Part shown: positions 1 to 64,000 of the stretch, piece after piece | Layout: the number at the start of each line of letters is the position of its first letter | How positions within the stretch are numbered: the first letter of the stretch is position 1 | IMG/VR virus record: IMGVR_UViG_3300045988_110853 | Span: 4,077-68,076 of that record | From: a virus | Direction: 5' to 3' (one strand) | Length of the DNA stretch: 64,000 nucleotides | Notes under the pieces: generated by a model | Seen by the model: only the letters and a program-made list of their open reading frames with translations | Database searches by the model: none | Told to the model about the DNA's origin: nothing | Translations under genes and position numbers: made by a program

Positions 1-526
1 CACCTTTTTTAGCAGTCCAATCTACTAATGTAAGAGTATTATTACTGATAGTATAGTTATCAGTCTCTTTCATCATTACACCGTTATAATAAGCAGTTAA
101 TGTACCAGAATCATTGTTGAAATCAAAAGGAATGGTGAATGTTGATTGTGTAGCATCAGATACGGTGAAAGTATATTTATTAGTAACTGAGTGATAATCG
201 ACACCGGCGGTCGCTGCGGTAATAGTATTACCATCGCTCTTTAAAATGCCAACTGGAAGAGAAACAAGAGTAGCTTCAACGGGAGTTTCCCACGTTTCAC
301 CATTTGTATTTTTTACGAGAGCATCGCCCGCGGTTCCACCATCGGGAAGACAAGAACTAAACTTTAAGTTGCCAACTTTAGTTGTTCCATCACCAATTTT
401 TATTTTATTTAAATCATCATAGATGATAATTTCGCCTTTTAAAGGAATAAAATTAGTCGCTTTCGCCCAATTCGCGGAACTATCGTGCTTTTGGACTATA
501 CGACTTTGATATGTTTTATTAGCCAT
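1..526 (-). CDS. tail fiber-like protein, N-terminal part (gene runs off window start)
   Basis: ATG at 524-526 preceded by RBS; N-terminus shares the IP.GE...KIGDGTT motif seen in 5 other genes here. Confidence 0.5.
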   Translation of the reverse strand, partial: MANKTYQSRIVQKHDSSANWAKATNFIPLKGEIIIYDDLNKIKIGDGTTKVGNLKFSSCLPDGGTAGDALVKNTNGETWETPVEATLVSLPVGILKSDGNTITAATAGVDYHSVTNKYTFTVSDATQSTFTIPFDFNNDSGTLTAYYNGVMMKETDNYTISNNTLTLVDWTAKKG

Positions 527-558
527 ATTATTTTCCTTTCTTTAAAAATTGTTTATTT

Positions 559-918
559 TTATTGTTTAACTGCATTTGCTTGAAGCCAAGTTAGAAGGGT
601 TCCTGTAGCAGGCTCATCAAAAGTAATAGTGCGATAAGCGTTATTAGTCCAAACATAAGCATTATCGTTATTTTCTTTATAACTTGCTACTTGACCAATA
701 TTTCCATAAGTTATAATAGAGGTTGAATTACTATATGTGATACCAAATGAAGTCGCTTTAAGGTTATTTGTTGTAAAAGAAATATTAATTGTTGCCAATT
801 CAATTGACCTACGAGTAGTAGGAGCAAAATCTTTAATAATCCATGTTTCAGTAGTATCAATAACAGGAGCAACTTTCACGCGCACAAGAGAATTATTTAT
901 TTTTAATAAATTACCCAT
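559..918 (-). CDS. hypothetical structural-module protein
   Basis: 119 aa uninterrupted ORF between tail fiber genes. Confidence 0.45.
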   Translation of the reverse strand: MGNLLKINNSLVRVKVAPVIDTTETWIIKDFAPTTRRSIELATINISFTTNNLKATSFGITYSNSTSIITYGNIGQVASYKENNDNAYVWTNNAYRTITFDEPATGTLLTWLQANAVKQ

Positions 919-929
919 ATTTATTTACC

Positions 930-1709
930 TCATTCAAAAACCATTGGTTCACTAACTTCAGTAGCTAGCGCGGTTAAACATTTTTCAATTTTTCCTCTTC
1001 TCAATGCTAATTCCGCAGTCGCGTCAAGAGAAGGATTACCTAAAGGATTAGTAATACCGATACCCGGGATAACTCTTGTAGCTCCAAATTTCATAGCTAC
1101 TGGAGTCAGAGCGGAAACGAGCGCTACCGGTTTTAATAGAATATCTTCTAATTGTTTACAGATTAATGCGCCTGCACGAGTACCTGTACTTTCCGCGCAC
1201 GTAAGAATAAACCCATCAATATTTTCATTTTTTAATTCAGTAGCTAAATTAGTTCCTAAAGTTGTTGCGGTATCTACAGTCATTCCGCCTCCAGAAGTTG
1301 TATAAAAATAATTATATAAAGAACCTATCGCGCCTTCCATTTCTAATCTACGCATTACATCTACAGGAAGCATACGGTCAGGATCTTCACTTACATTTGC
1401 AGGGTCATAAGTGCCGTCTGCGACTTCATAATTTTCAGAAGTTAAGTCTTGAACTCCATCAATAGAATATTTTTTATAAAAAGTAGCTTTAGAAGCAGGA
1501 ATTTTATCAGGGTTTCCTTTTGGTACAATTCCACCGACTGTAATTAAAGTGATTGTCGCTTTACTAATGTTTTTAATTACATTCATTTTAGGAGCTTCAG
1601 GAATTGTAATTCTTACTAAATTACCATTTTCCGCAATATTATTACTATTAATAGCAATTAAACTATTATTAGTAATAACAAAATTTTTATCTTGTAATAA
1701 TATTTTCAT
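930..1709 (-). CDS. hypothetical protein (possible GrdB/PrdB-like fold, speculative)
   Basis: 259 aa ORF, RBS aaaggagacaatta before ATG at 1709; motif LTCAESTGTRAG. Confidence 0.5.
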   Translation of the reverse strand: MKILLQDKNFVITNNSLIAINSNNIAENGNLVRITIPEAPKMNVIKNISKATITLITVGGIVPKGNPDKIPASKATFYKKYSIDGVQDLTSENYEVADGTYDPANVSEDPDRMLPVDVMRRLEMEGAIGSLYNYFYTTSGGGMTVDTATTLGTNLATELKNENIDGFILTCAESTGTRAGALICKQLEDILLKPVALVSALTPVAMKFGATRVIPGIGITNPLGNPSLDATAELALRRGKIEKCLTALATEVSEPMVFE

Positions 1710-1744
1710 TAATTGTCTCCTTTCTTTAAAGAGATTGATAAATA

Positions 1745-2510
1745 TTTATTGAGATGGCATAATATATCCAGCAATATTTAATGTATAATATGTCTTCGAC
1801 CAGTAATAACTTGAATTGCCAATCGTCATATAAAATTTTGAAGAATTTTGGTCAAAAGAGTGTGAAAAATTAATATTATTATTATTATATCCATCAAACT
1901 AAAATACATCACCATTTACAGCATAATATCCGTCTAAAAAAGCATAAATTCCTCCATCAGAAGGAACGTAATATCCATTTGGTTTAATTGAAATAGATTG
2001 CATCTAAAAATTAGGTGGTATAGATACATTATTCCAATATATTGTCTACGTATTTTCAAAAAGTGTATTTCCAGCTCGAATGATGCAATAATAAAAATCT
2101 TGCCGAGTTCCGGTAACTCCAAAAATAGACACTCCAGATACAATATTACCAGGAACAAGATTACTATCTCCTTGAACTTGTATTGTGCCTGTAGTATATT
2201 TCCCATTACTAACAGCAATTTTTGTATCAGTTCCAGGAACTATTGTGATACCACTCTAAGTCGATAATTGTAGTGTTTTATTTGTTCCACTCGATAAATA
2301 TCCGCTAGTCCCTACGCTTGAAGTAATTAAGCCATTACTATTCACGCTAATTTCATTTAAAGAACCAGTTGGCATAGCATTAACAGTTACTCTAGACAGT
2401 CCATCATAACCACTATCAGGCGCTACATTCTAAGAAGAAATAGAAGGAGAAACTGTTTTAGTTTGTAATTTAGGGCTTCCACCGCCACCACTCATCACTT
2501 CAGCGCTCAT
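1745..2510 (-). CDS. tail fiber-like protein, paralog of 3104-3892, about 5 in-frame TAG
   Basis: Starts MSAEVMSGGGGS exactly like 3104-3892 paralog; ORF only continuous if TAG is sense; ATG overlaps TGA of upstream gene (ATGA). Confidence 0.5.
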
Positions 2511-3073
2511 TTGCTTACTACCTTTATAATAACTGGAATAGCAATAGTAGGAACTGTGCCGATAGCTTTAATTATATTTTGAGTAGCATCACCGCAAATT
2601 TTAGCGTTAGAAAAAGCGTCATATTCCGTAGTGGTCGCGGTTGGAGCGACAGAAACAGTAATATCATACTAACTATTTGGATAAGTTGTTTCGAAACTAT
2701 AAGTTTTATTACTCCAATTAGCTACCGCCAAAGTGGTTGTTAAATATTTTGTAGTAATTGCGGTAATTGTTGTACCATCACTTTTTAAAGCCCCAATAGG
2801 TAATTCAATTAAAGTAGCTTCTACGGGAGTTTCCCATTTACTACCTTTTTCGTTCTTTACAAGAGCATCTCCATTATTTCCTTCGGCTGGTACAGAAATA
2901 AAACTTAAATTTCCAAGTTTAGTTGTGCCATCGCCAATTTTCATTTTATTTAAATCAGTATAAACAATAATTGATCCTGACGCTGGAATATAATCAGTTT
3001 GCGCGTTCCAATATGTTTCAGTATTATATTCTACGCCTTTACGCAATATATTTATCACTTTTGGAATTGCCAT
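2507..3073 (-). CDS. tail fiber N-terminal anchor domain protein (1 in-frame TAG at 2669-2671)
   Basis: MAIPKVIN..KIGDGTTKLGNL motif; read-through of TAG gives ORF ending TGA at 2507 overlapping next ATG. Confidence 0.55.
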
Positions 3074-3103
3074 ATTAAACCTCCTATTTTAAATAAATCT
3101 ATA

Positions 3104-3892
3104 TTAAGTTGGGGCTTTTTCACATATTACATATAAATAATATGGGTCTCCGCTAAAGTAAATATCAGAATTATTTTCTAATGTAATAGTAAATTTTCCT
3201 GTATTACCATAATTCCAAGTTACTTCAATATAGCTATTAACTGAAGTAACCGCATTTCCGCTCCAATCAGTATAACTCGCCCAAAGCTTTCCACCCCAAT
3301 TTTGATTTGTCATATAGCTTTGAAGAGCAATAAAACCACATTTATAGCTATATCCTTCGCGAATCATTATGATTTGATACGGATATAATGTTCTATCATA
3401 AAAACTGAATTTTGTAGGAATAAAAGTATAAGTTGTAGTTCCTTGAGAAGGCTAAATTTTTCTTACTTCTATTGGAGTGCTTGATAATGTTCCAGTTACT
3501 CCAAAAATATTTACTCCACTTTTAATATTACTGGCAGTTAAATTACTATCTCCACTTACTCTTATAGCTCCAGTTGTATATTTTCCACTATCAACCGCGG
3601 TTTGATTATATCTTCCAGGAGTTATAGTTTTTGAACCTTGAGTGGATAATTGTAATGTTTTATTTGTTCCGCTTGATAAATAACCACTAGTACCAACATT
3701 AGCAGTAATTAATCCATTACTATTAATAGTAGGATTATTAAGAACACCAGTTGGCATAGCATTAACAATTACTTTAGATAATCCATCGTAATTACTATCA
3801 GGTGTTACGATTTGAGAAGATGTTGATGGTGTAATAATTTTATCTTGTAATTTAAGACTCCCACCACCGCCACTCATTACTTCTGCGCTCAT
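3104..3892 (-). CDS. tail fiber-like protein (1 in-frame TAG at 3452-3454), ends TAA
   Basis: Track ORFs 3452-3892 and 3104-3367 are same frame separated only by TAG; paralog of 1745-2510. Confidence 0.55.
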
Positions 3893-4099
3893 TAATTATC
3901 TCCTTTCTTTGAGAAAATAAAAAAATGGTGTTACCTCTTTTGTATAATTAGAAGTAACACCATTTAGAAAATAGTTTTCTCAATAATCATTTCCAAAAGA
4001 GTAAAACCAAAATATATATTTAAATTTTAAGTTATCAATTCCAAACTTAAATTTTCTATCTACATTATATATTAATTTTTGGAAATGTTAATATATTGA

Positions 4100-4142
4100 A
4101 TTCGTCCAAAAGGAAAAAGGCTCTCAATTAAGAGAGCCTTTA
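4100..4142 (-). terminator. rho-independent terminator after 4144-4642 gene
   Basis: 10-bp perfect inverted repeat aaaggctctc/gagagccttt at 4117-4142 followed on minus strand by T-rich run. Confidence 0.6.
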
Positions 4143-4143
4143 A

Positions 4144-4642
4144 TTAAATATTTACTGTAGAGGAACCGCAATCAAAAATAACATAATTAGTTTGCGCGAG
4201 CGTCTCAATAGAGGGCGCACCCCACGTTCCATCACCTTTAAGAAAATTGTTCTTATTGGCGGCCGCAGGCGCAGGCACTAAACCTTTTGTTCCACTACTG
4301 GAACTAGTCGCACCAACCATTACATCAATATTATTTTGAACGACAGTCCAATCTGCGATTTTAAAAGCGGAGTTATAATTACCAACACATATAATCATAT
4401 CTCCTGGTTCAATCTTTCCGAGAGAACCAAGAGTAAATGTAGCATTGGATTTATAAGTCCAACCTGTTTTATAATTAGTTAAATTTGTGATACCGGTAGC
4501 ATTTGAAACCACACCTTTAAACACAAGAGAAGAAGCAAGAGTCGTCTCAAGCTAAGTAAGACGATCTCTTGCATCAGAGTCTTTCAGGTGGTAAATGACG
4601 CTACCTAAGTTGATTTTGGAAATCAATTTCATATTGTCTGCC
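4144..4642 (-). CDS. structural protein (1 in-frame TAG)
   Basis: ATG at 4640-4642 with RBS aaggtggtgagtaa; MADNMKLISK...RLT-TAG-LETTLASS continues into track ORF 4144-4524. Confidence 0.45.
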
Positions 4643-4678
4643 ATTTACTCACCACCTTATATTAAAATTTAACTATAA

Positions 4679-5896
4679 TTACTGAACAGTAACTTCCTTA
4701 GCGGCAACAGCAATGTCACCAACAGCAAGCTCAAGAGCAGCGCCAGTAAACTTAGTCTTAGTGGCATCTACACCAGCTTTGTCATAGCTTACACCGGAAA
4801 CAACAGAAGTCTTTTCACCAGCAAAGGTTGCAGTAATATCCGCAGAAGCACCAGCAAAGGTAGCTGCGAATTTATCACCAGTGAAGGTAGGAGCAGAAGC
4901 AGTGGCACTCTTAATACCAGTAACAACAGTAGTACCAGCTTCAGCCAATTCAGGCAAAGTACCCTTATCAAACGCACCTTCACTATAGGAAGCTTTAGCA
5001 CCCTGAGTAAAGGTAGGAAGAGTATTAGCAGTAAAGGAGAAACTCAGAGTCTCGCTTGCATCATCAACATTAGCACTCCAAGCAGCCTGAGAACCAGCAG
5101 TAAAGGTATCATCGCCATTAGGAGTAAAAGTGTCGGCAGCTTTAGAAGGCAAAGTACCTACAGAAGTAACTTTCTTAATGGTATCAGTATTTGGAGTGAC
5201 AGTCACAGTAGGAGCAGAAACACTACCAGAAATCTGAGTACCATTATCAGCATCCTTAGCAATGCTAACAGAACCAGCAGCAGTGACACTACCAGTGATA
5301 TCACCAGAAGGAGTATAATCACTCTTAGTTAAAGTGGCTGCGGTAGAAGTCTGAGTTAAACCAACTTCAATACTACCTGCGGAGGTACCAGTAGCCTTAA
5401 CGCCAGTAATGGTTTGACCAGCAACAGTGCCAGTAGCAGAACTCTTATAAGCAAGAGCACCAAGTCCCAAGTCGGTCTTTAAAGTCTCAAGAGAGAAAGT
5501 ACCTTCAAGAGCCTAAGTACCAATCTTGAAACTCTTCAGGGCATAAATACTCTCGTCACCAAGCTCGTGCCAATCAGCGGGCTCACCACCGTATACATAT
5601 TCCTTAACGCCGACAATTACAACATCACCGGGAGCGGGATCTTTAATGTCAGAAGTGGCACTAACAACGCCACGGAAGTGCATAGAACCAGCAATACCAG
5701 CAATAGCAGCTTGAACTTGAGCGCCAGTTACAAGGCCCTGTTCGTCAGCGCCAACACCAGCGGCAACATCTTTCTTAGCAGCAGTGCCAAGAGTTTTAAG
5801 AAGTTCACGAACTTCAGCATCTTTTAAATAATAAGTTTTTTCGCCAATAGTAAGTTTACTAATGACGGGTAAATTCTTAGGATCAAAAATAGCCAT
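4679..5896 (-). CDS. structural protein with Thr/Ser/Ala/Gly-rich C-terminal region (1 in-frame TAG at 5513-5515)
   Basis: Track ORFs 5513-5896 and 4679-5470 are same frame, joined through TAG. Confidence 0.5.
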
Positions 5897-5939
5897 AAAT
5901 AATTTTCCTCCATTAAATAATATATATATTATCTCGTTT

Positions 5940-6452
5940 AATTAAACGGAGATTATAAATTATATGCGAAAACGACAGTTTCATCTAATTCGTTTACTCG
6001 CATTTCAATTTTTTCTTTTAATTCATCAGTAATAGCTTTTTGAGTCATAGTGCCATCTATATTCTATCCAGGATTATTATATAATTTCATAATCCCAGGA
6101 GTTATTTCATTAGCGTTCTATGTTTCATTTATCGGAATATACTATGTTCCATTATAATAATAAATAATTTGATTACTTATATAAAGTCTATTTTCATATC
6201 CATTAATTATAATAGTATGTTCTTCATCTTTATAAAAATTATTCTCATAAAAGTATCCTCGAATAAAAAGATTATCTTGATAATTTAAATTACCATAAGA
6301 AGTAATTCCATCACCAATTTTTATTCTTAGTCCATTCTTCGCGGTATCTACTAAAATAGGTTCTCCGCGAGCTGGAATAAAAGTGTCTTTTACTTTTTCA
6401 TAATTATAATCATTATCACGACGTAATTTAATAATAGAATTAATCTATTTTA
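5940..6452 (-). CDS. tail fiber N-terminal anchor domain paralog (TAG-rich)
   Basis: RBS aggagg then ATG; MPNIK-TAG-INSIIKL...IPARGEPILVDTAKNGLRIKIGDGITSYGNL. Confidence 0.4.
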
Positions 6453-6486
6453 TATTAGGCATTTATTAGCCTCCTTTCTACCTTTT

Positions 6487-6858
6487 TTAGGCAGTAGGAG
6501 CACTACCACCATCAATAATTAAACCATCAAGTATATCAGTTAAATCATTTTCGTTAGGAACTTGACTAAATTGATTGTTATTAATAACATTATAACTAAC
6601 CCAGTTACCATCTTTATTTTTAATTGAAATGGTTTCACCTTCGTAATTACCATATTTAGCAACCCAAAGACGTGCTTCGTTTTCATTTTCAAAACGAGTC
6701 TTTTTAACAATTTGTTTTAAATTACCTTTTTCATCATAATAATAGACTTCTCCACTGTTTTTCTCGTTATTCGTTACGATAAGAGTTTCATTGGAGATAA
6801 CTTCTTCAGTAATACTATTATTAATTTTATCTTTATTTACATATGCTAATTTAAACAT
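6487..6858 (-). CDS. hypothetical protein
   Basis: 123 aa ORF with RBS ggagg. Confidence 0.45.
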   Translation of the reverse strand: MFKLAYVNKDKINNSITEEVISNETLIVTNNEKNSGEVYYYDEKGNLKQIVKKTRFENENEARLWVAKYGNYEGETISIKNKDGNWVSYNVINNNQFSQVPNENDLTDILDGLIIDGGSAPTA

Positions 6859-6917
6859 CAGTCAATCCTCCTCCCTCAGATTTTCGCGGTTACTACATAA
6901 TAACCATCAATGTAGTC

Positions 6918-8366
6918 CTACTCATATCCATCAGCAATTATTGCTTCTGGAAGTTCATGACTGAATCTACCACCGGAAACAACAAATTCAGCATTACCTT
7001 CAATAGTAAATAATTCTTTACCAGTACTTTCAAAAGTACCACCAGTAATTATAGTTTTACCAACATTAAGGGTATCATTGCTCTTAATGCTTTGAACAGT
7101 GGCATAACCATCATTTGTTGAGAAATAACCACCATTAATGGTAACAATCTTACCAACATTATAAATCATACCATAGAATTTACCATCATTAATAGTTAAA
7201 ACGCCATTATCATCATTTTTAATAGTAACATAAGCATCAATAAAAGTACCACCATTAATAGTTAACTCAGGAGACTCTGCGTTTTCACCATCAATGTGTT
7301 CTTTGCTATAATTATAATAACCATTATCAACTAAGCTAGATAATCCACCAGGGGAAGAGAAGATACCATCATTAATAGTCATATAACCGTGATTCTTTAA
7401 AACGTATCCTCCATTGCCTTTTTCATCAATAGAACGAGAATAAGTACCATTTTCAATTGTAGCATTACCATTACTTTCAATAACAGCTCTACCATTTTTA
7501 TTACATTCTACGTTGCCGTTACCGGTTAAAGTGAGATTACCCGTATTTTTAACCACAACAGGACAAGTATTGTTATTAACAATAACGGCATTATTCATAT
7601 CAACAGTAAATTTTTTATCTGCGGAAATTGGTTCATCTGCTTCAAGGCCACTACTTAATTTAATAGTTCCACCATCTTCAACAGCATCAATAGCTTCATT
7701 TACGCTAATAAAAGTTTGTCCGTTGACTTCAACTGAAGTGTCATTTGCGGTTTCGCCATATACTTTGATAACATCTAAATCAGTTTTTAAAGCATATTTG
7801 TCAAGTTCAACTTTCTCAACATAATCTTTTGCGATTTCTGCTTTAACATCTTCTACTTTTTGACCGACTTCAGTAATTTTATTATCTACATCAGAAATTT
7901 TTTGGTTAATTTCCCCGATAGAAGAATCAATTCCTTCAAACTTTTTATCTAAATCAGTAGTTAAATCTTTAATACTAACTTTGATAAGATTTGCAGTTTC
8001 TTCTTTATTGTAGTAATTACTAAGATCAACCGCGTGAAAAATTTCCCAGCTATCGCCATCCCAAATATAGAGAGTGCGCTCAGCCGTTACTTGATAAATA
8101 TCACCTGTTTCCGCAGATTCAGGTAAATTACTTTTTTCCGCGACTGTACCAATAAAATGAATAGCACCTTCATTGACGCCAACATATTTAAGTTCGCCCC
8201 AAGTAGAAGTGCCATCACCAATTTTTACTTGGCCTTTATTTTTTCCATCGAGGGTTACACATGGTTCGCCTGCTTTTGGAATGTAAGTGCTAGCAACCGC
8301 ATCCCATTGAGCTTGATATCCACGACGGAATTGGATAAGGGTCTGTAAAGTTTTCTTATTTGCCAT
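6918..8366 (-). CDS. tail spike/fiber with anchor domain plus beta-helix-like repeats (depolymerase-like)
   Basis: 482 aa; N-term IPKAGEPCVTLDGKNKGQVKIGDGTSTWGEL; C-term repeated NG/VxN strands; terminal TAG at 6918 may be read through to TGA at 6876. Confidence 0.65.
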   Translation of the reverse strand: MANKKTLQTLIQFRRGYQAQWDAVASTYIPKAGEPCVTLDGKNKGQVKIGDGTSTWGELKYVGVNEGAIHFIGTVAEKSNLPESAETGDIYQVTAERTLYIWDGDSWEIFHAVDLSNYYNKEETANLIKVSIKDLTTDLDKKFEGIDSSIGEINQKISDVDNKITEVGQKVEDVKAEIAKDYVEKVELDKYALKTDLDVIKVYGETANDTSVEVNGQTFISVNEAIDAVEDGGTIKLSSGLEADEPISADKKFTVDMNNAVIVNNNTCPVVVKNTGNLTLTGNGNVECNKNGRAVIESNGNATIENGTYSRSIDEKGNGGYVLKNHGYMTINDGIFSSPGGLSSLVDNGYYNYSKEHIDGENAESPELTINGGTFIDAYVTIKNDDNGVLTINDGKFYGMIYNVGKIVTINGGYFSTNDGYATVQSIKSNDTLNVGKTIITGGTFESTGKELFTIEGNAEFVVSGGRFSHELPEAIIADGYE

Positions 8367-8389
8367 TTACAAATTTCCTCCTTACTTAT

Positions 8390-8608
8390 TTACACTGGAA
8401 CTTCTCCGCCATCAATAACTTCATATGTATTATCGTCATTAATGTAAGGAAGGTCATTCCAAGCATGAACGCCATCGCCAACTTTTAATTTGCCAGTGTC
8501 TAATTCAAAACCCGGTTCTCCCGGACCTAAAAGAATATTTTTTTTAGTCCAAGTTTCTGCGTTTCCGCGTTTAAAATAAAACTTTGACTTCATATAAACA
8601 TCAGCCAA
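8390..8608 (-). CDS. small protein consisting of the tail-fiber anchor motif only
   Basis: 72 aa, GPGEPGFELDTGKLKVGDGVHAWNDLP, TAA stop. Confidence 0.45.
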   Translation of the reverse strand: MADVYMKSKFYFKRGNAETWTKKNILLGPGEPGFELDTGKLKVGDGVHAWNDLPYINDDNTYEVIDGGEVPV

Positions 8609-8626
8609 TTAAATACACCTCCTTAA

Positions 8627-8897
8627 TCAATACTACCGCCGTCCCAAATATATGTATTATCAGGATCAGAAGGTTCGGTGCTTCCACCGCCACTACTATT
8701 ATTACTATTGGATTTCTATTCAACCCAAGTATTATTATCTTGATAAATATATAATTTTGATGATTTAGGAATAAAAGCGGTACTACCAGGGAGCAATGAA
8801 ATTGTTGGAATTTTTTCAATATCTTCAACAGAATCAACTATAAATTTCTTCAATCCATAATTAACTTTACCATTTTGATGTGTTAAAGTATACATCT
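8627..8897 (-). CDS. small structural-module protein (1 in-frame TAG)
   Basis: MYTLTHQNGK...WVE-TAG-KSNSNN..., TAA stop. Confidence 0.35.
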
Positions 8898-8999
8898 TAT
8901 TGCCTCCTCTTTTATTACATCATTCTAAATAATATAAAAAAATATTCTTTATGAATATAAAAAATTGGCCTACTGAAAATCTCAATAGGCCAATTAATT

Positions 9000-11030
9000 T
9001 TAATAATTATTATATGCGGTTAGTAAAGTATCTAATTGTGTTTTAAAACTAGCATCACCTGACGCCACCTTAGTATTATTTCCCAAAGCAGTTGTTATAG
9101 CATTAAACCAAACTACTAAACGTAGGGGATTAGCGTCATTTATGGTAGCAATTGAACTATTTAAATAAGTATTTATATATCCCGCGAAAGTATTTGCTTC
9201 ACTTCTGGAATAGTCTTTCCAAGTAAATGCGGGCCACCAAACTGCGTAATAAGTTATATTAGATGTTCCAGTAGAAATTGAAGGTGTTGCTCCCTTTTTA
9301 TAAGTCGCGGTTTTTGCCGTAGACGATGTAGACCATCCTTTAAAAATATAATTATTGCGAGTAGGATAATTGGATCCGTTAATATTAAAAGAAGAATTAG
9401 TATTAACTGTCTGTGATCCCGGCCCGCCAGAACCGCCATTCGCATTATAAGTTATGGTTATTGTATTTCTTTTCCAAATCGCATAAAAAGTTGTTGAACC
9501 ACTTACTAATACAGAACTTCCTGCGCTATAGCCAGAAGTAGCAGATGAAGAAGTGCTCCATCCTTGGAAAGTATAGTTTGTACGAGATGGCGCGGAAGCC
9601 ATTGTAGCGTTCATAGAATCAGCGTAAACATAATTTGTAGACCAGATAGTATTAGTACCATCATTCTTGTTAAAGGTTATTGTATATTGTCTATAATAGT
9701 TATATTGCCACGGTATAGAATATGTGCTGCTATTACTCCAAGCGGCGTTTACATACCAATAATAAGTAGTGCTTGCTGATGCTGTATATTCAATTTTAGT
9801 ATCATAACCAGTTCCCGCTCCATCATCATCTACTTTTAATGTTGTTCCACTAACAGCACTTGTTCTACTAGTTCCCGAAGCAGCTGATAAAAGTGAAGAA
9901 CTTAAATAGCTATAATAGTCAGGACTTTTAGAATTACTGGTTGTTTTAAATACCAATTTTCCAGCATAACTTGGAGTTGTTACTGTAATATATCCTGCCT
10001 TATAAGCAGGTACAGAAGTAGTACCACTTGTTCCACTAGTACCACTACCTATAGTATACATACTAATTGGTGTCATCCAAGAACTTATTGATTCAAAATA
10101 AAAATAAAGTTTTCCTGAAAAAGCAGCAGGGCTACTCCAAGGAGCTATCGCTATTCTATAAGTTGTATTAGCAGTCACAGAAAACTAAGTTATTTTAAAA
10201 TGTCCGCTTCCGCCACTTTGATCGTCAGATATTAAATAATTTGTTATTGCCTAATATCCACTAGAAGCGCTTGAATTTAATCCCATTGAATTGGCATATC
10301 CTATAAATCCATAGTCATCAAAACTATCTCCAGAAGCATATGCAGTAAGAAGTCCATTTGAACTAGGAGTATAATCAATATACCCAATTCCGTAAGAAGA
10401 TAAATTATAGTCTACATAAGTATTGACTGCGCCACTATAATTACCTAAATTTTGTAAATACCATCCTGTTGGAGCTTCAGTATAAAAGAAAACTACATAA
10501 GGATGCCTTGAACTATGATTGGTACAAACAGAGTCTGTTCCATCATAATTTCCATTTTTTGCCTGTTCTACACATTTTGACCAAGTGCTATGATAAACAT
10601 AACCCTAATAAGTATATCCACTAATAGTAGGAGCTGTAATGCTTGAAGAAGAAGTGGAAGTTTCATAGCCCATATAATCTCCAGCGGTTAAATTGTAGCA
10701 ATCCCAATGATAATCATCATCAGAGCCACCGCTACCTCCTCCGCCTCCACCAGAATCTTCATCAGTCCAAGCAACTCCTGTTCCAGAGGCTCCATTATTC
10801 CACTAGCCTGCTGTATAATAATCTACTTCCCAAGCATATTCATACCTTGTGCCAGGAGTTAATCCTGAAATTCGAACCCAAGGAGTTCCAGTTGTTGAAG
10901 AACCAGTATCCGAAGTCCCATCATCTAAACGGACATATAACCTTCTACTAACATTATCTGAACTTATTCCACTTGCTTCAAAAATTAATGAGGTAGTAGT
11001 ACTACTTGTACAACTTACAGAAACAGCCAT
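9000..11030 (-). CDS. large structural protein with FN3-like motif (about 4 in-frame TAG)
   Basis: ATG 11028-11030 after RBS aagggagg; GLTPGTRYEY FN3 signature; joins track ORFs 10803-11030 and 9000-10178 through TAGs; TAA stop. Confidence 0.5.
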
Positions 11031-11045
11031 TCAATTTCCTCCCTT

Positions 11046-11548
11046 TTATCTTAAAAATTTCTAAAAGCATTTTTAAATCGCGGTTTTCGGTCTTTGCGCT
11101 TGATGCCGGTCGGACCACATTCACCGCCCTTATTTAAACAAACAAAAATACTCTTAAATTTTGTTTTCTTGTTCTTTTACTCCGCAAACGCTAACCCGTA
11201 GGTTGCCTTACGCTACCTTCCGCCATCAAAGAACAATCAAACTCCATTTAAGAGCATTTCCTCGGTTTGTTTTCAGTATTCAATTTGGTTAGATTTAAAT
11301 AGGAAATCTTACTTATTCCGCACCGATTTTTATAGAATTAATAAAAGTGCCAAATCACCATTTAATATAAATATCCTTACCTATTCTTAACCGCCCTTTC
11401 GTTGCGGTGAACGCCTTTTCTTCAGCCTGTTAGGAAAAGAAACCTATCGTTTTAAATAAACAACGCCGTCGCCATCTACGACCCTGCTACTTACTTCAGG
11501 TACGATAAGCAGTTTTTGCGATTACTATAAAGCATACTGCCAAATGCT
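11046..11548. other. ORF-free 500 bp region with elevated GC; candidate structured RNA
   Basis: No ORF of 60 aa or more on either strand, GC visibly above flanking intergenic DNA, several imperfect inverted repeats. Confidence 0.3.
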
Positions 11549-11549
11549 T

Positions 11550-11636
11550 TGGTGGGCCGAGCTGGGATCGAACCAGCCGAGCATTCAAGCACCTGATTTA
11601 CAGTCAGGTCCGCTACCTTCTACGGGATACCGGCCC
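11550..11636 (-). tRNA. tRNA-Tyr (anticodon GTA), long variable arm, CCA encoded
   Basis: Manual fold: acceptor GGGCCGG/TCGGCCC, anticodon loop CTGTAAA, T-arm GCTGG TTCGATC CCAGC. Confidence 0.75.
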
Positions 11637-11980
11637 AAATATTTTTTATAATCCTTAATAAATCGCCAATAATCTTCTCGGTTATAAGGAATATTATTAT
11701 ATTTATTAAAATCATGTGTAAAAGCACTATAAATTAAAAAATCTAAATACTTAGATTTTAACTGAACGTGCCATTCATAAGAACCATCAAGTTTAGCTCC
11801 ATAAGCACGATGAAATAAAGTATATTCACCAAACCGCGCTTTATCTGCTAATACAATTTTAAAATTATCTCGACTATTATGAATATTTAAAACATCATAA
11901 CCAAGACCATTTTTAGTGAATTTATGATAACCACCAAAAGTTTCTTCACAATAATTTAAATAAATATCAAACATTCTCAT
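11585..11980 (-). CDS. hypothetical protein (3-prime end overlaps tRNA-Tyr)
   Basis: 131 aa ORF; C-terminal 15 codons are translation of the tRNA. Confidence 0.35.
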   Translation of the reverse strand: MRMFDIYLNYCEETFGGYHKFTKNGLGYDVLNIHNSRDNFKIVLADKARFGEYTLFHRAYGAKLDGSYEWHVQLKSKYLDFLIYSAFTHDFNKYNNIPYNREDYWRFIKDYKKYLGRYPVEGSGPDCKSGA

Positions 11981-12207
11981 TTGAGGGTTTTAATTAGGTT
12001 AACCCACAACCTCCGATAGTGTGTCTACTGAACCAAAGGAATGCCCGATCGCCACATTCCACTCTTTAAAAGATGGACGCTTCTAATCCTACTTCCTATC
12101 GTATAAAAGGACTTATCAATGACTTTTATACATATTGCCTTTATTATCTTTATAAACAAATTAGCATTACCCAGTGCTACCGCGAGGAGGTTTTGTTTTT
12201 AGCACCG

Positions 12208-12296
12208 CAGCCCCGCTGGGATTCGAACCCAGAACGACTCCTTCAAAGGGAAAACGGTTTTAGAGACCGCCGTGTTAACCGTTACACTACGGGGCA
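12208..12296 (-). tRNA. suppressor tRNA, anticodon CTA (reads UAG); type-II-like long variable region, discriminator G
   Basis: Manual fold: D-arm GTGT AACGGTTA ACAC; anticodon stem GCGGT/ACCGT with loop CTCTAAA; T-arm CTGGG TTCGAAT CCCAG; 21-nt variable region. Confidence 0.7.
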
Positions 12297-12307
12297 ATAG
12301 AGACTCC

Positions 12308-12490
12308 TTAATTCAACTTATGGAGTTTCCGCTTCATCTTATTAATGAGACGCTGATTCATAACTTCACCATGGGAATACAACTTCGCAATGCGATTTTC
12401 ATAATGCTCTTTAGTGCGACAAATCATAATTTTTCTCCTTAAATTGAATTTATGGTTCGGAGAGGGTATATCTGCGTCATCTAGACCCAA
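12308..12490 (-). CDS. small basic hypothetical protein
   Basis: 60 aa ORF. Confidence 0.3.
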   Translation of the reverse strand: MGLDDADIPSPNHKFNLRRKIMICRTKEHYENRIAKLYSHGEVMNQRLINKMKRKLHKLN

Positions 12491-12562
12491 TTTTTTAATT
12501 CATTATATATTCTTTCAGAGTAGCAAATTCCTAATCAAATATATAACTTAGCAGAACTCCGA

Positions 12563-12655
12563 TGGCACGGCCGGCTGGACTCGAACCAGCAGATGCAGGA
12601 GTCAGGGCTCAAAAGTTGGACTTGCACCAACATTCTCGGTTTTATAGGACCGGAA
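12563..12655 (-). other. tRNA-like element with T-arm and CCA-ending acceptor 3-prime strand; 5-prime half not foldable by eye
   Basis: GCTGG TTCGAGT CCAGC CGGCCGT G CCA on minus strand. Confidence 0.3.
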
Positions 12656-13023
12656 GCCTACTAACAGAACTTATATAATACTACTTAACCCCGTCATATT
12701 ATATAACCCATTTAACTGATTTTGAGAAAGTCCTGTGCCTTACCGATTTGGCGACGACCGTATAAAAACAAGACACCAAAGAATTTCAATCAATTCATTT
12801 CATTTGTTTGTCGATTAATTCTCTCTTACCCCAAACAAACTACACCTTCGACAGGTAATCAAAAAGTTATTGGTAAAACAATATCTTTGTAATTTCCTAC
12901 TATAGAAAAAATTCGCAGTTTGTGGTGTCTTTATTTAATTTAACATATTTAAACACGAACGCCGTGCTTCACCATTACACTAATTACAGCTGATTATTGG
13001 AATCGAACCAATCTTGCGTTCGG

Positions 13024-13101
13024 TGGTACAGAGACTGGGACTCGAACCCAGACGTCTTCTCCTTGTAAGGGAGATGTGTTAACCAGTTACACCATCCCTG
13101 T
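13024..13101 (-). tRNA. tRNA-Val (anticodon TAC), CCA encoded
   Basis: Acceptor ACAGGGA/TCTCTGT, anticodon loop CTTACAA, T-arm CTGGG TTCGAGT CCCAG. Confidence 0.8.
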
Positions 13102-13110
13102 ATAAGCAAC

Positions 13111-13305
13111 TTAATTAATAAAAGTTGCTACAAAATCCTTTTCAATCATATACATGGGAGCAGAAGCAAGGCCGCCATCATCAATCTTACAATACAGAAT
13201 AATATCTTCCGCATTGGGATTAGAAGCACGAGCAATTGCCTTTACAAGCTCCTTATTATCAATGGAATTATAATAGCAACCAAAATCAACAGAAGTCTTT
13301 TTCAT
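13111..13305 (-). CDS. small hypothetical protein
   Basis: 64 aa ORF directly downstream of class-A promoter. Confidence 0.4.
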   Translation of the reverse strand: MKKTSVDFGCYYNSIDNKELVKAIARASNPNAEDIILYCKIDDGGLASAPMYMIEKDFVATFIN

Positions 13306-13329
13306 TTTTTATCAATTCCTTTCTTAACT

Positions 13330-13368
13330 TTCTATATATATTATATTATATTTTTTATAAAAAATCAA
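13330..13368 (-). promoter_or_regulatory. class-A phage promoter (TTGATT-N17-TATAAT)
   Basis: -35 at 13363-13368, -10 at 13340-13345, conserved downstream ATATATAGAAAG. Confidence 0.6.
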
Positions 13369-13439
13369 AAAAGTTATTTCAAACTAGACACGTTAGAAAA
13401 CATAATTTCAAGTTATGTGCGTTAACCAATTTCGCCAAA

Positions 13440-13509
13440 ACCCCAGTTGGAGTTTACAGGATTTGAACCCGTATACCTTTCTAATGAAAGAATTGCTGTA
13501 TGTGTCTTA
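13440..13509 (-). other. tRNA-like 3-prime portion (T-arm ACGGG TTCAAAT CCTGT) without foldable 5-prime half
   Basis: T-loop GGTTCAAATCC on minus strand directly after tRNA-Pro. Confidence 0.25.
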
Positions 13510-13585
13510 TGGTCCGAGTGGAGCGACTCAAACGCTCGGCCTCTGCATCCCAAATGCAGCGTTCTATCAACTGAACTACACCCGG
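13510..13585 (-). tRNA. tRNA-Pro (anticodon TGG), CCA encoded
   Basis: Acceptor CCGGGTG/CACTCGG, anticodon loop TTTGGGA with G37, T-arm GAGCG TTTGAGT CGCTC. Confidence 0.75.
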
Positions 13586-13686
13586 AAATACGGCTAAGGT
13601 CCCGCACCACACATCCGATTTTTGTTCCCCACATATAGGAGTGGGTATGACCTTTAGGCGGAATCGAATTTGTTATTAACCGCCCA

Positions 13687-13763
13687 TGGTAGTCCGGGTG
13701 AGACTTGAACTCACGACCCTGCGATTATCAGTCGCATACTCTAGCCAGCTGAGCTACCGAACT
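13687..13763 (-). tRNA. tRNA-Ile (anticodon GAT), CCA encoded
   Basis: Acceptor AGTTCGG/CCGGACT, anticodon loop CTGATAA, T-arm GTGAG TTCAAGT CTCAC. Confidence 0.8.
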
Positions 13764-13824
13764 ATAAACAAGACTAAATTATCAATACTATTGCCTCTAC
13801 CAGTTGGGCTAACTCCCGATGGCC

Positions 13825-13866
13825 GGGAGCGAAGGACTTGAACCTCCAACACATAGTTCCCTTTAT
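13825..13866 (-). other. tRNA 3-prime fragment-like element (T-arm + acceptor strand + CCA) at start of tRNA operon
   Basis: GGAGG TTCAAGT CCTTC GCTCCCG G CCA; followed by inverted repeat CGGGAGT forming 7-bp hairpin; no 5-prime half. Confidence 0.35.
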
Positions 13867-13894
13867 GATAAAAATTGCTGTTTTAGTCTTTAAT

Positions 13895-13933
13895 TTATAT
13901 ATTTATTATATAATATTTTTTTATAAATGTCAA
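13895..13933 (-). promoter_or_regulatory. class-A promoter driving tRNA operon 13866-13440
   Basis: TTGACA 13928-13933, TATAAT 13905-13910. Confidence 0.6.
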
Positions 13934-13942
13934 AAAGTTTTA

Positions 13943-14800
13943 TTAAGTAGTTAAAAATGCGTTATAACCTTTTGATTTTAAATCATTGATTACTTTAATA
14001 GCATTTGCTTTTATAGAAAAAGCACCTACTTGAACTTTATAATACTTGCCTATCTTGCGAATATAAGCATTTTTATAACCTGCTCCAATAGTATCAGGTA
14101 ATGCTTTAATCTTCAATAAGAAAGCATCAGCATTGGATTTAGATCCAAAAGCACCAAGTTGAACGCGATAAATAATTTGCGGTTTAAGGTAAACTGCCAT
14201 TACATTATCTACTGCGCGATTACCCCAGTCTTTAGTAATACAAGTTCCATTGTGAAGAACTTTTGTGCTACCACCGCCATCAAGATTAATAGCATAATCA
14301 ACCTTTAATGTTAAAAGTAAATTCTACATTTCCGCAAACGCCATACCTGGCTTTTCAATAGCGATTAAATAAATATTAGATTTATTATATGCTAATACTG
14401 TTCTGCGAGCTTTATAATCTAATTCTTTAGCATAAGTAATTTGAGCTTTTTTACCAGCTTTAATTAATACCGGATAACCACTGACAAAATCTTCAAATCT
14501 TTCTGTCCCAATTATGCCATATTTCAATTCACCATTAACTATGCCAAATCCTTCTTTATAAGAAGAAGTAGAATTAATGATTACACCATTATCCATATAA
14601 TTAAAACAAGTAGCACCATTATCCATACTAAAGAAACCGCCATTAGTTAAAATAGTAGGTTTAACCGCACAACTATCATAATATTGCTTTAAAGTCTAAC
14701 GCGGTTGGGCGCATAACGCCATATCTAACTTACTAATTTCTTCTTTTGGAATTTCAATAATTTTCACATACGAATAATTATTTGGAGAATATATTTTCAT
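13943..14800 (-). CDS. putative cell-wall hydrolase: NAGPA (phosphodiester glycosidase)-like domain plus C-terminal SPOR domain (2 in-frame TAG)
   Basis: RBS aaggaaggtg; YAINLDGGGST motif; C-terminal SPOR repeats YRVQLGAF..YKVQVGAF; TAGs at 14324 and about 14700. Confidence 0.55.
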
Positions 14801-14860
14801 CGAATCACCTTCCTTAATATTTTTAAGGTTTTAATGATTCTTATTAATGGAATATACCCT

Positions 14861-14937
14861 TGGCATCCCCGGAGCGATTCGAACGCCCGACACAAGGATT
14901 AGAAATCCTTTGTTCTATCCAACTGAACTACGGGGAC
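14861..14937 (-). tRNA. tRNA-Arg (anticodon TCT), CCA encoded
   Basis: Acceptor GTCCCCG/CGGGGAT, anticodon loop TTTCTAA, T-arm GGGCG TTCGAAT CGCTC. Confidence 0.8.
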
Positions 14938-15043
14938 AAATTCGCTACAAGACTCTTTATTCTTCTTAATCCCACATTAAGCGCTTATTGAAAGCAAAAG
15001 ATTGCTGTATGAGTCTTTATTTAGTTAAGAAAGGAAATACCAT

Positions 15044-15087
15044 GACAATGGTAGGGTGAGGGAGACTCGAACTCTCCATTGAGCGAT
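15044..15087 (-). other. tRNA 3-prime fragment-like element (T-arm GGAGA GTTCGAG TCTCC + TCACCCT A CCA)
   Basis: Lies 10 nt after the CCA of the upstream tRNA-like gene; no 5-prime half. Confidence 0.35.
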
Positions 15088-15090
15088 TTG

Positions 15091-15170
15091 GCCTGTGAGC
15101 TAAGATTTGAACTTAAATCTTTGTAGCGCTTCCAATATTTTACCATTTAAACTACCCACAGATAAGTCGC
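15091..15170 (-). other. tRNA-like gene with good acceptor/D/T arms and CCA but unresolvable anticodon arm
   Basis: CTGTGGG TA GTTT AAATGGTA AAAT ... TTAAG TTCAAAT CTTAG CTCACAG G CCA. Confidence 0.35.
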
Positions 15171-15208
15171 CTAGTCTAGCCTTTGACTTACCACCCCAGA
15201 TCGGCGAG

Positions 15209-15727
15209 TTAAGAAACCCGCGATTTTAACCAGTAAACAGACATTCGTTCTTCCGGCTGATTAGTCATTTCACCTTTTGGCCCTAAAATTTCAGGATAAG
15301 GCCAAACATATTCATTTGCGGTCTTTTCATCAGGAAATTCAACTTCCGCGTAGCAAAACTTTCCATCAACTTCACTAACTTCAATCAATCGCCCAGGATT
15401 ATAAATATCTTGAACCATATAATAATCCTTAATAATAGGATTATAACCTTCGTGTCGAGTTTTTCTAATCATTTCATAGAAATCCACGGAAATAGATGTT
15501 TCAACTTCCTCACGAGAAAGACCATCGCCATATTTGTATGTCATCTTATAATCAACTTGATTGGTTTTAAGATTAATGGCTTTCCGCACTCGAATTTCTT
15601 CAAGCACCTTACCATCATTATCAAAATCAACCATAATATAAATCTGCTCGATTTTCTTATGACGAACACATTTTTCCTTCATCCAAGAAGGGATATTCTT
15701 AATATCAAACTTACGTTCGATTTCCAT
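15209..15727 (-). CDS. CYTH-domain protein (triphosphate tunnel metalloenzyme; CyaB-like cyclase or triphosphatase)
   Basis: N-terminal EIERKF (ExExK signature), 172 aa, TAA stop. Confidence 0.65.
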   Translation of the reverse strand: MEIERKFDIKNIPSWMKEKCVRHKKIEQIYIMVDFDNDGKVLEEIRVRKAINLKTNQVDYKMTYKYGDGLSREEVETSISVDFYEMIRKTRHEGYNPIIKDYYMVQDIYNPGRLIEVSEVDGKFCYAEVEFPDEKTANEYVWPYPEILGPKGEMTNQPEERMSVYWLKSRVS

Positions 15728-15862
15728 CCTTATACTCCTTTAACTCTTGGAAATAAGCAAGAATCTATTCATTCTTATCAATAATTTCTGGGTTATAATT
15801 GTAATATTTCATAGAAGCAATTTGTTGCTCCCATTCAATAATCAACTAATCTACTGTATATT

Positions 15863-16492
15863 TCATATTTTATCAAATCTCCAAACATAATTATAAGCAG
15901 TTTTACGCTCGCCTCGGGCGACGTCCGCGATCCTTTTTGCTATTGTATCAATTGATGCTTTTGATACTTTTTGTGAAGCAATCCATCTAGCTCCATCACC
16001 GCAAGATTCAAAGTGAGAAATAAAATTCCCATCTCGATCTAAACAAGATATAGGTTTATTTCCAATTTTAGGAGCAACTGTTTGAATTTTTCTTCCTTGA
16101 AGAATTTTACAAACTGTTTTTTCACTAATATTAAGATATTTAGCTACTTCTTTTTGATTTTTTATTTTCTGATAAGTGTCAATAACTAAATCATAATCAA
16201 GATATTTCTTACCATCTCCGCCGAGAGTAGCATTATACCCATTTTTAAAAGAACCTAATTTTTCAATCCAATAAATTTCTCTATCTTCTGGATTATCAGT
16301 TTCTTCAATTAACTCAACATGAAAATGTTCTATTCCATATTTTCGCATTGCTGAATATAATGGACGTTTTTCATAACTCTCTTTTTTAAAAGCTCTACAA
16401 TGTTCTAAAAATCTTTCTTCAACAGTTCTTTCAGTTTTACCAACATAAATTTTCTAATTTATGTCATTAGTAATTTTATAAATGTATGCCAT
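15863..16492 (-). CDS. GIY-YIG homing endonuclease (1 in-frame TAG)
   Basis: YIYKITNDIN-TAG-KIYVGKTE...YWIEKLGSFKNGYNATLGG; C-terminal basic DNA-binding region; RBS aaaggagc. Confidence 0.6.
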
Positions 16493-16523
16493 ACTAAAAT
16501 AGCTCCTTTCTATAAAATTTAAT

Positions 16524-16610
16524 TGGTGCTTTTGGTGAGACTCGAACTCACACGAACTTGCGCCCACTAGATTCTTAGTCTAGCATGTATACCAATTCCA
16601 TCACAAAAGC
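16524..16610 (-). tRNA. type-II tRNA (Leu-like) with anticodon AAG (unusual A34), CCA encoded
   Basis: Acceptor GCTTTTG/CAAAAGC, anticodon stem CTAGA/TCTAG loop CTAAGAA, long variable arm, T-arm GTGAG TTCGAGT CTCAC. Confidence 0.6.
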
Positions 16611-16624
16611 ATTTCTTTACTTTT

Positions 16625-16662
16625 CATATATTTATTATATATTATTTTTTTAATAAAGTCAA
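16625..16662 (-). promoter_or_regulatory. class-A promoter (TTGACT-N17-TATAAT)
   Basis: -35 16657-16662, -10 16634-16639. Confidence 0.55.
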
Positions 16663-16698
16663 AAGAGCCGGTGTAAAGTATATTCACTTTACACCGGC
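16655..16698 (-). terminator. rho-independent terminator after AAA+ ATPase gene
   Basis: 13-bp inverted repeat GCCGGTGTAAAGT/ACTTTACACCGGC then T-rich on minus strand. Confidence 0.55.
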
Positions 16699-16704
16699 CG
16701 CGTA

Positions 16705-17844
16705 TCAATAAAGATACTTGTCAAAGGTGTTTGCGACCTTAGTTAAAACAACAGACTTAATTACGCGCTCTTCTTTAGCTTTCTTAATAGCTTCTCCACG
16801 TTTTTCGCTATCTTCAATCGTCCAGAAGTCATCAGGATCAATATACACTTCAATCTTCTTCGGGTCTGCGGTAATCATACCCTTTTCGATCTTAATTGAA
16901 TCAGGGGTCAACGCATAACGAATAGTTTTATTATTTGAAGCATAACCATCATACCATCTCTGATGATTAGTATTGGGATTATTAAACAAATTAACCGAAG
17001 CGCCATAAGTGTTATACACATCACCATTTACAGTAGTAATAGCGATATTAAAACGCACATTAGAGGTCTGAGAGATATTGAGGTCTTCAAGAGTTTCCGC
17101 AACACCATAACCCTGATTAAGTTCAAAAGCAATAGCACGAAGATAATCATAAGTCATATTAACGGTGCGAGAGAAATTTACAATATCCTTAATACCGTCC
17201 GCATACTTTTCATCAATCTTATCAGTAAGATACTCTACAATCTCTTCCTCTGTTGGATAGGTAATCTTAAAATGATAATGGAAACGGCCCGGTCGATTCA
17301 ACAGATAAACGTTAAGTCGATCAACTTCATTACAAGTGATAACAAAAAGCTTCTTACCATTATCGAGACCATCAAAAAGAGAAAGCATTTCTTCCTGCGG
17401 AGACGGACCTGCATGATCTTCAACATTGGAAGCAAAGTTCTTTTCAAACTCGTCGAAAATAACTACAACTTCCTGCTCGATGCTGGAAATAAAATCCGCA
17501 ATACCAGGCATATAAGTGTTAGCCAAAAGCACAGGATATCCTTCATCAATAGCCTTCTGCGAAAGGATACGAGCAAACAAAGACTTACCGATACCCTTCT
17601 GTCCGCTTAGGATAACACCAAGATTGCGGTCCGAGTGCTTAAAAGAATTAAGCACCTTATTGACTTTAACTTCGTGATTACCATAAATCTTTTCCTCATT
17701 GACCGCAAGATCAGAACGAGAAGAAAGATAAAAACCTGCCATTTTATTAAAGCAGATTTCAAAAGACATAAGCGGAAGTCGCTTATAAGTCTTAACGTCC
17801 TCGCCATAAATTTGATAGCGAGAACCAGCATTTACAATATTCAT
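16705..17844 (-). CDS. AAA+ ATPase
   Basis: Walker A GQKGIGKS, Walker B VVIFDEFE, sensor NRPGRFHYHF; TGA stop. Confidence 0.7.
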   Translation of the reverse strand: MNIVNAGSRYQIYGEDVKTYKRLPLMSFEICFNKMAGFYLSSRSDLAVNEEKIYGNHEVKVNKVLNSFKHSDRNLGVILSGQKGIGKSLFARILSQKAIDEGYPVLLANTYMPGIADFISSIEQEVVVIFDEFEKNFASNVEDHAGPSPQEEMLSLFDGLDNGKKLFVITCNEVDRLNVYLLNRPGRFHYHFKITYPTEEEIVEYLTDKIDEKYADGIKDIVNFSRTVNMTYDYLRAIAFELNQGYGVAETLEDLNISQTSNVRFNIAITTVNGDVYNTYGASVNLFNNPNTNHQRWYDGYASNNKTIRYALTPDSIKIEKGMITADPKKIEVYIDPDDFWTIEDSEKRGEAIKKAKEERVIKSVVLTKVANTFDKYLY

Positions 17845-17871
17845 ACTTAATCCTCTTAATTTAAAGTTTAA

Positions 17872-17958
17872 TGGCGGAATCGCCGCGGCTCGAACGCGGA
17901 CTACTCAGTGAGTAGGATGGATTAGCAATCCATTGGAATACCATTATCCCACGACTCC
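17872..17958 (-). tRNA. tRNA-Ser (anticodon GCT), long variable arm, CCA encoded
   Basis: Acceptor GGAGTCG/CGATTCC, anticodon loop TTGCTAA, T-arm CCGCG TTCGAGC CGCGG. Confidence 0.8.
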
Positions 17959-18049
17959 ATATATATAAATAGAATAATTTACTGCTTAAACAGATGACGT
18001 CCTCGTTTAAACCATACCACACCCTCACCCAACACCTCAATTATTCTAT

Positions 18050-18286
18050 TTATTTACACCTATATATGATTAGCTTAGGCTTAATACTATATCCACAATA
18101 ACTACGCCAAGTGCGATAATTACTAAAAATATAATACTTTCTATCAGCTTTAATATTACCAAATAAATTTAAAACTCTCAATCCTTGGTTATAATGAGAA
18201 GTTTTATTATTCACTTGGTAATTAGCCCAATCAAGAATTTCTTGACCGCTAAAACAAGGATTTTTATAGCTTAAAATATTTTTCAT
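18050..18286 (-). CDS. hypothetical protein
   Basis: 78 aa ORF with RBS agaggagg. Confidence 0.45.
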   Translation of the reverse strand: MKNILSYKNPCFSGQEILDWANYQVNNKTSHYNQGLRVLNLFGNIKADRKYYIFSNYRTWRSYCGYSIKPKLIIYRCK

Positions 18287-18354
18287 ATCCTACCTCCTCT
18301 GCTTTTCTGGACTTGGAACCAGCTTATGGTAGCATTAGATAGGCGACCGCACTT

Positions 18355-18423
18355 ATCGTTCGCTAGGACAAAATTCGCAATCATCGCCAAAGATTAAATC
18401 ATCAACATCTTTAAACATATCAG
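18355..18423 (-). CDS. possible 22-aa peptide ORF (MFKDVDDLIFGDDCEFCPSER) with strong RBS
   Basis: aaaaaaggagg then ATG; followed by T-arm-like hairpin GCTGG TTCCAAGT CCAG. Confidence 0.2.
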
Positions 18424-18699
18424 ATAAACCTCCTTTTTTTATTTAATTTTTATGAAACAAAATAGAGAGTAGAAAAACAATTCATTCCCATAGAAGTGAG
18501 AGAAAACAACAATCTATAAAATATAACGAAAGGGGAAATCAAACAGAAAGATAAGTAAGAAAATGAACTAGAGTAAAAGACTCTCTCTATTAAATAGTCT
18601 TTTGTTCTATATACGATTAAATATATAGAAAGAGTAGCCCTCCGTCCGGGCATCCCAACAGCCACGAGCAGCAAAGTGGTTCCTCATTTGTTGGTCTTT

Positions 18700-18775
18700 T
18701 GGTGGGCGGAGACAGAATTGAACTGCCGACGCTAGGATCTTCAATCCTACGCTCTACCAGCTGAGCTATCCGCCC
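18700..18775 (-). tRNA. tRNA-Phe (anticodon GAA), CCA encoded
   Basis: Acceptor GGGCGGA/TCCGCCC, D-arm GCTC AGCTGGTA GAGC, anticodon loop TTGAAGA. Confidence 0.85.
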
Positions 18776-18989
18776 ATATTATTTATATTGCTACGATTCC
18801 CGATTCTCCACGTAGTTATTCTTCCTTTAAAATTGACTAAAAGAATATGATATTTTATTTATCGTACTACATCAACAATATAAATAAAACAAGACGCCGT
18901 AAACAATTTCAAGCATATGTATTTGGTACATTGATGTTTTAAAGTTTGCTGTTAGCGCCTTAATTATTCAAAAAGAAAGGAAAGATAAA

Positions 18990-19193
18990 TTATGCGTTCG
19001 CGGGTTCCGCGTTCTTCGGTCTGCGGAACTTTACATAACGCTCACCATCATATCGGGACATCCAAATGATTGTGCCATCCTTAAAATGGAAATCATAAGT
19101 AAAATCCTTATCCTGTTCATCAACCTGATGGCAAAAGCCCTTACCGTACTTCTTAGAATAAACCTTATCGCCGGGCTTAAACTTAAACTTCAT
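18990..19193 (-). CDS. hypothetical protein
   Basis: 67 aa ORF. Confidence 0.4.
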   Translation of the reverse strand: MKFKFKPGDKVYSKKYGKGFCHQVDEQDKDFTYDFHFKDGTIIWMSRYDGERYVKFRRPKNAEPANA

Positions 19194-19237
19194 TTAGATA
19201 TCTCCTTTTGGATTATTTTAATTACAAGACACAAATG

Positions 19238-19310
19238 AAATACTTGTTGGAATTGAACCAACTACATCTTGTTTAACAGACAAGCGCTCTACCAAATGAG
19301 CTAAAATACT
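19238..19310 (-). tRNA. tRNA-Asn (anticodon GTT)
   Basis: D-arm GCTC ATTTGGTA GAGC, anticodon loop CTGTTAA, T-arm GTTGG TTCAATT CCAAC. Confidence 0.7.
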
Positions 19311-19340
19311 TTCAATAGAAAATAATTGCTGTGTGTGCCT

Positions 19341-19427
19341 TATGGTTGCGGTTCAAGGGAGTCGAACCCTGTATCGCGCAGGTTATGAGCCTGGCATGAT
19401 TTATATATCCGTTTCACTCTACCGCAA
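19341..19427 (-). other. aberrant tRNA-like gene with CAT anticodon arm, 14-nt D-loop and 2 extra nt before acceptor 3-prime strand
   Basis: TTGCGGT...CCAGG CTCATAA CCTG...AGGG TTCGACT CCCT TGA ACCGCAA. Confidence 0.3.
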
Positions 19428-19503
19428 TGGTCGGTCAAATTAGAATCGAACTAATATCCCTTGTCTTATGAGAACAATGCTCTACCAATTAAGCTATTGA
19501 CCG
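19428..19503 (-). tRNA. tRNA-Met elongator-type (anticodon CAT), CCA encoded
   Basis: Acceptor CGGTCAA/TTGACCG fully paired, anticodon loop CTCATAA, T-arm ATTAG TTCGATT CTAAT. Confidence 0.8.
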
Positions 19504-19663
19504 AAAATGGGATAGATATAATATTCGCGACCATTATATCTATTGGACTTTCTAACCCATCGTCCCAAAATTCTTAATAGACCTCATCAAATGGCCAACT
19601 TTTGTAGAGGCTTTTGTGCGACCACCTGCGCACTTACATAGACATAAGAATGATGCCAACGTA

Positions 19664-19741
19664 TGGCGACCCAGGCGGGGCTTGAACCCGCGGTCTTAGC
19701 CGTGACAGGGCTACGTGATAATCCAACTTCACTACTGGGCC
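19664..19741 (-). tRNA. tRNA-Asp (anticodon GTC), CCA encoded
   Basis: Acceptor GGCCCAG/CTGGGTC, anticodon loop CTGTCAC, T-arm GCGGG TTCAAGC CCCGC. Confidence 0.8.
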
Positions 19742-19744
19742 ATA

Positions 19745-19821
19745 TGGTGATCCTGGTGGGGTTCGAACCCAACGACTCTACCTTGAAAGGGTAGTGACTT
19801 AACCCTCTTGTCGACAGGACC
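19745..19821 (-). tRNA. tRNA-Glu (anticodon TTC), CCA encoded
   Basis: Acceptor GGTCCTG/CAGGATC, anticodon loop CTTTCAA. Confidence 0.75.
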
Positions 19822-19889
19822 ATATAAATTACTTTTTGTTGAAGAAGAAGTATAACTCCTCCGATTATTGTTTAACTAACTAAATTAGG

Positions 19890-19966
19890 TGGTGGCCTCG
19901 GCCAGAATCGAACTGACATTATTAGATTGAGAGTCTAATTTCCTAATCCTTTTAGAAGACGAGGTC
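19890..19966 (-). tRNA. tRNA-Glu (anticodon CTC), CCA encoded
   Basis: Acceptor GACCTCG/CGAGGCC (one A.C mismatch), anticodon stem TTAGA/TCTAA loop CTCTCAA. Confidence 0.65.
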
Positions 19967-19969
19967 ATA

Positions 19970-20218
19970 TTAAGCACATCTATCATAATCCTGATTTTTG
20001 TGCTTTTGTTTTCGCTTAAACGAACCTTTGCCTTTCTTCGCAGGAACTTTGAATCCTCTGCGTCGAAACAACTGAAGATACTCATTGAGTTCTTCCTTAT
20101 TCTTTTTCATATAACTTTTATTCACGGTATTCATCCTCATCTTCATAAAGGGAAAGATCCTGATAAGCAGCATATTCATCACTCTGAATCTCACAAGCAT
20201 AGCTTTCATAGTAATCAT
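19970..20218 (-). CDS. small highly basic protein
   Basis: 82 aa, Lys/Arg-rich C-terminus, downstream of class-A promoter. Confidence 0.4.
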   Translation of the reverse strand: MITMKAMLVRFRVMNMLLIRIFPFMKMRMNTVNKSYMKKNKEELNEYLQLFRRRGFKVPAKKGKGSFKRKQKHKNQDYDRCA

Positions 20219-20249
20219 TATACATAATTTAAATCTTCCTTTCTTAACT

Positions 20250-20288
20250 TTCTATAAATATTATAACTTATTTTTTATAAAATGTCAA
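20250..20288 (-). promoter_or_regulatory. class-A promoter
   Basis: TTGACA 20283-20288, TATAAT 20260-20265. Confidence 0.55.
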
Positions 20289-20403
20289 AAGATTAAAAGA
20301 CTAACCAAAAGGCGATATTTGTTAACGATGGTCGCCACTCCACCGCCGCAACAACTACAAACATTTCACTATTTTTACACTACCCACATTAAAAGGAGGT
20401 GAC

Positions 20404-20491
20404 TGGTGCTTCGAGAGAGACTTGAACTCTCACCATCCGTTCGGATAATCGGGTTTGAGCCGATCGCGTCTGCCAATTCCGCCATCAAAGC
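20404..20491 (-). tRNA. tRNA-Leu (anticodon CAA), long variable arm, CCA encoded
   Basis: GCTTTGA TG GCGG AATTGGCAGA CGCG, anticodon loop CTCAAAC, T-arm GAGAG TTCAAGT CTCTC. Confidence 0.8.
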
Positions 20492-20530
20492 ATATCTGGG
20501 ATTTTTAAGAGGAATCCCTCAAACCTCTTT

Positions 20531-20630
20531 TCTAATCTCAAGAAGTTTTAACAAGATCTTCCAACTTGTTTCTAATCTAATGGAAGTTTTAAGAAGATCT
20601 TCCAACTTCTTTCTAATCTAAATCGCACTT
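20531..20630. repeat. about 40-bp direct repeat, 2.5 copies
   Basis: ttctaatctcaagaagttttaacaagatcttccaacttg / ttctaatctaatggaagttttaagaagatcttccaacttc / tttctaatcta. Confidence 0.6.
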
Positions 20631-20789
20631 TAGGGCGGCCGTCCCTCCGCGGCGTCACGGTAAATATTTAATATTTTATATCCGAAAAAGGTTATGAACC
20701 AAAACGGGATAATTATTTAAGATATAATTATCAAGACTACGCTAACTACTCAAATTTTCTCTTCTTAGTGGGAAAAACTTTCTTAGCGC

Positions 20790-20900
20790 TGAAACCAAAA
20801 TCACTATTAGCATTTTGTATATATTATCTTATTGTATATAAGTTTTATTCAGTATACCTTATCTATTATATCATTTAGTATACTATATTAATGTTTAATT
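20790..20900. repeat. AT-rich segment with repeated GTATA(C) motifs (iteron-like)
   Basis: ttgtatataag, cagtatacctt, tagtatactat within 100 bp. Confidence 0.3.
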
Positions 20901-21031
20901 AATAAGATAATATTTCTGGCTGCTTTTATCACCAATCATATAATCATCTATAATCGGTTATATCGGGCAATGCTCCCGAACTTGCGGTTTATCTACGCCG
21001 TGCTTACTCTTTACACCATATAACCATATAA

Positions 21032-21110
21032 TGGTGGACCTCGTGAGAATCGAACTCACCTGATTTTCTGTGTGCAAGACAGATGACCACGCCATGCAGT
21101 CCCGAAGCCC
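21032..21110 (-). tRNA. tRNA-Ala (anticodon TGC) with G3.U70, CCA encoded
   Basis: Acceptor GGGCTTC/GAGGTCC giving G3.T70; anticodon stem TCTGT/ACAGA loop CTTGCAC. Confidence 0.7.
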
Positions 21111-21197
21111 AAATATGCAACTTATTTATGTATAGATGGAGTTGCCAACCACCTGCGTTTAAAGTTCGCAAGCCTTCAACGCATTCCCAGGGAGGGA

Positions 21198-21274
21198 TGG
21201 TGCTGGAGAAAGGACTCGAACCTTCAGATTAATGATCCTAAATCATTCGTCTATGCCAATTCGACTACACCAGC
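21198..21274 (-). tRNA. class-I tRNA with anticodon TAG (would read CUA/CUG); identity unclear
   Basis: Acceptor GCTGGTG/CTCCAGC (one mismatch), anticodon stem AATGA/TCATT loop TTTAGGA, short variable loop, CCA encoded. Confidence 0.6.
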
Positions 21275-21290
21275 AAATAAAGAGTTTTAT

Positions 21291-21400
21291 CACCCACATT
21301 GCGAAGATTCGAACTTCGTCAGTCGTTGGACTCGAACCAACTTTTACTCTTTTGGATTCCCAGAACCCATAGCCTTGATTAATGTGAGTATAGCCACTAC
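21291..21400 (-). other. tRNA-like region with two T-arm motifs; structure unresolved
   Basis: CGAAG TTCGAAT CTTCG and GTTGG TTCGAGT CCAAC 20 nt apart on minus strand. Confidence 0.25.
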
Positions 21401-21514
21401 TTCACAATAAGTTTTACTTCGCTTCCTTATATTTAGTCGGGCGTTTTCCGCAAGCCACATACTCTTTCGATCGGTGGTAGTTTAAACTTATAAAATCCGT
21501 GTTAACGCCCCAAT

Positions 21515-21591
21515 GGCGGGAGATATAGGATTCGAACCTATGACACTTCGGTTAACAGCCGAATGCTCTGACCAGCTGAGCTAATCTCCCA
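21515..21591 (-). tRNA. tRNA-Asn (anticodon GTT), CCA encoded, second copy
   Basis: GGGAGAT TA GCTC AGCTGGTC AGAGC, anticodon loop CTGTTAA, T-arm ATAGG TTCGAAT CCTAT. Confidence 0.8.
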
Positions 21592-21619
21592 TAAAAGAAG
21601 GACTTTTTAAAATCCTTAC

Positions 21620-21659
21620 TTTATATATTTATTATATTATATTTTTTTTAAAAAATCAA
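21620..21659 (-). promoter_or_regulatory. class-A promoter (proximal of a tandem pair) driving tRNA operon
   Basis: TTGATT 21654-21659, TATAAT 21631-21636. Confidence 0.55.
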
Positions 21660-21707
21660 CTTTTCTCTTTTACCCAAGTTTTTTTATTTTCTTTTTTCTT
21701 TCTTCAT

Positions 21708-21747
21708 TTTATATAAATATTATATAATATTTTTTATAAAATGTCAA
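21708..21747 (-). promoter_or_regulatory. class-A promoter (distal of tandem pair)
   Basis: TTGACA 21742-21747, TATAAT 21719-21724. Confidence 0.55.
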
Positions 21748-21926
21748 TAAGGTCTTTGAATTGGCATTAAATCATCTTCTGAAAGAAGCCATTTTTCACC
21801 ATGTTCGTCAAGGACTTCAATCTGATAATTTAACACTCGAAGAACAGTACATTTAAGATACTGTCTGCGATAGCAACGACCGCGATAAGGGACAAAACAA
21901 TAAGAATTACCAACTTCAATATTCAT
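21744..21926 (-). CDS. small hypothetical protein
   Basis: 60 aa ORF with RBS aggagaaaataaata. Confidence 0.4.
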   Translation of the reverse strand: MNIEVGNSYCFVPYRGRCYRRQYLKCTVLRVLNYQIEVLDEHGEKWLLSEDDLMPIQRPY

Positions 21927-21949
21927 TATTTATTTTCTCCTTTCTCAAC

Positions 21950-21988
21950 TTTCTATATATATTATATTATATATTTTTTATAAAATCA
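21950..21988 (-). promoter_or_regulatory. class-A promoter
   Basis: TTGATT 21983-21988, TATAAT 21961-21966. Confidence 0.55.
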
Positions 21989-22016
21989 AAAAAGTTCTTT
22001 TGTTTAAAAAAATTAA

Positions 22017-22100
22017 ATGGCACCAGGGGTACGAGTCGAACGCATTACCACGAGATTTGGAGTCACGCCCCAGTCCCTCTGGGATTAAGGTTCCCCTGAT
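22017..22100 (-). other. tRNA-like gene, CCA encoded, possible CCA (Trp) anticodon arm, about 7 extra nt in D region
   Basis: ATCAGGG...CGTGA CTCCAAA TCTCG...ATGCG TTCGACT CGTAC CCCTGGT G CCA. Confidence 0.3.
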
Positions 22101-22119
22101 ATAAAACAAGACCTTAACT

Positions 22120-22200
22120 TTGCCCGGAAAATGGATTTGAACCATTAACTTAATCTTAAATGATTATGACCTAACCTTTAGTCTATTCTGGAAGTTATTT
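22120..22200 (-). other. tRNA-like gene with 6- or 8-nt anticodon loop (TAATC ATTTAA GATTA)
   Basis: Acceptor TCCAGAA/TTCCGGG with mismatch, D-arm GAC TAAAGGTTAG GTC, T-arm AATGG TTCAAAT CCATT. Confidence 0.25.
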
Positions 22201-22224
22201 TTGCTGTAAAGGTCTTTCTTTATT

Positions 22225-22263
22225 TTATAAATATATTATATATTATTTTTTTAAAAATGTCAA
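22225..22263 (-). promoter_or_regulatory. class-A promoter
   Basis: TTGACA 22258-22263, TATAAT 22235-22240. Confidence 0.55.
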
Positions 22264-22269
22264 AAAATT

Positions 22270-23148
22270 TTAATTTCGACCAACATCTAAAATATAACAA
22301 AAACCAGCTAATCTATATTCAGGTTTAAAGAAATATTGAGCTAAAGCTTTTGCGCAATGATCCGCAGAATTTCGTCCAGAAAGTTTAATGTTATTAAATC
22401 CAAGAGGAAGATACTTATCAATAATTTCATCCATATAAATCATATCTTTATTACCGATTTCTGGAAACATAGAATCATTATTTTTAATAGTAGTACAACT
22501 TCTTTCTTTATCATTAAAAGCCTGAAAAAGATTCATTTTAGAAAAAATATTATAATGAGTATATAAGCGCGGACAGTCAATAGGACATGTTTCGTCTACC
22601 AAAATTTCAATTCTATTCCTTTTATTTTCTGGTACAGAATTTAAAAAATCCCAGTCTCGATTTTTACGACGAGGAATAACTACACTTTCATAAATATCAA
22701 GTGCTTTTACAAAATCATAATCTTCCTTTGCAGCTGTAATACTCTTTGTAAGTTTATAATTAGGAAACTTATCTCGAAGATACTTTTCGAGAATAGGAGA
22801 ATTAACAATAATTTCATTCATTCCATTATCAAAAAGTTTAAGCATTTCATTACATTGTCTATCATATACGTCTGTTTCTTCAAGGTTAGGATTTGTAAGG
22901 GTAAAGCGCAAAATAATATTATTCTTTTCATAAAATTCTCGTACAGCACAGAGATAATCAATATTATGTTCTGGCATTCCGCCCATAAAACCTCCGCCAT
23001 TCCAAATCATGCCAGGAAGTGCACCATAAACATATTTTACTTTTGCTTCTGGATAAAAAGCTTGAGGTTCAAGCTCTTGAAGTTCAAGTAATCTATCATA
23101 AACATCAATACCATAATAAAATTCAGGGCAATTAAAATTAATATCCAT
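22270..23148 (-). CDS. hypothetical protein, last gene of YcaO/radical-SAM cluster
   Basis: 292 aa ORF, very AT-rich codon usage. Confidence 0.55.
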   Translation of the reverse strand: MDINFNCPEFYYGIDVYDRLLELQELEPQAFYPEAKVKYVYGALPGMIWNGGGFMGGMPEHNIDYLCAVREFYEKNNIILRFTLTNPNLEETDVYDRQCNEMLKLFDNGMNEIIVNSPILEKYLRDKFPNYKLTKSITAAKEDYDFVKALDIYESVVIPRRKNRDWDFLNSVPENKRNRIEILVDETCPIDCPRLYTHYNIFSKMNLFQAFNDKERSCTTIKNNDSMFPEIGNKDMIYMDEIIDKYLPLGFNNIKLSGRNSADHCAKALAQYFFKPEYRLAGFCYILDVGRN

Positions 23149-23161
23149 TTATATTCTCCTA

Positions 23162-24979
23162 TTAGTAATTTGCAATCATTGTTTTAAAATCTTTAGAATT
23201 AAAAATTTCTCTCATTGGTTCAAGAATACATTTTTCAACCAAATATTTTCTATTTAAAATATTATTAAAATCTTCATTAGTATATTCATAATTATATTCT
23301 TTTAAAATATCAATTATTTCATCTTTAGAATATTTCCTACTTTTTACATAAGAATATAAATTAAGATACTTTTTAAATTTTTTATAATAAGGACTTACTG
23401 TAATATCTACGGCAAATTGATTATCTTCAAGAAGATAATCAGCAGGATCTTCAAATAGATTTTTTACAAAAATTTCATTAGGAATAGTTTGCACATCTAC
23501 ATTATTATATGAAACAAGTAAATCTCCTTGTGATAAAAGCCCTAAAAATCTATCAGTTAAAGTGTCTCCTTCAATTAAATCTGTAAATGTTAAAGAATCT
23601 TTAATAATATCATATACTCCATCACCAGTATCTAAATATTTTTGAATATGTCCGCATTTATTTTTAGTAAGAATAGCACTTTTTTTTAAAGTCTTTAATG
23701 TTTTACATTTATTTAAAAAAGAATACCAAAATCCGTCAAGATTGTCAAGATAAATATCAATTGCTGTAATTTTATTACTTAAAGATACATCAGCATAATA
23801 AATTTTTGCTCCAATTGATTTTGTAATTTTTTTATTCCACTCAAGAATTTCTTCATTAGAATAACTTTTATTCTCGTAGGATAAGAATACATCTTTATTT
23901 ATAGTATTTACATACTTTTTATTAAGAAGAATATTCTCAGGAAATGTATTTAAATTAGTAATACAAGAACCACCCATGATAATAATATCATCATCATTTA
24001 ATGTATTATAAGGAAGAATAATAGAAAATTTTCTATCATCATAAGAGAAACAATTTTGATACATTTCAGTTAAAATACGTTCAACCGCAATTTCAAACAC
24101 AGGAAAAGCGCCAAAATTTGCAGAAATAGTTCCATTTTTATAATTGATAAGAACTCCCATTACTACTGGAATATTAAAAGTTCTTGACATATCAATAATA
24201 TAATATTTATTACCATGAGATTCAATAGCATTAATAATATCTATTAGTTTTTTATCAGTAATACTATTAATATCAAAAAAATAATAATTTTTATCAGTAT
24301 TAGTATAAAAATGACTAACTACGTAATGTTCAAAAATTTCTGATAATCCTTGATTTAAAGCTTCAGTTAAAGTATTACCAGCGGCCATACCAGAGCTACC
24401 TTGATAACGTTGAACAAGACGTGGGTCTAAATATTTAATATCTTTATCATCGTTTAGATTGATATAAGGAGTGCCAAAAAATTTATTATTATACATAGAA
24501 ACAAGACAATCTTTAATTAAATAGTTAGTTTCTTCATCAAAAGAATTAAAAAATTTATACATTAAAGATTCTTTTTCTCCAAGAGCTTCTTCAAAGCTTA
24601 CTTCTTTTTCATTTTTAAATAATGAATATCCATAATTTTTTTGATTTGCTTTAATTTTTTCATTACATAAAAATGGATTACATAAATAATGTAATCCATT
24701 ACAAAATCTTTCATACATTTCAGCGTATCCAGAAGCCATAGCGAATTCTTTAGATACTCCTTTACCGAAAGATCTTAAAATAGAATGACCTTTATAATAT
24801 AAACGAAGAGCAAGACTCCAAGTCGTAGATTGTTCTTGACGCAAAACTTCTTCGATGCAATAAAAGTCTCGATCCGCGAAGAATTGCTTAATGTTATTTA
24901 CTGTGTCTAGAGGACTAATTTCTTTATAATGTTGTGAATAATTATTCATATGATATTTTGCCTTTCTTTTTCCTATCAT
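23162..24979 (-). CDS. YcaO-domain protein with about 300 aa C-terminal extension of unknown type
   Basis: SFGKGVSKEFAMASGYAEMYERF and QGSSGMAAGNTLTEALNQGLSEIFEHY match YcaO ATP-binding motifs; 605 aa, no in-frame stops. Confidence 0.7.
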   Translation of the reverse strand: MIGKRKAKYHMNNYSQHYKEISPLDTVNNIKQFFADRDFYCIEEVLRQEQSTTWSLALRLYYKGHSILRSFGKGVSKEFAMASGYAEMYERFCNGLHYLCNPFLCNEKIKANQKNYGYSLFKNEKEVSFEEALGEKESLMYKFFNSFDEETNYLIKDCLVSMYNNKFFGTPYINLNDDKDIKYLDPRLVQRYQGSSGMAAGNTLTEALNQGLSEIFEHYVVSHFYTNTDKNYYFFDINSITDKKLIDIINAIESHGNKYYIIDMSRTFNIPVVMGVLINYKNGTISANFGAFPVFEIAVERILTEMYQNCFSYDDRKFSIILPYNTLNDDDIIIMGGSCITNLNTFPENILLNKKYVNTINKDVFLSYENKSYSNEEILEWNKKITKSIGAKIYYADVSLSNKITAIDIYLDNLDGFWYSFLNKCKTLKTLKKSAILTKNKCGHIQKYLDTGDGVYDIIKDSLTFTDLIEGDTLTDRFLGLLSQGDLLVSYNNVDVQTIPNEIFVKNLFEDPADYLLEDNQFAVDITVSPYYKKFKKYLNLYSYVKSRKYSKDEIIDILKEYNYEYTNEDFNNILNRKYLVEKCILEPMREIFNSKDFKTMIANY

Positions 24980-25014
24980 ATAAATATATTACTATATTTT
25001 TTTAATAAAGTCAA
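24975..25014 (-). promoter_or_regulatory. class-A promoter variant (TTGACT-N17-TAATAT)
   Basis: -35 25009-25014, -10 24986-24991. Confidence 0.45.
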
Positions 25015-25083
25015 AAACCTACCAAATAAAGTGGTAGGTTTTTGACTTTATCAAATTAAATAAAAACAATTAGGGCATAAATA

Positions 25084-25305
25084 CTAATTATCATTTATTT
25101 TAAATAATGGGATATTATTTATTTGTAAATTACATTTAGAGCATCGTTTATTTTTATAAATTTTTGGTATAAAAATTTCTATATCTGGTTCAAATAAGTT
25201 TAAAAGATTATTAGATATTCTTTGAAAATAAATATCTTTTTCTTCATTACTATCATTATAATTATATTGTAAAATATATTCACACATTATTTTACAATGA
25301 TTCAA
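25084..25305 (-). CDS. small Cys-containing hypothetical protein
   Basis: 73 aa ORF; TAG-interrupted coding continues upstream to about 25700. Confidence 0.3.
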   Translation of the reverse strand: MNHCKIMCEYILQYNYNDSNEEKDIYFQRISNNLLNLFEPDIEIFIPKIYKNKRCSKCNLQINNIPLFKINDN

Positions 25306-25712
25306 ATTAGTTAATTTTAATTCCTCTATTGGGACAACAATACTAGATATATTATCTAAATTTATTTTAGATTTAATTATATACTATATTTGAAGAATTA
25401 TAGTTTTATCTTTTTTAATAATTCCTAAATTAAAACAAACGAAAAGTATCCAATAGTCATAAATACTATTATTATCAAAATCAAAAGATAAAGCTCTTAT
25501 TTTATCCCAAAAAATTTGTTCTGAAGTCTCAAATCCACCATTACTAAATTTCATTTAATTCTCCATTAAAACAATAATTATAATAATTATTTGTATCTTT
25601 TTCAAGTTGAATACTTCGAGGATAATCTAATTCCCAAGATGTTCTTTTATTATAAAACTATAAAAAATTTTTTAATATATCTTGTATAAATTCTTTATAT
25701 TCATCATAAGTA

Positions 25713-27767
25713 TCAATCATATAAATCATACTCTTCTTTCTCAAGATAATTTAGAAATTGATCGTAAACAAATTGATAATATATATATCCATTAAAATAA
25801 TTTAATATTGGATATACTTCTTTTTTTAAATTATCAAATGATTTAATATATTCTCCATCTAAGCAATGAAAATTAATAGTATTATTTTTTATATCACTTA
25901 TAATTTTTTTACTCAATGGGCATAAACAATCATTATTTATTTGATTTAAAGGATAAATTAAATTTATTTTATATAAAATATAATAGCTTGTTTTAATGAA
26001 ATTTTCTATAAAATAATTATTATGTTTTATATAAATTAAATTATCATATTCATAGAAATATTTTATTTCATATAAAATTCTAATAATTATTGATTGTAAT
26101 ATTTTATTTTTTTTATCTGAATTTAAATTATAAATATAAAAAAACTATAAAAAGAAAATAACTATTTTTACTAAATAATCTATAGCTTCAGATAATCCTG
26201 TATGAGATATATTGCCTGGATTAATATTTAAATCAATTATATAATTTCCAATAGTCTAATCAATTAATTGCCCTTCTCCATATAAATTACATAAATCAAA
26301 GAATAAATTATCTTCACACAAACAAAAATTACTATATTTTATATTATATTTCTATAAAAAATCTCGCTTTAAAATTAACCCAAGCTTATTATCAGGAATA
26401 ATAAACTATATAAAATCATTTTTTTTATTATTTTTTATAGAATTATAAAGAATTTCTAATTCATTATCTGTATTAAATAAATCATCTGAATCCCAAAATA
26501 AAATATATTTATTAAATGAATTTTCTAAGCCTATATTTCGGGCGGATCCCGGACCTTTACGAGCAATATTTTTAAAAAAGAAACAAGAAAAATCCGCGTT
26601 ATCAAATATTTTAATAACTTTTCTTTCGCAAGCTGAATTATCACTTATTAAATATACACAGCAATCTTTAATAATTGTTTGCGCTCTTAATGAATTATAT
26701 AAATCAATTATCTAATTATCATTAAGATTATAATAAGGAATAATTATATCTATTTTACCATTAATAAATCTATTTATACATTTTTGTAAATAATAATTAT
26801 TATACCGGAAATCAATTGGGGTCTTACCATTTAAGAATTCCTAATAATTGTTTAGAAAATCTTCTTTATTATTTATAAGTTTTAAATAAAAGTTATAGTC
26901 TTCAAAATAAGCATTTTCCATTGATATAGTAAATTCTGATTTAGTATTATAACATTTATGCCATAGCCAAGAAGTGACCGGTAAAGTGGCATCACAATAT
27001 TTACAAATTTTTTTAGGTGAAAATATAAAATTATGTAAGTCATCTAAACTATTTATATTTTCTAATTGTAAATAATCTTTATCCTCTTCTGGAATATTTA
27101 AATTATATTTTTTACAATAAATATCTAAAAATGCGGAAAAGGGACAAATATATATTTTATAATCTTTTAATGTAAAACAAGGTATTTCATGCGGACAATA
27201 TTGATAATAAGCTTTTATTGGATCAGTATCTCCATTTTCATTTACAAGCTATTGACGCATAAATAATCGTTCTTGATGATTAAAAGCAATACCATATTCT
27301 TGACATTCTTCAACATCTTTATAATCTGTATAATTACTATAAGCAGTTATGTCAAATATTATATCCATATCAAGATATTCTTTTTTATGTTTAATAGTGT
27401 CTTTCATATTTAATCCGTTAGATAAAACTTTTAATTGAGTTTTTTCTTTTGGAAATATTTCACGAGCTATTTTACATAATTCAAATAATTGTGGGTGAAG
27501 AGTTGGTTCTCCACCCACAATCATAAATACTTTTATATTAGGAATTTTTTTATTAGCTATAATAATCTAATTGCGGAAATCATTTACATCAATAAACCAA
27601 GGGGTGGCTAAAGGTGAAAAATGATTGCAACCTGCACAATTAAGATTACAATGATCTACTACCTGTATCTCTAGACTTACACCATCATAAACAGATTTCC
27701 AAAGACTATGTGTATATGGAGGAGTCCCACGGTAATCTTTATCTTTCTTTATCTGTATATCGTTCAT
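25713..27767 (-). CDS. TAG-rich coding region: small radical-SAM (CxxxCxxC + GGEPTLHP), Cys-rich SPASM-like segment, then GT2 glycosyltransferase (IIIPYYN, DSDD); apparently one ORF with about 8 TAG
   Basis: VVDHCNLNCAGCNH and MIVGGEPTLHP at N-term; QYCPHEIPC...CKYCDATLP Cys cluster; GKIDIIIPYYN and FWDSDD GT2 motifs; only TAG interrupts the frame by eye. Confidence 0.4.
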
Positions 27768-28320
27768 CGAAATCTCCTAATATATGAGTGTTATAATCAA
27801 CTAATTCTCTTATTTGATTATTACGTTCATGTAAAAAACATTGAGTACAAATTTCATTTAAATCATTTAAAGGTTCATGGAAAAAATTGCAATAATGTTT
27901 TTCAAAATCAAAATATTTACAATGCTTATCACATATTAAAATATCATTATCTTTATCATAAATTACAGAATGGTCTTCTCGTAAACGAAAAGATAATTGA
28001 ATTTTAAACATTAAAGTTCCTTGATAAGAATATAAAAAAGTTTTATAAAATATGTCTTGAACTTTACTTTCAAAAGTAAATTTCTATTTATCTGTAGTAA
28101 TAAGCTCAATGCATTCTATTTCATTCTAATCTATAGTTTTAACTTGCTAATAAACCTAATTTAAAAAAGAATAATCAATATCATTCTAATCTTTAATTAT
28201 TTTCGCAAAAACTATTTCTTTTGGAAAATTTAATTGAAATATAATATCATCACATTGACGCTCATTAAATTTAACAGATTTTAAAATTTCTTTATTTGAA
28301 TTAATAAAATTAATAACCAT
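27739..28320 (-). CDS. Cys/His-rich hypothetical protein (about 5 in-frame TAG)
   Basis: MVINFINSNKE...; C-terminal CDKHCKYFDFEKHYCNFFHEP..CTQCFLHE. Confidence 0.35.
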
Positions 28321-28636
28321 TTCTCTTATCAGGAATTCCTTTTAATCGATCTCCTAAGAAATATCTATATAATTCATAAGAATCAATACCATTATCACAA
28401 TAACAATTATTATTATTTTCATTATTGTTGTTATCGTTATTATTAGATTTTTCTGTATGATCTGTAATAATTATTTTAATAAAATTATTAATAATAGTAT
28501 TAATTTCTTCATTCTCACCATTATTTTCAATCCAATTTAAATAAATAATATATAAAAGATCTCTATAATCTTCTACATTACTATAATCAAAAGTTTCAAT
28601 TAAATGGTTAATTTGATTTTTCATTTCTTCAATCAT
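28310..28636 (-). CDS. hypothetical protein with poly-Asn tract
   Basis: 108 aa ORF. Confidence 0.4.
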   Translation of the reverse strand: MIEEMKNQINHLIETFDYSNVEDYRDLLYIIYLNWIENNGENEEINTIINNFIKIIITDHTEKSNNNDNNNNENNNNCYCDNGIDSYELYRYFLGDRLKGIPDKRNGY

Positions 28637-30035
28637 TATAATACCCCAAATTATGGCAAAGATTTAACCAATTTTCTTTATATCTTTCATCTGGAAAATA
28701 ATTTTTTTCTAAAGCAATTTTAGTTAATCCTAGTTCGCAATAACTTTTAACTAAAAAAGATATTCTTGTTTTATGTAATTCACAGACACTTTTAGGTGGC
28801 AAAAACAAATCTCCAGTAGACTCAAGCGCAGCGCCAAGACAAAGCTTTAAACAAAATGCTTCATAAGGACAAGTAACACATCCAACATTTAAATGAGTAT
28901 TATTTGTTTTAATTACCGTATAAAGGCTTGGATTAATGGCTGTAACTCCAATAATTTTATCATTTTCAACTTCAAATCTACCACCAATAAATTGTTGATA
29001 AGAAGTTCTATGACAAGGAACTAATTCCATAGTAGCAACATAAAAACAGGTTTGGTGAGAAATTGCGCAAGTGTAATTTCCATCTCTCCAAGTGACGGTT
29101 GGCTGTAATGGGTCATAATTATGTAATCCAATCAAAGACCCTTCTTCTCCGTCCCCTAAAAAGATATGTCGAGCTAGTTTATCTAATGAGCTATCATTCA
29201 TTTGGAATCTAATTTCAAGCATGTGAGTTAAAAATTCAAGATATTGATTTAATTTTTCTTCCGTCCATTCATCATTACGCACTTCTAAAAACATGGGCTG
29301 GAATTCATCACGAGGGCCTTTACATAATTTATATTTTTCATATTGTTCAAGCCACCAATCATAATTTTTAATAGCACTTTCAATATTACTTGGAGAAATC
29401 ATTGGATGAATACCACAAGAATTCCTAGAAAGGAATTGCATAATCTTATCATAATATTCAAAATCTTTATTTTCTTCTCTTACACTATTATAAGGGCCAT
29501 CTACAGAACAAGATAAATTTAATTCCATTTCAAGATCAAGAAATTTTTGAAGATACTCTTCCATTTTAGTTGCTTTTTTATCATCAGCGACAAAACTAAA
29601 ATTATTAGGGAAAGCAATACGAGGATGATGTTTCTTAAAAAGATTAGGATGCTCTTCAAAAAGAGCTCCATAGTATTTTAAAAGTAGATCAAAAACACTA
29701 AAACCTAAATCATCGTAAAATAAATCTCCCGCGAAAAGCTCTATTTCAAGAAACAAAACTTTTCTTTCGTTAAAAATATAATCTAACATAATATTCATAT
29801 TTTTAAGAATTTTTTCATTATTTGCTCTTGTTTCAAGTGGATATAAATCTTTTCCATAACGAGCAATATAACAATATTCACACTTTTGATTACATTCTGG
29901 ACGAATAATAAACTCAAAAGAGCTTTCATTTATCCAATAACCTTCTTCTTTATCCCCTTGATTAAAACAATGATTATCAAGAAATTTTTCAAAATATTTA
30001 TTATTATCTAAAATACAACCTTCACTAATATTCAT
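28629..30035 (-). CDS. radical SAM enzyme with C-terminal SPASM domain (peptide-modifying maturase type)
   Basis: CNQKCEYCY (CxxxCxxC) near N-term; C-terminal CVTCPYEAFCLKLC; ATG overlaps upstream gene stop. Confidence 0.75.
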   Translation of the reverse strand: MNISEGCILDNNKYFEKFLDNHCFNQGDKEEGYWINESSFEFIIRPECNQKCEYCYIARYGKDLYPLETRANNEKILKNMNIMLDYIFNERKVLFLEIELFAGDLFYDDLGFSVFDLLLKYYGALFEEHPNLFKKHHPRIAFPNNFSFVADDKKATKMEEYLQKFLDLEMELNLSCSVDGPYNSVREENKDFEYYDKIMQFLSRNSCGIHPMISPSNIESAIKNYDWWLEQYEKYKLCKGPRDEFQPMFLEVRNDEWTEEKLNQYLEFLTHMLEIRFQMNDSSLDKLARHIFLGDGEEGSLIGLHNYDPLQPTVTWRDGNYTCAISHQTCFYVATMELVPCHRTSYQQFIGGRFEVENDKIIGVTAINPSLYTVIKTNNTHLNVGCVTCPYEAFCLKLCLGAALESTGDLFLPPKSVCELHKTRISFLVKSYCELGLTKIALEKNYFPDERYKENWLNLCHNLGYYND

Positions 30036-38866: not shown

Positions 38867-40225
38867 TTACTTACAAAGATTACCCATAAACATAAGCGGA
38901 AGAAGGTCATCCGCGTTCTTAGAGTCCTTCATAAGGAAATACATCATCATAGGATTCTTAGAGAAATCCATGCCACCCTGACCACTCATCATAGAGAGCA
39001 TCAGCATGGTGTTCATGTCAAACTCGCCACTATTCTCACTCATCATGAAAAGGGGAAGCATATTACCGAACGGATTCTCCGCACTCGGCGCATTCTCAGG
39101 ACTCTTCATAAAAGAGTCAAACAGAGAAACAACACGAGTATAGAAGTTAAAGTTGAAGCAATTCTTCGTAGGAAGAATCTTTTTCTCCTCACCAGCCTGC
39201 GGATCGACAATCGTAATACCACTATCGCCAACCTCAATTACGAACATAGCCTTGCGGTTATGAACAATAACCATACCAGGGGCGATATCCTTGATGGCAA
39301 CCGGCATCTTGTAAAGGAACTTGCCACCATCAAAGTTGAAGATATCGACGTCGATAATCTCCTTACTCTCAGGGTTGTAAGAAACCCAAGTGCCGTTCGC
39401 GTTCTTCACAGCCAGGCCATACATAGACATACGAATGTTATCGTTGGTGCAGGGGCCAAAATCAAAATTAAACGCCTTCATTTTATTATTTCCTTTCTTA
39501 TCATCAACATTGTTAAATGTATTTTGTTCGTTCAAAACTTTATTGATTCGATCATCAATATAATCGTTATCAATCATAGCGCATTTATCTTTAATTGCTT
39601 CAATCTGACTACCAAGTGTAGTTGTGCCAAGGGTAGAGGTAGCGAAAATTGCGTTAGAATCAATTGAAGCAACTTTTCCAGTAAGACAATCACCATCAGA
39701 AACTACTGTAATAGGCGTGGCATTTAATTCTCCAAGAATTTTCTGGGCTTCTTCATCAGAAATAGTCCACGCAGTAGAAAATTCTGTATTCCACCCCGCA
39801 CACACTTTGGTATAATCAAGGTCATCGCGGGTTTTGCTTATATCGTTATTCTTTTCAACAGTCTTCTTTGCCCTACGCATCTTATATTCAAGAAACTTTT
39901 CAGAACATTTAATCGCATACTTATCTGTAAAAATATTACAAATATTATCAATCAGATACTTGCCGAAAGATCCATCAATACCATCGACAAAAAAAGAATA
40001 ATTTATAGTGTAAACATCGGGGTAGATATCAAAGAAAAGCTTACCATTAAGATCAGATTTAATAACAATTCTGACCATATTTTTAGAAGTTTTTAGCTTA
40101 CGCCAAAAAACATAATCAAACTTCTGATACTTATTATCTTGAACTGCTTGACTAAATCTATCTAAAATTTTATCAAAAATATTAGGTGGGAATTCAAAAA
40201 TTCCCATTACATTAGTTTCAGCCAT
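38867..40225 (-). CDS. hypothetical protein with Met-rich C-terminus
   Basis: 452 aa ORF. Confidence 0.5.
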   Translation of the reverse strand: MAETNVMGIFEFPPNIFDKILDRFSQAVQDNKYQKFDYVFWRKLKTSKNMVRIVIKSDLNGKLFFDIYPDVYTINYSFFVDGIDGSFGKYLIDNICNIFTDKYAIKCSEKFLEYKMRRAKKTVEKNNDISKTRDDLDYTKVCAGWNTEFSTAWTISDEEAQKILGELNATPITVVSDGDCLTGKVASIDSNAIFATSTLGTTTLGSQIEAIKDKCAMIDNDYIDDRINKVLNEQNTFNNVDDKKGNNKMKAFNFDFGPCTNDNIRMSMYGLAVKNANGTWVSYNPESKEIIDVDIFNFDGGKFLYKMPVAIKDIAPGMVIVHNRKAMFVIEVGDSGITIVDPQAGEEKKILPTKNCFNFNFYTRVVSLFDSFMKSPENAPSAENPFGNMLPLFMMSENSGEFDMNTMLMLSMMSGQGGMDFSKNPMMMYFLMKDSKNADDLLPLMFMGNLCK

Positions 40226-40378
40226 TTAATCTCCTCTCCACTTCTCGTCGAATATATTCCATATCGCTATCCGTCAAAGTGAGTTCAGTCTGAAAACTTG
40301 TGGCGCCCGCACTGATTTCCTTGATAATTCTTTCAAGTTCCTCAGTATGATTCGCATAGCACATAAACAAATTATCCA

Positions 40379-40654
40379 TTACTCCACCCACTCTTTCGTG
40401 TCCTTATCATTCCAGAAAAGATCAAACTCAGTATATGCAGTGCCATTCTTATCTTTCTCAATAAGAATATCCATCATATGTTTATAGCCACTATCATCAG
40501 GATAATCCATTTCCCAAATCTCACGAATTTCATAGCGAGACTCGTGCGGGTCTACCAAATGAGAAATGAATTCCTCTACGGTCCAAGTATCAGTAGCCGT
40601 ACAAAACACCAAACCATAACGCTCACTATGAACCGCGATTACCTTCTCAACCAT
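40379..40654 (-). CDS. hypothetical protein
   Basis: 91 aa ORF. Confidence 0.4.
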   Translation of the reverse strand: MVEKVIAVHSERYGLVFCTATDTWTVEEFISHLVDPHESRYEIREIWEMDYPDDSGYKHMMDILIEKDKNGTAYTEFDLFWNDKDTKEWVE

Positions 40655-40883
40655 TGTTATCTTCTCCTAATATATCACAAATTGCCTGATGACTAAATGT
40701 AATCTTTGCTCCAAAATAAGGAGCAGTTTCATCATCAGTGATAATAATTTCTGCGAAAGCAATATCATATTGATAAAAAATTACAATACGCTTAATTGCT
40801 TCTAAATAATCAGAGGCTACCATTATACCCTGAAATTCTTTTTCTTCTGGATCGGTTGTATGGACTATGTAATAATACTTCAT
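40647..40883 (-). CDS. hypothetical protein
   Basis: 78 aa ORF. Confidence 0.4.
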   Translation of the reverse strand: MKYYYIVHTTDPEEKEFQGIMVASDYLEAIKRIVIFYQYDIAFAEIIITDDETAPYFGAKITFSHQAICDILGEDNNG

Positions 40884-40904
40884 TACAAATAACCTCTTTT
40901 CTTA

Positions 40905-40945
40905 TTTTCTATATATATTATATATTATTTTTTTAAAAATGTCAA
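40905..40945 (-). promoter_or_regulatory. class-A promoter (perfect TTGACA-N17-TATAAT)
   Basis: -35 40940-40945, -10 40917-40922. Confidence 0.6.
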
Positions 40946-40952
40946 AAAGATT

Positions 40953-41240
40953 TTACCAACCACGACACACGAGCATACTTACATAGTCAGTATCACAAAA
41001 AGTATTGCGAAGCTCAGCATAAACGCGGTTTACATTAGCAAAGATTTCGCGCTCTTCTTCATCAACAAGAGATAAATCTTCATCATTGTTAATGAAATAA
41101 ACTTCGGTATAATAATCCCAATCACCAAGGATAATGTCTAAAACATCATCAATGTCGTTCTCAGACCATTCAGGAAAAGTATCGCGAAGCCAAATCGTAA
41201 ATTGATTTCCATATACAATAGGTTTCAAAGTATAATTCAT
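40953..41240 (-). CDS. hypothetical protein, tandem paralog A
   Basis: 95 aa; about 55 percent identical to 41275-41559 product (FANVNRVYAELR shared). Confidence 0.5.
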   Translation of the reverse strand: MNYTLKPIVYGNQFTIWLRDTFPEWSENDIDDVLDIILGDWDYYTEVYFINNDEDLSLVDEEEREIFANVNRVYAELRNTFCDTDYVSMLVCRGW

Positions 41241-41274
41241 ATAAAAAAGTCCTTTCTTAACTTCCTACATTATT

Positions 41275-41559
41275 TTACCAATCACAACATACAAGCAGGG
41301 TTTTGTAATCGGTATAACAAAAGAATTTGCGGAGTTCCGCATAGACGCGATTCACATTGGCAAAGATTTCAAACTCATCTTCATCACAGATAGATAGATC
41401 TTCATCATTACCAATAAAACGAATTTCTACATAGCTACCATAATTAAGAAGAAATTCCAGCACATCATTTATATCATCCTCAGTCCAATCGGGAAAAGTG
41501 TCATGAAGCCATTCAATGAACTGATCATGACGCACAACCGGCTTAGAAATATAAGTCAT
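41275..41559 (-). CDS. hypothetical protein, tandem paralog B
   Basis: 94 aa. Confidence 0.5.
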   Translation of the reverse strand: MTYISKPVVRHDQFIEWLHDTFPDWTEDDINDVLEFLLNYGSYVEIRFIGNDEDLSICDEDEFEIFANVNRVYAELRKFFCYTDYKTLLVCCDW

Positions 41560-41584
41560 ATAAAAAAAGTCCTTTCTTAACTTT

Positions 41585-41621
41585 CTATAAATATTATATA
41601 ATAATATTTATAAAAAATCAA
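41585..41621 (-). promoter_or_regulatory. class-A promoter
   Basis: TTGATT 41616-41621. Confidence 0.5.
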
Positions 41622-41640
41622 AAAAGGACTTTTAATTTAT

Positions 41641-42312
41641 TTAATTATCGAATAAATCAGTATCAATGATGGCGAAATTTGCGCGATGAATATATACTGC
41701 CTTGCCATCAATCATCAACTGAGTAGTCTTAGGAAGATTCTTTGGAATATCCCAAGAGACTTCATCACCCATAAACATACAAATGGGATCGCCCATCTGA
41801 GACTGGACTACTACGATCTTACTACCTACGTCCGCATTATTCAAATCCTTGGACTTCCAATACCACCAAGTAAGATTCCAATAATTATTCCAACTGCGGT
41901 CAGTAGGTGCGGAAATGCTGGGCCCATTGCCACTCGTAGTCAAGGTTTCCGCGGGAATATCTACATCATACTGAGTGAGACGGCTATCAGCAAAAATAAT
42001 AGTAGAACCGCAACTCTCAATACTCTTACCGTCAATATCAACACTTACAACCGACGAGAGGGAATAAGAACTAACCCAACTACCGTCCGTGTTATAAGCC
42101 CATTCCTTTACCTTATTGGGCTTAATATCAAAGGTCTCACCCTCGCATTGAAGCCACTGAGTGCCATAGTTATCATAGAAGGTGGCAAGAAAAGAAAGCT
42201 TAACATCGCCCTCTTCCGGCTCAGCGGTGATTGTAGTTGCTTCTGGACCACCACACGCAGTCAACGAAAGGCAAAGAATAATCGCAATAATACCACAAAT
42301 AAATCTCTTCAT
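41641..42312 (-). CDS. lipoprotein
   Basis: MKRFICGIIAIILCLSLTACGG signal peptide with lipobox. Confidence 0.6.
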   Translation of the reverse strand: MKRFICGIIAIILCLSLTACGGPEATTITAEPEEGDVKLSFLATFYDNYGTQWLQCEGETFDIKPNKVKEWAYNTDGSWVSSYSLSSVVSVDIDGKSIESCGSTIIFADSRLTQYDVDIPAETLTTSGNGPSISAPTDRSWNNYWNLTWWYWKSKDLNNADVGSKIVVVQSQMGDPICMFMGDEVSWDIPKNLPKTTQLMIDGKAVYIHRANFAIIDTDLFDN

Positions 42313-42315
42313 AAT

Positions 42316-42489
42316 TTAATGCTCCTTCGGATTATTTTCCATATACTTCTTGATACGTTCACCATTGAATCGAGAGGGACATTTGAGACAAATATAGCTA
42401 TTATAATAGTCGCACCAGTGCTTCTCTGTCCCATCAGGATTCAAAGTTGGATTCAGCGTATCATACGCACAATACATCTTATCAGTCAT
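42316..42489 (-). CDS. small zinc-ribbon protein
   Basis: 58 aa, CxxC...CxxC. Confidence 0.35.
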   Translation of the reverse strand: MTDKMYCAYDTLNPTLNPDGTEKHWCDYYNSYICLKCPSRFNGERIKKYMENNPKEH

Positions 42490-43208
42490 TATTTTACCTC
42501 ACTACATCTTGTTAATGTGTTAATTTTTACATTCTTACGAACATCTTGCGACTTCACAGTTCCGCGAATGTGATAAGTATCTCCAACAGCCCAATCGCTC
42601 TTGGAAGAAGTAATCCACATAAACTGATTACCGTCCGCATCGCTCATAGAATAAGCAATAGTATGACCGTATTTACTTTCAAGAGCATGCTTATCGTTGA
42701 TTTTCACAGTAATATCAATGCGGTCGCCGATATCACCGATCCACTGAGCCAGACTCTCGTCATATACAAGGGCGTCAACCGCGTGCTTTACCACTTCTTC
42801 ACGATAAAGTTCTCCATCGGGTCCGCCCACTTTATCCCAATCAAGGCGGATCGGCTCAACGTCTGCGGGAAGCGCAGGAATTTCATCACACGAGCGGAAA
42901 TACCAACCCCACAACCGCATATAGCGTGCGGAACTCATTTTGAACCAATCATTCTCTTCATCACAATTACCTTTAAAAATCGTGATATAACCCGCATCAC
43001 CAAATCCAAGAACCTGACGATGCGGAGCCATCTTAGTTGCTACCTCTTGGGCCTTTTCAGGGTAAAGCTTAGCATACTCCGCGTCTTCATACCAGCGCAC
43101 CTGACGAACAGTCCCGGTTTTCGGGTTCTTTACCTGAATATACTTCTTTCCCGCAGACACGTATACATCGCCAATGAATTCAAATTTCTGAAAACTCGGA
43201 GCTACCAT
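42489..43208 (-). CDS. hypothetical protein
   Basis: 239 aa ORF. Confidence 0.5.
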   Translation of the reverse strand: MVAPSFQKFEFIGDVYVSAGKKYIQVKNPKTGTVRQVRWYEDAEYAKLYPEKAQEVATKMAPHRQVLGFGDAGYITIFKGNCDEENDWFKMSSARYMRLWGWYFRSCDEIPALPADVEPIRLDWDKVGGPDGELYREEVVKHAVDALVYDESLAQWIGDIGDRIDITVKINDKHALESKYGHTIAYSMSDADGNQFMWITSSKSDWAVGDTYHIRGTVKSQDVRKNVKINTLTRCSEVK

Positions 43209-43211
43209 ACT

Positions 43212-43499
43212 TTAAAACCTCCACAAACTATGTATACTGAAATTCTGACTTTGATCTAAAATATACGCTTCAACGGTTTCATACTTCTTGGAAGGATTAT
43301 AATGATTATATCTCTCAAAACCACTTTTCATACCTTCAAAATAGACCTGGGGAGAAATCTCATAATAAATACAAGAAAAAAGAAAACTTTCATAAACCTC
43401 TTCCTCATAAAAAGAAAGAAGTATTTCATAAGCGTCATCAAGACTATCGCACGCTAAAAGGGGCTGAAATTCGTCCCATACAATATGAACTCTATTCAT
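43212..43499 (-). CDS. hypothetical protein
   Basis: 95 aa ORF. Confidence 0.4.
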   Translation of the reverse strand: MNRVHIVWDEFQPLLACDSLDDAYEILLSFYEEEVYESFLFSCIYYEISPQVYFEGMKSGFERYNHYNPSKKYETVEAYILDQSQNFSIHSLWRF

Positions 43500-43816
43500 A
43501 GCATCACACGCTCCTGAATATAATATTCGTGGCTCTTAAACTGAATTGCGAAACCTTCTGTTGTGATATAGGGAGATCTCATTGCTTGAAGCTTACTATA
43601 CCAATCTTTCAGATCGGCAACCTCAGGCCACCACTTTTCCGGCTTAACGGTAAGATAAGAGCTGGTGAATTGTGTGGTATCACTAAGAAACCGCTCATAC
43701 ATTGCTTCCTCTTGGAGAGAAAGGACTGTCTCCTGAGCGTCATCAATAGTTTCTGCGAGAAGAACAACCTCTTCGGTCTCGTTATCAATAATAGCGTAAA
43801 TCGTTTTCATAATCAA
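43496..43816 (-). CDS. hypothetical protein
   Basis: 106 aa ORF. Confidence 0.4.
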   Translation of the reverse strand: MIMKTIYAIIDNETEEVVLLAETIDDAQETVLSLQEEAMYERFLSDTTQFTSSYLTVKPEKWWPEVADLKDWYSKLQAMRSPYITTEGFAIQFKSHEYYIQERVML

Positions 43817-44064
43817 AACTCCTTATACTTTTCATACTCTTCTTCGGTGATTTCCCAAAGATTGTATCCACATTCAGCAAGATAAGCGTCATACTCGCCA
43901 TAAAAATCTTCTTCGCTTTGCTCGTCCCACCACTCCATAGCGTCATCTTCAACACAAGACTCTGCATATCGCTCCATATCTTTTTCAGTGCCCTTGAAGA
44001 AGTGATCCATAGTCTCACCGCAGTAGCAGGTATAAGTCTGAATATGGTAAAATTTAATTTCCAT
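43813..44064 (-). CDS. hypothetical acidic protein
   Basis: 83 aa ORF. Confidence 0.4.
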   Translation of the reverse strand: MEIKFYHIQTYTCYCGETMDHFFKGTEKDMERYAESCVEDDAMEWWDEQSEEDFYGEYDAYLAECGYNLWEITEEEYEKYKEF

Positions 44065-44065
44065 A

Positions 44066-44338
44066 TTAATCCTCCATCAGATAATCAAATCCATAACCGC
44101 ACAGATGGCCTTCTTCAATCCAAGAGATATGACAAGAACCGCCTTCTTCATTGGGCCATACCGCGCAAGAGAGATTCCATTGCTGAGTGCGAGGAAGATT
44201 ATTGAAATATTTGAGAATTTCATCGACCGCGCTTTCGTCGCAAGTCATTACATCATAGCCACCGTGGCCGTATTTCACGCAAATGTTCTCGATATCTTCT
44301 TCAATCTTAGAATAAGGAATATTAACAGTGCCAAGCAT
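44066..44338 (-). CDS. hypothetical protein
   Basis: 90 aa ORF. Confidence 0.4.
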   Translation of the reverse strand: MLGTVNIPYSKIEEDIENICVKYGHGGYDVMTCDESAVDEILKYFNNLPRTQQWNLSCAVWPNEEGGSCHISWIEEGHLCGYGFDYLMED

Positions 44339-44364
44339 AAGCGTCTCTCCTTTTTTTTATCTTC

Positions 44365-44415
44365 TCTTTAACTTTCTATAAATATTATAATATATTTTTT
44401 TATAAAAATAAAGAA
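44365..44415 (-). promoter_or_regulatory. class-A promoter variant
   Basis: ctttctataaatattataatatatttttttataaaaataaagaaag. Confidence 0.4.
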
Positions 44416-44427
44416 AGACCTTATGAT

Positions 44428-44607
44428 TTACATAAGGTCTTTCTTATCATCATCTTTATCAGAGGCCTTCCAGAAACAGCGAATCGCTAAGACAGCCCAA
44501 GTAAGGAGCGCGGGAACGGCGATCTCTAAACCTACGCCTTCCATAATATTGATACAGGCTCCACCGCATAGGACACAAAAGCAAATTCCACCTACTTTAT
44601 TTATCAT
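44428..44607 (-). CDS. small membrane protein
   Basis: hydrophobic, Cys-rich. Confidence 0.3.
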   Translation of the reverse strand: MINKVGGICFCVLCGGACINIMEGVGLEIAVPALLTWAVLAIRCFWKASDKDDDKKDLM

Positions 44608-44782
44608 CGGGATGCTCCTCCGTGTCTTTATTCTCGGTAATAAAATCATACCAATAGCTAAATGCGATGGTGCCAGATAAAATCACCGGAACAATCCAAT
44701 GAATAGGATGATTATGAATTCCTTCCAAACAAAGGAATGTTGTAAGGAAAGTATAGCACCCAGCAACAAGAAATTTCATCAT
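44597..44782 (-). CDS. small membrane protein
   Basis: 61 aa hydrophobic ORF. Confidence 0.4.
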   Translation of the reverse strand: MMKFLVAGCYTFLTTFLCLEGIHNHPIHWIVPVILSGTIAFSYWYDFITENKDTEEHPDDK

Positions 44783-44947
44783 AAATCAGCCCCTCCGACA
44801 ATCATTAGCATCAAGAAAACCGCAAGCAGAAATTATTCCGGCAAGAATTACGGTAATGGGCCAAGGAATACTAATTCCCGAAACTCCAATGAAGGTAAAA
44901 AATATAGCTAAAAACCCATAACCGAGGCCAATTACAAAACCAGCTTT
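44783..44947 (-). CDS. small membrane protein (GTG start)
   Basis: RBS ggagg then GTG; hydrophobic 54 aa. Confidence 0.3.
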
Positions 44948-45249
44948 CACAGTTCAAATCCTCCATACATCATAGACTGAGCGGAGAAACGGAGCAAACC
45001 CGCAATCATTTCGCGGTTCTTAATATCCTTTTTGAGAGTCTCAGGGCAACAACCTGTGGTTTCCTCGATATAGGAGACGAGTTCCGCATTGCGCTCACGA
45101 GTTTCCGCGAGTTCCTTCTTCGCGGTTTCCAGCTCCTTTTGGGCTTCTGCGAGTTCGCGACAAAGTTGAAGATTACGTGCTTGAAGCTTAGTCTTTTCGC
45201 GTTCAAAAGCAAGGTCTTTCGCACTCTTCTTATACTTACTCGTTGCCAT
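44947..45249 (-). CDS. coiled-coil protein
   Basis: 100 aa ORF. Confidence 0.45.
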   Translation of the reverse strand: MATSKYKKSAKDLAFEREKTKLQARNLQLCRELAEAQKELETAKKELAETRERNAELVSYIEETTGCCPETLKKDIKNREMIAGLLRFSAQSMMYGGFEL

Positions 45250-45838
45250 TGAGATTCATCTCCTCTTCATAAAGTTCCTTATAAATCTGAGTGGTTTCGG
45301 GATAGCAGAACACATTATACTGATTATAGTATTCCGTGGCGAAATGCTCCTCAAATGTTTCAATCTGAGCGTCAATCTCAGTATTAGAATATCCACTTAC
45401 TTTGATAAACACAGGATCGCCAACACGATTGCGACTCAAAGAATTAAAATAATCAATGCGATAATACTCAGTCCGCATTTCTTCATCTTCATCTTTATCG
45501 TCAAGACCATTGGCTCGATCCCAAAGAGTATCAAGCATCTGTCCGTAGGGGAAGAACCCAAACTCAGGGAACTTCTTACCGAAAATCATTTCAATACCTT
45601 CGGGATACTCTTCGAACTCAGACACTTCAAACGCACTGAGGAAATCGTTGACATTGTTATATTCAATTTCCTCATTGGTGCCGATCTGATAAACAAACGG
45701 CAAACCGCACTCAATATCTGTGATGATCGCATTTACAGTCGCAGTATAATGTTCGTATTCCTTTTCGTCCATAATGGAGAAGCCTTCAACAAACATTTCA
45801 TCAGCCCAGTTATCTTTATAATTAACATAATAAAACAT
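45236..45838 (-). CDS. hypothetical acidic protein
   Basis: 200 aa ORF. Confidence 0.5.
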   Translation of the reverse strand: MFYYVNYKDNWADEMFVEGFSIMDEKEYEHYTATVNAIITDIECGLPFVYQIGTNEEIEYNNVNDFLSAFEVSEFEEYPEGIEMIFGKKFPEFGFFPYGQMLDTLWDRANGLDDKDEDEEMRTEYYRIDYFNSLSRNRVGDPVFIKVSGYSNTEIDAQIETFEEHFATEYYNQYNVFCYPETTQIYKELYEEEMNLNGNE

Positions 45839-45859
45839 ATTGATTACTCCTCCACAATC

Positions 45860-46183
45860 TTAATGAACGTCAATGCCTTCAACCGCATTTTTACAATTCC
45901 AAAGAATATCAAAAGCCTTTGCGACCTTTTCAGTGTTAATTAACTTAGCAGGAGAGAGATCTATTGCGTCAAAAGCTTCTACGACTTTATCTTCTTCAAT
46001 GTCTTCATAGTGAACGGTCTTAATGATATAAGTTTCATCGTGAGAAATCGCAATCTTATTAACAAAAAGCCAGAAACTATACTTATGAATATCACCTTTG
46101 CAGATGACAAACTTATCGTGATAGCCATCATCAAAAACGATTGCATCAATAAACTTTTCCATAATTATCATTTCCTCTCTCAC
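45860..46183 (-). CDS. hypothetical protein
   Basis: 107 aa ORF. Confidence 0.45.
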   Translation of the reverse strand: MREEMIIMEKFIDAIVFDDGYHDKFVICKGDIHKYSFWLFVNKIAISHDETYIIKTVHYEDIEEDKVVEAFDAIDLSPAKLINTEKVAKAFDILWNCKNAVEGIDVH

Positions 46184-46196
46184 TAATGTTTATTGC

Positions 46197-46379
46197 TTAT
46201 TCTTTTACGCTTCGAATAAAACTTTCAAGAATTGAAATGTTTAAAGTAAGGTCATCAAGCTCATCGCTATCAATGACACCCTGCCAGTCAAGCATATCAA
46301 CATAGGTGTCAATTGTTTCAAGAGCCTTAACTGCGTCTTCCTTAGTAAAGGGCTTTTCTACCAACTTCATAATTATCAT
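46197..46379 (-). CDS. small hypothetical protein
   Basis: 60 aa ORF after class-A promoter. Confidence 0.4.
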   Translation of the reverse strand: MIIMKLVEKPFTKEDAVKALETIDTYVDMLDWQGVIDSDELDDLTLNISILESFIRSVKE

Positions 46380-46394
46380 TCCCTTTCTTAACTT

Positions 46395-46432
46395 TCTATA
46401 AATATTATATATTATTTTTTATAAAAAATCAA
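46395..46432 (-). promoter_or_regulatory. class-A promoter
   Basis: TTGATT 46427-46432. Confidence 0.5.
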
Positions 46433-46615
46433 TAAAACTCTTTTTTGGAGGTATCATACATCAAGAGCCACAGCGTATATAAGATAGCCTATTCAAGTTT
46501 GTTAGCAAAACTATCATACCCACTTATAATCTAACCTTATTGAATAGCACCCCTGAGTGGTATGGACTAAAACTTTATCCTATTGGGGAAGAGAATGCCC
46601 TTCCAGAGTTTTATA

Positions 46616-46933
46616 TTAAGTATTGTGAATATCTACACAACAGTATTCGTTGATAAAGAGACTCCTACCAAGCGTCGCAAATTCGCGGTCAAGCTCACGA
46701 ACGGAAAGCTCAGTGTTATCGCGGACAGGCCAAACTTCCCATTCGATACCCTCTTCAACTTCTTCCAGATCGTAATCTGCAAAAATGTGGCTATAACTAT
46801 CAATTACATCATAAGCCATTCCTTTGCCAATATCATTGGCTTCCGCTTCATTCTCAACTTCAAAAACACCGCCGGTGTTAATGCCGTGAAGTCCGCAGAA
46901 AATGCTTTCATAAGCGTAAATCATTACAACCAT
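46616..46933 (-). CDS. hypothetical protein
   Basis: 105 aa ORF. Confidence 0.4.
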   Translation of the reverse strand: MVVMIYAYESIFCGLHGINTGGVFEVENEAEANDIGKGMAYDVIDSYSHIFADYDLEEVEEGIEWEVWPVRDNTELSVRELDREFATLGRSLFINEYCCVDIHNT

Positions 46934-47190
46934 TAGATAGTCTCCTTATCAACTTCCATAATCTTTACATAATAGTCGCCATAGCCGTGAACGAAAAATC
47001 CATCAAACGAAGGCTTTTTACTATACGAGATAGACTTATTCTTTTCCCACCGCTCTTGCGCTTCCTTTTCTCTCTTTCGTCCTGCTTCAAAAGCCTTCTC
47101 CTCAGTAGAATAAAGGCCAAGCACCGCGGTATCATCACCGCCAAAACTATCATAATGATAACAAAGAGCATAAATAGTCATTAAGAACAC
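46933..47190 (-). CDS. hypothetical protein
   Basis: 85 aa ORF. Confidence 0.4.
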   Translation of the reverse strand: MFLMTIYALCYHYDSFGGDDTAVLGLYSTEEKAFEAGRKREKEAQERWEKNKSISYSKKPSFDGFFVHGYGDYYVKIMEVDKETI

Positions 47191-47456
47191 ACCTCCGTAT
47201 GATAAGTTCCAAGAGAACCATCGGCGTTAATCCAAGAGACAATCAGCATATAAACCATTTCGATACCAATTGTGTCGAAAACGCAAGGAATTTCAATATT
47301 ATACTCGCGGATTCGACCCTCACCCTTAGCCTTGGAGAAAAGAATCTCAACCGCATTGGCGATATGAACGCCATCCTTAGAAACGAGCATTGCGTATTCA
47401 TCATCTTCTGGATCAGTATACTTCCTGCCAATCAAATCCCAAAGCTCTACATACAT
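47181..47456 (-). CDS. hypothetical protein
   Basis: 91 aa ORF. Confidence 0.4.
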   Translation of the reverse strand: MYVELWDLIGRKYTDPEDDEYAMLVSKDGVHIANAVEILFSKAKGEGRIREYNIEIPCVFDTIGIEMVYMLIVSWINADGSLGTYHTEVCS

Positions 47457-47474
47457 ATTTTTTATTTTCCTTTC

Positions 47475-47525
47475 CTTAACTTTCTATATATATATTATAA
47501 TATATTTTTTTATAAAAATAAAATA
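47475..47525 (-). promoter_or_regulatory. class-A promoter variant
   Basis: ctttctatatatatattataatatatttttttataaaaataaaataagg. Confidence 0.4.
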
Positions 47526-47557
47526 AGGACTTATGAATTAACATAAGTCCTTATTAT

Positions 47558-48163
47558 TTAATATACATTATCTGCTTTACCGAGATAATACATAATTTCG
47601 CCAACATCAGTAATTTTACCTTCGACGGTAATATAAGTTCCAATAGAAGCGTTTTTAATAAATTCATACACATCAGAAGATTTCTTCATATTCCACTGAA
47701 TAGTATTGGCAATGACAAAACTGTCGTCATCTTCGGCAATAGTAAAATATTTACCATCACTATCTACATTCCGCAAATACCCTGAGACGCGAATATACTG
47801 GCCCTCATAATCTTCTGCTTGCATAGGATAATTATCCACAAGAGCAATCATATCGCCAATATTTTCATTAGAATATTTATCTTCTTCACTCTTGGTGGCG
47901 GTTTCCTGCTCTTCGATCTCTTCGACGGGATCAACCGCGCTTTGAGACGAGGCATCCGCACTCTCTACAATCGGAGTGCGGTATACAATAGGTTCGGGAT
48001 CGGGATTCCTAATGACATAATCAATTCCTGTAAAGATGATAAGTACAAGGAGAATATGGAACCATGTCTTATCATAAAAAGGAACCTTTACATTGCCTCC
48101 ACAAAACGGACAAATCTTTGACTTATCAGAAATGGGCTGACCGCAATGTTTACAAATAATCAT
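47558..48163 (-). CDS. zinc-ribbon / single-TM protein with extracytoplasmic domain
   Basis: CKHCG...CPFCG then hydrophobic segment. Confidence 0.5.
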   Translation of the reverse strand: MIICKHCGQPISDKSKICPFCGGNVKVPFYDKTWFHILLVLIIFTGIDYVIRNPDPEPIVYRTPIVESADASSQSAVDPVEEIEEQETATKSEEDKYSNENIGDMIALVDNYPMQAEDYEGQYIRVSGYLRNVDSDGKYFTIAEDDDSFVIANTIQWNMKKSSDVYEFIKNASIGTYITVEGKITDVGEIMYYLGKADNVY

Positions 48164-48174
48164 TTTTATTCTCC

Positions 48175-48579
48175 TTACTTTAACTCGATAAATTCAAGTC
48201 GATCAACATATTCTCCGGCATAGATCTTCAACCAAGGGTTTGCGCGATTAGATTTTGCGCTTGCAAGGTCTTCATTATACTCCTGAACTTCCTTATAAAG
48301 TTCGGTTGCGCCAAGGTTGTTATCATTATCAGTATAGTCCTGTTCAAGTCGCCATTCAAGAGTGGCCTTACGAGTTGTATATTTCTCATAGAGAGAATCA
48401 CTGTATACATTTTCATTGATAATCACAATAGTAGAAAATACCATTACGATTCCAAAGATAACGGTGCCGATGAAGCCAACAATCGAACTAATACAACCAA
48501 GAGCAGAATATTTATTACAACCCCAAACTATGAGAGCAATAAAAACCGCAAGCGCAAGAATAAAAACTACATAAAGCAT
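48175..48579 (-). CDS. membrane protein
   Basis: 134 aa, two N-terminal hydrophobic helices. Confidence 0.45.
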   Translation of the reverse strand: MLYVVFILALAVFIALIVWGCNKYSALGCISSIVGFIGTVIFGIVMVFSTIVIINENVYSDSLYEKYTTRKATLEWRLEQDYTDNDNNLGATELYKEVQEYNEDLASAKSNRANPWLKIYAGEYVDRLEFIELK

Positions 48580-48592
48580 AACTATCTTCTCC

Positions 48593-48799
48593 TTAATGAA
48601 TAAAATATTGAATTACTCCATACGCTCCTGATATGATTGGGAGCGTAGAGATTATAAGTAGCAAACTTCCAGTAATGACACAAGTGTCAATTAAAAACGT
48701 ATCTTTGGGAGGGGAAGCGCCGTCAGCAAGCTTGAAGATACATAAGGCAAGCCTTGCTATAATTAATCCAAGAATAATTTCTACAATAAACTCTACCAT
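48593..48799 (-). CDS. small membrane protein
   Basis: 68 aa hydrophobic. Confidence 0.4.
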   Translation of the reverse strand: MVEFIVEIILGLIIARLALCIFKLADGASPPKDTFLIDTCVITGSLLLIISTLPIISGAYGVIQYFIH

Positions 48800-48875
48800 A
48801 TACCCTCCTTCTTAATCTAAATCATCAAATAAAACTGATAAAATACCAAGAGCGCAAAAGCAAAGAATTATTGCT

Positions 48876-49046
48876 TTAAACATAAAAGACCGACTGAATG
48901 AAACCTGTAAACAGGCAGAGCAACATACCCATTCCGCAGTAATAATACTTCTCACTGAGGGGCATAGTATCATCATTCAGTAGATCAAGATACATAAATG
49001 CGAAAAATACCAAAATAATAAACAACATAATAATCATTTCTCCCAT
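48876..49046 (-). CDS. small membrane protein
   Basis: RBS gaggaggtaagaagat then ATG; hydrophobic 56 aa. Confidence 0.4.
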   Translation of the reverse strand: MGEMIIMLFIILVFFAFMYLDLLNDDTMPLSEKYYYCGMGMLLCLFTGFIQSVFYV

Positions 49047-49768
49047 ATCTTCTTACCTCCTCGCTTCTGTTTTCTTTTGATCGCGGTGTCGATCACTTTC
49101 CTGTGGACGCTCTCGATCTTCGCGGTTGGACCATTCTTCATAAACTGGTTCAGGTTCAAAGGGGCGGGGCCAAACACATCTACACAAACATTCTTGTGAT
49201 AGATGTCCGTCTCTTTGTGATTGTGGTCGTGGCCGTGAAGATTAAGAGCCCAGTCCTGCTTAATCGGTTCGTGAGAAAGCATAAGTTTCTCACCGATGAT
49301 TAAAACACCCTCATACGTTTCATCGAACAAATTATTGTCCGCGGAAACCTCCCAATACTCGAAGAGAGAGTGGAAATCATATCCCGAGTCAATAGAGTAT
49401 TTACAATCAGGATAAAGACGCTTCATTTCCATAAGCGCTTCGTCCTTTTGATATTGATCCATAGGGAACTTTTTCTTGATGATTTTGCGCTTATAGTTCT
49501 CGGAACCCGCGTCATGATTACCCTTGATAAGAACCTTATAGCCGGCGCGCAGTTTCCGCACATAGGAGGTACTGCCTACGTCCCCCAAACAAACGAGTGT
49601 GTCTTTCCGACCGGCTTTGCTATTCAACAGTTTTACAAGGTCATCATCAGAAATGCGGTCGGGGTGGCCGTTCCGCAAGTCCAGATCGCCGAAATGCCAG
49701 TCCGAAGATACCCAGACCGTCTGGCCCTCCCAGCGCATATTAAAGATTTCATAAAGTCCAGGTATCAT
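49034..49768 (-). CDS. calcineurin-like metallophosphoesterase
   Basis: DWHFG, GDVG, GNHD, GHDHNH motifs. Confidence 0.7.
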   Translation of the reverse strand: MIPGLYEIFNMRWEGQTVWVSSDWHFGDLDLRNGHPDRISDDDLVKLLNSKAGRKDTLVCLGDVGSTSYVRKLRAGYKVLIKGNHDAGSENYKRKIIKKKFPMDQYQKDEALMEMKRLYPDCKYSIDSGYDFHSLFEYWEVSADNNLFDETYEGVLIIGEKLMLSHEPIKQDWALNLHGHDHNHKETDIYHKNVCVDVFGPAPLNLNQFMKNGPTAKIESVHRKVIDTAIKRKQKRGGKKIWEK

Positions 49769-49778
49769 TTAATCCTCC

Positions 49779-50054
49779 TTAAAACGCATAGGCTTTAAAT
49801 TTATACATATAGAACTCGCCGTCCATAAGAAGAAGTCTATCAACTTCTTCTTGATAATCCACTCTCCACCAATCCGGCTTAGGGCCGGGGAGGCCACAAT
49901 ACTCAATTTGCTGAGTTTCCATAACGTCTTCTTCAATCGCGTCTTCAAGGAAAGCGAGATAAAGCTCTTGCGCTTCGGCCTCAGAAATATCTACAAAAGT
50001 CCAAGATCCGCCATTCATTTCGTTTTCAATTTTATAACAAGAAACTTCTCTCAT
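49779..50054 (-). CDS. hypothetical protein
   Basis: 91 aa ORF. Confidence 0.4.
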   Translation of the reverse strand: MREVSCYKIENEMNGGSWTFVDISEAEAQELYLAFLEDAIEEDVMETQQIEYCGLPGPKPDWWRVDYQEEVDRLLLMDGEFYMYKFKAYAF

Positions 50055-50066
50055 AACTATTTCTCC

Positions 50067-50387
50067 TTACATCTCAATCGCGTCTACAAACTCAATATAA
50101 ACGTCGTCCGCGACGTTATTCATCATATCAAGATAAGAAGTAAATCTCTTCGTCCAATCGCCGGTCATCTCACCGTGATAATGATACCAGTCATAATCAG
50201 AATCCTTCTGAATTGTCTCGAACTGATGCTCCATAAGACTATCATCGACCATATCTCGACAATATTCCATAAACATTTCCTGCATATCGGCTTCGGACGC
50301 ATTCAGGAAATAGAAATTATGGTCTCCGGCAGTATCGTAAAGAACACCAATGGAATGAATTTTAACATTAGAATTAAAAGTAGTCAT
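50067..50387 (-). CDS. hypothetical protein
   Basis: 106 aa ORF. Confidence 0.4.
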   Translation of the reverse strand: MTTFNSNVKIHSIGVLYDTAGDHNFYFLNASEADMQEMFMEYCRDMVDDSLMEHQFETIQKDSDYDWYHYHGEMTGDWTKRFTSYLDMMNNVADDVYIEFVDAIEM

Positions 50388-50411
50388 AATTTTTTATTTC
50401 CTTTCTTTACT

Positions 50412-50450
50412 TTATATATATATTATATATTATTTTTTATAAAAAATCAA
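50412..50450 (-). promoter_or_regulatory. class-A promoter
   Basis: TTGATT 50445-50450. Confidence 0.5.
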
Positions 50451-50486
50451 AAAAGGATTTACGATTTACGCAAATCCTTTTAAAGA

Positions 50487-50702
50487 TCAGAGAACGGGAG
50501 CATAATCATAATAAATAATCATATCTTCCAATGCGTCTTTATAAAGTCTCGTATCGAATTTACGACAATGGAATCGCTTTTCGACATTCTCTTCAATCGC
50601 GGACATAGTGATTTCAAGCGCATCAGACTCACTTGCATTTGTAGCGCAATAAATCTCATCGCAAGGCGCATCATAAACGAATAGAACAGGCATACGATTC
50701 AT
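50487..50702 (-). CDS. hypothetical protein
   Basis: 71 aa ORF. Confidence 0.4.
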   Translation of the reverse strand: MNRMPVLFVYDAPCDEIYCATNASESDALEITMSAIEENVEKRFHCRKFDTRLYKDALEDMIIYYDYAPVL

Positions 50703-50761
50703 ATATCATTTCCTCCATTGATTGATTTTACCCAAAATTTTTGATATAATATATTTAGAAA

Positions 50762-51013
50762 TTAAAGGAGTTCGATTACATCATTAAAAACATTTGAAAG
50801 GAACTCTTCTGCGGTTTCAGACGAGACAAGAATCCGTGTAGAAGATGTTCCACAATGCCAATCAATGTAGATGAATGAAAGCGGACCACCACCATTTTCC
50901 GCAATCTCCTCTGCGTAGGTTTTAGAATCTGCGGGACGGATCTGAACGCAGTTAATATTATCAGTGTTAATGAAATATTTAGAACCGCAGAAATTGTGTA
51001 AACTTACAATCAT
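50762..51013 (-). CDS. hypothetical protein
   Basis: 83 aa ORF. Confidence 0.4.
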   Translation of the reverse strand: MIVSLHNFCGSKYFINTDNINCVQIRPADSKTYAEEIAENGGGPLSFIYIDWHCGTSSTRILVSSETAEEFLSNVFNDVIELL

Positions 51014-51294
51014 ACGAATGCCTCCTCAAATACAAAATTTTTGAATTGTCTTAAAACCGCGGTGCCATAAGGATCACCGTCGGCAAAAGTGTATTCATAA
51101 TGAGACTTATCCTTCATATAGATTTCAAGGTCTATTCCAGGAGTCTCGGTAGAAATATCATCATCATCTGAGTTATCCATAGTGATGCGGTTAGCCACAA
51201 TTGAGATGATTTCATTTATATTAAGGAAAATGAAATCGCCATTAGACATTTTTAAATAAATTAATTCACCTTTATTCATTTTACTTCTCCACAA
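51010..51294 (-). CDS. hypothetical protein
   Basis: 94 aa ORF. Confidence 0.4.
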   Translation of the reverse strand: MWRSKMNKGELIYLKMSNGDFIFLNINEIISIVANRITMDNSDDDDISTETPGIDLEIYMKDKSHYEYTFADGDPYGTAVLRQFKNFVFEEAFV

Positions 51295-51880
51295 TATAAT
51301 CTTTGGCTACATCTGTTCCTTCTGGAATATAAAGATAAGTACGCGTTGACTTAGAACAAATGAAGAACCACTCTCTCCAATCACCGTAGCGCGGGATGCG
51401 CTTCTCAACGTGCGGAACCTGATTAGAGTAAACAATTACTGTGTCATTCACGGGGTAAGTCTTAGTGCTCGTAATGCCATCATCACTGAGCGTAAGATAA
51501 GTGTAATAGACACGTTCACCCTCGAATGCGCGGTAAGTATAGATACAGCCATCACTATCCATACTTGTTAACTCTTGGGCTTCCGCGATTTTATAATCAT
51601 ACTTGGAATAGTCTTCAATGGCGGAAGACATTAGAACTCCGCCAAACATTCCAATAGCGAGATACCAACAGACACCAATCCAAAAGGCGGGAATAATTTG
51701 GCGCGGAATGTCAACGCGGTCGCGGTAAGACCAATTGCGGAAGCGCTTGGCCTTAGGATCGGAAAGCGTGCTGTAATAGCTATAACTCACGTATGCGGAA
51801 TGGATAGCAAAAATCAGAAAAATAATTAAGGTCGGTAGAAGAAAACCGCCCACCAGCGTTTTCAAGAAGAAGATAAACAT
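51281..51880 (-). CDS. membrane protein
   Basis: 199 aa, N-terminal hydrophobic helices. Confidence 0.45.
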   Translation of the reverse strand: MFIFFLKTLVGGFLLPTLIIFLIFAIHSAYVSYSYYSTLSDPKAKRFRNWSYRDRVDIPRQIIPAFWIGVCWYLAIGMFGGVLMSSAIEDYSKYDYKIAEAQELTSMDSDGCIYTYRAFEGERVYYTYLTLSDDGITSTKTYPVNDTVIVYSNQVPHVEKRIPRYGDWREWFFICSKSTRTYLYIPEGTDVAKDYIVEK

Positions 51881-51894
51881 ATTTGAGTCCTCCT

Positions 51895-52344
51895 TTAAAT
51901 AGTAGGTTTAAGGTTGTCGCAACAATTAAAATCTCTCATACAACCATTTTCCTCAGTGAAACAAGAACAGCCTTTCTGGCAAGTCTCACGAACAATATCG
52001 GGATTACGGATATTCATAACGGACCGCATATTCCCAACGATTTCTTGCTTTTGGATCATTTTCGGCGTGTCGGGAGAATCGTTAAACGCGCAGTTCACAT
52101 TTTGTTCACAATTTGCGCATGTGCTAAGTTTTGCCCAACATTTATCGCAATAAGTGTTGCCTTGATTGTCGATAATCATTTGCTTATGGAAAATTGGAGT
52201 ATGACATGCTTTACAAGTGTAATATTCACCGCAAAGAAAATTATCGCAGATTGCATGATTTGGGTCAATTGTGTTGCCTGTGATTTGACATAATCCGGTC
52301 GTTGGTCGGTAATAACCGCAGTTATTACAATAAAAAGTCATCAT
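51895..52344 (-). CDS. Cys-rich multi-zinc-finger protein
   Basis: 149 aa with many CxxC pairs. Confidence 0.5.
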   Translation of the reverse strand: MMTFYCNNCGYYRPTTGLCQITGNTIDPNHAICDNFLCGEYYTCKACHTPIFHKQMIIDNQGNTYCDKCWAKLSTCANCEQNVNCAFNDSPDTPKMIQKQEIVGNMRSVMNIRNPDIVRETCQKGCSCFTEENGCMRDFNCCDNLKPTI

Positions 52345-52595
52345 AGCATTTTAGCAGAATATGGAGCATCTTCGCCATCAAACTTTAAAATTTTATCGGC
52401 GAGTTCGCGGTTAACGCGCAAAGGGCCATCATTAAGAGGGGTAAATGCGACAGTAATAAGACCGTCGAAATATTCTTCTGCCCAACGGCCGGCTTCTGCG
52501 AGGGTTTCCGCGAAGATAAAACCGCACGTAAATTTATCCATCTTATCACTGTCGTCCCAATAACGTGCTTCATAATAAACAGGATACTGCTTCAT
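52341..52595 (-). CDS. hypothetical protein
   Basis: 84 aa ORF. Confidence 0.4.
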   Translation of the reverse strand: MKQYPVYYEARYWDDSDKMDKFTCGFIFAETLAEAGRWAEEYFDGLITVAFTPLNDGPLRVNRELADKILKFDGEDAPYSAKML

Positions 52596-52610
52596 ATTTG
52601 TCTCCTTTCT

Positions 52611-52949
52611 TTAAGAAATTGTAGAGATTAAAAAAATCTCGGGATCATCAAGGCTTTCGATAGGGATTTTAAGAAACTTTGCGTAAGCTTCCTTCATTGT
52701 GTCATTAAGGCGATAATATTCCTGCGGTGCGATAAAGATGTTGTCAATGCGAACGGCTTCTCCCGCAGAAGACTCACCGAGAAGATAACCGAAGATAGGA
52801 TTTTCGTCGTTATCATAATCGCTTGCGCGATGCCAATAACCTTCCTCAGTAAGCTGTTCGATAGCCTCAGTCATATTTGAATAATTTTTGAGAATGTTCT
52901 TGGGAACCTTATAACCGCACACGAGCTTAGAACCAAAATCAACAGACAT
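52611..52949 (-). CDS. hypothetical protein
   Basis: 112 aa ORF after class-A promoter. Confidence 0.45.
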   Translation of the reverse strand: MSVDFGSKLVCGYKVPKNILKNYSNMTEAIEQLTEEGYWHRASDYDNDENPIFGYLLGESSAGEAVRIDNIFIAPQEYYRLNDTMKEAYAKFLKIPIESLDDPEIFLISTIS

Positions 52950-52984
52950 TATTTATCACCTTTCAATAGTTTTTCTTTATTTTA

Positions 52985-53029
52985 TATATATATTATATAT
53001 TAAAATTTAATAAAAATCAATAACGCGGT
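52985..53029 (-). promoter_or_regulatory. class-A promoter
   Basis: TTGATT 53024-53029. Confidence 0.5.
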
Positions 53030-53039
53030 TTTGTCGCCT

Positions 53040-53520
53040 TAAAGTAGTATAAAGACTGGGTTTAATGATCGGTTTACCAAAAATGGTCATTTTAAATGAA
53101 AATGGTCAAAATTTTCTATATGTTGGTCTAAAATTTCTATATTTTTGTCCGTTTTTTTCTATATTTCTGGTCAAAAAATACTGATGAAGAGATCGGATAG
53201 CGAGTATAGAGGCGGATTGAGGCAAGGGAAACCGCGTAGGCAAAAATTTTAGGTAATTTTTCATAGTTGTTTATAAAAATATTAAATAAAATAGGTAATT
53301 TTTCATAGTTCCCTATTTTTATATAGCTGTCTAAATTTTAAACAAAATAGGTAAAAATTTTAGGTAATTTTTCATAGTTCCCTATTTTTATTTAAAAATT
53401 GTAGGTAATTTTTAATAGTTAGCGATCGGTTTTACGAGAATTTTTAAGAAATTTTTCATAGTTGCCTTTAAAAATATACTTTGGGTAAAAATTGTTAAAA
53501 TTACTATTTTAGATTTGAAG
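53040..53520. repeat. origin-like region with at least two iteron families
   Basis: AGGTAATTTTTCATAGTT about 5 copies; TTCTATAT and TGGTC(A/T) direct repeats; divergent-transcription boundary. Confidence 0.5.
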
Positions 53521-53732
53521 TATATATGAAGGAGGTGGAAGTGTTGTCGGTAGAATAGAAGAGATTTCCCGCTAATGTAGATATGAATATATTAACTTTT
53601 TTAAATAATAAGAAGATAAATGGCGAGTTATACGCTTATTTATAGAGCTTATCTGAGTATGATGTTATTAATAAATAGTATAATATTTATAAGACTTATG
53701 TATTAAAAAAATGGTTGCCAATTCAAAGTAAG

Positions 53733-54176
53733 ATGTGCCAAATGCTTGGTATTAAAAGTCCTAAAACATTAAAAACGCATTTGAATTATTTAATTGAATA
53801 GGGCTATATTATTGAAGAAGAAGATAGATATATATTACCTGAGATGGAAAATATATATTTTCTTATTCCTTTACATACATTAAGATATATAAATGATAAC
53901 TGTAAAGAACATATTATAAAAATATATATTTATTTGGGATAGCGTTATAAATATGCGTTAAATAATGGAAGTTAGTATGAATTTACATTAGAGGAAATTG
54001 GAGAACATAGTGGTATAAAAGTTAAGAATAACAGCAGAGGTTATGAAATTATTAATAATGCTTTAACATTTTTATAGAATTCAGAATTGATTGATTATGT
54101 TAGTTTTTTTGATGGATAGATGTAGAAAAAGAAATTAACAAAGTTTAGTTTTGAATATAAAAATTAGAATAGGTAA
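53733..54176 (+). CDS. winged-helix replication-initiator/regulator-like protein (at least 8 in-frame TAG); start uncertain
   Basis: Only frame free of TAA/TGA; LKTHLNYLIE-TAG-GYIIEEEDRYILPEM...EEIGEHSGIKVKNNSRGYEIINNALTFL. Confidence 0.4.
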
Positions 54177-54240
54177 TTTTTAATAGTTGCCGATGAGTAT
54201 TTTAGGTAATTTTTCATAGATGCTTCGACTTAAATTAGGT
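54170..54240. repeat. second cluster of AGGTAATTTTT(C/A)ATAG iterons
   Basis: two copies flanking rep-like gene end. Confidence 0.45.
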
Positions 54241-54287
54241 AAAAAATCATAGATTATCTAAGTAATAAGTAGAGAGTGTTTTCTAAG

Positions 54288-54345
54288 TAGTTTGTATGAT
54301 ACAAACGATCGGCATTCGCCTCACTTTGTATCATACAAACGTTTG
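54288..54345. promoter_or_regulatory. two 17-bp palindromic operator-like sites upstream of 54378 gene
   Basis: GTTTGTATGATACAAAC and CTTTGTATCATACAAAC 20 nt apart. Confidence 0.45.
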
Positions 54346-54377
54346 ATTTTTAGATGAAAAGAAAGGTGATAAATAGA

Positions 54378-54662
54378 ATGGTTAATGAAGAAAGAAGAAT
54401 AAATTCTTTGGATTATGCTATGTATGAATTTTTAGATCAAATGGGTAGAACAGATTTAGCAAAAGATTTATTAGAAGGAGTTATTTAGTATCATTATGAA
54501 AATCATTATTATGGAGATAATGAGTTTGTAGAAAAATATTTAAAATGGTTTAGTTAGGGATATTTAGATAGAATAATTAAAGAAAATTATATGGAATTAA
54601 TGATAGATGAAAGTTAGAAAGATGTTTATGAAAAATATAAAGAAGAATTAGAATTAGAATAA
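54378..54662 (+). CDS. hypothetical protein (3 in-frame TAG)
   Basis: RBS aaagaaaggtg; MVNEERRINSLDYAMYEFLD-TAG-MGRTD... Confidence 0.45.
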
Positions 54663-54918
54663 AGATGATATCGGTATTATAGCTGGTAAATTATCTTTAA
54701 ATGGATTAAGAGTATATTTATTTTTAATTAATAATAATTTAAATTAGTTTGAGATAGAAGATTATGCTAATTGGTTAAATAAAGATTATGATTCTAATAG
54801 TAATAAAAGTAGAGCTATTAGAAAATCATTGAATGATGGAATATAGAATTTATTAGATAATAATTATTTAATTGAAAGAGATAAAGATAATTATATCTTA
54901 GTGTAAAAGGAGTAAAAT

Positions 54919-55182
54919 ATGAGTTATAGTTATACAGATGTAAGAGGAGGAAAAGGAAACCCTTCTATTGTTAAATTTGCCAGAGGAACGCAAGAATAGT
55001 TTGATAAGTTAGATAAGACAGGTATGATAAAACCTGATTTATATATGAAAGGTGATACTCTTTATTTAGTTATTCCTACACCAAATACTAAACCAATTAA
55101 AGTAGTATTCGACAATAATGATAATGATAAGCCTGAATCAATAGAAGAGAATCCATTCTTACAAAACTCTATTTGCTATTAA
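54919..55182 (+). CDS. hypothetical protein (1 in-frame TAG)
   Basis: RBS taaaaggagtaaaat; 87 aa. Confidence 0.45.
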
Positions 55183-55321
55183 TTAAAAATTATATTATAA
55201 TATAAATAGTAAAGAAAGAAATAAAAATTTAAAGTGAAATATACCGGGGTATATTATTCTTATGAAAAATAGGGGTATTTACTCCGGGGAACATTTCAAA
55301 AAATGAAATAAAAGTAAGGAT

Positions 55322-55714
55322 TTGAAAACTGAAATGAAATTTACGATTGAAGAATTAAAGAAGAATAATGGAGAAAAGGTAGGCGTTTTCCGTAATTGGA
55401 ATGTTATTGCAACTACCAAGAAAGAGTTCTTTAATAGAGAGAATACGCAAGGCGCGTATCTTATTTGGGACGACTGTAATAAGCTTGTATTTAACGGGAA
55501 GGTTGTTGGTAGAATTAGTGAGAATGGTAGAGTAGAGTATATCGAGAGTGAGTACCGCTATGTGAAGCCGGTCTTACAGGAGCAGGCCGCAGACAACTAC
55601 ACTGAGAAAACTGTTGCTCTTGGATCGGAAGATGTGGATCTTACTAAGCGCACACTTGCTGATGATATTCTTGATAGTGCATTTAAAATGAAATTGGAGG
55701 AGCTTTTAGCGTAA
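55322..55714 (+). CDS. hypothetical protein
   Basis: 130 aa ORF. Confidence 0.5.
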   Translation: MKTEMKFTIEELKKNNGEKVGVFRNWNVIATTKKEFFNRENTQGAYLIWDDCNKLVFNGKVVGRISENGRVEYIESEYRYVKPVLQEQAADNYTEKTVALGSEDVDLTKRTLADDILDSAFKMKLEELLA

Positions 55715-55787
55715 TGGGTATTATTTGTTTTTTACTTGGTGTTGCTGTTGGATATTGTATATGGAATGCTGGAAGAGACCGTTAATA
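55713..55787 (+). CDS. possible 24-aa hydrophobic peptide (ATGA overlap with upstream gene)
   Basis: MGIICFLLGVAVGYCIWNAGRDR. Confidence 0.2.
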
Positions 55788-55929
55788 GATCTATACTGGT
55801 TGATTCGCTTCTGGATTATTATTAAATTAATGGGTTCGGAAGGTTCGGATACTACGTATCCTCACTGTAAGGGAAAAAGAATTAAATTATAAAGAAATGG
55901 GTTGAAAACGTAGTAATATTAATAGTTGT

Positions 55930-56040
55930 TAATATTATAGAAATTACTAATATTGTTAAAGATTGTTAATATTGTTGAAAATTGCTGAAATTATTAGAAA
56001 TTGTGAAAACGTTGAAAATTGCGAATATGCCCTGCCGATC
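55930..56040. repeat. short degenerate direct repeats (GAAAATTG / TTGTTAA units)
   Basis: attgttaaagattgttaatattgttgaaaattgctgaaattattagaaattgtgaaaacgttgaaaattgcg. Confidence 0.4.
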
Positions 56041-56087
56041 GGTTTTACTAAACCACCAACCACATTTCCTCGTCTCTGTTTCCGACA

Positions 56088-56138
56088 ACCCATAAAAAAA
56101 AGAGAGACTTTTTTTAGTCTCTCTTTTTTCGTATTAGG
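56088..56138. terminator. bidirectional rho-independent terminator
   Basis: A-run, 10-bp stem AAGAGAGACT/AGTCTCTCTT with T7 loop, T-run. Confidence 0.65.
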
Positions 56139-56196
56139 CAATTCTTGGTGAAATTGTCGATTCTTAGGATGAAAAATATCTCACCCGACACATTGT

Positions 56197-56574
56197 TCAC
56201 TTATTGATGAAAGTATTCAAAAATTCGGCAATTACATCATCATCAGTTCTCTTGACCTTCTTAACCTTTACCTTCTCACTCTTGGGAAAAAGCGCGTCAA
56301 GAAGATCGTTAACCCCGGTCATAAGACCGTAGACCTCAGCAAAGATATTTTCCACATCAGATGCGGTCAACGCAGAATCCTTGTAGCCATTAAGAGCGGC
56401 ATACTCGTTAATCCGATCGGCGATTTCCTGCGCGAGCGCAGCCTTCCGACCGGCCTGCTTAGACTCCTTCTCCACCTGCTTAACCGCATCGTTCAGAGAC
56501 TTAGCCATTTCGTCCGCAATAGCCTGAGCGTCCTCACCATTTTTCAGACGAGCAATAATATCATTCATATCCAT
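56197..56574 (-). CDS. hypothetical protein
   Basis: 125 aa ORF after tandem class-A promoters. Confidence 0.5.
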   Translation of the reverse strand: MDMNDIIARLKNGEDAQAIADEMAKSLNDAVKQVEKESKQAGRKAALAQEIADRINEYAALNGYKDSALTASDVENIFAEVYGLMTGVNDLLDALFPKSEKVKVKKVKRTDDDVIAEFLNTFINK

Positions 56575-56594
56575 ATGAATACCTCTTTTCTTAT

Positions 56595-56634
56595 TTTCTA
56601 TATATATTATATACTATTTTTTTAAAAATGTCAA
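56595..56634 (-). promoter_or_regulatory. class-A promoter
   Basis: TTGACA 56629-56634. Confidence 0.55.
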
Positions 56635-56734
56635 GATTTTTTTGGACGAAAACATACGCGTGAAACAATGTAAGGGCGAAGCAATTTTTAATTAATCATA
56701 AAGGCATATGATCCTACGCGGGCTTAAAAAAGTC

Positions 56735-56773
56735 TTTTTTTATCATTATAACATATTTTTTATAAAAAGTCAA
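56735..56773 (-). promoter_or_regulatory. class-A promoter (upstream of tandem pair)
   Basis: TTGACT 56768-56773, TATAAT 56745-56750. Confidence 0.5.
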
Positions 56774-56894
56774 TTTTCGGGATTTTTTTGGGCCATATGG
56801 AGAGGTGCTAGAAGTCTGAGAAATTTTGCATATGGGTATACCGATCGGGAAATCGGCCCGCGACGTTCCACCGCGGGCCGGCCAATCCAGTGTA

Positions 56895-57509
56895 TTAGAG
56901 TCCTTGAAGCAATTCCAAAGTCTTTTCGTATCCATATTTATTTATTAATCGAGTTGTTTCAATTGTGATTTCTTTTCGATTCATTAACATCCATTTAGTA
57001 TTATCTTCCGGCGAGCCCCATCTAAGATTTTCTAATCTATTATCTGAACGATTTCCATTAATGTGATCTACAATCTGCTCTTCAAAATTAATATTTGGGT
57101 CCCAGGACTATAATACTATCCGATGTAAGCTATAAACCTAATTATCGAGAGAAACTCTAATGTATCCTTGTTTAATAGTTCCTTTTAAAATTATTTTAGT
57201 TCGTTTATTTCTTACTCGACCTAAATTAGAAACTTCATAATTCTTAGAGCAATAAGTTTCTATCCATTTTTCTCCATCTAATTCCGTAGTATCACTTCCA
57301 CGAGTAGAAAATAAAGATTTATCAACGTCTTGTTTTTCCGTGCGTTCAACTGTATAAACTGCTTTTGCTCCAATACCTGTTCTTGTAATTAAAAACCCTC
57401 GTTTTAATTGGTTTTTACAAAATAAAGGAAAATTTGTGTTAATTGTGGAGATCGCTACTCCAAAATAATCTGCTAATTCTTGTTTATTCAAAATAATCAG
57501 TCCTTTCAT
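56895..57509 (-). CDS. HNH homing endonuclease with N-terminal HTH and NUMOD4-like motif (2 in-frame TAG)
   Basis: ELADYFGVAISTI; YEVSNLGRVRN; after TAG read-through VDHINGNRSDNRLENLRW HNH motif; TAA stop. Confidence 0.55.
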
Positions 57510-57659
57510 TATTATATAAATTTCGGGATTTCATAATTTTCTATTTTTGTCCGACAATTTTTCGCAAAATTTGCTAAACCTATAATTATTCCGAAATTCC
57601 GCCCGGAGCGTCAGTGATCGGGCGGTCCATTATACCACATTTTCCGATCGGTGTCAATA

Positions 57660-57700
57660 GGCAAAACGCACAAAAAAATCAGCAGGTTTTTAGTCAACCT
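57660..57700 (-). terminator. rho-independent terminator after 57714-58124
   Basis: 11-bp stem ATCAGCAGGTT/AACCTGCTGAT then T7 on minus strand. Confidence 0.65.
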
Positions 57701-57713
57701 GCTGATTGAATAT

Positions 57714-58124
57714 TTATGCAAGAAATGCGTTTACAATTTCATCGAACACCGTGGGGTCAATGTTTACATTGAAAAAGCGGTCGTTCTTGCGGAACGCTTT
57801 CGGATAGCGTCTAATCAATTCCGCACGCAATGCGCTTTCCGCGCCCTCGGCGGGATAATCGCCACAAGAACGGATTCGGTGAATCTCAACGCGAGTGATA
57901 GAATACTTTTTCGCATACTCGCCGATTTCATCACGCAAACGGCCTACAACATCTTTTGCGGAAGTGCCTACTTTGTTAAATTCAAGTTCATTGTTGTTGT
58001 AAAACTTGAAAAAGTAAACCGCTTGAACGTCTTTCAGGTTCTCGCCACAATCGGGCATAAACTCCATAGCGACAGGGGGTCTACCGTCCTTAAAACGGCG
58101 TAGCTTAATAGTAATTTCTTCCAT
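57714..58124 (-). CDS. GIY-YIG family nuclease
   Basis: AVYFFKFYNNNELEFNKVGTS...RL motif arrangement. Confidence 0.5.
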   Translation of the reverse strand: MEEITIKLRRFKDGRPPVAMEFMPDCGENLKDVQAVYFFKFYNNNELEFNKVGTSAKDVVGRLRDEIGEYAKKYSITRVEIHRIRSCGDYPAEGAESALRAELIRRYPKAFRKNDRFFNVNIDPTVFDEIVNAFLA

Positions 58125-58145
58125 TCGCACAAAATCCTTTCTATT

Positions 58146-58180
58146 GATTGAGGTTTACCATCGTTCTCTCAACCATTTTT
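58146..58180 (-). promoter_or_regulatory. conserved 30-nt leader element (copy 1) upstream of nuclease gene
   Basis: gattgaggtttaccatcgttctctcaacc identical to 61249-61280. Confidence 0.45.
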
Positions 58181-58244
58181 TACACTTTTTTACTGATTTT
58201 TGGGTGAAAAACCGCATTTTTCAGTGGTTTTTCACCCTTTTTCA

Positions 58245-58652
58245 TCAGTTTTTGGGCTTTCGCTTCTGAATCAGGGTCAATTCGTAGTCATTTTCACCAA
58301 CATGGAACGCAATCATGCGCTCAACATTCGTGATTTCGACATTTTCACACGCATTTTCGCTGTTTTCACGCAAAAAAGTCGCAAGTTCAGCGATAATAGA
58401 GCGTTTCGTGGGGTTTTCCTTGCGCTGTCGCTTCTCAAACTTATAAGCGGTCGGCGCTTTGCGTGTTCCGGTTTTAGAATACTTGTTAGCTTCTTTGAGC
58501 TTTTCCGCGGACAGGTCAAAGTCCTTGGCGATTCCATGGTCAATGTCATCATCGTCCATGAGAATTTCTTTTGCTTCCTCGGCAGTACAATCTAACTTTT
58601 TCATCAGATTATCAATCTTTGCCTGAAAGTCCTTTTCACTCATTTTAGGCAT
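58245..58652 (-). CDS. hypothetical protein
   Basis: 135 aa ORF. Confidence 0.5.
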   Translation of the reverse strand: MPKMSEKDFQAKIDNLMKKLDCTAEEAKEILMDDDDIDHGIAKDFDLSAEKLKEANKYSKTGTRKAPTAYKFEKRQRKENPTKRSIIAELATFLRENSENACENVEITNVERMIAFHVGENDYELTLIQKRKPKN

Positions 58653-58669
58653 TTTCTTTGCCCCCTTTC

Positions 58670-58705
58670 AAGTATGATTATAACACCGCCGTAAGCAAAT
58701 GTCAA
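58670..58705 (-). promoter_or_regulatory. class-B promoter (TTGACA-N17-TATAAT)
   Basis: -35 58700-58705, -10 58677-58682. Confidence 0.55.
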
Positions 58706-58753
58706 GAGAAATTTTTGTGGGAGCGCCTATTTTTTTAGGCGCTCCCCGCTGAA

Positions 58754-64000: not shown

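Follow-up and report, generated by a model that had tools for sequence, protein, structure and literature searches.

Glutamine as the probable meaning of TAG in a large human-gut phage with a suppressor tRNA and an adjoining theta ribozyme

The 64,000 nucleotides analyzed here (the window; positions 4,077 to 68,076 of the virus record IMGVR_UViG_3300045988_110853 in IMG/VR) very probably form part of a ~196-kb tailed human-gut phage that uses genetic code 15, in which TAG encodes glutamine and only TAA and TGA terminate translation. The standard bacterial code splits 24 of the 92 genes in the window, including tail-fibre, lysis-type and peptide-maturase genes, and code 15 must therefore be used. 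An amber suppressor tRNA with the anticodon CUA is encoded in the window, directly followed by a predicted HDV-like theta ribozyme (Table 1). Code-15 recoding with a suppressor tRNA and the theta ribozyme have both already been published for gut phages; the observation is correct, and its kind is well described.

Table 1. Recoded genes, the suppressor unit and the TAG-free block in the window.
Position	Strand	Feature	TAG codons and remarks
1746..2510	-	Tail-fibre-cluster gene, 254 aa, paralog of 3104-3892	1899-1901, 2004-2006, 2046-2048, 2256-2258, 2430-2432; also in public calls
2507..3073	-	Tail-fibre-like gene, 188 aa, ends TGA	2669-2671; phrog_6049 tail fibre
3104..3892	-	Paralog of 1746-2510, 262 aa, ends TAA	3452-3454
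4144..4644	-	166-aa gene	One, 4552-4554
4679..5896	-	405-aa gene	5513-5515; CAG or CAA there in relatives
5953..6462	-	169-aa gene	Four, every one at a variable site
6876..8366	-	Tail protein with Mtd_N domain, 496 aa, ends TGA	Codon 483 (6918-6920)
8623..8895	-	90-aa gene	Codon 60; TAG or CAA in relatives
9000..11030	-	676-aa protein with Flg_new repeats	Four, codons ending 10187, 10253, 10607, 10805
12154..12206	-	Predicted HDV-like theta ribozyme	Abuts the tRNA 3′-end
12208..12296	-	Amber suppressor tRNA, anticodon CUA	ARAGORN and Rfam tRNA, 56 bits
13943..14800	-	Endolysin-like gene (NAGPA and SPOR domains)	Two
15863..16492	-	GIY-YIG homing endonuclease	One, within the catalytic domain
25713..27767	-	Radical-SAM and glycosyltransferase-2 fusion	Eight
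30035..31537	-	Radical-SAM/SPASM-like gene	TAG inside the CxxxCxxC motif (CNLHC-TAG-YC)
36600..53000	-	TAG-free block, 38 genes	No genuine in-frame TAG; every stop TAA or TGA
53514..55182	+	Block of four genes	TAG is 18 of 26 Gln-type codons
56895..57491	-	HNH/NUMOD4 homing endonuclease	Two

An earlier note on positions 1 to 11,030 had proposed that UAG is a sense codon and that TAA and TGA terminate. This proposal is upheld by the continuity of the frames, purifying selection that is as strong after the TAGs as before them, Pfam domains extending across them, the phage-encoded tRNA(CUA), and the interchange of TAG with CAA and CAG between the window and its relatives. The genes lie on the minus strand at the coordinates that the note had given, one frame continues on both sides of every TAG in the genes that it listed, and the standard-code open reading frames are broken precisely at the TAGs, as it had described. 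A total of 19 in-frame TAGs is spread over nine of the 13 minus-strand genes of this region, all of whose genes terminate in TAA or TGA; the individual stops that had been read as TAA (at 3104, 8390 and 9000) and as TGA (at 2507 and 16705) were likewise found. Three genes with TAG had been missed, namely 5953-6462 (four TAGs), 6876-8366 (one) and 8623-8895 (one). For 1746-2510, where about five TAGs had been suspected, exactly five were counted, and its supposed paralogy with 3104-3892 is confirmed by the shared sequence MSAEVMSGGGGS and an overall identity of 49%. The ATG of 1746-2510 overlaps the TGA stop of 2507-3073, giving an ATGA start/stop overlap at 2507-2510, and a similar overlap is located at 15863-15866. 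The label "structural" given to the recoded genes is reasonable within this region because of its tail-fibre-like genes (Mtd_N domain, PHROG tail-fibre families, Flg_new repeats), but recoding is wider than both structural genes and positions 1 to 11,030.

Across the whole window, 61 in-frame TAGs were identified in 24 of the 92 genes, whose stops comprise 65 TAA and 27 TGA codons. Re-calling the genes with TAG as sense, a check that the note had suggested, raised the coding density of positions 1 to 11,030 from 65.2% to 89.5%, whereas a control with TGA as sense brought no gain (65.3%). The corresponding values rose from 64.9% to 76.0% for the whole window and from 9% to 84% for the 53.5-55.2 kb region; all of these densities were obtained with our own heuristic gene caller, not Prodigal. 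The gains for the window and for positions 1 to 11,030 exceed the 5-10% by which code 15 is recognized, and independent public gene calls contain identical full-length genes in which TAG is translated as Q.

The exact splitting of standard-code open reading frames at the TAGs would also be seen if these codons were true stops and the genes were pseudogenes, artefacts of assembly or sequencing, or fragments that readthrough occasionally joins. Against this explanation, the TAGs recur in independent assemblies, samples and relatives: a separate assembly of a second sample agrees at 100% identity along 11.7 kb, a 98.4%-identical contig obtained from a third one retains 19/19 TAGs of positions 1 to 11,030, and TAGs are also conserved in relatives at 72-96% identity, so that sequencing error, which the note had named as a possible refutation, is not borne out. 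Purifying selection is equal on either side, the synonymous share of codon differences from relatives being 0.48 before the first TAG and 0.51 beyond it. Homology was expected to pass through the TAG sites, and alignments to relatives do run across them, as do the NAGPA, GT2, Radical_SAM and GIY-YIG domains. These frames are free of TAA and TGA, a dedicated tRNA(CUA) is encoded, and the in-frame TAGs are numerous and distributed over many genes. An interpretation as true stops is therefore extremely improbable and, in practice, already refuted.

Comparison of codons with relatives refines the earlier note in that the amino acid at TAG can be named, on comparative grounds, as glutamine. At sites that alternate between TAG and another codon in the window and its relatives, the partner is a glutamine codon, CAA or CAG, at 34 of 63 (P ~ 2e-39 against a glutamine background of 2.2%), and CAA, which lies two mutational steps from TAG, is commoner than CAG. 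In relatives, CAA or CAG is found at codon 483 of 6876-8366 and at three of the four TAG sites of 9000-11030. Codon 159 of the endolysin-like gene, a TAG within the NAGPA domain, is CAA or CAG in orthologs, and two distant orthologs (54-56% identity), in which the gene is without TAG, carry CAG at this position. Q stands at two TAG sites in 90 and 110 of 120 homologs, counts for which code-15 translation within the database is a partial confounder.

The suppressor tRNA, whose 3′-end lies at 12208 according to Rfam and at 12207 according to ARAGORN, carries G10 and G73, a mismatched U1·U72 and an extra variable arm of 17 nt, and its CCA is not encoded. By the identity rules generally known for E. 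coli GlnRS, all of the glutamine elements (G73, a weak or unpaired 1:72, G10 and U35) are present, and the phage tRNA-Gln genes of relatives likewise combine G73 with a weak 1:72 pair (A-U or U-A). The short (class I) variable loop of a glutamine tRNA is absent, the variable region holding the 17-nt insertion instead. A long variable arm is of the kind recognized by seryl-tRNA synthetase, which uses this arm together with G73 and ignores the anticodon, and it counts against glutamine charging. TAG might accordingly be sense but read as serine, or as a mixture of glutamine and serine, by the 90-nt tRNA(CUA), whose extra arm contains a 3-4 bp stem and is conserved in distant relatives; AGT (Ser) also stands opposite TAG at a few sites. 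In genomes with the identical 90-nt tRNA, however, the partner is glutamine at 14 of 24 sites and serine at two, the latter being the background level because serine makes up 7% of residues. A TCN codon is never found opposite TAG, 3104-3892 has Q at two positions where its paralog 1746-2510 has TAG, and the pattern is no different in near-identical relatives whose CUA tRNAs are of the ordinary 72-73 nt (glutamine at 18/37 sites), all of which makes serine very unlikely. Pyrrolysine was also considered, since the tRNA is labelled "Pyl" by ARAGORN and three radical-SAM proteins are encoded in the window. ARAGORN attaches this label to the CUA anticodon, however, and all CUA tRNAs of the relatives received it; the D loop of this tRNA is normal and contains GG, and together with a GGTTCGAATCC T loop and the long variable arm it forms a combination that we take to be unlike tRNA-Pyl. 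In addition, the radical-SAM proteins have their matches among SPASM-type peptide maturases and not in PylB, no PylS-like match was obtained among ~40 window proteins scanned (Pfam, PHROGs or NCBIfam), and the partner codons are those of glutamine, not lysine; there is next to no likelihood of pyrrolysine at TAG.

Among ~20 tRNAs, only the suppressor tRNA has a ribozyme attached, and this is the only theta ribozyme in the window. Its segments (GGTGCT, AA, AAACAAA, ACC, T, CC, TCGC, GGT, AGCACT, GG, GTAATG, CTAA, TTTGTTT) follow the order of the published Theta0001 layout, a nested double pseudoknot starting from G1, with the helices P1 (GGUGCU/AGCACU), P2 (AAACAAA/UUUGUUU), P3 (ACC/GGU) and P1.1 (CC/GG) and with CUAA in J4/2. 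G1 lies at 12206, one base past the discriminator of the tRNA, which places the predicted cleavage site within 5 nt of the tRNA 3′-end. In an alignment of six ribozyme sequences, three of which came from a scan requiring pairing, 99% of cells are paired, covariation is seen in P1 and P2 (12 of 19 pairs) and the core is invariant, including, in 6/6 sequences, the CTAA of J4/2 with the catalytic cytosine first. The Rfam model RF02682 (HDV-F-prausnitzii), which represents a longer relative and not the theta subgroup, gives 26.1 bits, under its gathering threshold of 44. [quoted passage not shown] Two minor oddities accompany this unit: the 17-nt extra variable arm and an exchange of tRNA bodies among near-identical relatives. 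In phages that are ~95% identical, three unrelated CUA tRNA bodies, one of them with a class-II-style long arm, are found between identical flanks with the same ribozyme.

Beyond position 11,030, recoding reaches the endolysin-like gene, the GIY-YIG and HNH homing endonucleases, the low-GC YcaO/radical-SAM cluster (22.2-32.3 kb, including 25713-27767) and the plus-strand block at 53.5-55.2 kb. The first gene of the latter block is an HTH gene with 10 TAGs, the most TAG-rich gene in the window, and iteron-like repeats stand ahead of it at 53103-53478; no genes of the window are more saturated with TAG than this one and its neighbours. Among ~105 Gln-type codons at 36.6-53 kb there is no genuine TAG, whereas the block A rate predicts ~17 (P ~ 5e-9); the lone in-frame TAG, at codon 2 of 51010-51312, probably reflects a mis-called start. 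Such a sharp contrast, with no genuine TAG in 38 genes vs 40 TAGs in 37 genes, could mean that two codes are used in blocks, the standard code (TAG as stop) at 36.6-53 kb and code 15 elsewhere, and block-wise genetic codes have been described for some crAss-like phages (bioRxiv 10.1101/2022.06.29.495998). TAG, however, ends no gene of this region; because all 38 stops are TAA or TGA, the region is neutral between the codes and not demonstrably standard, and the use of two codes is considered unlikely.

Under code 15 throughout, the suppressor tRNA would be transcribed together with adjacent members of the minus-strand tRNA array, and the ribozyme would cut itself off to leave a tRNA ending in G73-C74, the end of which a host or phage enzyme would then heal, completing the CCA. 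Neither the window nor its flanks of ~10 kb and ~7 kb showed a release factor, a tRNA synthetase or a CCA-adding enzyme. Glutamine charging by the host glutaminyl-tRNA synthetase (or by a GluRS/amidotransferase route) is suggested by U35 of the CUA anticodon, G73 and the unpaired 1:72. The charged tRNA would outcompete release factor 1 at UAG, so that tail-fibre, lysis and other TAG-containing genes would yield full-length products only once the tRNA is available, and the genes at 36.6-53 kb, which avoid TAG, may be readable by unmodified host machinery. A simple timer, early standard and late recoded, does not obviously fit the position of the suppressor tRNA, which is located within the recoded region and is preceded, on its own strand, by genes that contain TAG, or the presence of the TAG-richest gene, encoding the HTH protein, beside iteron-like repeats. 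If the HTH/iteron block serves in replication or regulation, the entire infection programme would be gated by the ribozyme-dependent maturation of tRNA(CUA); moreover, an exchangeable tRNA body next to a fixed ribozyme suggests selection for body turnover, for example by escape from host tRNA-targeting defences. That the suppressor unit acts in these ways as more than a late-gene timer is offered tentatively and is rather unlikely.

Amber suppressors charged with glutamine are known in E. coli as supE, a tRNA-Gln with CUA, and su7, derived from tRNA-Trp. The tRNA described here shares with them the CUA anticodon, G73 and a weak or absent 1:72 pair, the elements read by GlnRS, and differs from them in its 17-nt extra variable arm, which to our knowledge a canonical tRNA-Gln never carries. 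With respect to the phage itself, a megablast search of the GenBank phage collection with 24 kb of the window gave no match, and two protein searches with window genes gave none to crAss-like or Lak phages, the terminase and capsid genes lying outside the window. The best protein matches of an exonuclease-like gene are to Enterococcus phages (38%), and the SPOR domain of the endolysin-like gene matches Faecalibacterium phage endolysins, which are weak hints of a host among the Bacillota.

Genetic code 15 (TAG to Gln) has been surveyed in human and animal gut phages (Borges et al., bioRxiv 10.1101/2021.08.26.457843), and TAG to Gln has been confirmed by metaproteomics in crAss-like phages (PMC9523058). 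The present phage resembles these code-15 phages in having TAG in structural and lysis-type genes, TAG aligned with glutamine, a phage tRNA(CUA), other genes that are TAG-free, low GC and a human-gut origin. Unlike the surveyed phages, it represents a separate lineage with a ~196-kb genome, its recoding includes the HTH gene by the iteron-like repeats and the YcaO/radical-SAM cluster, and neither a release factor nor a synthetase was seen in the sequence searched, flanks included. Phage phAss-1 of the Phassvirus group (136 kb, from the gut) has TAG in 41 ORFs and three suppressor tRNAs (PMC10607447); as a large Caudoviricetes phage of the gut it likewise combines TAG recoding with suppressor tRNA, but is only distant kin (28.7% identity in one exonuclease-like protein), with another genome size, and the window contains one suppressor tRNA. 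Theta ribozymes are minimal HDV-like ribozymes located 3′ of phage tRNAs, one fifth of which are suppressor tRNAs (Kienbeck et al., 2024, PMC10879173); the exact sequence of the present ribozyme is not among the listed entries of this catalogue. It shares with Theta0001 the domain order and invariant core (ACC-T-CC-NNNN-GGT, GG, CTAA), and with the theta group a predicted cleavage site that abuts a tRNA(CUA) without encoded CCA in a code-15 genome, whereas its P1 has 6 bp opening with G·U (7 bp in Theta0001) and its L4 is GTAATG (GTAACG in Theta0001). Opening no new question, the window provides a clean natural example of a ribozyme on the suppressor alone among its tRNAs, and adds one large gut-phage lineage to the known set in which TAG-to-Gln recoding, a suppressor tRNA and a theta ribozyme occur together.

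Over positions 1–11,030, 19 in-frame TAGs were identified in nine minus-strand genes (listed in the table), all of them ORFs bounded by TAA and TGA as the sole stops. The earlier note had claimed that UAG is a sense codon here while TAA and TGA terminate; its gene coordinates were exact, its TAA and TGA gene ends were correct, and the 12-residue start that it described for the paralogs 1746–2510 and 3104–3892 was borne out, with TAG opposite Q twice between them. The check that it proposed, a comparison of coding densities, was performed using a scored heuristic gene caller with a TGA-sense control, and the density of 1–11,030 rose from 65.2% under the standard code to 89.5% with TAG as sense, as opposed to 65.3% with TGA as sense; the corresponding whole-window values were 64.9%, 76.0% and 65.5%. 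Recoding of TGA is excluded because reading it as sense brings no gain in density. A "tRNA-SeC (tca)" called by ARAGORN at 10855–10934 lies inside the 9000–11030 gene and was rejected, with no Rfam support even at E <= 1. Plain ORF-length totals under alternative stop sets were uninformative, since in AT-rich DNA random ORFs grow once TAA is removed, and were superseded by the scored calls.

The possibility that the TAG-containing genes are pseudogenes or products of error is excluded by conservation of the TAGs and by selection on both sides of them. The synonymous fraction of codon differences from relatives was 0.48 upstream and 0.51 downstream of the first TAG, and therefore the same frame is under the same selection on either side. 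As the earlier note had expected, homology runs across the TAG sites, which are spanned by the Pfam domains NAGPA, glycosyltransferase 2, Radical_SAM and GIY-YIG. Sequencing error is likewise discounted, as an assembly of a different sample shows 100% identity across 11.7 kb, and a contig from a third sample, 98.4% identical, retains all 19 TAGs. The gene calls stored for public contigs yield these proteins at the same full length (676, 496, 405, 262, 254 aa and so on), and Q stands in the public protein collection where the DNA reads TAG; automated annotation therefore already handles this genome as code 15 (TAG read as Gln).

Table. Recoding by block, in-frame TAG genes and other features of the window (blocks defined from our own gene calls)
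Feature	Position	Strand	Remarks
Block	1–36.5 kb	minus	37 genes; 40 in-frame TAGs in 18 genes; TAG is 17% of Gln-type codons
Block	36.6–53 kb	minus	38 genes; no genuine in-frame TAG; stops all TAA or TGA
Block	53.5–55.2 kb	plus	5 genes; 18 in-frame TAGs in 4 genes; 18 TAG vs 8 CAA+CAG
Block	56–64 kb	minus	12 genes; 2 in-frame TAGs, both in HNH endonuclease
Gene	1746–2510	minus	5 in-frame TAGs
Gene	2507–3073	minus	1 in-frame TAG
Gene	3104–3892	minus	1 in-frame TAG
Gene	4144–4644	minus	1 in-frame TAG
Gene	4679–5896	minus	1 in-frame TAG
Gene	5953–6462	minus	4 in-frame TAGs
Gene	6876–8366	minus	1 in-frame TAG
Gene	8623–8895	minus	1 in-frame TAG
Gene	9000–11030	minus	4 in-frame TAGs
HDV-like ribozyme match	12152–12206		directly 3′ of CUA tRNA; Rfam, sub-threshold (26 bits vs 44)
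tRNA, anticodon CUA	12208–12296	minus	56 bits; sole CUA tRNA of the window
YcaO protein	23162–24949	minus
Radical-SAM/GT2 fusion	25713–27767	minus
SPASM-like radical-SAM protein	28629–30035	minus	weak matches to ranthipeptide-type peptide maturases
SPASM-like radical-SAM protein	30035–31537	minus	weak matches to ranthipeptide-type peptide maturases

Beyond 1–11,030, the recoded genes include an endolysin-like gene (NAGPA+SPOR), a GIY-YIG endonuclease, the radical-SAM/GT2 fusion (8 TAGs) and another radical-SAM gene whose CxxxCxxC motif contains a TAG. That 36.6–53 kb lacks TAG is beyond chance (P about 5e-9), and the lone exception, at codon 2 of 51010–51312, is probably a mis-called start. 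As none of its genes terminates in TAG, this block gives the same reading in both codes and is not demonstrably standard.

The amino acid inserted at TAG was addressed by comparing the codons of window genes with those of 26 related loci, each site entering the count once for every distinct sequence context. Opposite a TAG of the window, relatives without it carry CAA at 11 sites, CAG at 9 and any other codon at two at most, and where only the relative has TAG, the window carries CAA at 13 of 37 sites and CAG at 2. By our tally, Gln, at a frequency of 2.2%, is the partner of TAG at 34 of the 63 variable sites (P about 2e-39). CAA is the commoner partner, though two changes away from TAG, and its excess over CAG is consistent with the local preference for CAA; this indicates synonymous exchange rather than mutation alone. 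CAG also occupies the TAG-159 position of the endolysin-like gene in two orthologs of 54–56% identity whose gene lacks TAG. On these codon comparisons, TAG is equivalent to Gln. The long variable arm of the CUA tRNA would suit serine, but this reading is contradicted by the genomes with the same tRNA only, in which the counterpart of TAG is Gln at 14 of 24 sites, Ser at 2. Pyrrolysine is suggested by the ARAGORN label of the CUA tRNA; however, ARAGORN put that label on every CUA anticodon found, the shape of the tRNA speaks against it, the radical-SAM matches of the window are SPASM-type, and the partner codons of TAG are those for Gln.

The CUA tRNA belongs to an array of approximately 20 tRNA genes at 10.8–22.2 kb, all on the minus strand, and no tRNA-Gln with a normal anticodon was found in the window by ARAGORN or Rfam. 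It carries G73 and G10, bases 1 and 72 are mismatched (U1·U72), and its variable region contains an insertion of 17 nt. G73 and a weak 1:72 pair, elements read by GlnRS, also occur in phage tRNA-Gln genes of relatives. One slot (window 12208–12296, minus strand; 12652–12724 in relative L009; 6666–6737 in relative L006) is occupied by three unrelated tRNA(CUA) bodies, of 90, 73 and 72 nt, in phages that share ~95% identity with the window; the flanks are identical, with AAGTTGAATTAAGGAGT upstream and a common theta ribozyme on the other side, and all three bodies have the 1:72 mismatch, G73 and C74. In more distant relatives the 90-nt tRNA is retained, GCCA is encoded and the ribozyme is absent. 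Two tRNA-like genes, 22122–22192 and 15092–15161 (both minus), have abnormal anticodon arms. In one, which relatives also have, the loop is 6 nt long (AUUUAA; Rfam 37.9 bits); the other, missed by ARAGORN, has a 3-bp stem and a 9-nt loop (41.8 bits). Within the array, a sub-threshold match to a type-P1 twister ribozyme was detected at 18291–18341 (minus; 39 bits vs threshold 67; E 2e-7 locally), with the conserved core present and one stem shortened. The array of a more distant relative, L016, has a predicted tmRNA gene (9512–9856, tag peptide DNNYFDSHMAA) and tRNA-like genes with 8-nt anticodon loops, neither of which was found in the window.

Exactly such an arrangement of tRNA and ribozyme is described in the theta ribozyme catalogue, in which suppressor tRNAs are the neighbours of 20% of tRNA-linked theta ribozymes, and code 15 is used by 96% of the genomes concerned (PMC10879173). 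Split as in the published tables, the window element reads GGTGCT/AA/AAACAAA/ACC/T/CC/TCGC/GGT/AGCACT/GG/GTAATG/CTAA/TTTGTTT; it agrees with the published Theta0001 in layout and invariant core, and its P1 has 6 bp (PMC10879173). A pattern scan found a single occurrence in the window, and the element recurs at that place in 12 relative loci. In a comparison of six different sequences, pairing reaches 99% of cells, a value partly built in because three of the six came from a scan demanding pairing; compensatory changes occur in 12 of 19 pairs, and P3, P1.1 and CTAA are invariant. The exact window ribozyme and tRNAs were not found among the listed entries of the supplementary tables (PMC10879173).

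TAG is read as sense, a cognate tRNA is present and the ribozyme fold is shown; the whole is best explained by the published model, in which the ribozyme would release the suppressor tRNA, host enzymes would charge it with Gln, and the charged tRNA, presumably competing with RF1, would turn UAG from stop into Gln, so that TAG-containing genes would then become translatable and TAG-free genes would be expressible from the start. A cut 5′ of G1 would make G73–C74 the end of the tRNA, so end healing and CCA completion would be needed. No release factor, synthetase or CCA-adding enzyme was found in the window and roughly 10 kb and 7 kb of flank. As candidates for end healing, the Metallophos protein 49034–49768 has no PDB sequence match, and the 15209–15727 protein weakly matches two uncharacterised PDB proteins (E 0.024). 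A plain early/late switch sits awkwardly with the position of tRNA(CUA) inside the recoded region, with the TAG-containing genes upstream of it on the same strand, and with the most TAG-rich gene being an HTH gene behind five iteron-like repeats. These repeats lie at the strand switch (53103–53478), just upstream of that gene, and comprise five copies of TAGGTAATTTTTCATAGTT spaced by ~42 nt; there are also two tandem copies of TGGTCnAAAnTTTCTATAT spaced by 21 nt, the TTTCTATAT core of which recurs at 53156–53169. The region may serve as an origin of replication or as an array of operators, and the iteron-like repeats suggest a replication initiator for the HTH gene, which had only sub-threshold HTH matches in Pfam and NCBIfam.

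A cluster of very low GC (22–29%) at 22270–32271 (minus) holds the YcaO and radical-SAM genes and a protein of 235 aa with a Ser/Asn/Tyr/Gly/Arg repeat (AYDGSYNGSYRASNN...) making up its C-terminal half; it looks like a phage-carried peptide-modification (RiPP-like) cluster. Overall GC is 35%, and the minus strand carries nearly all genes up to ~53 kb. At 56000–64000, GC is 38–45% vs 35% overall, codon usage differs from the rest, and a paralogous pair occurs (58754–59131 and 61366–61740, starting MSTSTVKKLTKRDRFEALLKM and MATSTVKKLTKRDRFEALLKM). PHROG and Pfam matches (tail-fibre families, HNH and GIY-YIG endonucleases, a peptidase, an exonuclease-like protein) mark the window as a tailed phage. 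The tail-fibre cluster includes a 259-aa protein (930–1709, minus) with a match to selenoprotein B of glycine/sarcosine/betaine reductase, in the C-terminal half of the latter (Pfam GRDB at E 4e-45; NCBIfam TIGR01918 at E 3e-67, over 216–431 of 431). The domain is an odd one among tail genes, and the gene has no in-frame TGA.

Two human-gut metagenome contigs, 196,188 and 196,116 bp long, encode an identical copy of a TAG-free window protein. The window is the reverse complement of positions 125,600–189,599 of the first contig, and a third assembly (196,180 bp) covers the window's left end. The IMG/VR relatives measure 158–201 kb, with 72–96% protein identity. A host search in genomes returned solely a phage contig binned in an "uncultured Mollicutes" MAG. 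The close relative L030 (CAMELE010000001.1, 163,874 bp), with a 94% identical endolysin-like protein, is deposited as one contig of a MAG labelled "uncultured Mollicutes bacterium", itself a species representative genome; this placement is probably a binning artefact.

A nucleotide search of GenBank phages with 24 kb of the window gave no match, and one exonuclease-like protein of the window matched Enterococcus phages at 38% and phAss-1 at 29%. The lineage has no close match among described phages, and the kind of recoding is known. Minor interest may attach to the class-II-like arm on a Gln-type suppressor and to the precise exchange of three CUA tRNA bodies in near-identical phages; the window is otherwise a code 15 gut phage with a suppressor tRNA and a theta ribozyme, all of which have been described previously.

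Follow-up and report, generated by a model that had tools for sequence, protein, structure and literature searches.

Large lytic phages such as T4, T5 and the Herelleviridae carry tRNA clusters that lie on a single strand downstream of strong early-type promoters; homing-endonuclease genes and small ORFs are scattered among the tRNA genes, and the content of the clusters turns over between relatives. Classical genetics of E. coli provided amber suppressors that insert glutamine, namely supE, a tRNA-Gln(CUA), and the Gln-mischarging mutants of su+3 tRNA-Tyr(CUA). GlnRS accepts CUA tRNAs that have G73 and whose 1:72 pair is weak or broken, and as su+3 demonstrates, a long variable arm is no bar to Gln charging.

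In the code-15 phages (Lak, crAss-like, Garnet/Amethyst/Jade/Agate etc., 10.1101/2021.08.26.457843; phAss-1, PMC10607447) TAG stands for Gln, TAG codons are concentrated in structural or non-early gene blocks, the suppressor tRNA is encoded in a standard-code context, and a phage aaRS is not seen. Theta ribozymes, which are minimal HDV-like ribozymes, adjoin the Sup tRNAs of code-15 gut phages (Kienbeck et al. 2024, PMC10879173). In E. coli extract, Gln was inserted by 28 of 29 phage tRNA-CUA and Trp by 13 of 13 phage tRNA-UCA (PMC12636597).

The DNA analysed here, a 64 kb stretch of a phage genome (the window), shares with the code-15 phages the meaning and the concentration of TAG, the standard-code context of the suppressor gene and, for the window, the lack of a visible aaRS. 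It shares with the clusters of T4, T5 and the Herelleviridae the single strand, the promoters, the interspersed ORFs and the content turnover, and differs from them by a suppressor with a ribozyme and by a recoded genome.

Organization of the tRNA array

ARAGORN detected 20 minus-strand tRNAs between 10855 and 22192, and 17 of these calls were supported by Rfam RF00005 at the gathering score. A sensitive Rfam scan additionally revealed 22122-22192 (37.9 bits) and 15092-15161 (41.8 bits). The "SeC" tRNA called by ARAGORN at 10855-10934 was rejected as a false positive because it lies within the conserved ORF 9000-11030 and lacks support from Rfam. The array therefore comprises about 19 tRNA genes, 17 solid ones and 2-3 weaker ones (Table 1), in agreement with the first-pass annotation, which had counted at least 18 foldable minus-strand tRNAs. 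Automated folding assigned no differing anticodon, also not for the type-II Leu-AAG (16524-16610) and the class-I UAG tRNA (21198-21274); Glu-UUC, Glu-CUC and the CUA "Sup" likewise matched. CCA, previously ascribed to most of the genes, is encoded by 16 of the 19 credible tRNA calls and is missing from Sup, Asn 19237-19310 and the tRNA-like element 22122-22192.

Table 1. Features of the tRNA array (positions in the window).
Feature	Position	Strand	Support
tRNA-Tyr(GUA), type II, CCA	11550..11636	-	ARAGORN; Rfam 33.1 bits
HDV-like theta ribozyme	12154..12206	-	Rfam HDV-F-prausnitzii 26.1 bits, E 0.004
Amber suppressor tRNA(CUA), 90 nt	12207..12296	-	ARAGORN; Rfam 56.2 bits
Extra arm, stem UUCC/GGAG, loop CUUUGAA	12238..12252	-	sequence
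tRNA-Val(UAC), CCA	13024..13101	-	ARAGORN + Rfam
tRNA-Pro(UGG), CCA	13510..13585	-	ARAGORN + Rfam
tRNA-Ile(GAU), CCA	13687..13763	-	ARAGORN + Rfam
Sigma-70-type promoter motif, perfect	13905..13933	-	motif scan
ORF: phosphodiester glycosidase (NAGPA) + SPOR domains, lysin-like, 2 in-frame TAG	13943..14800	-	
tRNA-Arg(UCU), CCA	14861..14937	-	ARAGORN + Rfam
Degenerate tRNA-like element	15092..15161	-	Rfam 41.8 bits, fold, alignment
GIY-YIG homing-endonuclease-like ORF, one in-frame TAG	15863..16492	-	
tRNA-Leu(AAG), type II, loop CUAAGAA, CCA	16524..16610	-	ARAGORN + Rfam
Promoter motif TTGACT-N17-TATAAT, 11/12	16634..16662	-	motif scan
AAA-type ATPase ORF embedded in array	16705..17844	-	
tRNA-Ser(GCU), type II, G73, CCA	17872..17958	-	ARAGORN + Rfam
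tRNA-Phe(GAA), CCA	18700..18775	-	ARAGORN + Rfam
tRNA-Asn(GUU), no encoded CCA, no ribozyme	19237..19310	-	ARAGORN + Rfam, ribozyme motif scan
tRNA(CAU), elongator-Met-like or Ile2-like, CCA	19428..19503	-	ARAGORN + Rfam
tRNA-Asp(GUC), CCA	19664..19741	-	ARAGORN + Rfam
tRNA-Glu(UUC), CCA	19745..19821	-	ARAGORN + Rfam
tRNA-Glu(CUC), CCA	19890..19966	-	ARAGORN + Rfam
Sigma-70-type promoter motif, perfect	20260..20288	-	motif scan
tRNA-Leu(CAA), type II, CCA	20404..20491	-	ARAGORN + Rfam
tRNA-Ala(UGC), G3:U70, unusual D arm, CCA	21032..21110	-	ARAGORN; under Rfam cut-off
Class-I tRNA(UAG), Leu-type D arm, A73, G37, CCA	21198..21274	-	ARAGORN; Rfam 59.8 bits
tRNA-Asn(GUU), second copy, CCA	21514..21590	-	ARAGORN; Rfam 72.7 bits
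Tandem promoter motifs	21631..21747	-	12/12 at 21747-21719 + 10/12 at 21659-21631
Divergent Trp(CCA)-like element, aberrant D region	22025..22100	-	read by eye
Conserved tRNA-like element, no CCA	22122..22192	-	ARAGORN '???'; Rfam 37.9 bits; alignment
Sigma-70-type motif, perfect, array's upstream end	22235..22263	-	motif scan

The leftward promoters proposed at 13895-13933 and 21620-21747 could be traced as sequence motifs: TTGACA-N17-TATAAT occurs with a 12/12 match in both regions and, in the second, is accompanied by the 10/12 match. Further perfect copies of the motif are present at 22263-22235 and 20288-20260, and the window holds 16 perfect sigma-70 motifs (0.04 expected). They match the consensus of host-type promoters. 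The first element behind the promoter is the tRNA-like element 22122-22192.

The embedded AAA-type ATPase ORF served as anchor to find relatives, whose contigs are 159-197 kb long. INPHARED contained no relative at the nucleotide level. One array-embedded ATPase has 42% amino acid identity to ATPases of Enterococcus myophages, and the host probably belongs to the Bacillota. Since our genome data comprise the 64 kb window, the rest of the genome may hold genes for a further suppressor, an aaRS, RF2 or a CCA-adding enzyme.

TAG codons in conserved genes

When TAG was treated as a sense codon, minus-strand fragments fused into long frames, such as 25713-27767 (684 aa, 8 TAG) and 9000-11030 (676 aa, 4 TAG), while genuine ORFs ended with TAA or TGA. 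The fused proteins had intact Pfam domains and full-length homologues. Two paralogues aligned X with Q twice. In relatives of about 90% identity, about 32 TAG sites varied and 19 of them had CAA or CAG as the alternative; among the genomes with the long-arm suppressor allele this applied to 3 of 4 such sites. The non-TAG codons opposite TAG in relatives were Gln in 14 of 17 cases and Ser in one. At the two conserved TAG columns of a rSAM-GT2 protein, 51 of 67 and 43 of 87 homologues had Q, whose background frequency is 4%. TAG-rich blocks contained 4.8 TAG per 1000 codons and the TAG-poor block only 0.4. Both TAG codons of the lysin-like ORF in the array were conserved in relatives. Judged from these alignments, the phage reads TAG as Gln in the structural and other TAG-rich gene blocks.

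A comparison of codon usage in late and early genes with the isoacceptor set, as proposed in the first-pass annotation, gave no discrimination apart from TAG itself: codon coverage was 0.54 for TAG-rich and 0.57 for TAG-poor genes, "late" and "early" being assigned from TAG density, GC3 and promoter density only, since most ORFs had no assignable function. The remaining tRNAs serve abundant A/U-ending codons (AAU, UAU, AUU, GAU, GAA, UUU, AGU, AGA, CUU). This fit, the similar coverage and the frequent presence of large tRNA arrays in big phages would be compatible with an ordinary set for codon usage or host independence, in which the CUA tRNA is incidental or non-functional and no recoding takes place. 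Such a set is extremely improbable, as dozens of in-frame TAGs lie within conserved, domain-bearing genes, TAG swaps with CAA/CAG, and suppressor and ribozyme are retained in 11 of 11 related genomes.

Suppressor tRNA and theta ribozyme

With TAG read as Gln, the CUA suppressor (12207-12296) becomes the key member of the array. Its anticodon is located at 12263-12261, and its body has U1.U72, G2:C71, G10, G73 and C74 but no CCA. The Rfam match contains a 17-nt insertion in the variable region. Three alleles of the locus exist among the relatives; sister phages have class-I suppressor alleles without an extra arm at the same locus, and TAG still corresponds to Gln in these phages. The first-pass annotation had listed Sup without remark and missed the reading of TAG as Gln, the ribozyme and the anticodon-like arm.

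The ribozyme abuts the suppressor and starts one base after C74, and cleavage is predicted 5' of G12206. Its layout is GGUGCU/AA/AAACAAA/ACC/U/CC/UCGC/GGU/AGCACU/GG/GUAAUG/CUAA/UUUGUUU, and a motif scan found it only once in the window, at 12154-12206. The score of 26 bits is below the 44-bit gathering score of the nearest Rfam model. The ribozyme is nearly invariant across the 11 genomes, and because the copies are nearly identical, no covariation was observed.

This layout is that of theta ribozymes in Supplementary Data 1 of Kienbeck et al. (PMC10879173), with the same segments ACC/U/CC/N4/GGU, GG, GUAAxG and CUAA; the exact sequence was not found in the accessible part of their supplementary tables. 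In both systems the ribozyme directly follows a CUA suppressor without CCA, TAG is Gln, and one ribozyme serves different upstream tRNAs. Unlike in that system, P1 has 6 bp (7 bp in Theta0001) and an additional C (C74) is encoded before the cleavage site. By its sequence the ribozyme should cut the adjoining suppressor free, an arrangement that is already known.

Extra arm of the suppressor

The loop of the extra arm, CUUUGAA, is identical to the anticodon loop of tRNA-Gln(UUG) and also occurs in the tRNA-Gln(UUG) of relative L011. With its 7-nt loop and 5-nt 3' tail the arm is not Leu/Ser/Tyr-like and differs from the arms of 141 Leu/Ser/Tyr controls. The length of 90 nt, the long variable region and G73 are nevertheless those of bacterial tRNA-Ser, and a few Sup tRNAs have non-Gln predicted isotypes (Kienbeck et al., PMC10879173). 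It is still very unlikely that long arm and G73 direct class-II-type charging and that TAG means Ser, Leu or Tyr: besides the shape of the arm, the U.U mismatch at 1:72 in a Gln-like body, the lack of the A73 needed for Leu and Tyr, Q in the conserved TAG columns and the predominance of Gln codons opposite TAG, which holds within the long-arm genomes, all argue against it.

Viral contigs yielded 50 unique long Gln-like CUA tRNAs, and 41 of them had the heptamer N-U-Y-U-G-R-N. By a strict definition, 30 of 51 family tRNAs had the heptamer arm, compared to 0 of 141 controls. The arm helix covaries (111 of 123 cells paired versus 70.5 +/- 4.5 with shuffled partners). Of 39 hairpins, 24 had CUG and 7 had UUG at the centre, and only these two Gln anticodons were seen there; in some members of the family the loop has 4-5 nt and retains only YUGA. 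At loci with long-arm CUA tRNAs, open-frame coverage gained 0.22 with TAG as sense codon and 0.08 with TGA. Many unrelated code-15 phage contigs share the long-arm design, and opal suppressors carry a Trp loop: the Trp (CCA) loop was found in the arm of 5 of 5 non-Sec long UCA tRNAs and in 0 of 14 Sec-like ones. The main text of Kienbeck et al. (PMC10879173) does not mention the arm, and we found no description of a suppressor with an anticodon-like extra arm in the literature. The "variable arm" consists of a short helix and, at its tip, a copied tRNA-Gln anticodon loop, a design apparently undescribed so far.

By our inference, the arm makes up for the anticodon identity (U35, G36) lost with CUA and so may secure Gln charging. 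In the thrS mRNA operator, a hairpin copying the cognate anticodon loop attracts an anticodon-reading synthetase (PMC9976931); there the mimic is located in an mRNA leader and serves to repress translation, while the phage mimic is part of a tRNA with a putative role in charging. No anticodon-like loop exists in the arms of supE or su+3, whereas the phage family combines a Gln-type body with the mimic loop.

It is also possible, though doubtful, that the arm is a relic of a duplicated tRNA-Gln anticodon arm, of which one copy became CUA and the other is structural without a role in identity. A duplication predicts two similar hairpins, and in many members the two loops are one base apart (CUCUAAA and CUCUGAA). 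The class-I alleles of the sister phages do the same job, so the extra arm is not indispensable. Geometry also speaks against a contact: when a canonical L-shaped tRNA is bound to a class I synthetase, its variable region points towards the solvent, and an arm of 3-4 bp could not reach the anticodon-binding domain unless the tRNA adopts an alternative fold. However, the loop is kept across stems that have diverged by compensatory changes, and the independent set of opal suppressors keeps the Trp loop, which, like the restriction to CUG and UUG, points to selection on the loop sequence.

Unusual and variable members of the array

The members singled out as unusual are all real, but the label is only partly apt, since Leu-AAG, the class-I UAG tRNA and the Glu pair can each be explained. 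Some Firmicutes (S. pyogenes, O. oeni) are known to possess tRNA-Leu(AAG) as an additional A34 tRNA, in which TadA edits A34 to I34 (PMC11472039). The phage tRNA is likewise a type-II Leu tRNA with A34 and the C-U-A-A-G-A loop, and CUU is the main CUN codon of the phage; here the gene is phage-encoded and editing by host TadA is putative. Relatives also have Thr-AGU and Ser-ACU, both of which lack the UAxG core. Compensatory changes mark the class-I tRNA(UAG) of L004 and L011, and L010 carries a canonical type-II Leu-UAG in this slot. The class-I tRNA is genuine and best read as a tRNA-Leu after loss of the long arm. The presence of both Glu isoacceptors is unremarkable.

Other slots vary as well. 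tRNA-Ala(UGC) is conserved in relatives, and in L005 and L010 its slot harbors an Ala tRNA that lacks CCA and has a second theta ribozyme behind it. In 15092-15161 the acceptor, D and T arms and CCA are intact and the anticodon arm is broken; relatives have tRNA-Ile(UAU) in this slot. The Trp-like element 22025-22100 was called by neither ARAGORN nor Rfam, and its slot in relatives contains other Trp alleles or is empty. Both elements are degenerate tRNA-like remnants. The tRNA-like element 22122-22192 has a 6-nt anticodon loop (AUUUAA; CUUCAA in L002). Relatives have tRNA-His(GUG) in place of the GIY-YIG ORF.

This replacement of alleles slot by slot between conserved flanks, seen for Sup (three alleles), UAG (class I or class II), Trp, Ile-UAU and Ala, is suggestive of diversifying pressure. 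Some phage tRNAs are known to escape anticodon nucleases, and the array might stand in for host tRNAs lost to cleavage or depletion during infection; the class-I Leu, the long-arm Sup and A34 would then be escape variants of nuclease targets. We consider such counter-defence rather unlikely, although it would be compatible with the main explanation: no nuclease target was identified in the window, and it leaves the Gln and Trp loop motifs and their link to TAG-recoded loci unexplained.

Proposed function of the array

The array is probably (about 0.8) a translation kit for a large phage in which TAG is read as Gln, equipped with a suppressor, a ribozyme and a Gln-loop arm. It would be transcribed by the host RNA polymerase, and RNase P would produce the 5' ends of the tRNAs. 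By cutting itself off, the ribozyme would generate the 3' end of the suppressor, the sole essential tRNA without CCA, which a CCA-adding enzyme would finish. The suppressor would be charged by the host glutamine pathway, with the second arm restoring the U35 and G36 identity, and the charged tRNA would allow ribosomes to read through the TAG codons.

The tRNA array and related phages

ARAGORN called 20 tRNAs between 10855 and 22192, all on the minus strand. With the Rfam model RF00005, 17 array tRNAs passed the gathering score of 29 bits (33-73 bits), and permissive filters added the elements at 22122-22192 (37.9 bits) and 15092-15161 (41.8 bits), the latter not among the ARAGORN calls. Both tools thus bore out the at least 18 minus-strand tRNAs of the first-pass annotation, and its anticodons agreed with the automated calls for Leu-AAG, a class-I tRNA with anticodon UAG, Glu-UUC and Glu-CUC, and the CUA suppressor (Sup). 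The CCA end, said to be present in most members, was encoded in 16 of 19 credible genes. The ARAGORN call SeC(tca) at 10855-10934 was rejected as a false positive, since it lies inside the conserved ORF 9000-11030 and has no Rfam match. The label Pyl, given by ARAGORN to the CUA tRNA, is a naming convention only. An odd D arm put Ala-UGC (21032-21110) below the Rfam score; the gene encodes CCA, has the pair G3:U70 and is kept in relatives.

Ten related phages were found in IMG/VR via the ATPase gene embedded in the array; their nucleotide identity is about 90%, and they comprise 159-197 kb where complete. A second viral scan, with a tail-fibre-like protein as query, yielded only 3 loci.

Features of the window and of related loci
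Feature	Position, locus or sequence	Strand	Remarks
CUA tRNA (Sup)	12207-12296	-	ARAGORN and Rfam
Type-II tRNA Leu-AAG	16524-16610	-	ARAGORN and Rfam
Class-I tRNA UAG	21198-21274	-	ARAGORN and Rfam
Sup allele A	window, L002-L007		90 nt
Sup allele B	L008-L010		73 nt
Sup allele C	L001		72 nt
Tandem CUA tRNA pairs	L037, L070, L084, L097; L030, L051, L053, L089, L092		loci from the scans
Theta ribozyme P1	GGUGCU/AGCACU		6 bp, G1.U wobble; by eye
Theta ribozyme P2	AAACAAA/UUUGUUU		by eye
Theta ribozyme P3	ACC/GGU		3 bp; by eye
Theta ribozyme L3	UCCUCGC		CC pairs with GG after P1 (P1.1); by eye
Theta ribozyme P4			minimal; by eye
Theta ribozyme J4/2	CUAA		starts with predicted catalytic C; by eye
Fused frame	1746-2510	-	5 TAG
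Fused frame	9000-11030	-	676 aa, 4 TAG
Fused frame	13943-14800	-	2 TAG
Fused frame, radical SAM + GT2	25713-27767	-	684 aa, 8 TAG; low-GC island
YcaO cyclodehydratase	23162-24979		low-GC island
Radical-SAM/SPASM-like protein	30035-31537		low-GC island; TAG inside CxxxCxxC motif

In-frame TAG codons point to glutamine

Many minus-strand frames were short under the standard code and fused once TAG was read through, and every fused frame was terminated by TAA or TGA. Conserved genes thus contained in-frame TAGs, their fragmentation under code 11 was relieved by code 15, the phage itself encodes a tRNA with the anticodon CUA, and TAG positions matched Gln in homologues. Intact domains were detected by Pfam in the fused proteins (radical SAM + GT2, NAGPA + SPOR, GIY-YIG), and the radical SAM + GT2 protein had 87 full-length homologues. 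Recoding of TGA was rejected: the real frames of the minus strand did not fuse when it was read as sense, and TGA is the stop codon of many ORFs.

In the paralogues 1746-2510 and 3104-3892, TAG was aligned with Q twice. Codon-level alignments with the relatives placed Gln opposite 14 of 17 window TAGs facing a non-TAG codon (CAA 9, CAG 5), and the comparison in the reverse direction agreed with this. When three loci were added, Gln codons alternated with TAG at 19 of about 32 variable sites, and most of the non-Gln exceptions fell in the fast-evolving low-GC island. Since CAA is two positions away from TAG, the exchange reflects synonymy and not mutational proximity. Two conserved TAG columns of the radical SAM + GT2 protein held Q in 51/67 and 43/87 homologues, with a Q background of 4%. 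Three independent lines, the paralogues, the codons of the relatives and the homologue columns, therefore say that TAG would mean glutamine.

About 50 nt of the 5' part of tRNA-Tyr also belong to ORF 11585-11980 (minus strand), which stops at TGA in the window and at TAG in two relatives.

The suppressor locus and features of glutamine identity

The suppressor locus is a cassette in which three unrelated alleles are found between conserved flanks in the relatives. All three have a pyrimidine-pyrimidine mismatch 1:72, G2:C71, G10, G73 and C74, which are features of the glutamine type. The tRNA-Gln(UUG) genes of the phage group have U1:A72 or A1:U72, G2:C71, C3:G70 and G73. As the classical su+3 mutants show, a CUA tRNA in which pair 1:72 is broken and base 73 is G can be a substrate of GlnRS. 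U1-A72 is read by GluRS2 and amidotransferases (PMC9976931).

Of the glutamine identity elements for E. coli GlnRS, a weak or unpaired 1:72 (here U1.U72), G2:C71, G10, G73 and U35 are present in the window Sup and also across the family of long-arm suppressors; G36 and G3:C70 are missing from Sup, its anticodon being CUA (A36) and its pair 3:70 being C:G. The string U-U-G-A occurs in Sup in the extra-arm loop only (12248-12242). With G73 and U1.U72, Sup does not conform to the class II tRNAs (Leu/Ser/Tyr), of which Leu and Tyr call for A73, and with a 7-nt loop and a 5-nt 3' tail its extra arm is unlike that of the Leu/Ser/Tyr controls. Gln codons alternated with TAG at 3/4 variable sites within the genomes that carry allele A, which argues that the long-arm allele inserts Gln and not Ser, Leu or Tyr. 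Pairwise identity of Sup and of the UAG tRNA to the other array tRNAs was not discriminating.

A second anticodon-like arm in the suppressor family

Allele A resembles a type-II tRNA, but has an unusual extra arm. This consists of one linker base, a helix of 3-4 bp (UUCC/GGAG) and a 7-nt loop, CUUUGAA, and is followed by five unpaired bases like a class-I variable loop. In relative L011, tRNA-Gln(UUG) has an anticodon loop of identical sequence.

We scanned IMG/VR with the pattern CTCTAAA-N(22-32)-GGTTCGAATCC, which gave 108 stretches, and fetched 80 loci. ARAGORN found 70 CUA tRNAs in these, most of them 86-94 nt long; as the scans demanded the T loop GGTTCGAATCC, the resulting family counts are not unbiased. 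A heptamer N-U-Y-U-G-R-N was presented on a helix by 41 of the 50 unique long CUA tRNAs with U or A at position 1 (variants CUCUGAA 17, UUCUGAG 11, CUUUGAA 6). When all hairpins with a 7-nt loop were listed without bias, CUG (24) or UUG (7) was central in 31/39; among the long arms of Leu, Ser and Tyr tRNAs from the same loci this was the case in 1/41. The strict loop motif was present in 30/51 long-arm CUA tRNAs versus 0/141 controls. The helix of the extra arm covaries: its inner two pairs formed in 41/41 tRNAs with five pair types, and 111 of 123 helix cells were paired versus 70.5 ± 4.5 with partners shuffled. The reverse arm order, with the Gln arm first and the CUA arm beside the T arm, was met in one chance case only.

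The acceptor end of the long-arm family is uniform (1:72 weak or mismatched, 2:71 mostly G:C, N73 G or A); class-I CUA tRNAs from a parallel scan were heterogeneous. The long-arm loci look TAG-recoded from their reading frames: reading TAG as sense raised open-frame coverage from 0.61 to 0.83, versus 0.70 when TGA was made sense, and the gain by TAG exceeded that by TGA in 33/39 loci. Two different phage groups also had a class-I and a long-arm CUA tRNA as tandem neighbours, with a spacing of 3-5 nt.

An opal scan of the same design returned 19 unique long tRNA(UCA) genes, 14 of which were Sec-like (GG starts, long arm stems). In the five that remain, position 1 is A or G and the acceptor end is Trp-like (G73), and all five carry the extra-arm loop N-U-C-C-A-A-N, which is the tryptophan anticodon loop and thus the Trp counterpart of the arm with the Gln loop (loci among L257-L389). 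Taken together, the Gln and Trp loops mean that both known phage reassignments (TAG to Gln, TGA to Trp) have suppressors with a cognate-loop second arm. In E. coli extract, 28/29 phage CUA tRNAs insert Gln and 13/13 UCA tRNAs insert Trp (2025 preprint, PMC12636597).

Long tRNA-Ile(UAU) genes of 92-94 nt occur in three further loci (L163 5378-5469, L200 4858-4951, L203 929-1020). Their extra-arm loops CAGAUUA/UAGAUUG contain the standard Ile anticodon GAU, and they may represent a third case of the design, with a looser match to an anticodon loop (A33, U37).

The main rival explanation takes the second arm as a relic of an anticodon-arm duplication. The loop is, however, conserved on diverged and covarying stems, and the opal suppressors show an independent Trp parallel; both speak for selection on the loop. 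As an observation, the two-armed architecture is statistically solid. The extra arm is not discussed in PMC12636597, the Borges preprint (10.1101/2021.08.26.457843) or the theta-ribozyme paper PMC10879173, and the literature searched gave no account of an anticodon-like extra arm in suppressor tRNAs, though earlier work is possible; the architecture is undescribed as far as could be established.

A predicted theta ribozyme follows the suppressor

Sup lacks CCA, and Rfam gave a sub-threshold HDV-like match directly 3' of it. The model HDV-F-prausnitzii (RF02682) scored 26.1 bits versus a gathering score of 44 (E 0.004 on 231 nt). It is the nearest of the Rfam models, none of which is specific to theta ribozymes. 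The element shows the nested double-pseudoknot layout of a minimal HDV-like ribozyme, and its segments are those of the theta ribozymes in Suppl. Data 1 of Kienbeck et al. 2024: P1-J-P2-ACC-T-CC-N4-GGT-P1'-GG-GTAACG-CTAA-P2'. The predicted cleavage site adjoins the tRNA end, well within ±5 nt (G1 of P1 is 12206, C74 is 12207). On this model, a cut 5' of G12206 would give a tRNA that ends in ...U72-G73-C74. Activity of ribozymes of this kind was demonstrated by Kienbeck et al. 2024 (PMC10879173), who located them beside 85% of the Sup tRNAs in the phages under study. The searchable parts of the supplementary tables of that paper contained no match to the exact strings of ribozyme or Sup.

A motif scan found the theta layout once in the window. 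Across the 11 genomes the ribozyme hardly varies. In the relatives L005 and L010, a tRNA-Ala that lacks CCA is followed by another theta ribozyme, different from the first, while the Ala gene of the window encodes CCA at that place; encoded CCA and ribozyme thus appear as alternative routes to the 3' end.

A twister-P1-like match at 18291-18341 (minus strand) scored 39.1 bits vs. a gathering score of 67.2 (E 2e-7, computed on a short stretch); it has no P3 and is 95-99% conserved in nine relatives. Since the Shine-Dalgarno sequence of ORF 18050-18286 overlaps the 3' part of this match, the resemblance may be due to chance.

Unusual tRNAs and exchange of tRNA slots

Leu-AAG, the class-I UAG tRNA and the Glu-UUC/Glu-CUC pair had been counted as unusual members; the first two are genuine tRNAs that can be explained, and the Glu pair is unremarkable. 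Extra A34 tRNA-Leu(AAG) genes are known from several Firmicutes, TadA editing the base to I34, and UAAG is the described core of the TadA substrate loop (PMC11472039). The phage Leu-AAG has the type-II Leu body, the loop CUAAGAA and the A73 of an I34-type tRNA-Leu(AAG), and this loop would fit a TadA substrate. The gene is invariant in the relatives, and CUU is the dominant CUN codon in the window. Relatives carry further A34 tRNAs, Thr-AGU and Ser-ACU (L002 6259-6333, L011 9756-9844), neither of which has the UAxG core found in TadA substrates; the window lacks a Thr tRNA, and among its Thr codons ACU is used most.

The class-I UAG tRNA is conserved, with compensatory changes of D stem and anticodon stem in L004 and L011. 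Its D arm, GAAUUGGCAUAGAC, is of the Leu type, as comparison with Leu-CAA and Leu-AAG shows; it also has A73 and G37, and its slot in L010 is occupied by a normal type-II Leu-UAG. Most simply, it would be a tRNA-Leu without the long arm.

tRNA slots act as cassettes between conserved flanks in general (window 15092-15161 and 22025-22100; L001-L010). Besides the three Sup alleles, we observed UAG as class I or type II, Trp with at least three alleles or absent, Ala with CCA or with ribozyme, and Ile-UAU with two alleles in relatives and a degenerate remnant in the window. The slot of the relatives' tRNA-His(GUG) is taken by a GIY-YIG endonuclease gene (15863-16492, minus strand; in-frame TAG at codon 13) right after Leu-AAG, likely a homing-endonuclease insertion that removed the tRNA gene. 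The conserved tRNA-like element 22122-22192 (minus strand; L002 4525-4595) comes first after the upstream promoter. Its anticodon loop has 6 nt, AUUUAA in most genomes and CUUCAA in L002; with U taken as position 33, these loops read as the stop-codon anticodons UUA and UCA.

Promoter motifs and codon usage

The promoters named in the first-pass annotation are, as sequence motifs, perfect or near-perfect matches to TTGACA-N17-TATAAT. The perfect motif was found 16 times in the 64-kb window versus 0.04 expected, 14 times on the minus strand. Four copies are in the array and most others at 56-64 kb; small TAG-free ORFs surround the nine copies between 56.6 and 64 kb. Motifs outside the array were located in 56600-64000 and at 35636, 36479 and 40917. 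A subset of the consensus promoters and the array promoters have the whole spacer TTGACATTTTTAAAAAAATAATATATAAT in common.

TAG density was 4.8 per 1000 codons in the blocks 1-11030 and 22270-36394, and 0.4 per 1000 in 36627-64000. The latter block, with GC3 of 0.44 versus 0.18 in the TAG-rich blocks and with most of the consensus promoters, presumably is the early region, a label that we infer because few ORFs could be named. A comparison of late and early codon usage with the isoacceptor set, as had been proposed, revealed no difference in coverage: array tRNAs read 54% of the codons in TAG-rich and 57% in TAG-poor genes. TAG itself was the sole late-specific codon demand.

Other genes and possible host

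PHROGs and Pfam scans assigned few functions among about 30 ORFs of the window and detected no aminoacyl-tRNA synthetase, release factor, CCA-adding enzyme or RNA ligase. The low-GC island (22270-32700, 22-29% GC) also has several ORFs of unknown function and looks like a phage-borne RiPP-type modification cluster. The paralogues 1746-2510 and 3104-3892 have the N-terminal 120 residues in common and divergent C-termini, and look like exchangeable tail-fibre or receptor-binding modules; ORFs near them are rich in Ala, Gly, Ser and Thr.

A nucleotide search of INPHARED gave no close phage, the only match being 42 nt of tRNA-Pro. Enterococcus myophages have proteins that share 42% identity with the array ATPase. 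An identical long-arm suppressor is present on the 163,874-bp contig CAMELE010000001.1, which is binned in an "uncultured Mollicutes" MAG and probably is a mis-binned phage of the window's clade with the size of a whole phage genome. A tandem suppressor pair was located on a contig binned as Erysipelotrichaceae. The scan of genome contigs produced mostly chance matches and, as to the host, no more than weak hints, from contigs binned as Mollicutes, Erysipelotrichaceae, Bacillota and Alistipes. The ATPase and the two binned contigs with suppressors point weakly to Bacillota, where GlnRS is often absent and GluRS-ND and GatCAB would be used instead. For this route U34 is the main anticodon identity element (PMC9976931), which would make anticodon identity even harder to satisfy for a CUA tRNA.

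A possible role of the second arm in charging

The finding is real, and its core is of a known kind: the tRNA array, the TAG-to-Gln recoding (code 15) and the predicted maturation of the suppressor by a theta ribozyme add to phenomena that were described recently. How CUA and UCA tRNAs are charged by the host efficiently enough for a switch of the code is a question that the literature on recoded phages leaves unanswered (Borges et al., 10.1101/2021.08.26.457843).

We envisage that host RNA polymerase would transcribe the array from the consensus promoters, and that tRNA ends would be made by RNase P plus encoded CCA, or by ribozyme plus CCA-adding enzyme. Host enzymes would glutaminylate Sup, which would compete with RF1 at TAG and so allow TAG-containing proteins to be made. 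The second arm may compensate for the lost G36 (and, where relevant, U34), bases that Gln-specific enzymes read. Compensation by a second arm has two weak points. Class I synthetases leave the variable region of the tRNA solvent-facing, so that only by folding differently could the arm come to occupy the position of the anticodon arm, beside the 5-nt variable loop; and class-I alleles suffice in sister phages.

We tentatively propose, with a probability of about 0.4, that these are two-armed tRNAs, in which the CUA or UCA arm serves the ribosome and the arm in the variable position, with a Gln YUG or Trp CCA loop, is a cis identity element for charging by the host (GlnRS or GluRS-ND/GatCAB; TrpRS), possibly by an alternative fold. 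For genetic-code-expansion work that mines phage suppressors, and for automated isotype calls, which may mislabel two-armed tRNAs as Tyr, Ser or Pyl, the architecture would be of practical relevance. A suppressor with the cognate anticodon loop copied into its variable region would represent a novel type of tRNA identity device, at which Gln and Trp suppressors appear to have arrived separately. If true, it would explain the efficient charging of suppressors in code-15 and code-4 phages that have no synthetase of their own.

Follow-up and report, generated by a model that had tools for sequence, protein, structure and literature searches.

Based on a comparative analysis of a 64,000-nucleotide stretch of viral DNA (the window), we found that an amber suppressor tRNA (anticodon CUA) carries in its variable region a second stem-loop, and that the 7-nt loop of this extra arm, C32-U33-Y34-U35-G36-A37-A38, clearly reads as a Gln anticodon loop on a separately conserved, covarying stem. 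The arm defines a large family of CUA tRNAs that by its distribution appears to be confined to phages, and TAG is firmly predicted to stand for Gln in the window genome, as in the known code-15 phages. We consider it somewhat probable that the tRNA is a Gln amber suppressor in which the extra arm is a duplicated anticodon arm that supplies the lost anticodon identity. More tentatively, and at rather less than even confidence, we propose a general, undescribed phage class of 'two-headed' suppressor tRNAs, which would combine a stop-reading arm with a sense-anticodon arm (CUG or UUG for Gln, CCA for Trp).

The tRNA gene measures 89 nt from position 1 to the discriminator G73 (12208) and lies in an array of 20 tRNA-like genes that ARAGORN reported on the minus strand at 10.8-22.2 kb. 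An earlier reading of the sequence alone, referred to below as the sequence-only reading, had described an amber suppressor cloverleaf on the minus strand with the loop CTCTAAA, and both programs agreed with it: ARAGORN, one of the checks proposed at the time, folded a tRNA with anticodon cta at 12207-12296 (-), and Rfam RF00005 (gathering score 29) matched 12208-12296 (-) with 56.2 bits (E = 2e-9). The label 'Pyl' that ARAGORN gave to this tRNA follows from the CUA anticodon and from nothing more. Read from the sequence, the RNA is UGCCCCG UA GUGU AACGGUUA ACAC G GCGGU CUCUAAA ACCGU U-UUCC-CUUUGAA-GGAG-UCGUU CUGGG UUCGAAU CCCAG CGGGGCU G. The CUA anticodon (12261-12263) is placed in a 7-nt loop with U33, as expected of an amber suppressor. 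The acceptor stem has seven positions, namely six pairs and a U1·U72 mismatch (T at 12296 and T at 12209), the T stem has 5 bp, and the D arm, written GTGTAAYGGTTARCAC, is of type I with a 4-bp stem and an 8-nt loop. The 21-nt variable region between the anticodon stem and the T stem, and the discriminator G, had also been noted before; both were read from the sequence, with the register fixed by CCA-encoding relatives (type B: ...CGGGGC-T72-G73-CCA). The gene itself encodes no CCA, and most other tRNAs in the array do encode it. Its decoding arm, GGT-CTCTAAA-ACC, differs from a tRNA-Trp arm by one base. The features discussed here are collected in Table 1. A 'tRNA-SeC(tca)' reported by ARAGORN at 10855-10934 was rejected as a second suppressor; it lies inside the ORF at 9000-11030 and has no Rfam match.

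Table 1. Features of the window, and extra arms of opal suppressor tRNAs from other contigs
Feature	Position	Strand	Evidence or description
Amber suppressor tRNA, anticodon CUA	12208..12296	-	ARAGORN, Rfam RF00005, sequence, family alignment and covariation
Decoding anticodon arm	12254..12270	-	stem GCGGT/ACCGT, loop CTCTAAA; stem covaries in the family
Extra arm	12238..12252	-	stem U·G, U:A, C:G, C:G; loop C-U-UUG-A-A
Extra-arm loop	12242-12248	-	Gln-anticodon-like triplet UUG at 12244-12246
5-nt linker UCGUU, extra arm to T stem	12233..12237	-	as long as a normal variable loop
Candidate theta ribozyme (minimal HDV-like), adjoining the amber tRNA on its 3' side	12152..12206	-	Rfam RF02682 and theta motif of PMC10879173
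Tail-fibre-like paralog, 5 in-frame TAG	1746..2510	-	
Paralog of 1746-2510, one TAG of its own	3104..3892	-	CAA opposite TAG codons 26 and 84
Structural protein, Listeria-Bacteroides repeats, 4 in-frame TAG	9000..11030	-	
Lysin, phosphodiester glycosidase and SPOR domains, 2 in-frame TAG	13943..14800	-	
Radical-SAM / glycosyltransferase-2 fusion, 9 in-frame TAG	25713..27800	-	
UCA extra arm, L357			ACGGU-CUCCAAA-ACCGU
UCA extra arm, L311			GAGGC-CUCCAAA-ACCUC
UCA extra arm, L310			GCGGC-GUCCAAA-ACCGC
UCA extra arm, L317			CUCGG-UUCCAAC-CCGAG

The genes were re-read with TAA and TGA as the sole stops, which left many minus-strand genes intact. Codons were counted in 61 curated genes, each 100 aa or longer; these genes ended on TAA (43) or TGA (18), and 27 of them contained in-frame TAG, with a total of 70 TAG codons, which would be 70 of 388 Gln codons if TAG is taken as Gln. 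That alignment suggests Gln had been proposed from the two tail-fibre-like paralogs, and the two TAG codons concerned do face CAA in the other copy (Table 1). The proposal also held in relatives, that is, IMG/VR contigs retrieved by DNA patterns and with two proteins. One of them, L035, is a close relative with flanks of 91-95% DNA identity and proteins of 91-98% aa identity. Between the orthologues of the window and L035 we aligned 18 TAG:TAG pairs, and all 12 TAG/sense differences were Gln codons (TAG<->CAG 7, TAG<->CAA 5). In the structural protein, for instance, two of the four TAG are CAG in L035 and two CAG of its own are TAG in L035, and codon 158 of the lysin (TAG) is CAA in 14 aligned relatives. 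Over all relatives, Gln was found opposite TAG at 12 of the 18 window sites that face any sense codon, in proteins in which Gln makes up 2.2% of the residues, and the TAG codons of the relatives stood opposite window Gln at 14 sites. Other residues at the 18 TAG sites in credible genes included Ser (1), Tyr (1) and Leu (2). TGG was never seen opposite TAG at the window sites compared with the relatives, and the alignments of the relatives showed no preferential pairing of TAG with Ser, Leu or Tyr codons. In a likelihood comparison with substitution frequencies from the same alignments, Gln was the best residue at TAG, 28 nats over K, the next residue. The assignment of TAG to Gln comes from these codon exchanges with L035 together with the residue counts and likelihood over the relatives. 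Among GenBank phages no close relative was found; the DNA search matched only a tRNA-Pro fragment, and the lysin matched Faecalibacterium phage endolysins via the SPOR domain only.

The sequence-only reading had compared the long variable region with that of type-II tRNAs, and had thus set Ser, Leu or Tyr, as suggested by architecture, against Gln. The length does agree with type II; however, the D arm is of type I, the extra stem consists of three Watson-Crick pairs and a U·G, and a 5-nt linker follows. The step from architecture to Ser, Leu or Tyr did not hold up, with G73 against Leu and Tyr, U1·U72 against Ser and no TAG preference for any of the three. The conflict dissolves because the extra arm is a stem-loop with a Gln anticodon loop and not a class-II arm, so that arm and codon alignment both point to Gln. 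The sequence-only interpretation was thus partly supported: an amber suppressor of a TAG-recoded phage, the unusually long variable region, G73 and Gln by alignment all proved right.

In the window tRNA the extra-arm loop is CUUUGAA as compared with CUCUAAA in the decoding arm, with G for A at the third anticodon position, and the loop of the sense Gln tRNAs of the same phages is CUYUGAC. A scan in which the loop was unconstrained (an anticodon arm, then 20-30 free bases, then a T loop) gave 69 distinct long CUA tRNAs. About 55 of these had a CUG or UUG loop in the extra arm, and true Ser/Leu/Tyr-like bodies were present in about 14. The remaining ones share a common design: a single A or U, then a short stem with its loop, then G and a 5-nt linker. 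A strict register test, which itself fixes U35 and G36 in the sequences that pass it, was passed by 37 of the 69, and about 19 further type-I-bodied members also had CUG or UUG in the loop. Among the 37, position 33 was U in 35, position 34 was C in 29 and U in 8, and position 37 was A in 34; the closing pair of the loop was C·A in 25 and the linker was 5 nt long in 32. The three core pairs of the extra stem were Watson-Crick in 84 of 84 cells of a 28-sequence alignment, with 21 double (compensatory) changes, and the alternatives at the three pairs were GC/UA/AU/CG, CG/GC/UA/AU and CG/GC/AU. The first family scans had forced the loop to TYTGM and were left out of the loop statistics. An automatic hairpin finder produced inconsistent registers, e.g. 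CUCU-GAA-GGAG, and was replaced by a loop-anchored register checked by covariation. Searched against 185,579 species genomes, the arm pattern gave 90 matches, of which three were true tRNAs, all on MAG contigs (L167 Bacilli, L186 'Mollicutes', L201 Erysipelotrichaceae); two of these three contigs, of about 160 kb, are probably phage contigs that were binned into MAGs.

The body of the tRNA also corresponds well to the tRNA-Gln pattern of these phages, with an unpaired or weak 1:72, G2:C71, G10, G73 and the D arm given above. Acceptor ends were counted in 62 distinct members of the long-arm CUA family and in sense tRNAs from the same loci. The 1:72 pair was weak or mismatched in 55 of the 62; over all members the individual counts were U:A 23, U·U 14, A·C 7, A:U 6, C:G 5, U·C 3, U·G 2, G·U 1 and G1:C72 1. 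G2:C71 was present in 56 and G10 in 60 members, and the discriminator was G in 40, A in 17 and U in 5. The sense Gln tRNAs of these phages had U:A or A:U at 1:72 in 29 of 30 cases and G73 in 25 of 30. G1:C72 was found in 60 of 61 sense Ser tRNAs, and A73 in 88 of 92 sense Leu and 18 of 20 sense Tyr tRNAs. Of 22 sense Gln tRNAs, 6 had the D-arm motif GTGTAAYGG..RCAC, which was seen in none of the 118 sense tRNAs for Ser, Leu and Tyr.

The Gln identity set of E. coli comprises G73, U1-A72, G2-C71, G3-C70, G10, U34/C34, U35, G36, A37 and U38, and G73 is an antideterminant for Leu and Tyr in that species (PMC9976931). Amber tRNA-Trp is charged with Gln, and a long-armed amber tRNA-Ser becomes a Gln acceptor once pairs 1:72 and 3:70 are changed (PMC9976931). 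The window tRNA has U1·U72, G2:C71, G10, C34, U35, A37 and G73; it departs from the set by C3:G70 in place of G3:C70 and by A36 and A38 in the decoding arm, and G36 is present solely in the loop of the extra arm. The C3:G70 pair counts against the Gln account. Despite G73 and the long variable region, the tRNA does not fit class-II tRNA-Ser (U·U at 1:72, a stem of 3-4 bp, U11:A24, a type-I D arm), nor does G73 fit class-II tRNA-Leu or tRNA-Tyr, for which A73 is expected. The 12-bp acceptor branch of allo-tRNAs (8/4 or 9/3) is not found either, as the acceptor has seven positions and the T stem 5 bp. Home-made isotype HMMs placed Trp on top when the anticodon arm was included, and Gln when the anticodon loop or the whole arm was masked, by about 1 bit, which is weak evidence. 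A nearest-neighbour identity comparison with 575 distinct phage tRNAs, with the arm kept or removed, was uninformative (Thr and Trp 73%, Gln 68%).

If the arm preserves identity, one might expect a Trp anticodon arm to persist in the opal suppressors that serve TGA->Trp phages, and this prediction was checked. The same kind of scan, run for UCA, found 33 distinct long genes. Its type-I tRNAs had Trp-like ends (A1:U72, G73) and CCA-centred extra arms, of which four are given in Table 1, and the arms of the Sec-like long UCA tRNAs were unremarkable. When all distinct tRNAs of at least 84 nt were cross-tabulated, YUG arms were counted in 56 of the 88 CUA tRNAs, 1 of the 33 UCA, 1 of the 64 Ser, 7 of the 57 Leu (one lineage) and none of the 18 Tyr tRNAs, and CCA arms in 2, 10, 1, 0 and 0 of the same groups. 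L303 is a natural example of a CUA tRNA whose arm is of the Trp type. Fisher tests on the unbiased sets alone gave p = 1.5e-7 and 3.7e-5; both the arm counts and the tests overstate the evidence, because the family members are related and not independent. These opal suppressors thus appear, with good support from their sequences, to carry a parallel extra arm with the Trp anticodon CCA. The cores of the two arms of L357 agree at 12 of 13 positions, and in L121 a 9-nt repeat, CAGCGGTCT, opens both arms. Because of this core match and shared start, we infer that the extra arm arose by duplication of the anticodon arm.

Directly 3' of the amber tRNA we identified a candidate theta ribozyme. RF02682 scored 26.1 bits (E = 0.004) against a gathering score of 44; the shortfall is due to the lack of P4, a helix that minimal forms do without. 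The segments GGTGCT / AAACAAA / ACC-T-CC-TCGC-GGT / AGCACT / GG / GTAATG / CTAAT / TTGTTT follow one another in the sequence, giving P1, P2, P3, L3 (CC), P1.1 (GG) and J4/2 (CUAA, with the catalytic C) in the order of the theta motif, with a G1·U wobble. G1 of the ribozyme (12206) is located at the tRNA 3' end, 2 nt past the discriminator, and the predicted scission 5' of G12206 would leave a tRNA ending in ...G73-C74. This is the one theta motif in the window, and within the long-arm tRNA family the motif is limited to the window lineage and L035. Theta ribozymes beside CCA-less phage suppressor tRNAs are a known association (Kienbeck et al. 2024, PMC10879173).

In L035 an arm-less CUA tRNA of 73 nt, with U1·C72 and G73, fills the slot that is bounded by tRNA-Val and tRNA-Tyr, and its flanks are identical to those of the window up to tRNA positions 1 and 73. 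As the long and the short suppressor serve the same TAG codons, the arm would be one solution and not the sole one. That the arm is dispensable in this sense counts against an identity role. The neighbouring tRNA-Tyr has been exchanged in the same cassette-like manner.

The Gln suppressor that we favour could have arisen as follows. The anticodon stem-loop would have been duplicated, and mutation of the 5' copy would have turned it into a reader of the stop codon. The 3' copy would have been kept because it presents to the Gln-charging enzyme the anticodon bases that this enzyme reads, U35 and G36, a pair that the CUA anticodon lacks. The enzyme may be GlnRS, or else a non-discriminating GluRS with GatCAB acting after it. 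One arm would thereby decode and the other would carry identity. The theta ribozyme would cut after the nucleotide that follows the discriminator, leaving host enzymes to finish the CCA end. GlnRS approaches the tRNA from the D-arm side, and an arm in the variable region points away from the enzyme. A direct reading of the second arm by GlnRS would need a non-canonical docking or conformer; access could be given by an alternative stacking of the second arm on the D stem, or by tethering.

Charging by SerRS (or LeuRS, TyrRS) through the long arm would give TAG, wholly or partly, the meaning Ser, Leu or Tyr. The variable region of 21 nt and G73 speak for it, since a long arm together with G73 is the usual Ser-identity argument (PMC5389517; PMC7609411), and genuine Ser/Leu-like CUA tRNAs do occur in other viral contigs, e.g. 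L259 and L288. We give this explanation hardly any weight. The codon exchanges with L035 and the residues at the 18 TAG sites favour Gln, the U1·U72 mismatch and G73 differ from the ends of the sense Ser and of the sense Leu and Tyr tRNAs, the stem of merely 3-4 bp is followed by a 3' linker, and the type-I D arm bears a motif that was absent from the sense tRNAs of all three classes. It is also very improbable, if slightly less so, that the ribosome can use either of the two arms for decoding, so that one Gln-tRNA would read both UAG and CAR. The second arm is indeed followed by a variable loop of normal length and a T arm, and in the opal tRNA of L357 it is a full 5-bp anticodon stem-loop. 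However, the window arm has only its three Watson-Crick pairs and a wobble, and covariance models set the first arm as the anticodon arm. In addition, we know of no tRNA in which a further arm separates the D arm from the anticodon arm. That tRNAs with 4-bp anticodon stems can decode (PMC13092985) speaks in favour of such a dual decoder.

A leftover of the duplication, or a generic stabilising hairpin, could be tolerated by the Gln-charging enzyme with no role in identity. The duplication signatures of L357 and L121 would fit with this, as would the short suppressor that works in the same genomic background of L035, the tolerance of GlnRS for long arms (PMC9976931) and the extra arms that are also found on other type-I tRNAs of these phages (Cys, His, Lys, Thr, Gly). 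Decay would then be expected, yet the loop is near-invariant while the stem and the acceptor, D and T arms vary widely, position 34 varies only between C and U, both of which give Gln anticodons, and CCA has been kept independently in the opal suppressors. By contrast, the extra-arm loops of tRNA-Cys do vary (TGTAA, CGTAA, CGCAA, CGAAA, TTCAA), and we regard a functionless arm as unlikely. Somewhat less unlikely, but still improbable, is that the arm is read by another factor that recognises the anticodon loop of tRNA-Gln. This could be an anticodon nuclease, for which the arm would act as a decoy, a modification enzyme, a sensor of the T-box kind or a phage protein that controls when suppression takes place. 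The sequence-specific conservation of an anticodon-like loop and the geometric difficulty for GlnRS are in line with this, and proteins that bind anticodon-loop mimics in mRNA are known (PMC6542539). On the other hand, no protein family specific to the long-arm tRNAs was found to co-occur with them in the available flanks, GlnRS and TrpRS are both strongly anticodon-dependent (PMC9976931), and the anticodon in the arm matches the inserted amino acid twice (amber Gln, opal Trp), which is most simply taken as an identity signal.

Phage-encoded synthetases are rarely found, and the reassignments seen are Gln and Trp only (Borges et al., 10.1101/2021.08.26.457843). If true, a two-headed class, still charged by anticodon-dependent host synthetases through its sense anticodon, would explain why phages recode TAG->Gln and TGA->Trp and how these recodings are enforced without phage synthetases, and an arm that shows the cognate sense anticodon is a concrete candidate mechanism for the right charging. 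Such tRNAs are mislabelled by gene finders, as 'Pyl' by ARAGORN and as 'Gln CTG pseudo' by tRNAscan (PMC10879173), and architecture-based reasoning would wrongly predict Ser. If a side arm can supply identity, this would also offer a design principle for suppressor tRNAs of anticodon-dependent synthetases.

With the code-15 TAG->Gln phages (crAss-like, Lak, phAss-1 and others; 10.1101/2021.08.26.457843; PMC10607447; PMC9523058) the window shares the CUA anticodon, TAG opposite Gln and the setting of a tRNA array in a large, low-GC phage, and, as with these phages, no phage-encoded synthetase was seen in the window. However, the code-15 papers describe or assume ordinary short tRNAs and leave an extra arm unmentioned, whereas the window tRNA has a conserved 15-nt stem-loop with a Gln loop. 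In E. coli Su+7 (tRNA-Trp with CUA, charged with Gln) and in the Gln-converted amber tRNA-Ser, U35, a weak 1:72 and G73 steer the tRNA to GlnRS, and the latter case shows that a long arm is no bar to GlnRS (PMC9976931). Both come from the laboratory or from mutants and have one anticodon-type loop, whereas the window tRNA keeps the cognate YUG in a second loop. The class-II tRNAs (Ser, Leu, Tyr, Sec) and the allo-tRNAs (PMC5389517) likewise have a stem-loop in a variable region longer than 10 nt. The window tRNA differs from these in having an acceptor/T arrangement of 7/5 and not 8/4 or 9/3, a type-I D arm and an unpaired 1:72. As compared with class II, an arm of the window type is inserted after one nucleotide and followed by G and the 5-nt linker, and its loop sequence is conserved among the long-arm CUA tRNAs, whereas class-II loops are not conserved. 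With the theta ribozymes by phage tRNAs (PMC10879173) the window shares a core directly 3' of a CCA-less suppressor tRNA, and the segments match. That paper does not discuss an extra arm, and its supplementary table gives the tRNAscan call quoted above for a read with the arm, which implies that the extra arm was taken for the anticodon arm. In the recoding, theta-ribozyme, non-canonical-tRNA and identity literature, searched mostly outside the subscription journals, we found no description of an anticodon-like extra arm. The nev-tRNAs of nematodes (Hamashima et al.) reportedly combine the anticodon class of a type-I tRNA with an added variable arm, and the arm is said to switch identity away from the meaning of the anticodon. 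In the window tRNA, by contrast, it is the anticodon that changes, and the arm seems to keep the original identity. In engineered suppressors with aptamer-tagged V-arms (PMC7590224), an added variable arm changes or adds a recognition surface, as would be the case here.

The extra arm of the suppressor tRNAs that we compared appears to derive from their own decoding arm, the stem-loop that carries the stop-codon anticodon. In L121, a viral contig, the 9-nt sequence CAGCGGTCT was present twice as a direct repeat, once in the decoding arm and once in the extra arm, and in L357, another viral contig, the two arms were identical at 12 of the 13 core positions. Together these repeat signatures suggest a duplication of the anticodon stem-loop. 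The extra-arm loop of opal (UCA) suppressor tRNAs showed CCA, the anticodon of Trp, in the viral contigs L357, L311, L310, L344, L339, L323, L305, L317, L335, L348, L337, L338, L306 and L309, and in several of these UCA tRNAs the extra arm was a complete 5-bp stem with the loop CUCCAAA. The viral contig L303 carried an amber (CUA) suppressor with a Trp-type extra-arm loop (GAGGU-GUCCAAA-GCCUC); here either TAG may be read as Trp, or the anticodon may recently have switched from that of the opal family.

Long arms were also found on other tRNA bodies. Genuinely Ser/Leu/Tyr-like, class-II bodies were identified in the amber suppressors of L259, L288, L271, L295, L257, L244, L278 and other viral contigs, that of L259 starting with GGAGAG and having G73 and a 6-bp arm; these are separate from the family of the suppressor tRNA in the window. 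Genes of 84-90 nt with extra arms also occurred among other type-I isoacceptors of these large phages, namely tRNA-Cys (L036, L037, L043, L044, L048, L050, L011), His (L152), Lys (L153), and Thr and Gly (both L009), and the extra-arm loops of these tRNAs were variable and unlike anticodon loops.

Among close relatives the same slot was occupied by different tRNA genes, with the swap being exact from position 1 to 73 and the flanks conserved. This was observed for the CUA suppressor and for tRNA-Tyr. The 'tRNA-SeC (tca)' call was considered as an opal suppressor, but is most likely a false positive, because it falls within the ORF at 9000-11030, Rfam returned no match for it, and L035, a close relative, keeps it as coding sequence. 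The anticodon loop of the tRNA-like gene at 22122-22192 has 6 nt, and for this gene Rfam gave no match at gathering score.

Features in the window and their counterparts in related contigs
Feature	Position	Strand	Remark
tRNA-SeC (tca)	10855-10934	-	ARAGORN
tRNA-Tyr slot	11550-11636		different tRNA-Tyr gene in L035/L026
Predicted theta ribozyme	12152-12206	-	minimal HDV-like
CUA suppressor slot	12208-12296	-	long; short in L035 (3614-3686)
tRNA-like gene	22122-22192	-	anticodon 'tt' (ARAGORN)
YcaO	23162-24979	-	no TAG
Radical-SAM/glycosyltransferase-2 fusion	25713-27800	-	9 TAG
468-aa ORF	28629-30035	-	between both radical-SAM genes
Second radical-SAM protein	30035-31537	-	1 TAG
216-aa ORF	53526-54176	+	family unknown

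The plus-strand 216-aa ORF contained 10 in-frame TAG codons, and TAG recoding therefore extends beyond the structural and lysis block. Additionally, a phage-borne gene cluster resembling peptide-modification genes was observed on the minus strand (22270-31537); it contains YcaO, the radical-SAM/glycosyltransferase-2 fusion, the second radical-SAM protein and the 468-aa ORF.

The theta ribozyme predicted directly 3' of the suppressor tRNA was the only such motif detected in the 64-kb sequence, despite 19 other tRNA-like calls there. Metagenomic reads adjoining a theta ribozyme in Supplementary file 3 of PMC10879173 include ...AGCGGTCTCTAAAACCGTATCCCTCTGAAGGAGTTAGT...; the 5' part of these reads is unlike an acceptor/D arm, and their tRNAscan label is 'Gln CTG pseudo'.

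Follow-up and report, generated by a model that had tools for sequence, protein, structure and literature searches.

The strong σ70 promoters that drive early transcription of phage T5 in its Escherichia coli host have A/T-rich spacers, and their initial transcribed sequences are important for function. The repeated promoter cassettes described here share the consensus hexamers and the A/T-rich spacer, their conserved downstream region plausibly affects promoter escape, and promoters lie beside a large tRNA gene block in both phages. However, the T5 promoters are not near-identical copies, and they have no homology to the cassette.

In T4-type phages, the promoter-early stem-loop (PeSL) units consist of a terminator hairpin and a host-sigma early promoter (Arbiol et al. 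2010, PMC2839356; Comeau et al. 2014, PMC4122927). Like the cassettes, PeSLs occur in many copies interspersed among small, variable ORFan genes and are homologous exchange points that make indels between close phages (PMC2839356, PMC4122927). The cassettes differ in lineage and host (probable Bacillota versus the Gram-negative hosts of T4-like phages), have no sequence relationship to PeSLs, carry the hairpin on only about one third of copies, and add a conserved transcribed leader with a ribosome-binding site (RBS).

SPO1-like phages (Herelleviridae, e.g., Kayvirus 812; PMC6445280, Fig. 5) also have dense arrays of consensus σA promoters, strong Shine-Dalgarno (SD) sites, and many small early genes, and their early promoters are located in host-takeover and terminal-repeat regions (PMC6445280). 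The phage analyzed here has an ATPase about 42% identical to Herelleviridae ATPases (Enterococcus, Bacillus), but it is TAG-recoded and belongs to no cultured group, and its promoter copies share a fixed start region and vary far less than typical σA promoter sets do.

Borges et al. (preprint 10.1101/2021.08.26.457843) described gut phages with recoded stop codons whose early genes use the standard code, and Kienbeck et al. (2024, PMC10879173) described theta ribozymes that adjoin suppressor tRNAs. The phage analyzed here is similar in that its structural and accessory genes use TAG as a Gln codon, early genes lack TAG (10.1101/2021.08.26.457843), and the suppressor tRNA(CUA) has an adjoining 3' HDV-like element (PMC10879173). 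Promoters were not described in either study (10.1101/2021.08.26.457843, PMC10879173); here, the promoter motif can delimit a putative early regulon to which the suppressor tRNA is assignable. The best reading of the repeats was as host σA promoter-leader cassettes analogous to T4-type PeSLs and SPO1-type early promoters.

Anatomy and placement of the cassettes

The original prediction was that the window (the whole 64,000-nucleotide stretch of DNA that was analyzed) held about 20 minus-strand copies of one strong promoter cassette, and 20 of the 20 named sites were recovered. The first bases of the TATAAT elements were at 13345, 13910, 16639, 20265, 21636, 21724, 21966, 22240, 24991, 37121, 38788, 40922, 41598, 44389, 46409, 47499, 50427, 52997, 56611, and 56750. 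Copies are named by these positions, and all features below are on the minus strand unless a plus strand is given. The cassette, which we call class A, was made up of a -35 element (TTGA(C/T)(A/T)), a 17-bp AT-rich spacer, TATAAT, and then ATATATAGAAAG, with deviations in a few copies; three copies had a poor -35 element (TTTATT). Each of the 22 copies examined had a spacer of exactly 17 bp, which matched the consensus σ70 spacing that had been proposed, and both of the expected tandem pairs were present (21724 and 21636, separated by 88 bp; 56750 and 56611, separated by 139 bp). The proposed cassette consensus held at most copies and broke down at 24991, which had a degenerate -10 element (TAATAT). 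Similarly, the proposed conserved leader ending in the RBS was found at the canonical copies, with the SD site located at +19 to +23 and the ATG located at +32 to +38 relative to the -10 element, and was absent at the 56.75-kb copy. The claim of extreme AT content was overstated: the window averaged roughly 35% GC, and only the cassettes and the 22- to 30-kb island were very AT-rich.

A motif search and mapping to start codons, run on the window, yielded strong enrichment over shuffles, with copies located upstream of genes. Specifically, the 18-mer TATAATATATATAGAAAG occurred 23 times with at most 3 mismatches, compared to 0.68 ± 0.87 times in shuffles. With a 54-bp weight matrix, the main copies scored 37 to 70 bits and the degenerate 24991 copy scored 28.6 bits, compared to a best score of 18.5 bits among 50 shuffles.

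Every one of the listed minus-strand copies was intergenic and in the same orientation as the genes. Fourteen copies were followed by an SD site and an ATG within about 27 to 46 nt, two preceded tRNAs, two preceded structured RNAs, and two were tandem upstream promoters. The cassette sites were confined to the fronts of small ORFan genes and tRNA operons, and none was found in the TAG-recoded structural block. The driven genes were ORFans, a typical property of early host-takeover genes. In addition, a strong hairpin (-17 to -24 kcal/mol) abutted the -35 element in 7 of the 22 copies. Terminator fusion, non-coding-RNA copies, the recoding context, recombination at cassettes, and the 57- to 64-kb promoter family were not part of the original prediction.

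Predicted transcription units

Most of the cassettes headed protein-coding units. The highest-scoring copy (13317 to 13368; TTGATT-17-TATAAT-ATATATAGAAAG-TTAAGAAAGGA; 70.0 bits) was followed by a 64-aa ORF (13111 to 13305; ATG at +35) and then tRNA-Val. A 35-aa ORF followed the copy at 20237 to 20288 (TTGACA; 12/12 consensus match; 62.5 bits), and a 60-aa ORF (21744 to 21926; ATG at +35) followed the copy at 21938 to 21989 (61.9 bits). The cassette at 37093 to 37144 (63.4 bits), which had a strong upstream hairpin (-24.2 kcal/mol), was separated from ORF 36627-37043 by a 73-nt structured leader. The copies at 40894 to 40945 (64.7 bits; 12/12 match) and 52969 to 53020 (54.7 bits) preceded ORFs 40647-40883 and 52611-52949, respectively. 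In the case of the 41570 to 41621 copy (64.2 bits), two tandem paralogues lay downstream (41275 to 41559 and 40953 to 41240), and the second retained the leader GAAGTTAAGAAAGGAC only. The downstream member of the 56.6-kb tandem pair (56583 to 56634; 60.1 bits; 12/12 match) preceded ORF 56197-56574; its upstream partner (56722 to 56773) was a TTGACT-17-TGtTATAAT promoter with an AT-rich spacer and without the conserved leader.

Several copies were fused to terminators. The weak -35 element (TTTATT) of the cassette at 38760 to 38811 (60.4 bits), which preceded a 534-aa ORF, was the U-tract of a fused terminator at 38846 to 38809. Fused terminators were also found at 44445 to 44411 (cassette at 44361 to 44412; 54.4 bits), 50481 to 50451 (cassette at 50399 to 50450; 69.8 bits), and 47555 to 47522 (hairpin of -17.4 kcal/mol; cassette at 47471 to 47522). 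The downstream box of this last cassette was shifted out of register by 2 nt, which lowered the score of the cassette (37.5 bits). The degenerate cassette upstream of a YcaO gene (24963 to 25014; TTGACT-17-TAATAT) overlapped a 15-bp hairpin (-21.0 kcal/mol), whose 3' arm contained the -35 element.

Two of the cassettes directly preceded tRNA genes. The copy at 16611 to 16662 (TTGACT-17-TATAAT; 40.7 bits), which was fused to a 15-bp terminator hairpin (16699 to 16666; -23.1 kcal/mol), was followed by tRNA-Leu(aag), and the tRNA 5' end was 24 nt past the -10 element (29 nt from the start of the -10 hexamer). The tandem pair at 21696 to 21747 (upstream member; 63.9 bits; 12/12 match) and 21608 to 21659 (downstream member; 46.6 bits) preceded tRNA-Asn (21590 to 21514), whose start was 46 nt from the first base of the -10 hexamer of the downstream member.

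Two other cassettes were of a non-coding flavor. The leader of the copy at 13882 to 13933 (TTGACA-17-TATAAT; 54.8 bits) continued directly into a stem-closed element at 13890 to 13770 (AAGACUAAA...UUUAGUCUU), which is predicted to be transcribed from this cassette. It contained a circularly permuted tRNA-Pro(UGG)-like gene in the order 3' half, CCA, one-base linker (U), 5' half. The copy at 22212 to 22263 (64.1 bits) was followed by a stem-closed element at 22216 to 22108 with an unpermuted tRNA-like gene (22122 to 22192; 37.9 bits), whose anticodon loop had 6 nt. A permuted type II tRNA-like gene lay in a third stem-closed element (13386 to 13507); its predicted fold (z = -2.3) was a permuted cloverleaf in which the acceptor was closed and the T, D, and anticodon arms were all present. 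The rearranged tRNA-like genes behind some copies are unusual; control elements like the cassette itself are familiar from other phages.

TAG recoding, the suppressor tRNA, and the host

The window is part of an uncultivated phage genome of ~190 kb from Hadza human gut metagenomes in which TAG is recoded to Gln, and TAG positions aligned with Gln in lysin homologues. No in-frame TAG was found in the 3,560 codons of the cassette-driven genes at 36.5 to 53 kb, compared to 18 in 3,197 codons of the structural block and 19 in 3,334 codons of the accessory block. A suppressor tRNA with anticodon CUA, which reads TAG, was identified at 12208 to 12296 (ARAGORN; Rfam tRNA, 56.2 bits), with an HDV-like element directly 3' of it. 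This tRNA sits 1 kb downstream of the 13345 cassette, and no minus-strand terminator was predicted between 13345 and 12207. Thus, it is probably co-transcribed from the 13345 cassette as part of an early unit. Promoter class and code usage were not perfectly coupled because a perfect σA-type promoter (TTGACA-17-TGnTATAAT; 36507 to 36479) drives a gene with two TAG codons.

The suggestion of a Firmicute-like host was supported by several lines of evidence in addition to the ATPase similarity noted above. Strong SD sites preceded nearly all real genes, relatives had the Firmicute-typical TGn extended -10 element, and the SPOR domain of the lysin matched Faecalibacterium phage endolysins. Furthermore, the sole full-length lysin relatives in GTDB genomes were on phage-size contigs binned with Bacillota MAGs. 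Together, these indicators, of which the binning and domain similarity are indirect, point to a host that is probably a member of the Bacillota.

A model for cassette function and its alternatives

The proposal of host-sigma-dependent early or middle transcription was supported at the sequence and comparative level by the canonical hexamers, the placement of the copies, and the TAG-free genes that they drive. We consider it likely (probability of about 0.8) that the repeats are cassettes from which a large lytic phage initiates early (or delayed-early) transcription and translation and that they are read by unmodified host RNA polymerase of the σA/σ70 type; we infer this recognition, as well as the start site, timing, and strength, from sequence. 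In each copy, a rigid A/T spacer of 17 bp would separate the -35 element (TTGACA or TTGATT) from a consensus -10 element, and transcription would begin near the A-G of ATATAT-AG, as set by the A/T-rich discriminator. The resulting leader, AGAAAGUUAAGAAAGGA, would be short, purine-rich, and unstructured and would place the SD site 7 to 10 nt before the ATG. One third of the cassettes are fused to the intrinsic terminator that ends the unit ahead of them, and the U-tract overlaps the -35 element; therefore, the region would be split into many short units that are independently and strongly expressed. The units would carry TAG-free small ORFan genes, which could be translated in the standard code of the host, as well as phage tRNA operons, and the TAG suppressor tRNA would later permit translation of the recoded structural genes.

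The downstream box and the A-tract spacer were conserved beyond the needs of σA recognition, so an extra phage factor or some other constraint may act. It is conceivable, though unlikely, that the cassette is a middle-class promoter that requires a phage factor (an alternative sigma, an appropriator of the MotA/AsiA kind, or a phage RNA polymerase), which would recognize the A-tract spacer and/or the ATATATAGAAAG box. In that case, the genuine immediate-early promoters, which need only the host, would be a second set, class B. Class B (56700 to 64000) included at least nine perfect TTGACA-17-TGnTATAAT sites with GC-containing spacers, and alignment revealed a conserved start region of its own (ACATCAAATGArAGG); promoter-like sites in this interval numbered 37, compared to 15.2 ± 3.7 expected. 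The presence of two internally homogeneous promoter families in adjacent genome blocks would fit a factor-dependent class A, as would the weak -35 element in three copies and the retention of the box down to 43% lysin identity. On the other hand, the class A hexamers and 17-bp spacing are the exact σA/σ70 consensus, relatives add the TGn extended -10 element, which is a primary-sigma feature, and no sigma-like or RNA polymerase-like gene was detected among the ~40 window proteins scanned (roughly half of the plausible genes; the window covers only part of the phage genome). Class B is a different σA-type family, and either class may be immediate-early.

Because the copies are nearly identical, the proposed initiation cassettes would also act as homologous recombination sites at which intervening genes would be deleted, duplicated, and shuffled. 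In two relatives (L003 and L007), the upstream flank of the 46409 copy (46381 to 46432; 67.6 bits) was joined to the downstream flank of the 44389 copy, with the loss of 2 kb, and the crossover points inside the cassette differed between the two. Crossover between cassettes was documented at this one locus only. The number of paralogues beside the 41598 cassette varied among relatives (0, 1, or 2), and orthologous cassettes were 96.8% identical, compared to 88.8% and 91.2% for the 150-bp flanks. These observations would also be compatible with a repeat that is primarily a recombination or mobility element (PeSL-like or MITE-like) with secondary promoter hexamers, and the higher identity of orthologous copies is also expected from concerted evolution. 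We think a primarily recombinational role very improbable: strand, start codon distance, and 17-bp spacing were invariant, and the endpoints of other indels between relatives were not in cassettes. Moreover, relatives at 74%, 61%, and 43% lysin identity and at 51% ATPase identity kept the -35 element, the 17-bp spacing, the -10 element, and an AT(A/T)TATAGAAA box. The spacer sequence drifted in these relatives, and the TGn extended -10 element was present in them; the TG was missing from the cassettes of the window lineage. The preservation of the -35 element, -10 element, and start box while the spacer changed argues for selection on promoter function rather than mere identity.

A chance or compositional artifact of an AT-rich genome was refuted by the shuffles, the strictly one-strand, intergenic placement, and the conservation of the cassette in other phages, even though the cassette is ~90% A+T and partly palindromic and thus gives weak matches on the opposite strand.

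Weaker relatives of the cassette were found at two other positions. The one at 35641 (35613 to 35664; TTGACA-17-TATAAT-ATAAATATAAG; 22.4 bits) headed a peptidase/radical-SAM operon, and the one at 55196 on the plus strand (55173 to 55225; TTGCTA-17-TATAAT-ATAAATAGTAAAGAAAG; 33.4 bits) preceded the plus-strand ORF 55334-55714.

Distribution and sequence of the promoter cassette

The original prediction held that about 20 copies of one promoter cassette were present on the minus strand, and every listed site was recovered. A weight matrix built from 17 copies was used to scan both strands of the window; the 56.75-kb copy, which lacked a leader and was not in the matrix list, was found by an exact-string search. 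Named by the first base of TATAAT, the class A copies were located at 13345, 13910, 16639, 20265, 21636, 21724, 21966, 22240, 24991, 37121, 38788, 40922, 41598, 44389, 46409, 47499, 50427, 52997, 56611, and 56750, all on the minus strand, and weaker relatives were found at 35641 (minus strand) and 55196 (plus strand). The main copies scored 37 to 70 bits and the degenerate 24991 copy scored 28.6 bits, compared to 18.5 bits for the best score among 50 shuffled windows. A motif scan for enrichment gave the predicted result, as the 18-mer TATAATATATATAGAAAG had 23 matches in the window when up to 3 mismatches were allowed and 0.68 ± 0.87 matches in dinucleotide-preserving shuffles. No class A copies were found below 13 kb of the window and none of the AT-rich type above 57 kb.

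The cassette consensus was (C)TTTTT-TTGAYW-TTTTTATAAAAAATAATA-TATAAT-ATATATAGAAAG-TTAAGAAAGGA-N7-10-ATG. The expected consensus σ70 spacing was borne out, since the spacer was exactly 17 bp in all 22 examined copies. The −10 hexamer was TATAAT in 21 of these copies, and the −35 hexamer was TTGACA in nine, TTGATT in seven, TTGACT in three, and a weak TTTATT in three. No Rfam family matched the cassette leader; that search returned only tRNAs and sub-threshold twister-P1 and HDV-like matches.

All of the class A copies were intergenic and co-oriented with the downstream genes and, when mapped relative to start codons, were positioned 27 to 46 nt ahead of an ATG preceded by a Shine-Dalgarno (SD) sequence or were placed before RNA genes. 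An SD sequence and a start codon followed 14 copies. In the canonical copies, the SD sequence was 19 to 23 nt and the ATG was 32 to 38 nt past the −10 hexamer (extremes, +43 to +46), and the ATG distance over all SD-type copies ranged from 27 to 46 nt. The predicted conserved leader ending in a ribosome binding site (RBS) was found in the canonical copies but not in the 56.75-kb copy. Two copies were the upstream members of tandem pairs, copy 37121 had a structured leader of 73 nt, copies 16639 and 21636 started a tRNA-Leu gene and a tRNA-Asn gene, respectively, and copies 22240 and 13910 led into a structured noncoding element (the stem-closed elements described below). If transcription starts at the usual 7 nt past the −10 hexamer, the start would be the A-G of ATATAT-AG and the leader would be purine-rich, about 27 nt long, and end in the RBS. 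The genes directly behind the cassettes had no significant match in Pfam or PHROGs searches and were ORFans.

The −35 and −10 hexamers, their spacing, and their placement were those expected of a primary σ (σ70/σA) promoter, at which initiation by the host holoenzyme is predicted. Within the limits of sequence and comparative evidence, the original interpretation of the cassette was supported.

Seven of the 22 copies (16639, 24991, 37121, 38788, 44389, 47499, and 50427) had a strong upstream hairpin (−17 to −24 kcal/mol, with stems of 13 to 15 bp), and the U-tract or 3′ arm of the hairpin overlapped the cassette −35 hexamer. In these seven copies, the arrangement appeared to be a terminator-promoter fusion; in the remaining copies, the hairpin was absent or merely vestigial.

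The window phage, its genetic code, and its probable host

A megablast search with 14 kb against GenBank phages yielded no matches, so an annotated relative could not be used, and tblastn searches with a 534-aa early protein and the lysin against GenBank phages yielded domain-level matches only. Near-identical contigs of 190 to 195 kb were found in Hadza human-gut metagenomes and in IMG/VR sample 3300045988. The window contained 17 to 20 tRNA genes at 10.8 to 22.2 kb, one of which had the anticodon CUA. When TAG was read as sense, long minus-strand ORFs were restored at 0 to 11, 24 to 28, and 32 to 36 kb, and the TAG positions in the lysin aligned with Gln in homologues. The window proteins included tail-like proteins (with Mtd_N and Listeria-Bacteroides repeat domains), a NAGPA-SPOR lysin, YcaO, several radical-SAM proteins, and an AAA ATPase that was about 42% identical to ATPases of Herelleviridae that infect Enterococcus and Bacillus. 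These gene, tRNA, TAG, and contig features indicated that the window came from an uncultivated phage with a genome of about 190 kb and genetic code 15. The in-frame TAG codons in putative late genes, the suppressor tRNA(CUA), and the TAG-Gln alignment are what would be expected of a phage recoded from TAG to Gln. TAG was a sense codon (Gln) at 1 to 11100, 25000 to 36500, and 53500 to 55200, which held structural, accessory, and plus-strand genes.

The prediction of a Firmicute-like host agreed with our findings, which were indirect but consistent with a host in the Bacillota. Strong SD sequences were present ahead of nearly every real gene, the cassettes of related phages had a TGn extended −10, and one relative encoded an SLH-domain protein. 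Moreover, full-length relatives of the lysin in GTDB genomes were on phage-size contigs in Bacillota MAG bins only ("Mollicutes," Eubacterium, Lachnospiraceae, Oscillospiraceae, and Clostridium sp. CAG:452), and the lysin SPOR domain resembled that of Faecalibacterium phage endolysins.

Several other features of the gene content were observed. A 259-aa protein in the tail-gene block (930 to 1709, minus strand) had a Pfam GRDB match (E = 4e-45) covering the C-terminal part of glycine/sarcosine/betaine reductase selenoprotein B, which was unexpected in a phage structural region. The gene at 6876 to 8366 (minus strand) encoded a protein with a major-tropism-determinant N-terminal domain (Mtd_N), and one annotated relative (L035) had two adjacent Mtd_N genes. 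This domain suggests that the protein may be the target of a diversity-generating retroelement, for which the window showed no reverse transcriptase. A very low-GC island (22 to 29% GC) at 22270 to 32300 on the minus strand encoded a YcaO cyclodehydratase, three radical-SAM proteins (one fused to a glycosyltransferase), and ORFans. Among the relatives with both the 37.1-kb and 22.2-kb cassettes (L003, L006, and L009), the interval between these cassettes was 7.7 to 8.5 kb, compared to 15 kb in the window. Finally, the plus-strand module at 53.5 to 55.9 kb was heavily TAG-recoded and was flanked by seven iterons with the core TAGGTAATTTTTCATAGTT. The iterons were located at 53240 to 53480 and 54160 to 54240 (plus strand) on either side of the ORF at 53541 to 54176 (plus strand), which had 10 in-frame TAG codons and lay in a region of strong positive GC skew. 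The iteron region and this ORF may be a replication origin and its initiator.

The cassette and the TAG code switch

The block at 36.5 to 53 kb, which was punctuated by cassettes, contained 24 genes and 3,560 codons with no in-frame TAG, compared to 51 out-of-frame TAG trinucleotides; TAG was absent both as a sense codon and as a stop codon. In contrast, TAG occurred 18 times in 3,197 codons in the structural block at 1 to 11 kb and 19 times in 3,334 codons in the 25- to 36.5-kb block. The gene for the suppressor tRNA (12208 to 12296, minus strand) lay downstream of the 13345 copy at a distance of 1 kb, and no terminator was predicted in this interval.

According to a published model, recoded phages have their early genes translated in the host code before the switch (preprint 10.1101/2021.08.26.457843). 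The TAG-free cassette genes fit this model, to which the cassette would add a promoter motif that marks the standard-code early genes. Consensus hexamers and the distribution of TAG-free units and TAG-bearing blocks were also in line with the predicted host-σ-dependent early or middle transcription, the timing of which we infer. Upstream of the TAG-containing genes, we looked for a distinct late-promoter motif; TATATTATTTA occurred exactly on the gene strand only three times, which was too few for a late-promoter claim.

One motif would delimit the standard-code early regulon of an uncultivated family of TAG-recoded gut phages, with the suppressor tRNA placed inside it, and such a motif-defined regulon makes the idea of the code switch as a timer directly testable. 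The cassette may also be useful as a compact and putatively strong promoter-plus-RBS part for low-GC Firmicutes.

Conservation of the cassette and recombination between copies

We compared the cassettes to those on contigs of related phages; these contigs were pieces cut arbitrarily from assemblies of about 190 kb. Among nine close relatives, gene sequences had 85 to 92% DNA identity, and orthologous cassettes were 96.8% identical compared to 88.8% and 91.2% for the 150-bp flanks. The same architecture was found in distant relatives, namely, L020 (51% ATPase identity), L038 (74% lysin identity), L040 (61%), and L044 (43%). In these four phages, the cassette was TTGAnn, 17 bp ending in TGn, TATAAT, and AT(A/T)TATAGAAA. 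Because the −35 and −10 hexamers and the start box (the conserved region just after the −10) were kept while the spacer sequence drifted, selection evidently acts on the hexamers and the start box throughout the family. What mainly calls for explanation is that the start box is more conserved than σA requires; optimization of the start site or promoter escape, stabilization of the mRNA 5′ end, or the action of a phage factor could account for this. Follow-up is merited for the start-box conservation, the connection with the code switch, and the RNAs driven by some copies.

Recombination also took place at cassette copies. A deletion of 2 kb in L003 and L007 fused the sequence upstream of the 46409 copy with that downstream of the 44389 copy, and the crossover point differed, being in the spacer in one phage and past the −10 in the other. 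Other indels between relatives did not end in cassettes. The paralogue pair beside the 41598 copy was present in 0, 1, or 2 copies among the relatives, and the second paralogue kept only the leader of the cassette.

Comparison to known promoter systems

As a mechanism for a large lytic phage, the cassette would be ordinary, and its closest analogues are the PeSL, SPO1-like, and T5 early promoters. The promoter-early stem-loops (PeSLs) of T4-type phages are terminator-promoter cassettes that mediate modular shuffling (PMC2839356, PMC4122927). They resemble the window cassette in the action of its copies as sites of recombination and in part, for 7 of 22 copies, in the terminator-promoter composite, but they belong to another lineage and have no homology to the cassette. 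The window phage was not placed among the T4-type myoviruses; since it had no near GenBank match and its nearest ATPases were those of the Herelleviridae (about 42%), we consider the cassette an analogue of PeSLs and not a member. The concept of promoter-terminator repeats as gene-shuffling engines would thereby extend beyond T4-like phages. SPO1-like phages have arrays of σA early promoters in host-takeover regions within the terminal redundancy of the genome (PMC6445280), and the likeness here was the clustering of small putative early genes with a strong σA-type promoter and a strong RBS.

A second promoter family

A second family (class B) was found at 56.7 to 64 kb, mostly on the minus strand, and had at least nine perfect TTGACA-17-TGnTATAAT sites. 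This region contained 37 promoter-like sites compared to 15.2 ± 3.7 expected. Class B spacers contained G and C, the family had its own conserved start region (ACATCAAATGArAGG), and the block was higher in GC (about 44%). Two head-on promoter pairs were observed around GC-rich hairpins at 59.70 to 59.80 and 62.24 to 62.34 kb. Another conserved hairpin, GAGGTTGAGAGAACGATGGTAAACCTC, recurred in two class B transcription units, in their 5′ leaders upstream of 57714 and 60448 (at about 58150 and 61270, minus strand).

Stem-closed RNA elements and permuted tRNA-like genes

More surprising than the promoters were the conserved stem-closed RNAs with permuted tRNA-like genes behind a few cassettes. 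The stem-closed elements occurred in the tRNA block and had the signature AAAGAC-N3-5-(A)CAGCAA...cargo...N3-5'-GTCTTG (GUCUUG in RNA). In the window, they were located at 13770 to 13890, 13386 to 13507, 14949 to 15017, 22108 to 22216, and 12770 to 12931 (all minus strand), and they were also found in eight relatives (L020, L038, L040, L042, L044, L013, L193, and L206). They usually lay immediately 5′ of a tRNA gene, and some 10 instances began right at a class A promoter. The closing stem covaried, with eleven different pair types among the closing bases. In a count made without imposing pairing, 21 of 28 signatures had three complementary bases beside GAC/GTC, compared to a mean of 4.5 and a maximum of 11 in permuted controls.

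No Rfam family was found for the stem-closed elements. Identification as a hammerhead, hairpin, twister, or retron-like RNA was considered unlikely, as the conserved nucleotides did not appear to match the cores of those RNAs. An exact-pattern scan of IMG/VR with the 5′ signature returned mostly chance matches, and a paired 3′ partner accompanied only 7 of the 124.

The cargo was a normal tRNA, a T-arm, simple hairpins, or a circularly permuted tRNA-like gene, in which the order was the 3′ half with the T-arm, CCA, a short linker, and the 5′ half with the D-arm. Permuted genes were located at 13770 to 13890 and 13386 to 13507 in the window (minus strand) and at L010 5068 and 5497, L020 5400, L040 12172, L044 5235, L193 8598, and L206 3270. 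When the elements were circularized in silico, ARAGORN predicted a full cloverleaf over the junction in six of eight permuted candidates and in none of 1,350 shuffled controls. The circularized orthologue of window 13890 to 13770 gave a clean tRNA-Pro(UGG) cloverleaf. Maturation of a permuted tRNA would be predicted to join ...AUUG to GGAACUAU. These genes could instead be nothing other than neighboring tRNA genes. We rejected this reading because the acceptor strands flanking the linker were complementary: in a test that assumed no complementarity beforehand, at least 6 of 7 acceptor pairs formed in 14 of 58 "T-arm, 7 nt, linker, 7 nt, D-arm" arrangements, compared to 2.4% in controls. At least nine different acceptor sequences were represented among the paired arrangements.

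We tentatively propose, at odds well short of even, that some cassettes are promoters of an undescribed stem-closed RNA family whose cargo includes circularly permuted tRNA genes, one of which would form a perfect tRNA-Pro(UGG) cloverleaf if its ends were joined. Permuted tRNA genes have been described only in some algae and one archaeon, where they depend on bulge-helix-bulge splicing (PMC3978253), and we found no report of them in bacteria or phages in the literature that we searched. If the permuted RNAs mature, a bacterial phage would make tRNAs by end-joining permuted precursors without bulge-helix-bulge splicing machinery.

Three other RNA features were observed on the minus strand. An HDV-like match (HDV-F-prausnitzii, Rfam; 26 bits, E = 0.22, below threshold) at 12152 to 12206 started one base past the 3′ end of the suppressor tRNA, which lacks CCA. 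It is a candidate theta-type ribozyme, and its position agrees with the published context of theta ribozymes beside suppressor tRNAs (Kienbeck et al. 2024, PMC10879173). A twister-P1-like match at 18291 to 18341 (39 bits, E = 1e-5, under the Rfam gathering score) was just upstream of a small ORF at 18050 to 18286. The tRNA-like gene at 12565 to 12757 had a 5′ part (acceptor, D-arm, and anticodon region), an insert of about 120 nt, and a 3′ part (T-arm, acceptor, and CCA).

Follow-up and report, generated by a model that had tools for sequence, protein, structure and literature searches.

A tRNA-array gene of a phage encodes a divergent CYTH/TTM protein, predicted to be a phosphohydrolase and not a cyclase

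The window analyzed here is a stretch of 64,000 nucleotides of DNA from a large gut phage. On its minus strand, one open reading frame fills positions 15209 to 15727 exactly, running from an ATG start to a TAA stop and encoding 172 aa, while the plus strand here yields only a translation riddled with stops. The initial annotation had placed a CYTH ORF here; the ORF is real, and its strand, which had been left unstated, is minus. The encoded protein begins with M-E-I-E-R-K-F, with the ExExK motif at residues 2 to 6. The reading frame is closed by a TAA 15 nt before the ATG, which makes an N-terminal extension impossible, and the gene is free of in-frame TAG codons. The exact protein is already present in public collections, where it falls in a 733-member cluster (90%) found on contigs of up to ~196 kb and named only 'hypothetical protein'. 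Its match in PHROGs, phrog_6660, is listed as being of unknown function. The features of the locus are collected in Table 1.

Table 1. Features at and around the CYTH locus, in window coordinates (residue numbers for the protein).
Feature	Position	Strand	Remarks
CYTH/TTM gene	15209..15727	minus	172 aa, 20.6 kDa, pI 5.3; NeuTTM-like triphosphate phosphohydrolase (predicted)
CYTH key residues	E2/E4/K6 (ExExK); Q28-x-Y30; R46-x-R48; K65; R72/E74/E76; K100; Y102; E128-x-E130		from alignment
Shine-Dalgarno AAAGGAG	15735..15741	minus	7 nt 5' of CYTH ATG; strong
Interrupted tRNA-Ile(UAU) gene	15049..15197	minus	starts 12 nt after CYTH stop
tRNA-Arg(tct)	14861..14937	minus	next intact tRNA downstream of CYTH
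Conserved 51-codon upstream ORF	15711..15866	minus	two in-frame TAG codons; called as a 51-aa gene in L001
GIY-YIG homing endonuclease	15863..16492	minus	209 aa assuming readthrough of TAG at codon 13 (MAYIYKITNDIN-TAG-KIYVGKT)
tRNA-Leu(aag)	16524..16610	minus	nearest ARAGORN tRNA upstream of CYTH; first gene of the inferred CYTH-containing transcription unit
Sigma-70-like promoter TTGACT-17-TATAAT (11/12)	16634..16662	minus	putative
Terminator-like 15-bp hairpin	16667..16699	minus	closes upstream AAA-ATPase gene

ARAGORN predicts 20 tRNA genes between 10855 and 22192, all on the minus strand, and the CYTH gene lies inside this array with tRNAs on both sides, in line with the earlier description of it as encoded among tRNAs. 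The homing endonuclease gene upstream sits in the slot that is taken by tRNA-His in relatives. Its stop codon overlaps the ATG of the 51-codon ORF (ATGA), which in turn ends with a TAA 17 nt inside the CYTH ORF. Between the window and the related locus L002, this small ORF differs by 9 synonymous and 6 non-synonymous codons (hand count), and one codon is CAA in the window and TAG in L002 (TAG read as Gln). On the downstream side, the tRNA-Ile(UAU) gene is split within its anticodon loop, between positions 36 and 37, by a tRNA-like element of 73 nt (15089-15161). A single literature search turned up no published phage example of a tRNA anticodon loop that harbours such an element, which does not prove that none exists, and the element deserves a separate study.

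The putative promoter upstream of tRNA-Leu(aag) is conserved in every clade-1 locus carrying this tRNA; promoter-like matches in the region number 13, compared with 13.3 in shuffled sequence, and the promoter call rests on position and conservation. Comparison of the window with its relatives reveals a compensatory change in the terminator-like hairpin next to it, and no terminator-like site is found on the minus strand between the promoter and the CYTH gene. Transcription from this promoter would include the CYTH gene together with the tRNAs, and the CYTH mRNA would presumably be freed as the flanking tRNAs are matured by RNase P/RNase Z-type processing.

The gene product is a divergent member of the CYTH/TTM superfamily, as the initial annotation had proposed. 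Searches with the single sequence gave little: the PF01928 HMM does not match it even at E ≤ 10, other Pfam models give sub-threshold DUF matches only, NCBIfam gives noise only, and the match to NE1496 (2fbl/3typ) is weak (E = 0.024). At the nucleotide level, a megablast of positions 14000-18000 against 50,697 phage records returned no match. On the other hand, a profile built from 25 homologs, only 32-48% identical to the query outside the query's own clade, matches NE1496/NeuTTM (2fbl/3typ) among PDB sequences with E = 1.8e-28 over residues 2-152 (full length), and Pyrococcus furiosus 1yem with E = 4.6e-4. PF01928 itself matches five of the 25 relatives (best E = 1e-8), and the model is too insensitive for the present phage branch. 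CYTH membership follows from the NE1496 profile match, the five relatives matching PF01928 and a predicted fold that retrieves only CYTH/TTM proteins. The initial annotation had suggested a PF01928 search as a check and absence of a hit as a reason to drop the assignment; since the query has no such match, this course would have wrongly rejected its CYTH membership. A confident family and a predicted activity class can thus be attached to the 733-member 'hypothetical protein' cluster and to phrog_6660.

[quoted passage not shown] All Foldseek matches in the PDB down to E ~1e-2 are CYTH/TTM structures, with NE1496 first, followed by PH1819, AtTTM3, HpAC1, SaTTM, ThTPase and AC-IV. The top match in BFVD is A0A8D9PE24, 'CYTH domain-containing protein [Bacteriophage sp.]' (TM 0.84, 38% identity). 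The same fold is shared by the 'CYTH-like phosphatase' of Aeromonas phages CF8, D3 and 65.2 and by the CYTH protein of Ralstonia phage RP12 (TM 0.65-0.69), all carried by large phages.

The best match by both profile and fold, and the nearest characterised enzyme, is NeuTTM (NE1496, PDB 2FBL/3TYP), the specific inorganic triphosphatase of Nitrosomonas europaea, which belongs to SSN cluster 2 together with CthTTM. Like NeuTTM, the phage protein is stand-alone, single-domain and of similar size, although identity in structural alignments is only 22-23% and TM is 0.6-0.7. The two proteins have in common ExExK, QxY, RxR, K52, R59/E61/E63, K85 and ExE (NeuTTM numbering): residues E2, E4, K6, Y30, R46 and R48 align with NeuTTM E4, E6, K8, Y28, R39 and R41, and residues K65, R72, E74, E76, K100, E128 and E130 with K52, R59, E61, E63, K85, E114 and E116. 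Also shared is the Tyr28/Lys52 dyad, proposed to be catalytic in NeuTTM (PMC3440374) and present here as Y30/K65, both invariant; the NeuTTM residue roles are drawn from later papers than the primary structure paper. By contrast, the phage protein has a clade-specific insert at residues 35-41, and in place of NeuTTM Leu112 and Leu147 it carries Tyr126 and Tyr165 (then Trp166), resembling the aromatic anchor pair of the SaTTM plug helix; NeuTTM crystallises as an open barrel (PMC3440374). Moreover, the NeuTTM gene is chromosomal in a bacterium, whereas the present gene is phage-encoded and lies in a tRNA array.

Conservation follows the catalytic positions closely. Among the 25 homologs, E2, E4, R5, Y30, R46, K65, R72, E74, E128 and E130 are invariant and K6 is at least 90% conserved. 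Invariance of E2, E4 and R5 means that the N-terminal EIERKF, which the initial annotation had read as the ExExK hallmark, is no chance match. The basic tunnel residues (R46, R48, K65, R72, K100) and the acidic patch (E74, E76, E128, E130) are conserved, and the downstream acidic metal-binding residues that were to be looked for on alignment are in place. Across representatives of all 19 phage clades, the NeuTTM-aligned catalytic positions are invariant or nearly so; E2 and E4 occur in every one of these representatives, and K6 is replaced by Arg in L034.

The sole systematic change in the active site concerns NeuTTM Arg87, which is Tyr102 here, leaving the NeuTTM basic set (K8, R39, R41, K52, R59, K85, R87) incomplete. 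Most phage clades, and several bacterial relatives too, have Y, F or W at this position; a minority have Arg. Judging from strand alternation with K100, Tyr102 probably faces the tunnel. Because Arg87 is replaced by Tyr102 here and by Y/F/W in most close relatives, substrate preference may differ from the strict PPPi specificity of NeuTTM.

The likely chemistry can be modelled on the two-metal TTM mechanism (PMC4641920, PMC8233210), for which the structurally characterised tripolyphosphatases SaTTM of Sulfolobus acidocaldarius (PDB 7NS8-7NSF) and AtTTM3 served as the source. [quoted passage not shown] By analogy with the family, the triphosphate would be held in the beta-barrel tunnel by K6, R46, R48, K65, R72 and K100, and two divalent metal ions would be bound by E2, E4, E74/E76, E128 and E130. 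One metal would position the substrate and the other would activate a water attacking the terminal phosphate, yielding Pi and the diphosphate product with no cyclisation of the nucleotide.

The initial annotation had offered two activities, nucleotide cyclase or triphosphatase. Three motifs part class IV adenylyl cyclases (AC-IV) from phosphohydrolases, the AC-IV determinants being HFxxxxExExK, a small neutral residue for the first Arg of RxR, and Ala for the second Glu of the beta8 ExE (Vogt et al. 2021, PMC8233210). The HF motif four residues before ExExK is absent from the phage protein; with ExExK starting at residue 2 and the TAA upstream of the ATG, HFxxxxExExK is in fact impossible. Clades whose proteins carry a short N-terminal extension (MSNNNSIEIERK, MSANGIEIERK) lack HF as well. 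The phage protein retains both arginines of RxR, the first being the invariant R46, and both glutamates of ExE, the second being the invariant E130. All three discriminating motifs point to a hydrolase and against a cyclase.

A class IV (CyaB-type) adenylyl or nucleotidyl cyclase making a cyclic nucleotide to manipulate host signalling is thus highly improbable. CyaB and YpAC-IV do belong to the same superfamily and share the overall tunnel fold, and the label adenylate cyclase is habitually given to many CYTH proteins (PMC3440374). AC-IV structures, however, appear among the fold matches only at ranks 17-20 (E = 3e-3 to 5.5e-3, TM 0.41-0.46), much weaker than the triphosphatases that provide the best matches in both sequence and fold; unlike CyaB and YpAC-IV, the protein lacks the HF motif and keeps the gate-keeper Arg and the second ExE Glu. 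AC-IV moreover form a small cluster of 141 bacterial orthologs, SSN cluster 10 (PMC8233210). The cyclase half of the earlier proposal accordingly falls away and the triphosphatase half is supported as a prediction. A tempting over-reading is thereby corrected: this CYTH protein is not a cyclase and gives no grounds for an account built on signalling or defence. Thiamine triphosphatase, again of the same superfamily and represented at fold-search ranks 16 and 22-25, has next to no probability, as the defining aromatic of W/YxRxR, which stacks on the thiazolium ring, is missing (the position is E44, and Glu in most relatives), and the mammalian enzymes form an SSN cluster of their own (cluster 8; PMC8233210).

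As to the pathway served, clues come from fusions and neighbours of relatives. In locus L050, NT5C-NrdD-NrdG is followed by a CYTH::dUTPase fusion; in L054, a dUTPase lies 0.85 kb downstream of CYTH; and in Aeromonas phage CF8, CYTH follows thymidylate synthase (ThyA) by 11 nt, with DHFR nearby, whereas the present gene lies among tRNAs. CYTH is fused to Maf in two bacterial relatives, P0140 and P0151. In other relatives that are long (~400 aa) or N-terminally extended (P0064, P0094, P0111, P0139, P0109, P0129, P0161, P0175), no further Pfam domain was recognised. The fusions and neighbours (dUTPase, Maf, NrdD/NrdG, ThyA) suggest that the enzyme may serve the (d)NTP or triphosphate pool, and they come from relatives 29-37% identical, not from the present phage. 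No recognisable nucleotide-metabolism gene was found among the window ORFs scanned, nor any nucleotide or DNA-modification gene among 10 further large window ORFs. Bacterial operon context was also considered as a guide to the pathway and set aside, the three chromosomal loci examined being uninformative in this respect.

In line with the earlier suggestion that jumbo-phage CYTH and MazG triphosphatases degrade NTPs (Iyer et al. 2021, PMC7824862), to which the dUTPase and Maf fusions and the NrdDG, ThyA and NT5C neighbours add comparative evidence, we consider it probable, with good confidence, that the gene encodes a stand-alone TTM of the NeuTTM/CthTTM type, a phosphohydrolase and not a cyclase, which acts on the nucleotide or triphosphate pool and is co-transcribed with the tRNA island. 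Its most likely substrates would be inorganic triphosphate and/or (deoxy)nucleoside triphosphates, and its most likely role pool management during infection, as an auxiliary gene.

A triphosphatase could instead serve in counter-defence by destroying a triphosphate signal, such as (p)ppGpp/(p)ppApp, linear pppA-oligoadenylates or a dNTP-derived signal. Such chemistry is within the reach of a TTM; with no in-frame TAG, the gene can be translated under the standard code before recoding sets in; and the aromatic at the NeuTTM R87 position could stack on a base, comparable to the roles of W53 and F5 (PMC8233210). Nevertheless, the protein matches no PADLOC model, no defence or anti-defence genes were recognised beside CYTH at any locus examined, close bacterial relatives are stand-alone genes of a housekeeping type, one of them in an Oscillospiraceae genome, and no paper was found tying CYTH proteins to phage counter-defence. 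We regard this possibility as very unlikely. The proposal that the enzyme manipulates host signalling or defence nucleotides is likewise not borne out, given the lack of a PADLOC match and the nucleotide-pool context of its relatives.

The tRNA surroundings bring in a further candidate role, that of an RNA/tRNA 5'-triphosphatase or polyphosphate-end remover that would target what the surrounding tRNA island produces, perhaps during tRNA maturation or repair. Co-oriented tRNAs flank CYTH on both sides in nine divergent gut-phage clades (42 of 59 viral loci), often within 6-27 nt and with differing tRNA identities; many of these arrays contain a suppressor tRNA(CUA). In three loci a phage tmRNA adjoins the gene or is its nearest upstream RNA gene, the tRNA-less locus L053 has a Thg1-like tRNA 5'-end enzyme 2 kb upstream, and the TTM superfamily takes in Cet1-type RNA triphosphatases (PMC4641920). 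Yet when tRNA arrays were located via the AAA ATPase as an independent anchor, CYTH was present in only 12 of 40, so the arrays function without it. The idea that CYTH is an obligatory part of phage tRNA arrays was rejected on this count; it is an optional passenger of tRNA islands. Relatives in other phages, furthermore, lie within nucleotide-metabolism modules devoid of tRNAs, PF02940 (Cet1-like RNA triphosphatase) does not match the protein, and viral capping-enzyme triphosphatases rank 15th or lower in the fold search (E > 1e-3, at least 1.5e-3; TM 0.36-0.44). The tight embedding is accounted for just as well if tRNA islands, being highly transcribed, serve accessory genes and homing endonucleases as landing pads. 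An RNA-end activity of this kind is therefore quite improbable. The broader notion that CYTH is a functional tRNA-island accessory in gut phages, and no generic pool enzyme, released by nucleases of tRNA processing from a tRNA-mRNA-tRNA precursor and acting on RNA/tRNA ends or on a translation-linked triphosphate, is unlikely as well; if true, the aromatic that replaces NeuTTM Arg87 would be an adaptation to a base-bearing substrate.

The arrangement of the gene is itself of interest, and its close spacing to tRNAs elsewhere fits the proposed co-transcription. In other clades, the 14-26 nt between the CCA end of the upstream tRNA and the CYTH ATG hold a Shine-Dalgarno sequence only, and the next tRNA starts 6-24 nt after the CYTH stop. 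A protein gene with tRNAs as 'punctuation' on either side, separated from them by no more than a ribosome-binding site, is an unusual architecture and would make the CYTH gene a convenient system for studying mRNA release from tRNA precursors in phage infection.

At positions 15209-15727, among tRNA genes, the initial annotation had placed a CYTH enzyme without giving its strand, citing an N-terminal ExExK hallmark. Both observations were borne out. The minus strand carries an ORF of 172 codons inside a run of 20 tRNA genes (10855-22192, all on the minus strand; 19 of the 20 also found by Rfam), and the plus-strand translation of the same interval is full of stops. The product begins MEIERKF, with E2 and E4 invariant among 25 aligned homologues. 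A longer N-terminus is impossible, since an in-frame TAA precedes the ATG by 15 nt; the stop codon is TAA, and neither TAG nor TGA occurs in frame within the gene.

Features of the CYTH locus and the surrounding tRNA run (window coordinates)
Feature	Position	Strand	Remarks
Suppressor-type tRNA, anticodon TCA	10855-10934	minus	reads TGA; ARAGORN label 'SeC' from anticodon alone
Suppressor-type tRNA, anticodon CTA	12207-12296	minus	reads TAG; ARAGORN label 'Pyl' from anticodon alone
tRNA-Ile(UAU), interrupted	15049-15197	minus	starts 12 nt after CYTH stop
Inner tRNA-like insert, 73 nt	15089-15161	minus	within tRNA-Ile(UAU) anticodon loop
CYTH gene	15209-15727	minus	172 aa
Conserved 51-codon ORF	15711-15866	minus	two in-frame TAG; between homing endonuclease and CYTH
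Shine-Dalgarno AAAGGAG of CYTH gene	15735-15741	minus	canonical; 7 nt before ATG
GIY-YIG homing endonuclease	15863-16492	minus	209 aa with TAG at codon 13 read through
Putative near-consensus promoter TTGACT-17-TATAAT	16634-16662	minus	directly after terminator-like hairpin
Terminator-like hairpin, 15 bp	16667-16699	minus	closes upstream AAA-ATPase gene
AAA ATPase	16705-17844	minus	phrog_2376 (E=2.8e-103)

The CYTH family assignment also held, although not through the proposed HMM check: PF01928 gave no match to the protein even at E≤10, and membership was settled by homologues and fold instead. An NCBIfam search returned nothing, and PHROGs places the protein in phrog_6660, 'unknown function' (E=3.9e-15). 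The sole single-sequence hint was a weak phmmer match (E=0.024) to PDB 2FBL/3TYP, the Nitrosomonas europaea inorganic triphosphatase NE1496 (NeuTTM). A search of 5.8 billion proteins yielded 28 relatives, of which the 25 that were aligned show only 32-48% identity with the query when its own clade is set aside and share E2, E4, R5, Y30, R46, K65, R72, E74, E128 and E130 without exception. The profile of this alignment matches NE1496 over its full length (E=1.8e-28) and P. furiosus 1YEM (E=4.6e-4); PF01928 matches five of the 25 relatives on their own, and one bears the NCBI name 'CYTH domain-containing protein'. AlphaFold2, run with the homologue alignment, predicted a beta-strand barrel with a C-terminal helix (pLDDT 94.8, pTM 0.87). 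Every Foldseek match in the PDB down to E of about 1e-2 is a CYTH/triphosphate tunnel metalloenzyme (TTM) structure, with NE1496 ranking first (E=4.6e-7, TM up to 0.71), followed by PH1819, AtTTM3, HpAC1, 1YEM and SaTTM; thiamine triphosphatases (ThTPases) and class IV adenylyl cyclases (AC-IV) appear at ranks 16-25. Among viral models, UniProt A0A8D9PE24, 'CYTH domain-containing protein [Bacteriophage sp.]', matches best (TM 0.84, 38% identity), ahead of CYTH proteins of Aeromonas and Ralstonia phages. The protein is thus a member of the CYTH/TTM superfamily, closest to the NeuTTM/CthTTM branch and belonging to none of the AC-IV, ThTPase and Cet1-like groups; it falls short of the family only at the Pfam HMM threshold and at the position of NeuTTM Arg87. 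Its subfamily is sizeable, with 9,915 relatives at E≤1e-3 (302 at E≤1e-30) among 1.84 billion cluster representatives.

The initial annotation had left open whether the enzyme is a nucleotide cyclase or a triphosphatase. Three motifs separate CYTH activities (Vogt et al. 2021; PMC8233210), and by sequence all three class the window protein with the TTM phosphohydrolases. AC-IV enzymes carry HFxxxxExExK, small residues both at the first Arg of RxR and two residues before it, and Ala at the second Glu of ExE; ThTPases have no motif before ExExK, and W or Y, Arg and Glu at the three subsequent positions. In the window protein, ExExK begins at residue 2, and the latter positions are E44, R46 and E130. 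A class IV cyclase is contradicted by the absent HF motif and the retained R46 and E130, and a ThTPase is argued against by E44. Overall, the initial observation was confirmed and its interpretation partly supported: the CYTH and triphosphatase readings stand, whereas a cyclase, a part in host signalling and a counter-defence role found no support.

Aligned with NeuTTM, E2/E4/K6 of the window protein correspond to E4/E6/K8, Y30 to Y28, R46/R48 to R39/R41, K65 to K52, R72/E74/E76 to R59/E61/E63, K100 to K85 and E128/E130 to E114/E116, so that both members of the proposed NeuTTM catalytic dyad, Tyr28 and Lys52 (PMC3440374), have counterparts. Because representatives of all 19 phage clades, set at 60% CYTH identity, show little or no variation at these positions, the protein looks active. 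Catalysis would proceed by two-metal hydrolysis of the terminal phosphate, as described for AtTTM3, YgiF and SaTTM; the water-positioning DxY of the Sulfolobus acidocaldarius enzyme SaTTM is QxY here, as in NeuTTM. The sole systematic difference from NeuTTM is Tyr102 in place of Arg87; most of the phage relatives and several of those from bacteria likewise have Y, F or W at this position. Since aromatic residues set substrate orientation in ThTPase (W53) and AC-IV (F5) (PMC8233210), we suspect that this exchange may tune the enzyme toward a base-bearing triphosphate.

Downstream of the promoter the minus strand carries, in order, tRNA-Leu(aag), the homing endonuclease, the 51-codon ORF, CYTH, the interrupted tRNA-Ile(UAU) and tRNA-Arg(tct). 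Promoter and terminator-like hairpin are both kept in every close relative with tRNA-Leu(aag), and the hairpin shows compensatory change among these sequences. As no terminator-like site was found on the minus strand between promoter and CYTH, we infer that CYTH and the tRNAs are co-transcribed. The endonuclease occupies the slot of tRNA-His(gtg) in close relatives (L002 etc.), a tRNA that the window appears to have lost. The start codon of the 51-codon ORF shares bases with the stop of the endonuclease gene (ATGA), and its own stop lies 17 nt inside CYTH; by hand count, window and relative L002 differ in 9 synonymous and 6 non-synonymous codons.

TAG seems to be translated as Gln in this phage, which encodes a tRNA with anticodon CTA. 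When TAG is taken as sense, many ORFs are lengthened or split ORFs joined, e.g., 13945-14830 (phosphodiester glycosidase and SPOR domain), 25715-27809 and 9002-11030, and codon 13 of the endonuclease falls inside its GIY-YIG motif. Direct evidence comes from the 51-codon ORF, in which, besides the differences counted above, a CAA codon of the window is replaced by TAG in L002; this ORF could couple CYTH translation to recoding state. The relative phAss-1 has been classified in the 'code 15 clade'. Some ORFs also become longer when TGA is taken as sense. In L043 (7992-8500) the CYTH gene itself has an in-frame TAG.

Fifty-nine IMG/VR loci, chosen by CYTH itself and almost all from contigs 90-290 kb long, encode relatives. 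Co-oriented tRNAs flank CYTH on both sides in 42 of the 59 (9/19 clades), their identities varying by clade: Ser(tga)|Thr(tgt); His|Ile(tat) or Arg(tct); tmRNA, Lys or Phe|Arg(acg); Lys(ttt)|Pro; Ile(tat)|Arg(tct). In several clades only 14-26 nt, holding just a Shine-Dalgarno sequence, separate the CCA end of the upstream tRNA from the CYTH ATG, and the next tRNA starts 6-24 nt past the stop; such spacers are too short for CYTH to have its own promoter or terminator, implying a tRNA-mRNA-tRNA precursor. The AAA ATPase, which co-occurs in 6 clades, served as an independent anchor (80 loci examined of at least 462 viral loci). CYTH was present in 12 of the 40 loci with five or more tRNAs within 10 kb and in none of the 40 with fewer (Fisher's exact p=1.9e-4, the loci being phylogenetically non-independent). 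In this phage group CYTH therefore resides in tRNA islands yet is absent from most of them, an optional passenger on which the tRNAs do not depend. A role at RNA ends or otherwise linked to tRNAs, to which this setting might point, seems quite improbable.

On balance the evidence speaks for a function connected with the (d)NTP or triphosphate pool, given the fusions and neighbours of relatives and the proposal of Iyer et al. (2021; PMC7824862) that NTPs whose bases are unmodified are degraded by CYTH and MazG triphosphatases, which occur here and there among jumbo phages. In the IMG/VR locus L050, NT5C deoxynucleotidase, NrdD and NrdG precede a CYTH::dUTPase fusion (355 aa, 7986-9053); a dUTPase lies 0.85 kb downstream of CYTH in L054 and a Thg1-like enzyme 2 kb upstream in L053. 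The Aeromonas jumbo phage CF8, which is unrelated, has a gene annotated as 'CYTH-like phosphatase' that follows thymidylate synthase at a distance of 11 nt, and DHFR is encoded close by. In two of the bacterial representatives CYTH is fused to Maf. The genes of the three bacterial relatives examined stand alone, and their surroundings are uninformative. UniProt and GenBank already contain annotated phage CYTH proteins, and the literature discusses them, so the kind is not new; what appears new is the annotation of this large, previously unannotated cluster, the aromatic variant at the NeuTTM-R87 position and the tRNA-punctuated gene architecture.

The AAA ATPase shows a strong association of its own with phage tRNA arrays (L068-L147): within 10 kb, 63 of the 80 loci have one tRNA or more, and 40 reach five or more, with a maximum of 39. 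Phage tmRNA genes also occur within such arrays (L033 7465-7780, L039 7402-7717, L059 7515-7853), with tag peptides DNDYFENYLAA and DNSYFENHLAA; in L033 and L039 the tmRNA lies 220-284 nt upstream of CYTH with no other RNA gene in between, and in L059 only tRNA-Phe intervenes. In the window, a YcaO-domain protein, unusual for a phage (605 aa, 23162-24979, minus strand; PF02624 E=1.2e-27), lies just past the end of the tRNA array. A twister-P1 ribozyme-like match, possibly due to chance (18291-18341, minus strand; 39.1 bits versus a gathering score of 67.2, E=1e-5), sits between tRNA-Ser(gct) and tRNA-Phe, adjoining a 78-aa ORF.

Of more interest than the CYTH enzyme, and than anything else nearby, is the tRNA-like element nested in tRNA-Ile(UAU), for which a literature search found no description of a counterpart in a phage tRNA anticodon loop. 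The insert splits the host tRNA exactly between positions 36 and 37; the tRNA is uninterrupted at the equivalent site in L004 and L010, and the insert recurs in L001, L002, L003, L005, L006 and L011. Within it are a separate 7-bp acceptor stem, D and T arms and an encoded G-CCA end, with an anticodon stem of only 3 bp and a 9-nt loop; its Rfam score as tRNA is 41.8 bits (E=6.6e-8). The outer cloverleaf is intact in the MFE fold. Three base pairs are changed on both sides, all in helices of the inner element, and paired cells amount to 99.3%, versus 40-51% with partners slid. One possibility is a tRNA-like intron that RNase P/Z would cut out, another a mobile element of tRNA-like form.

Elsewhere in the run, a tRNA-like gene (22122-22192, minus strand; Rfam tRNA score 37.9 bits) received a two-base 'anticodon' (tt) from ARAGORN, which suggests a shortened anticodon loop; the oddity recurs as tt in L002, L003, L007 and L011 and as tc in L009. 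Related phages also have several overlong tRNA-Ile(tat) and tRNA-Arg(ccg) genes of 89-96 nt versus the 74-77 nt expected (L033 1079-1173, L042 319-413, L034 7454-7544, L051 7880-7968; tRNA-Arg(ccg) of L012, L013, L015 and L026), suggesting that short tRNA-gene insertions are common in this phage group.
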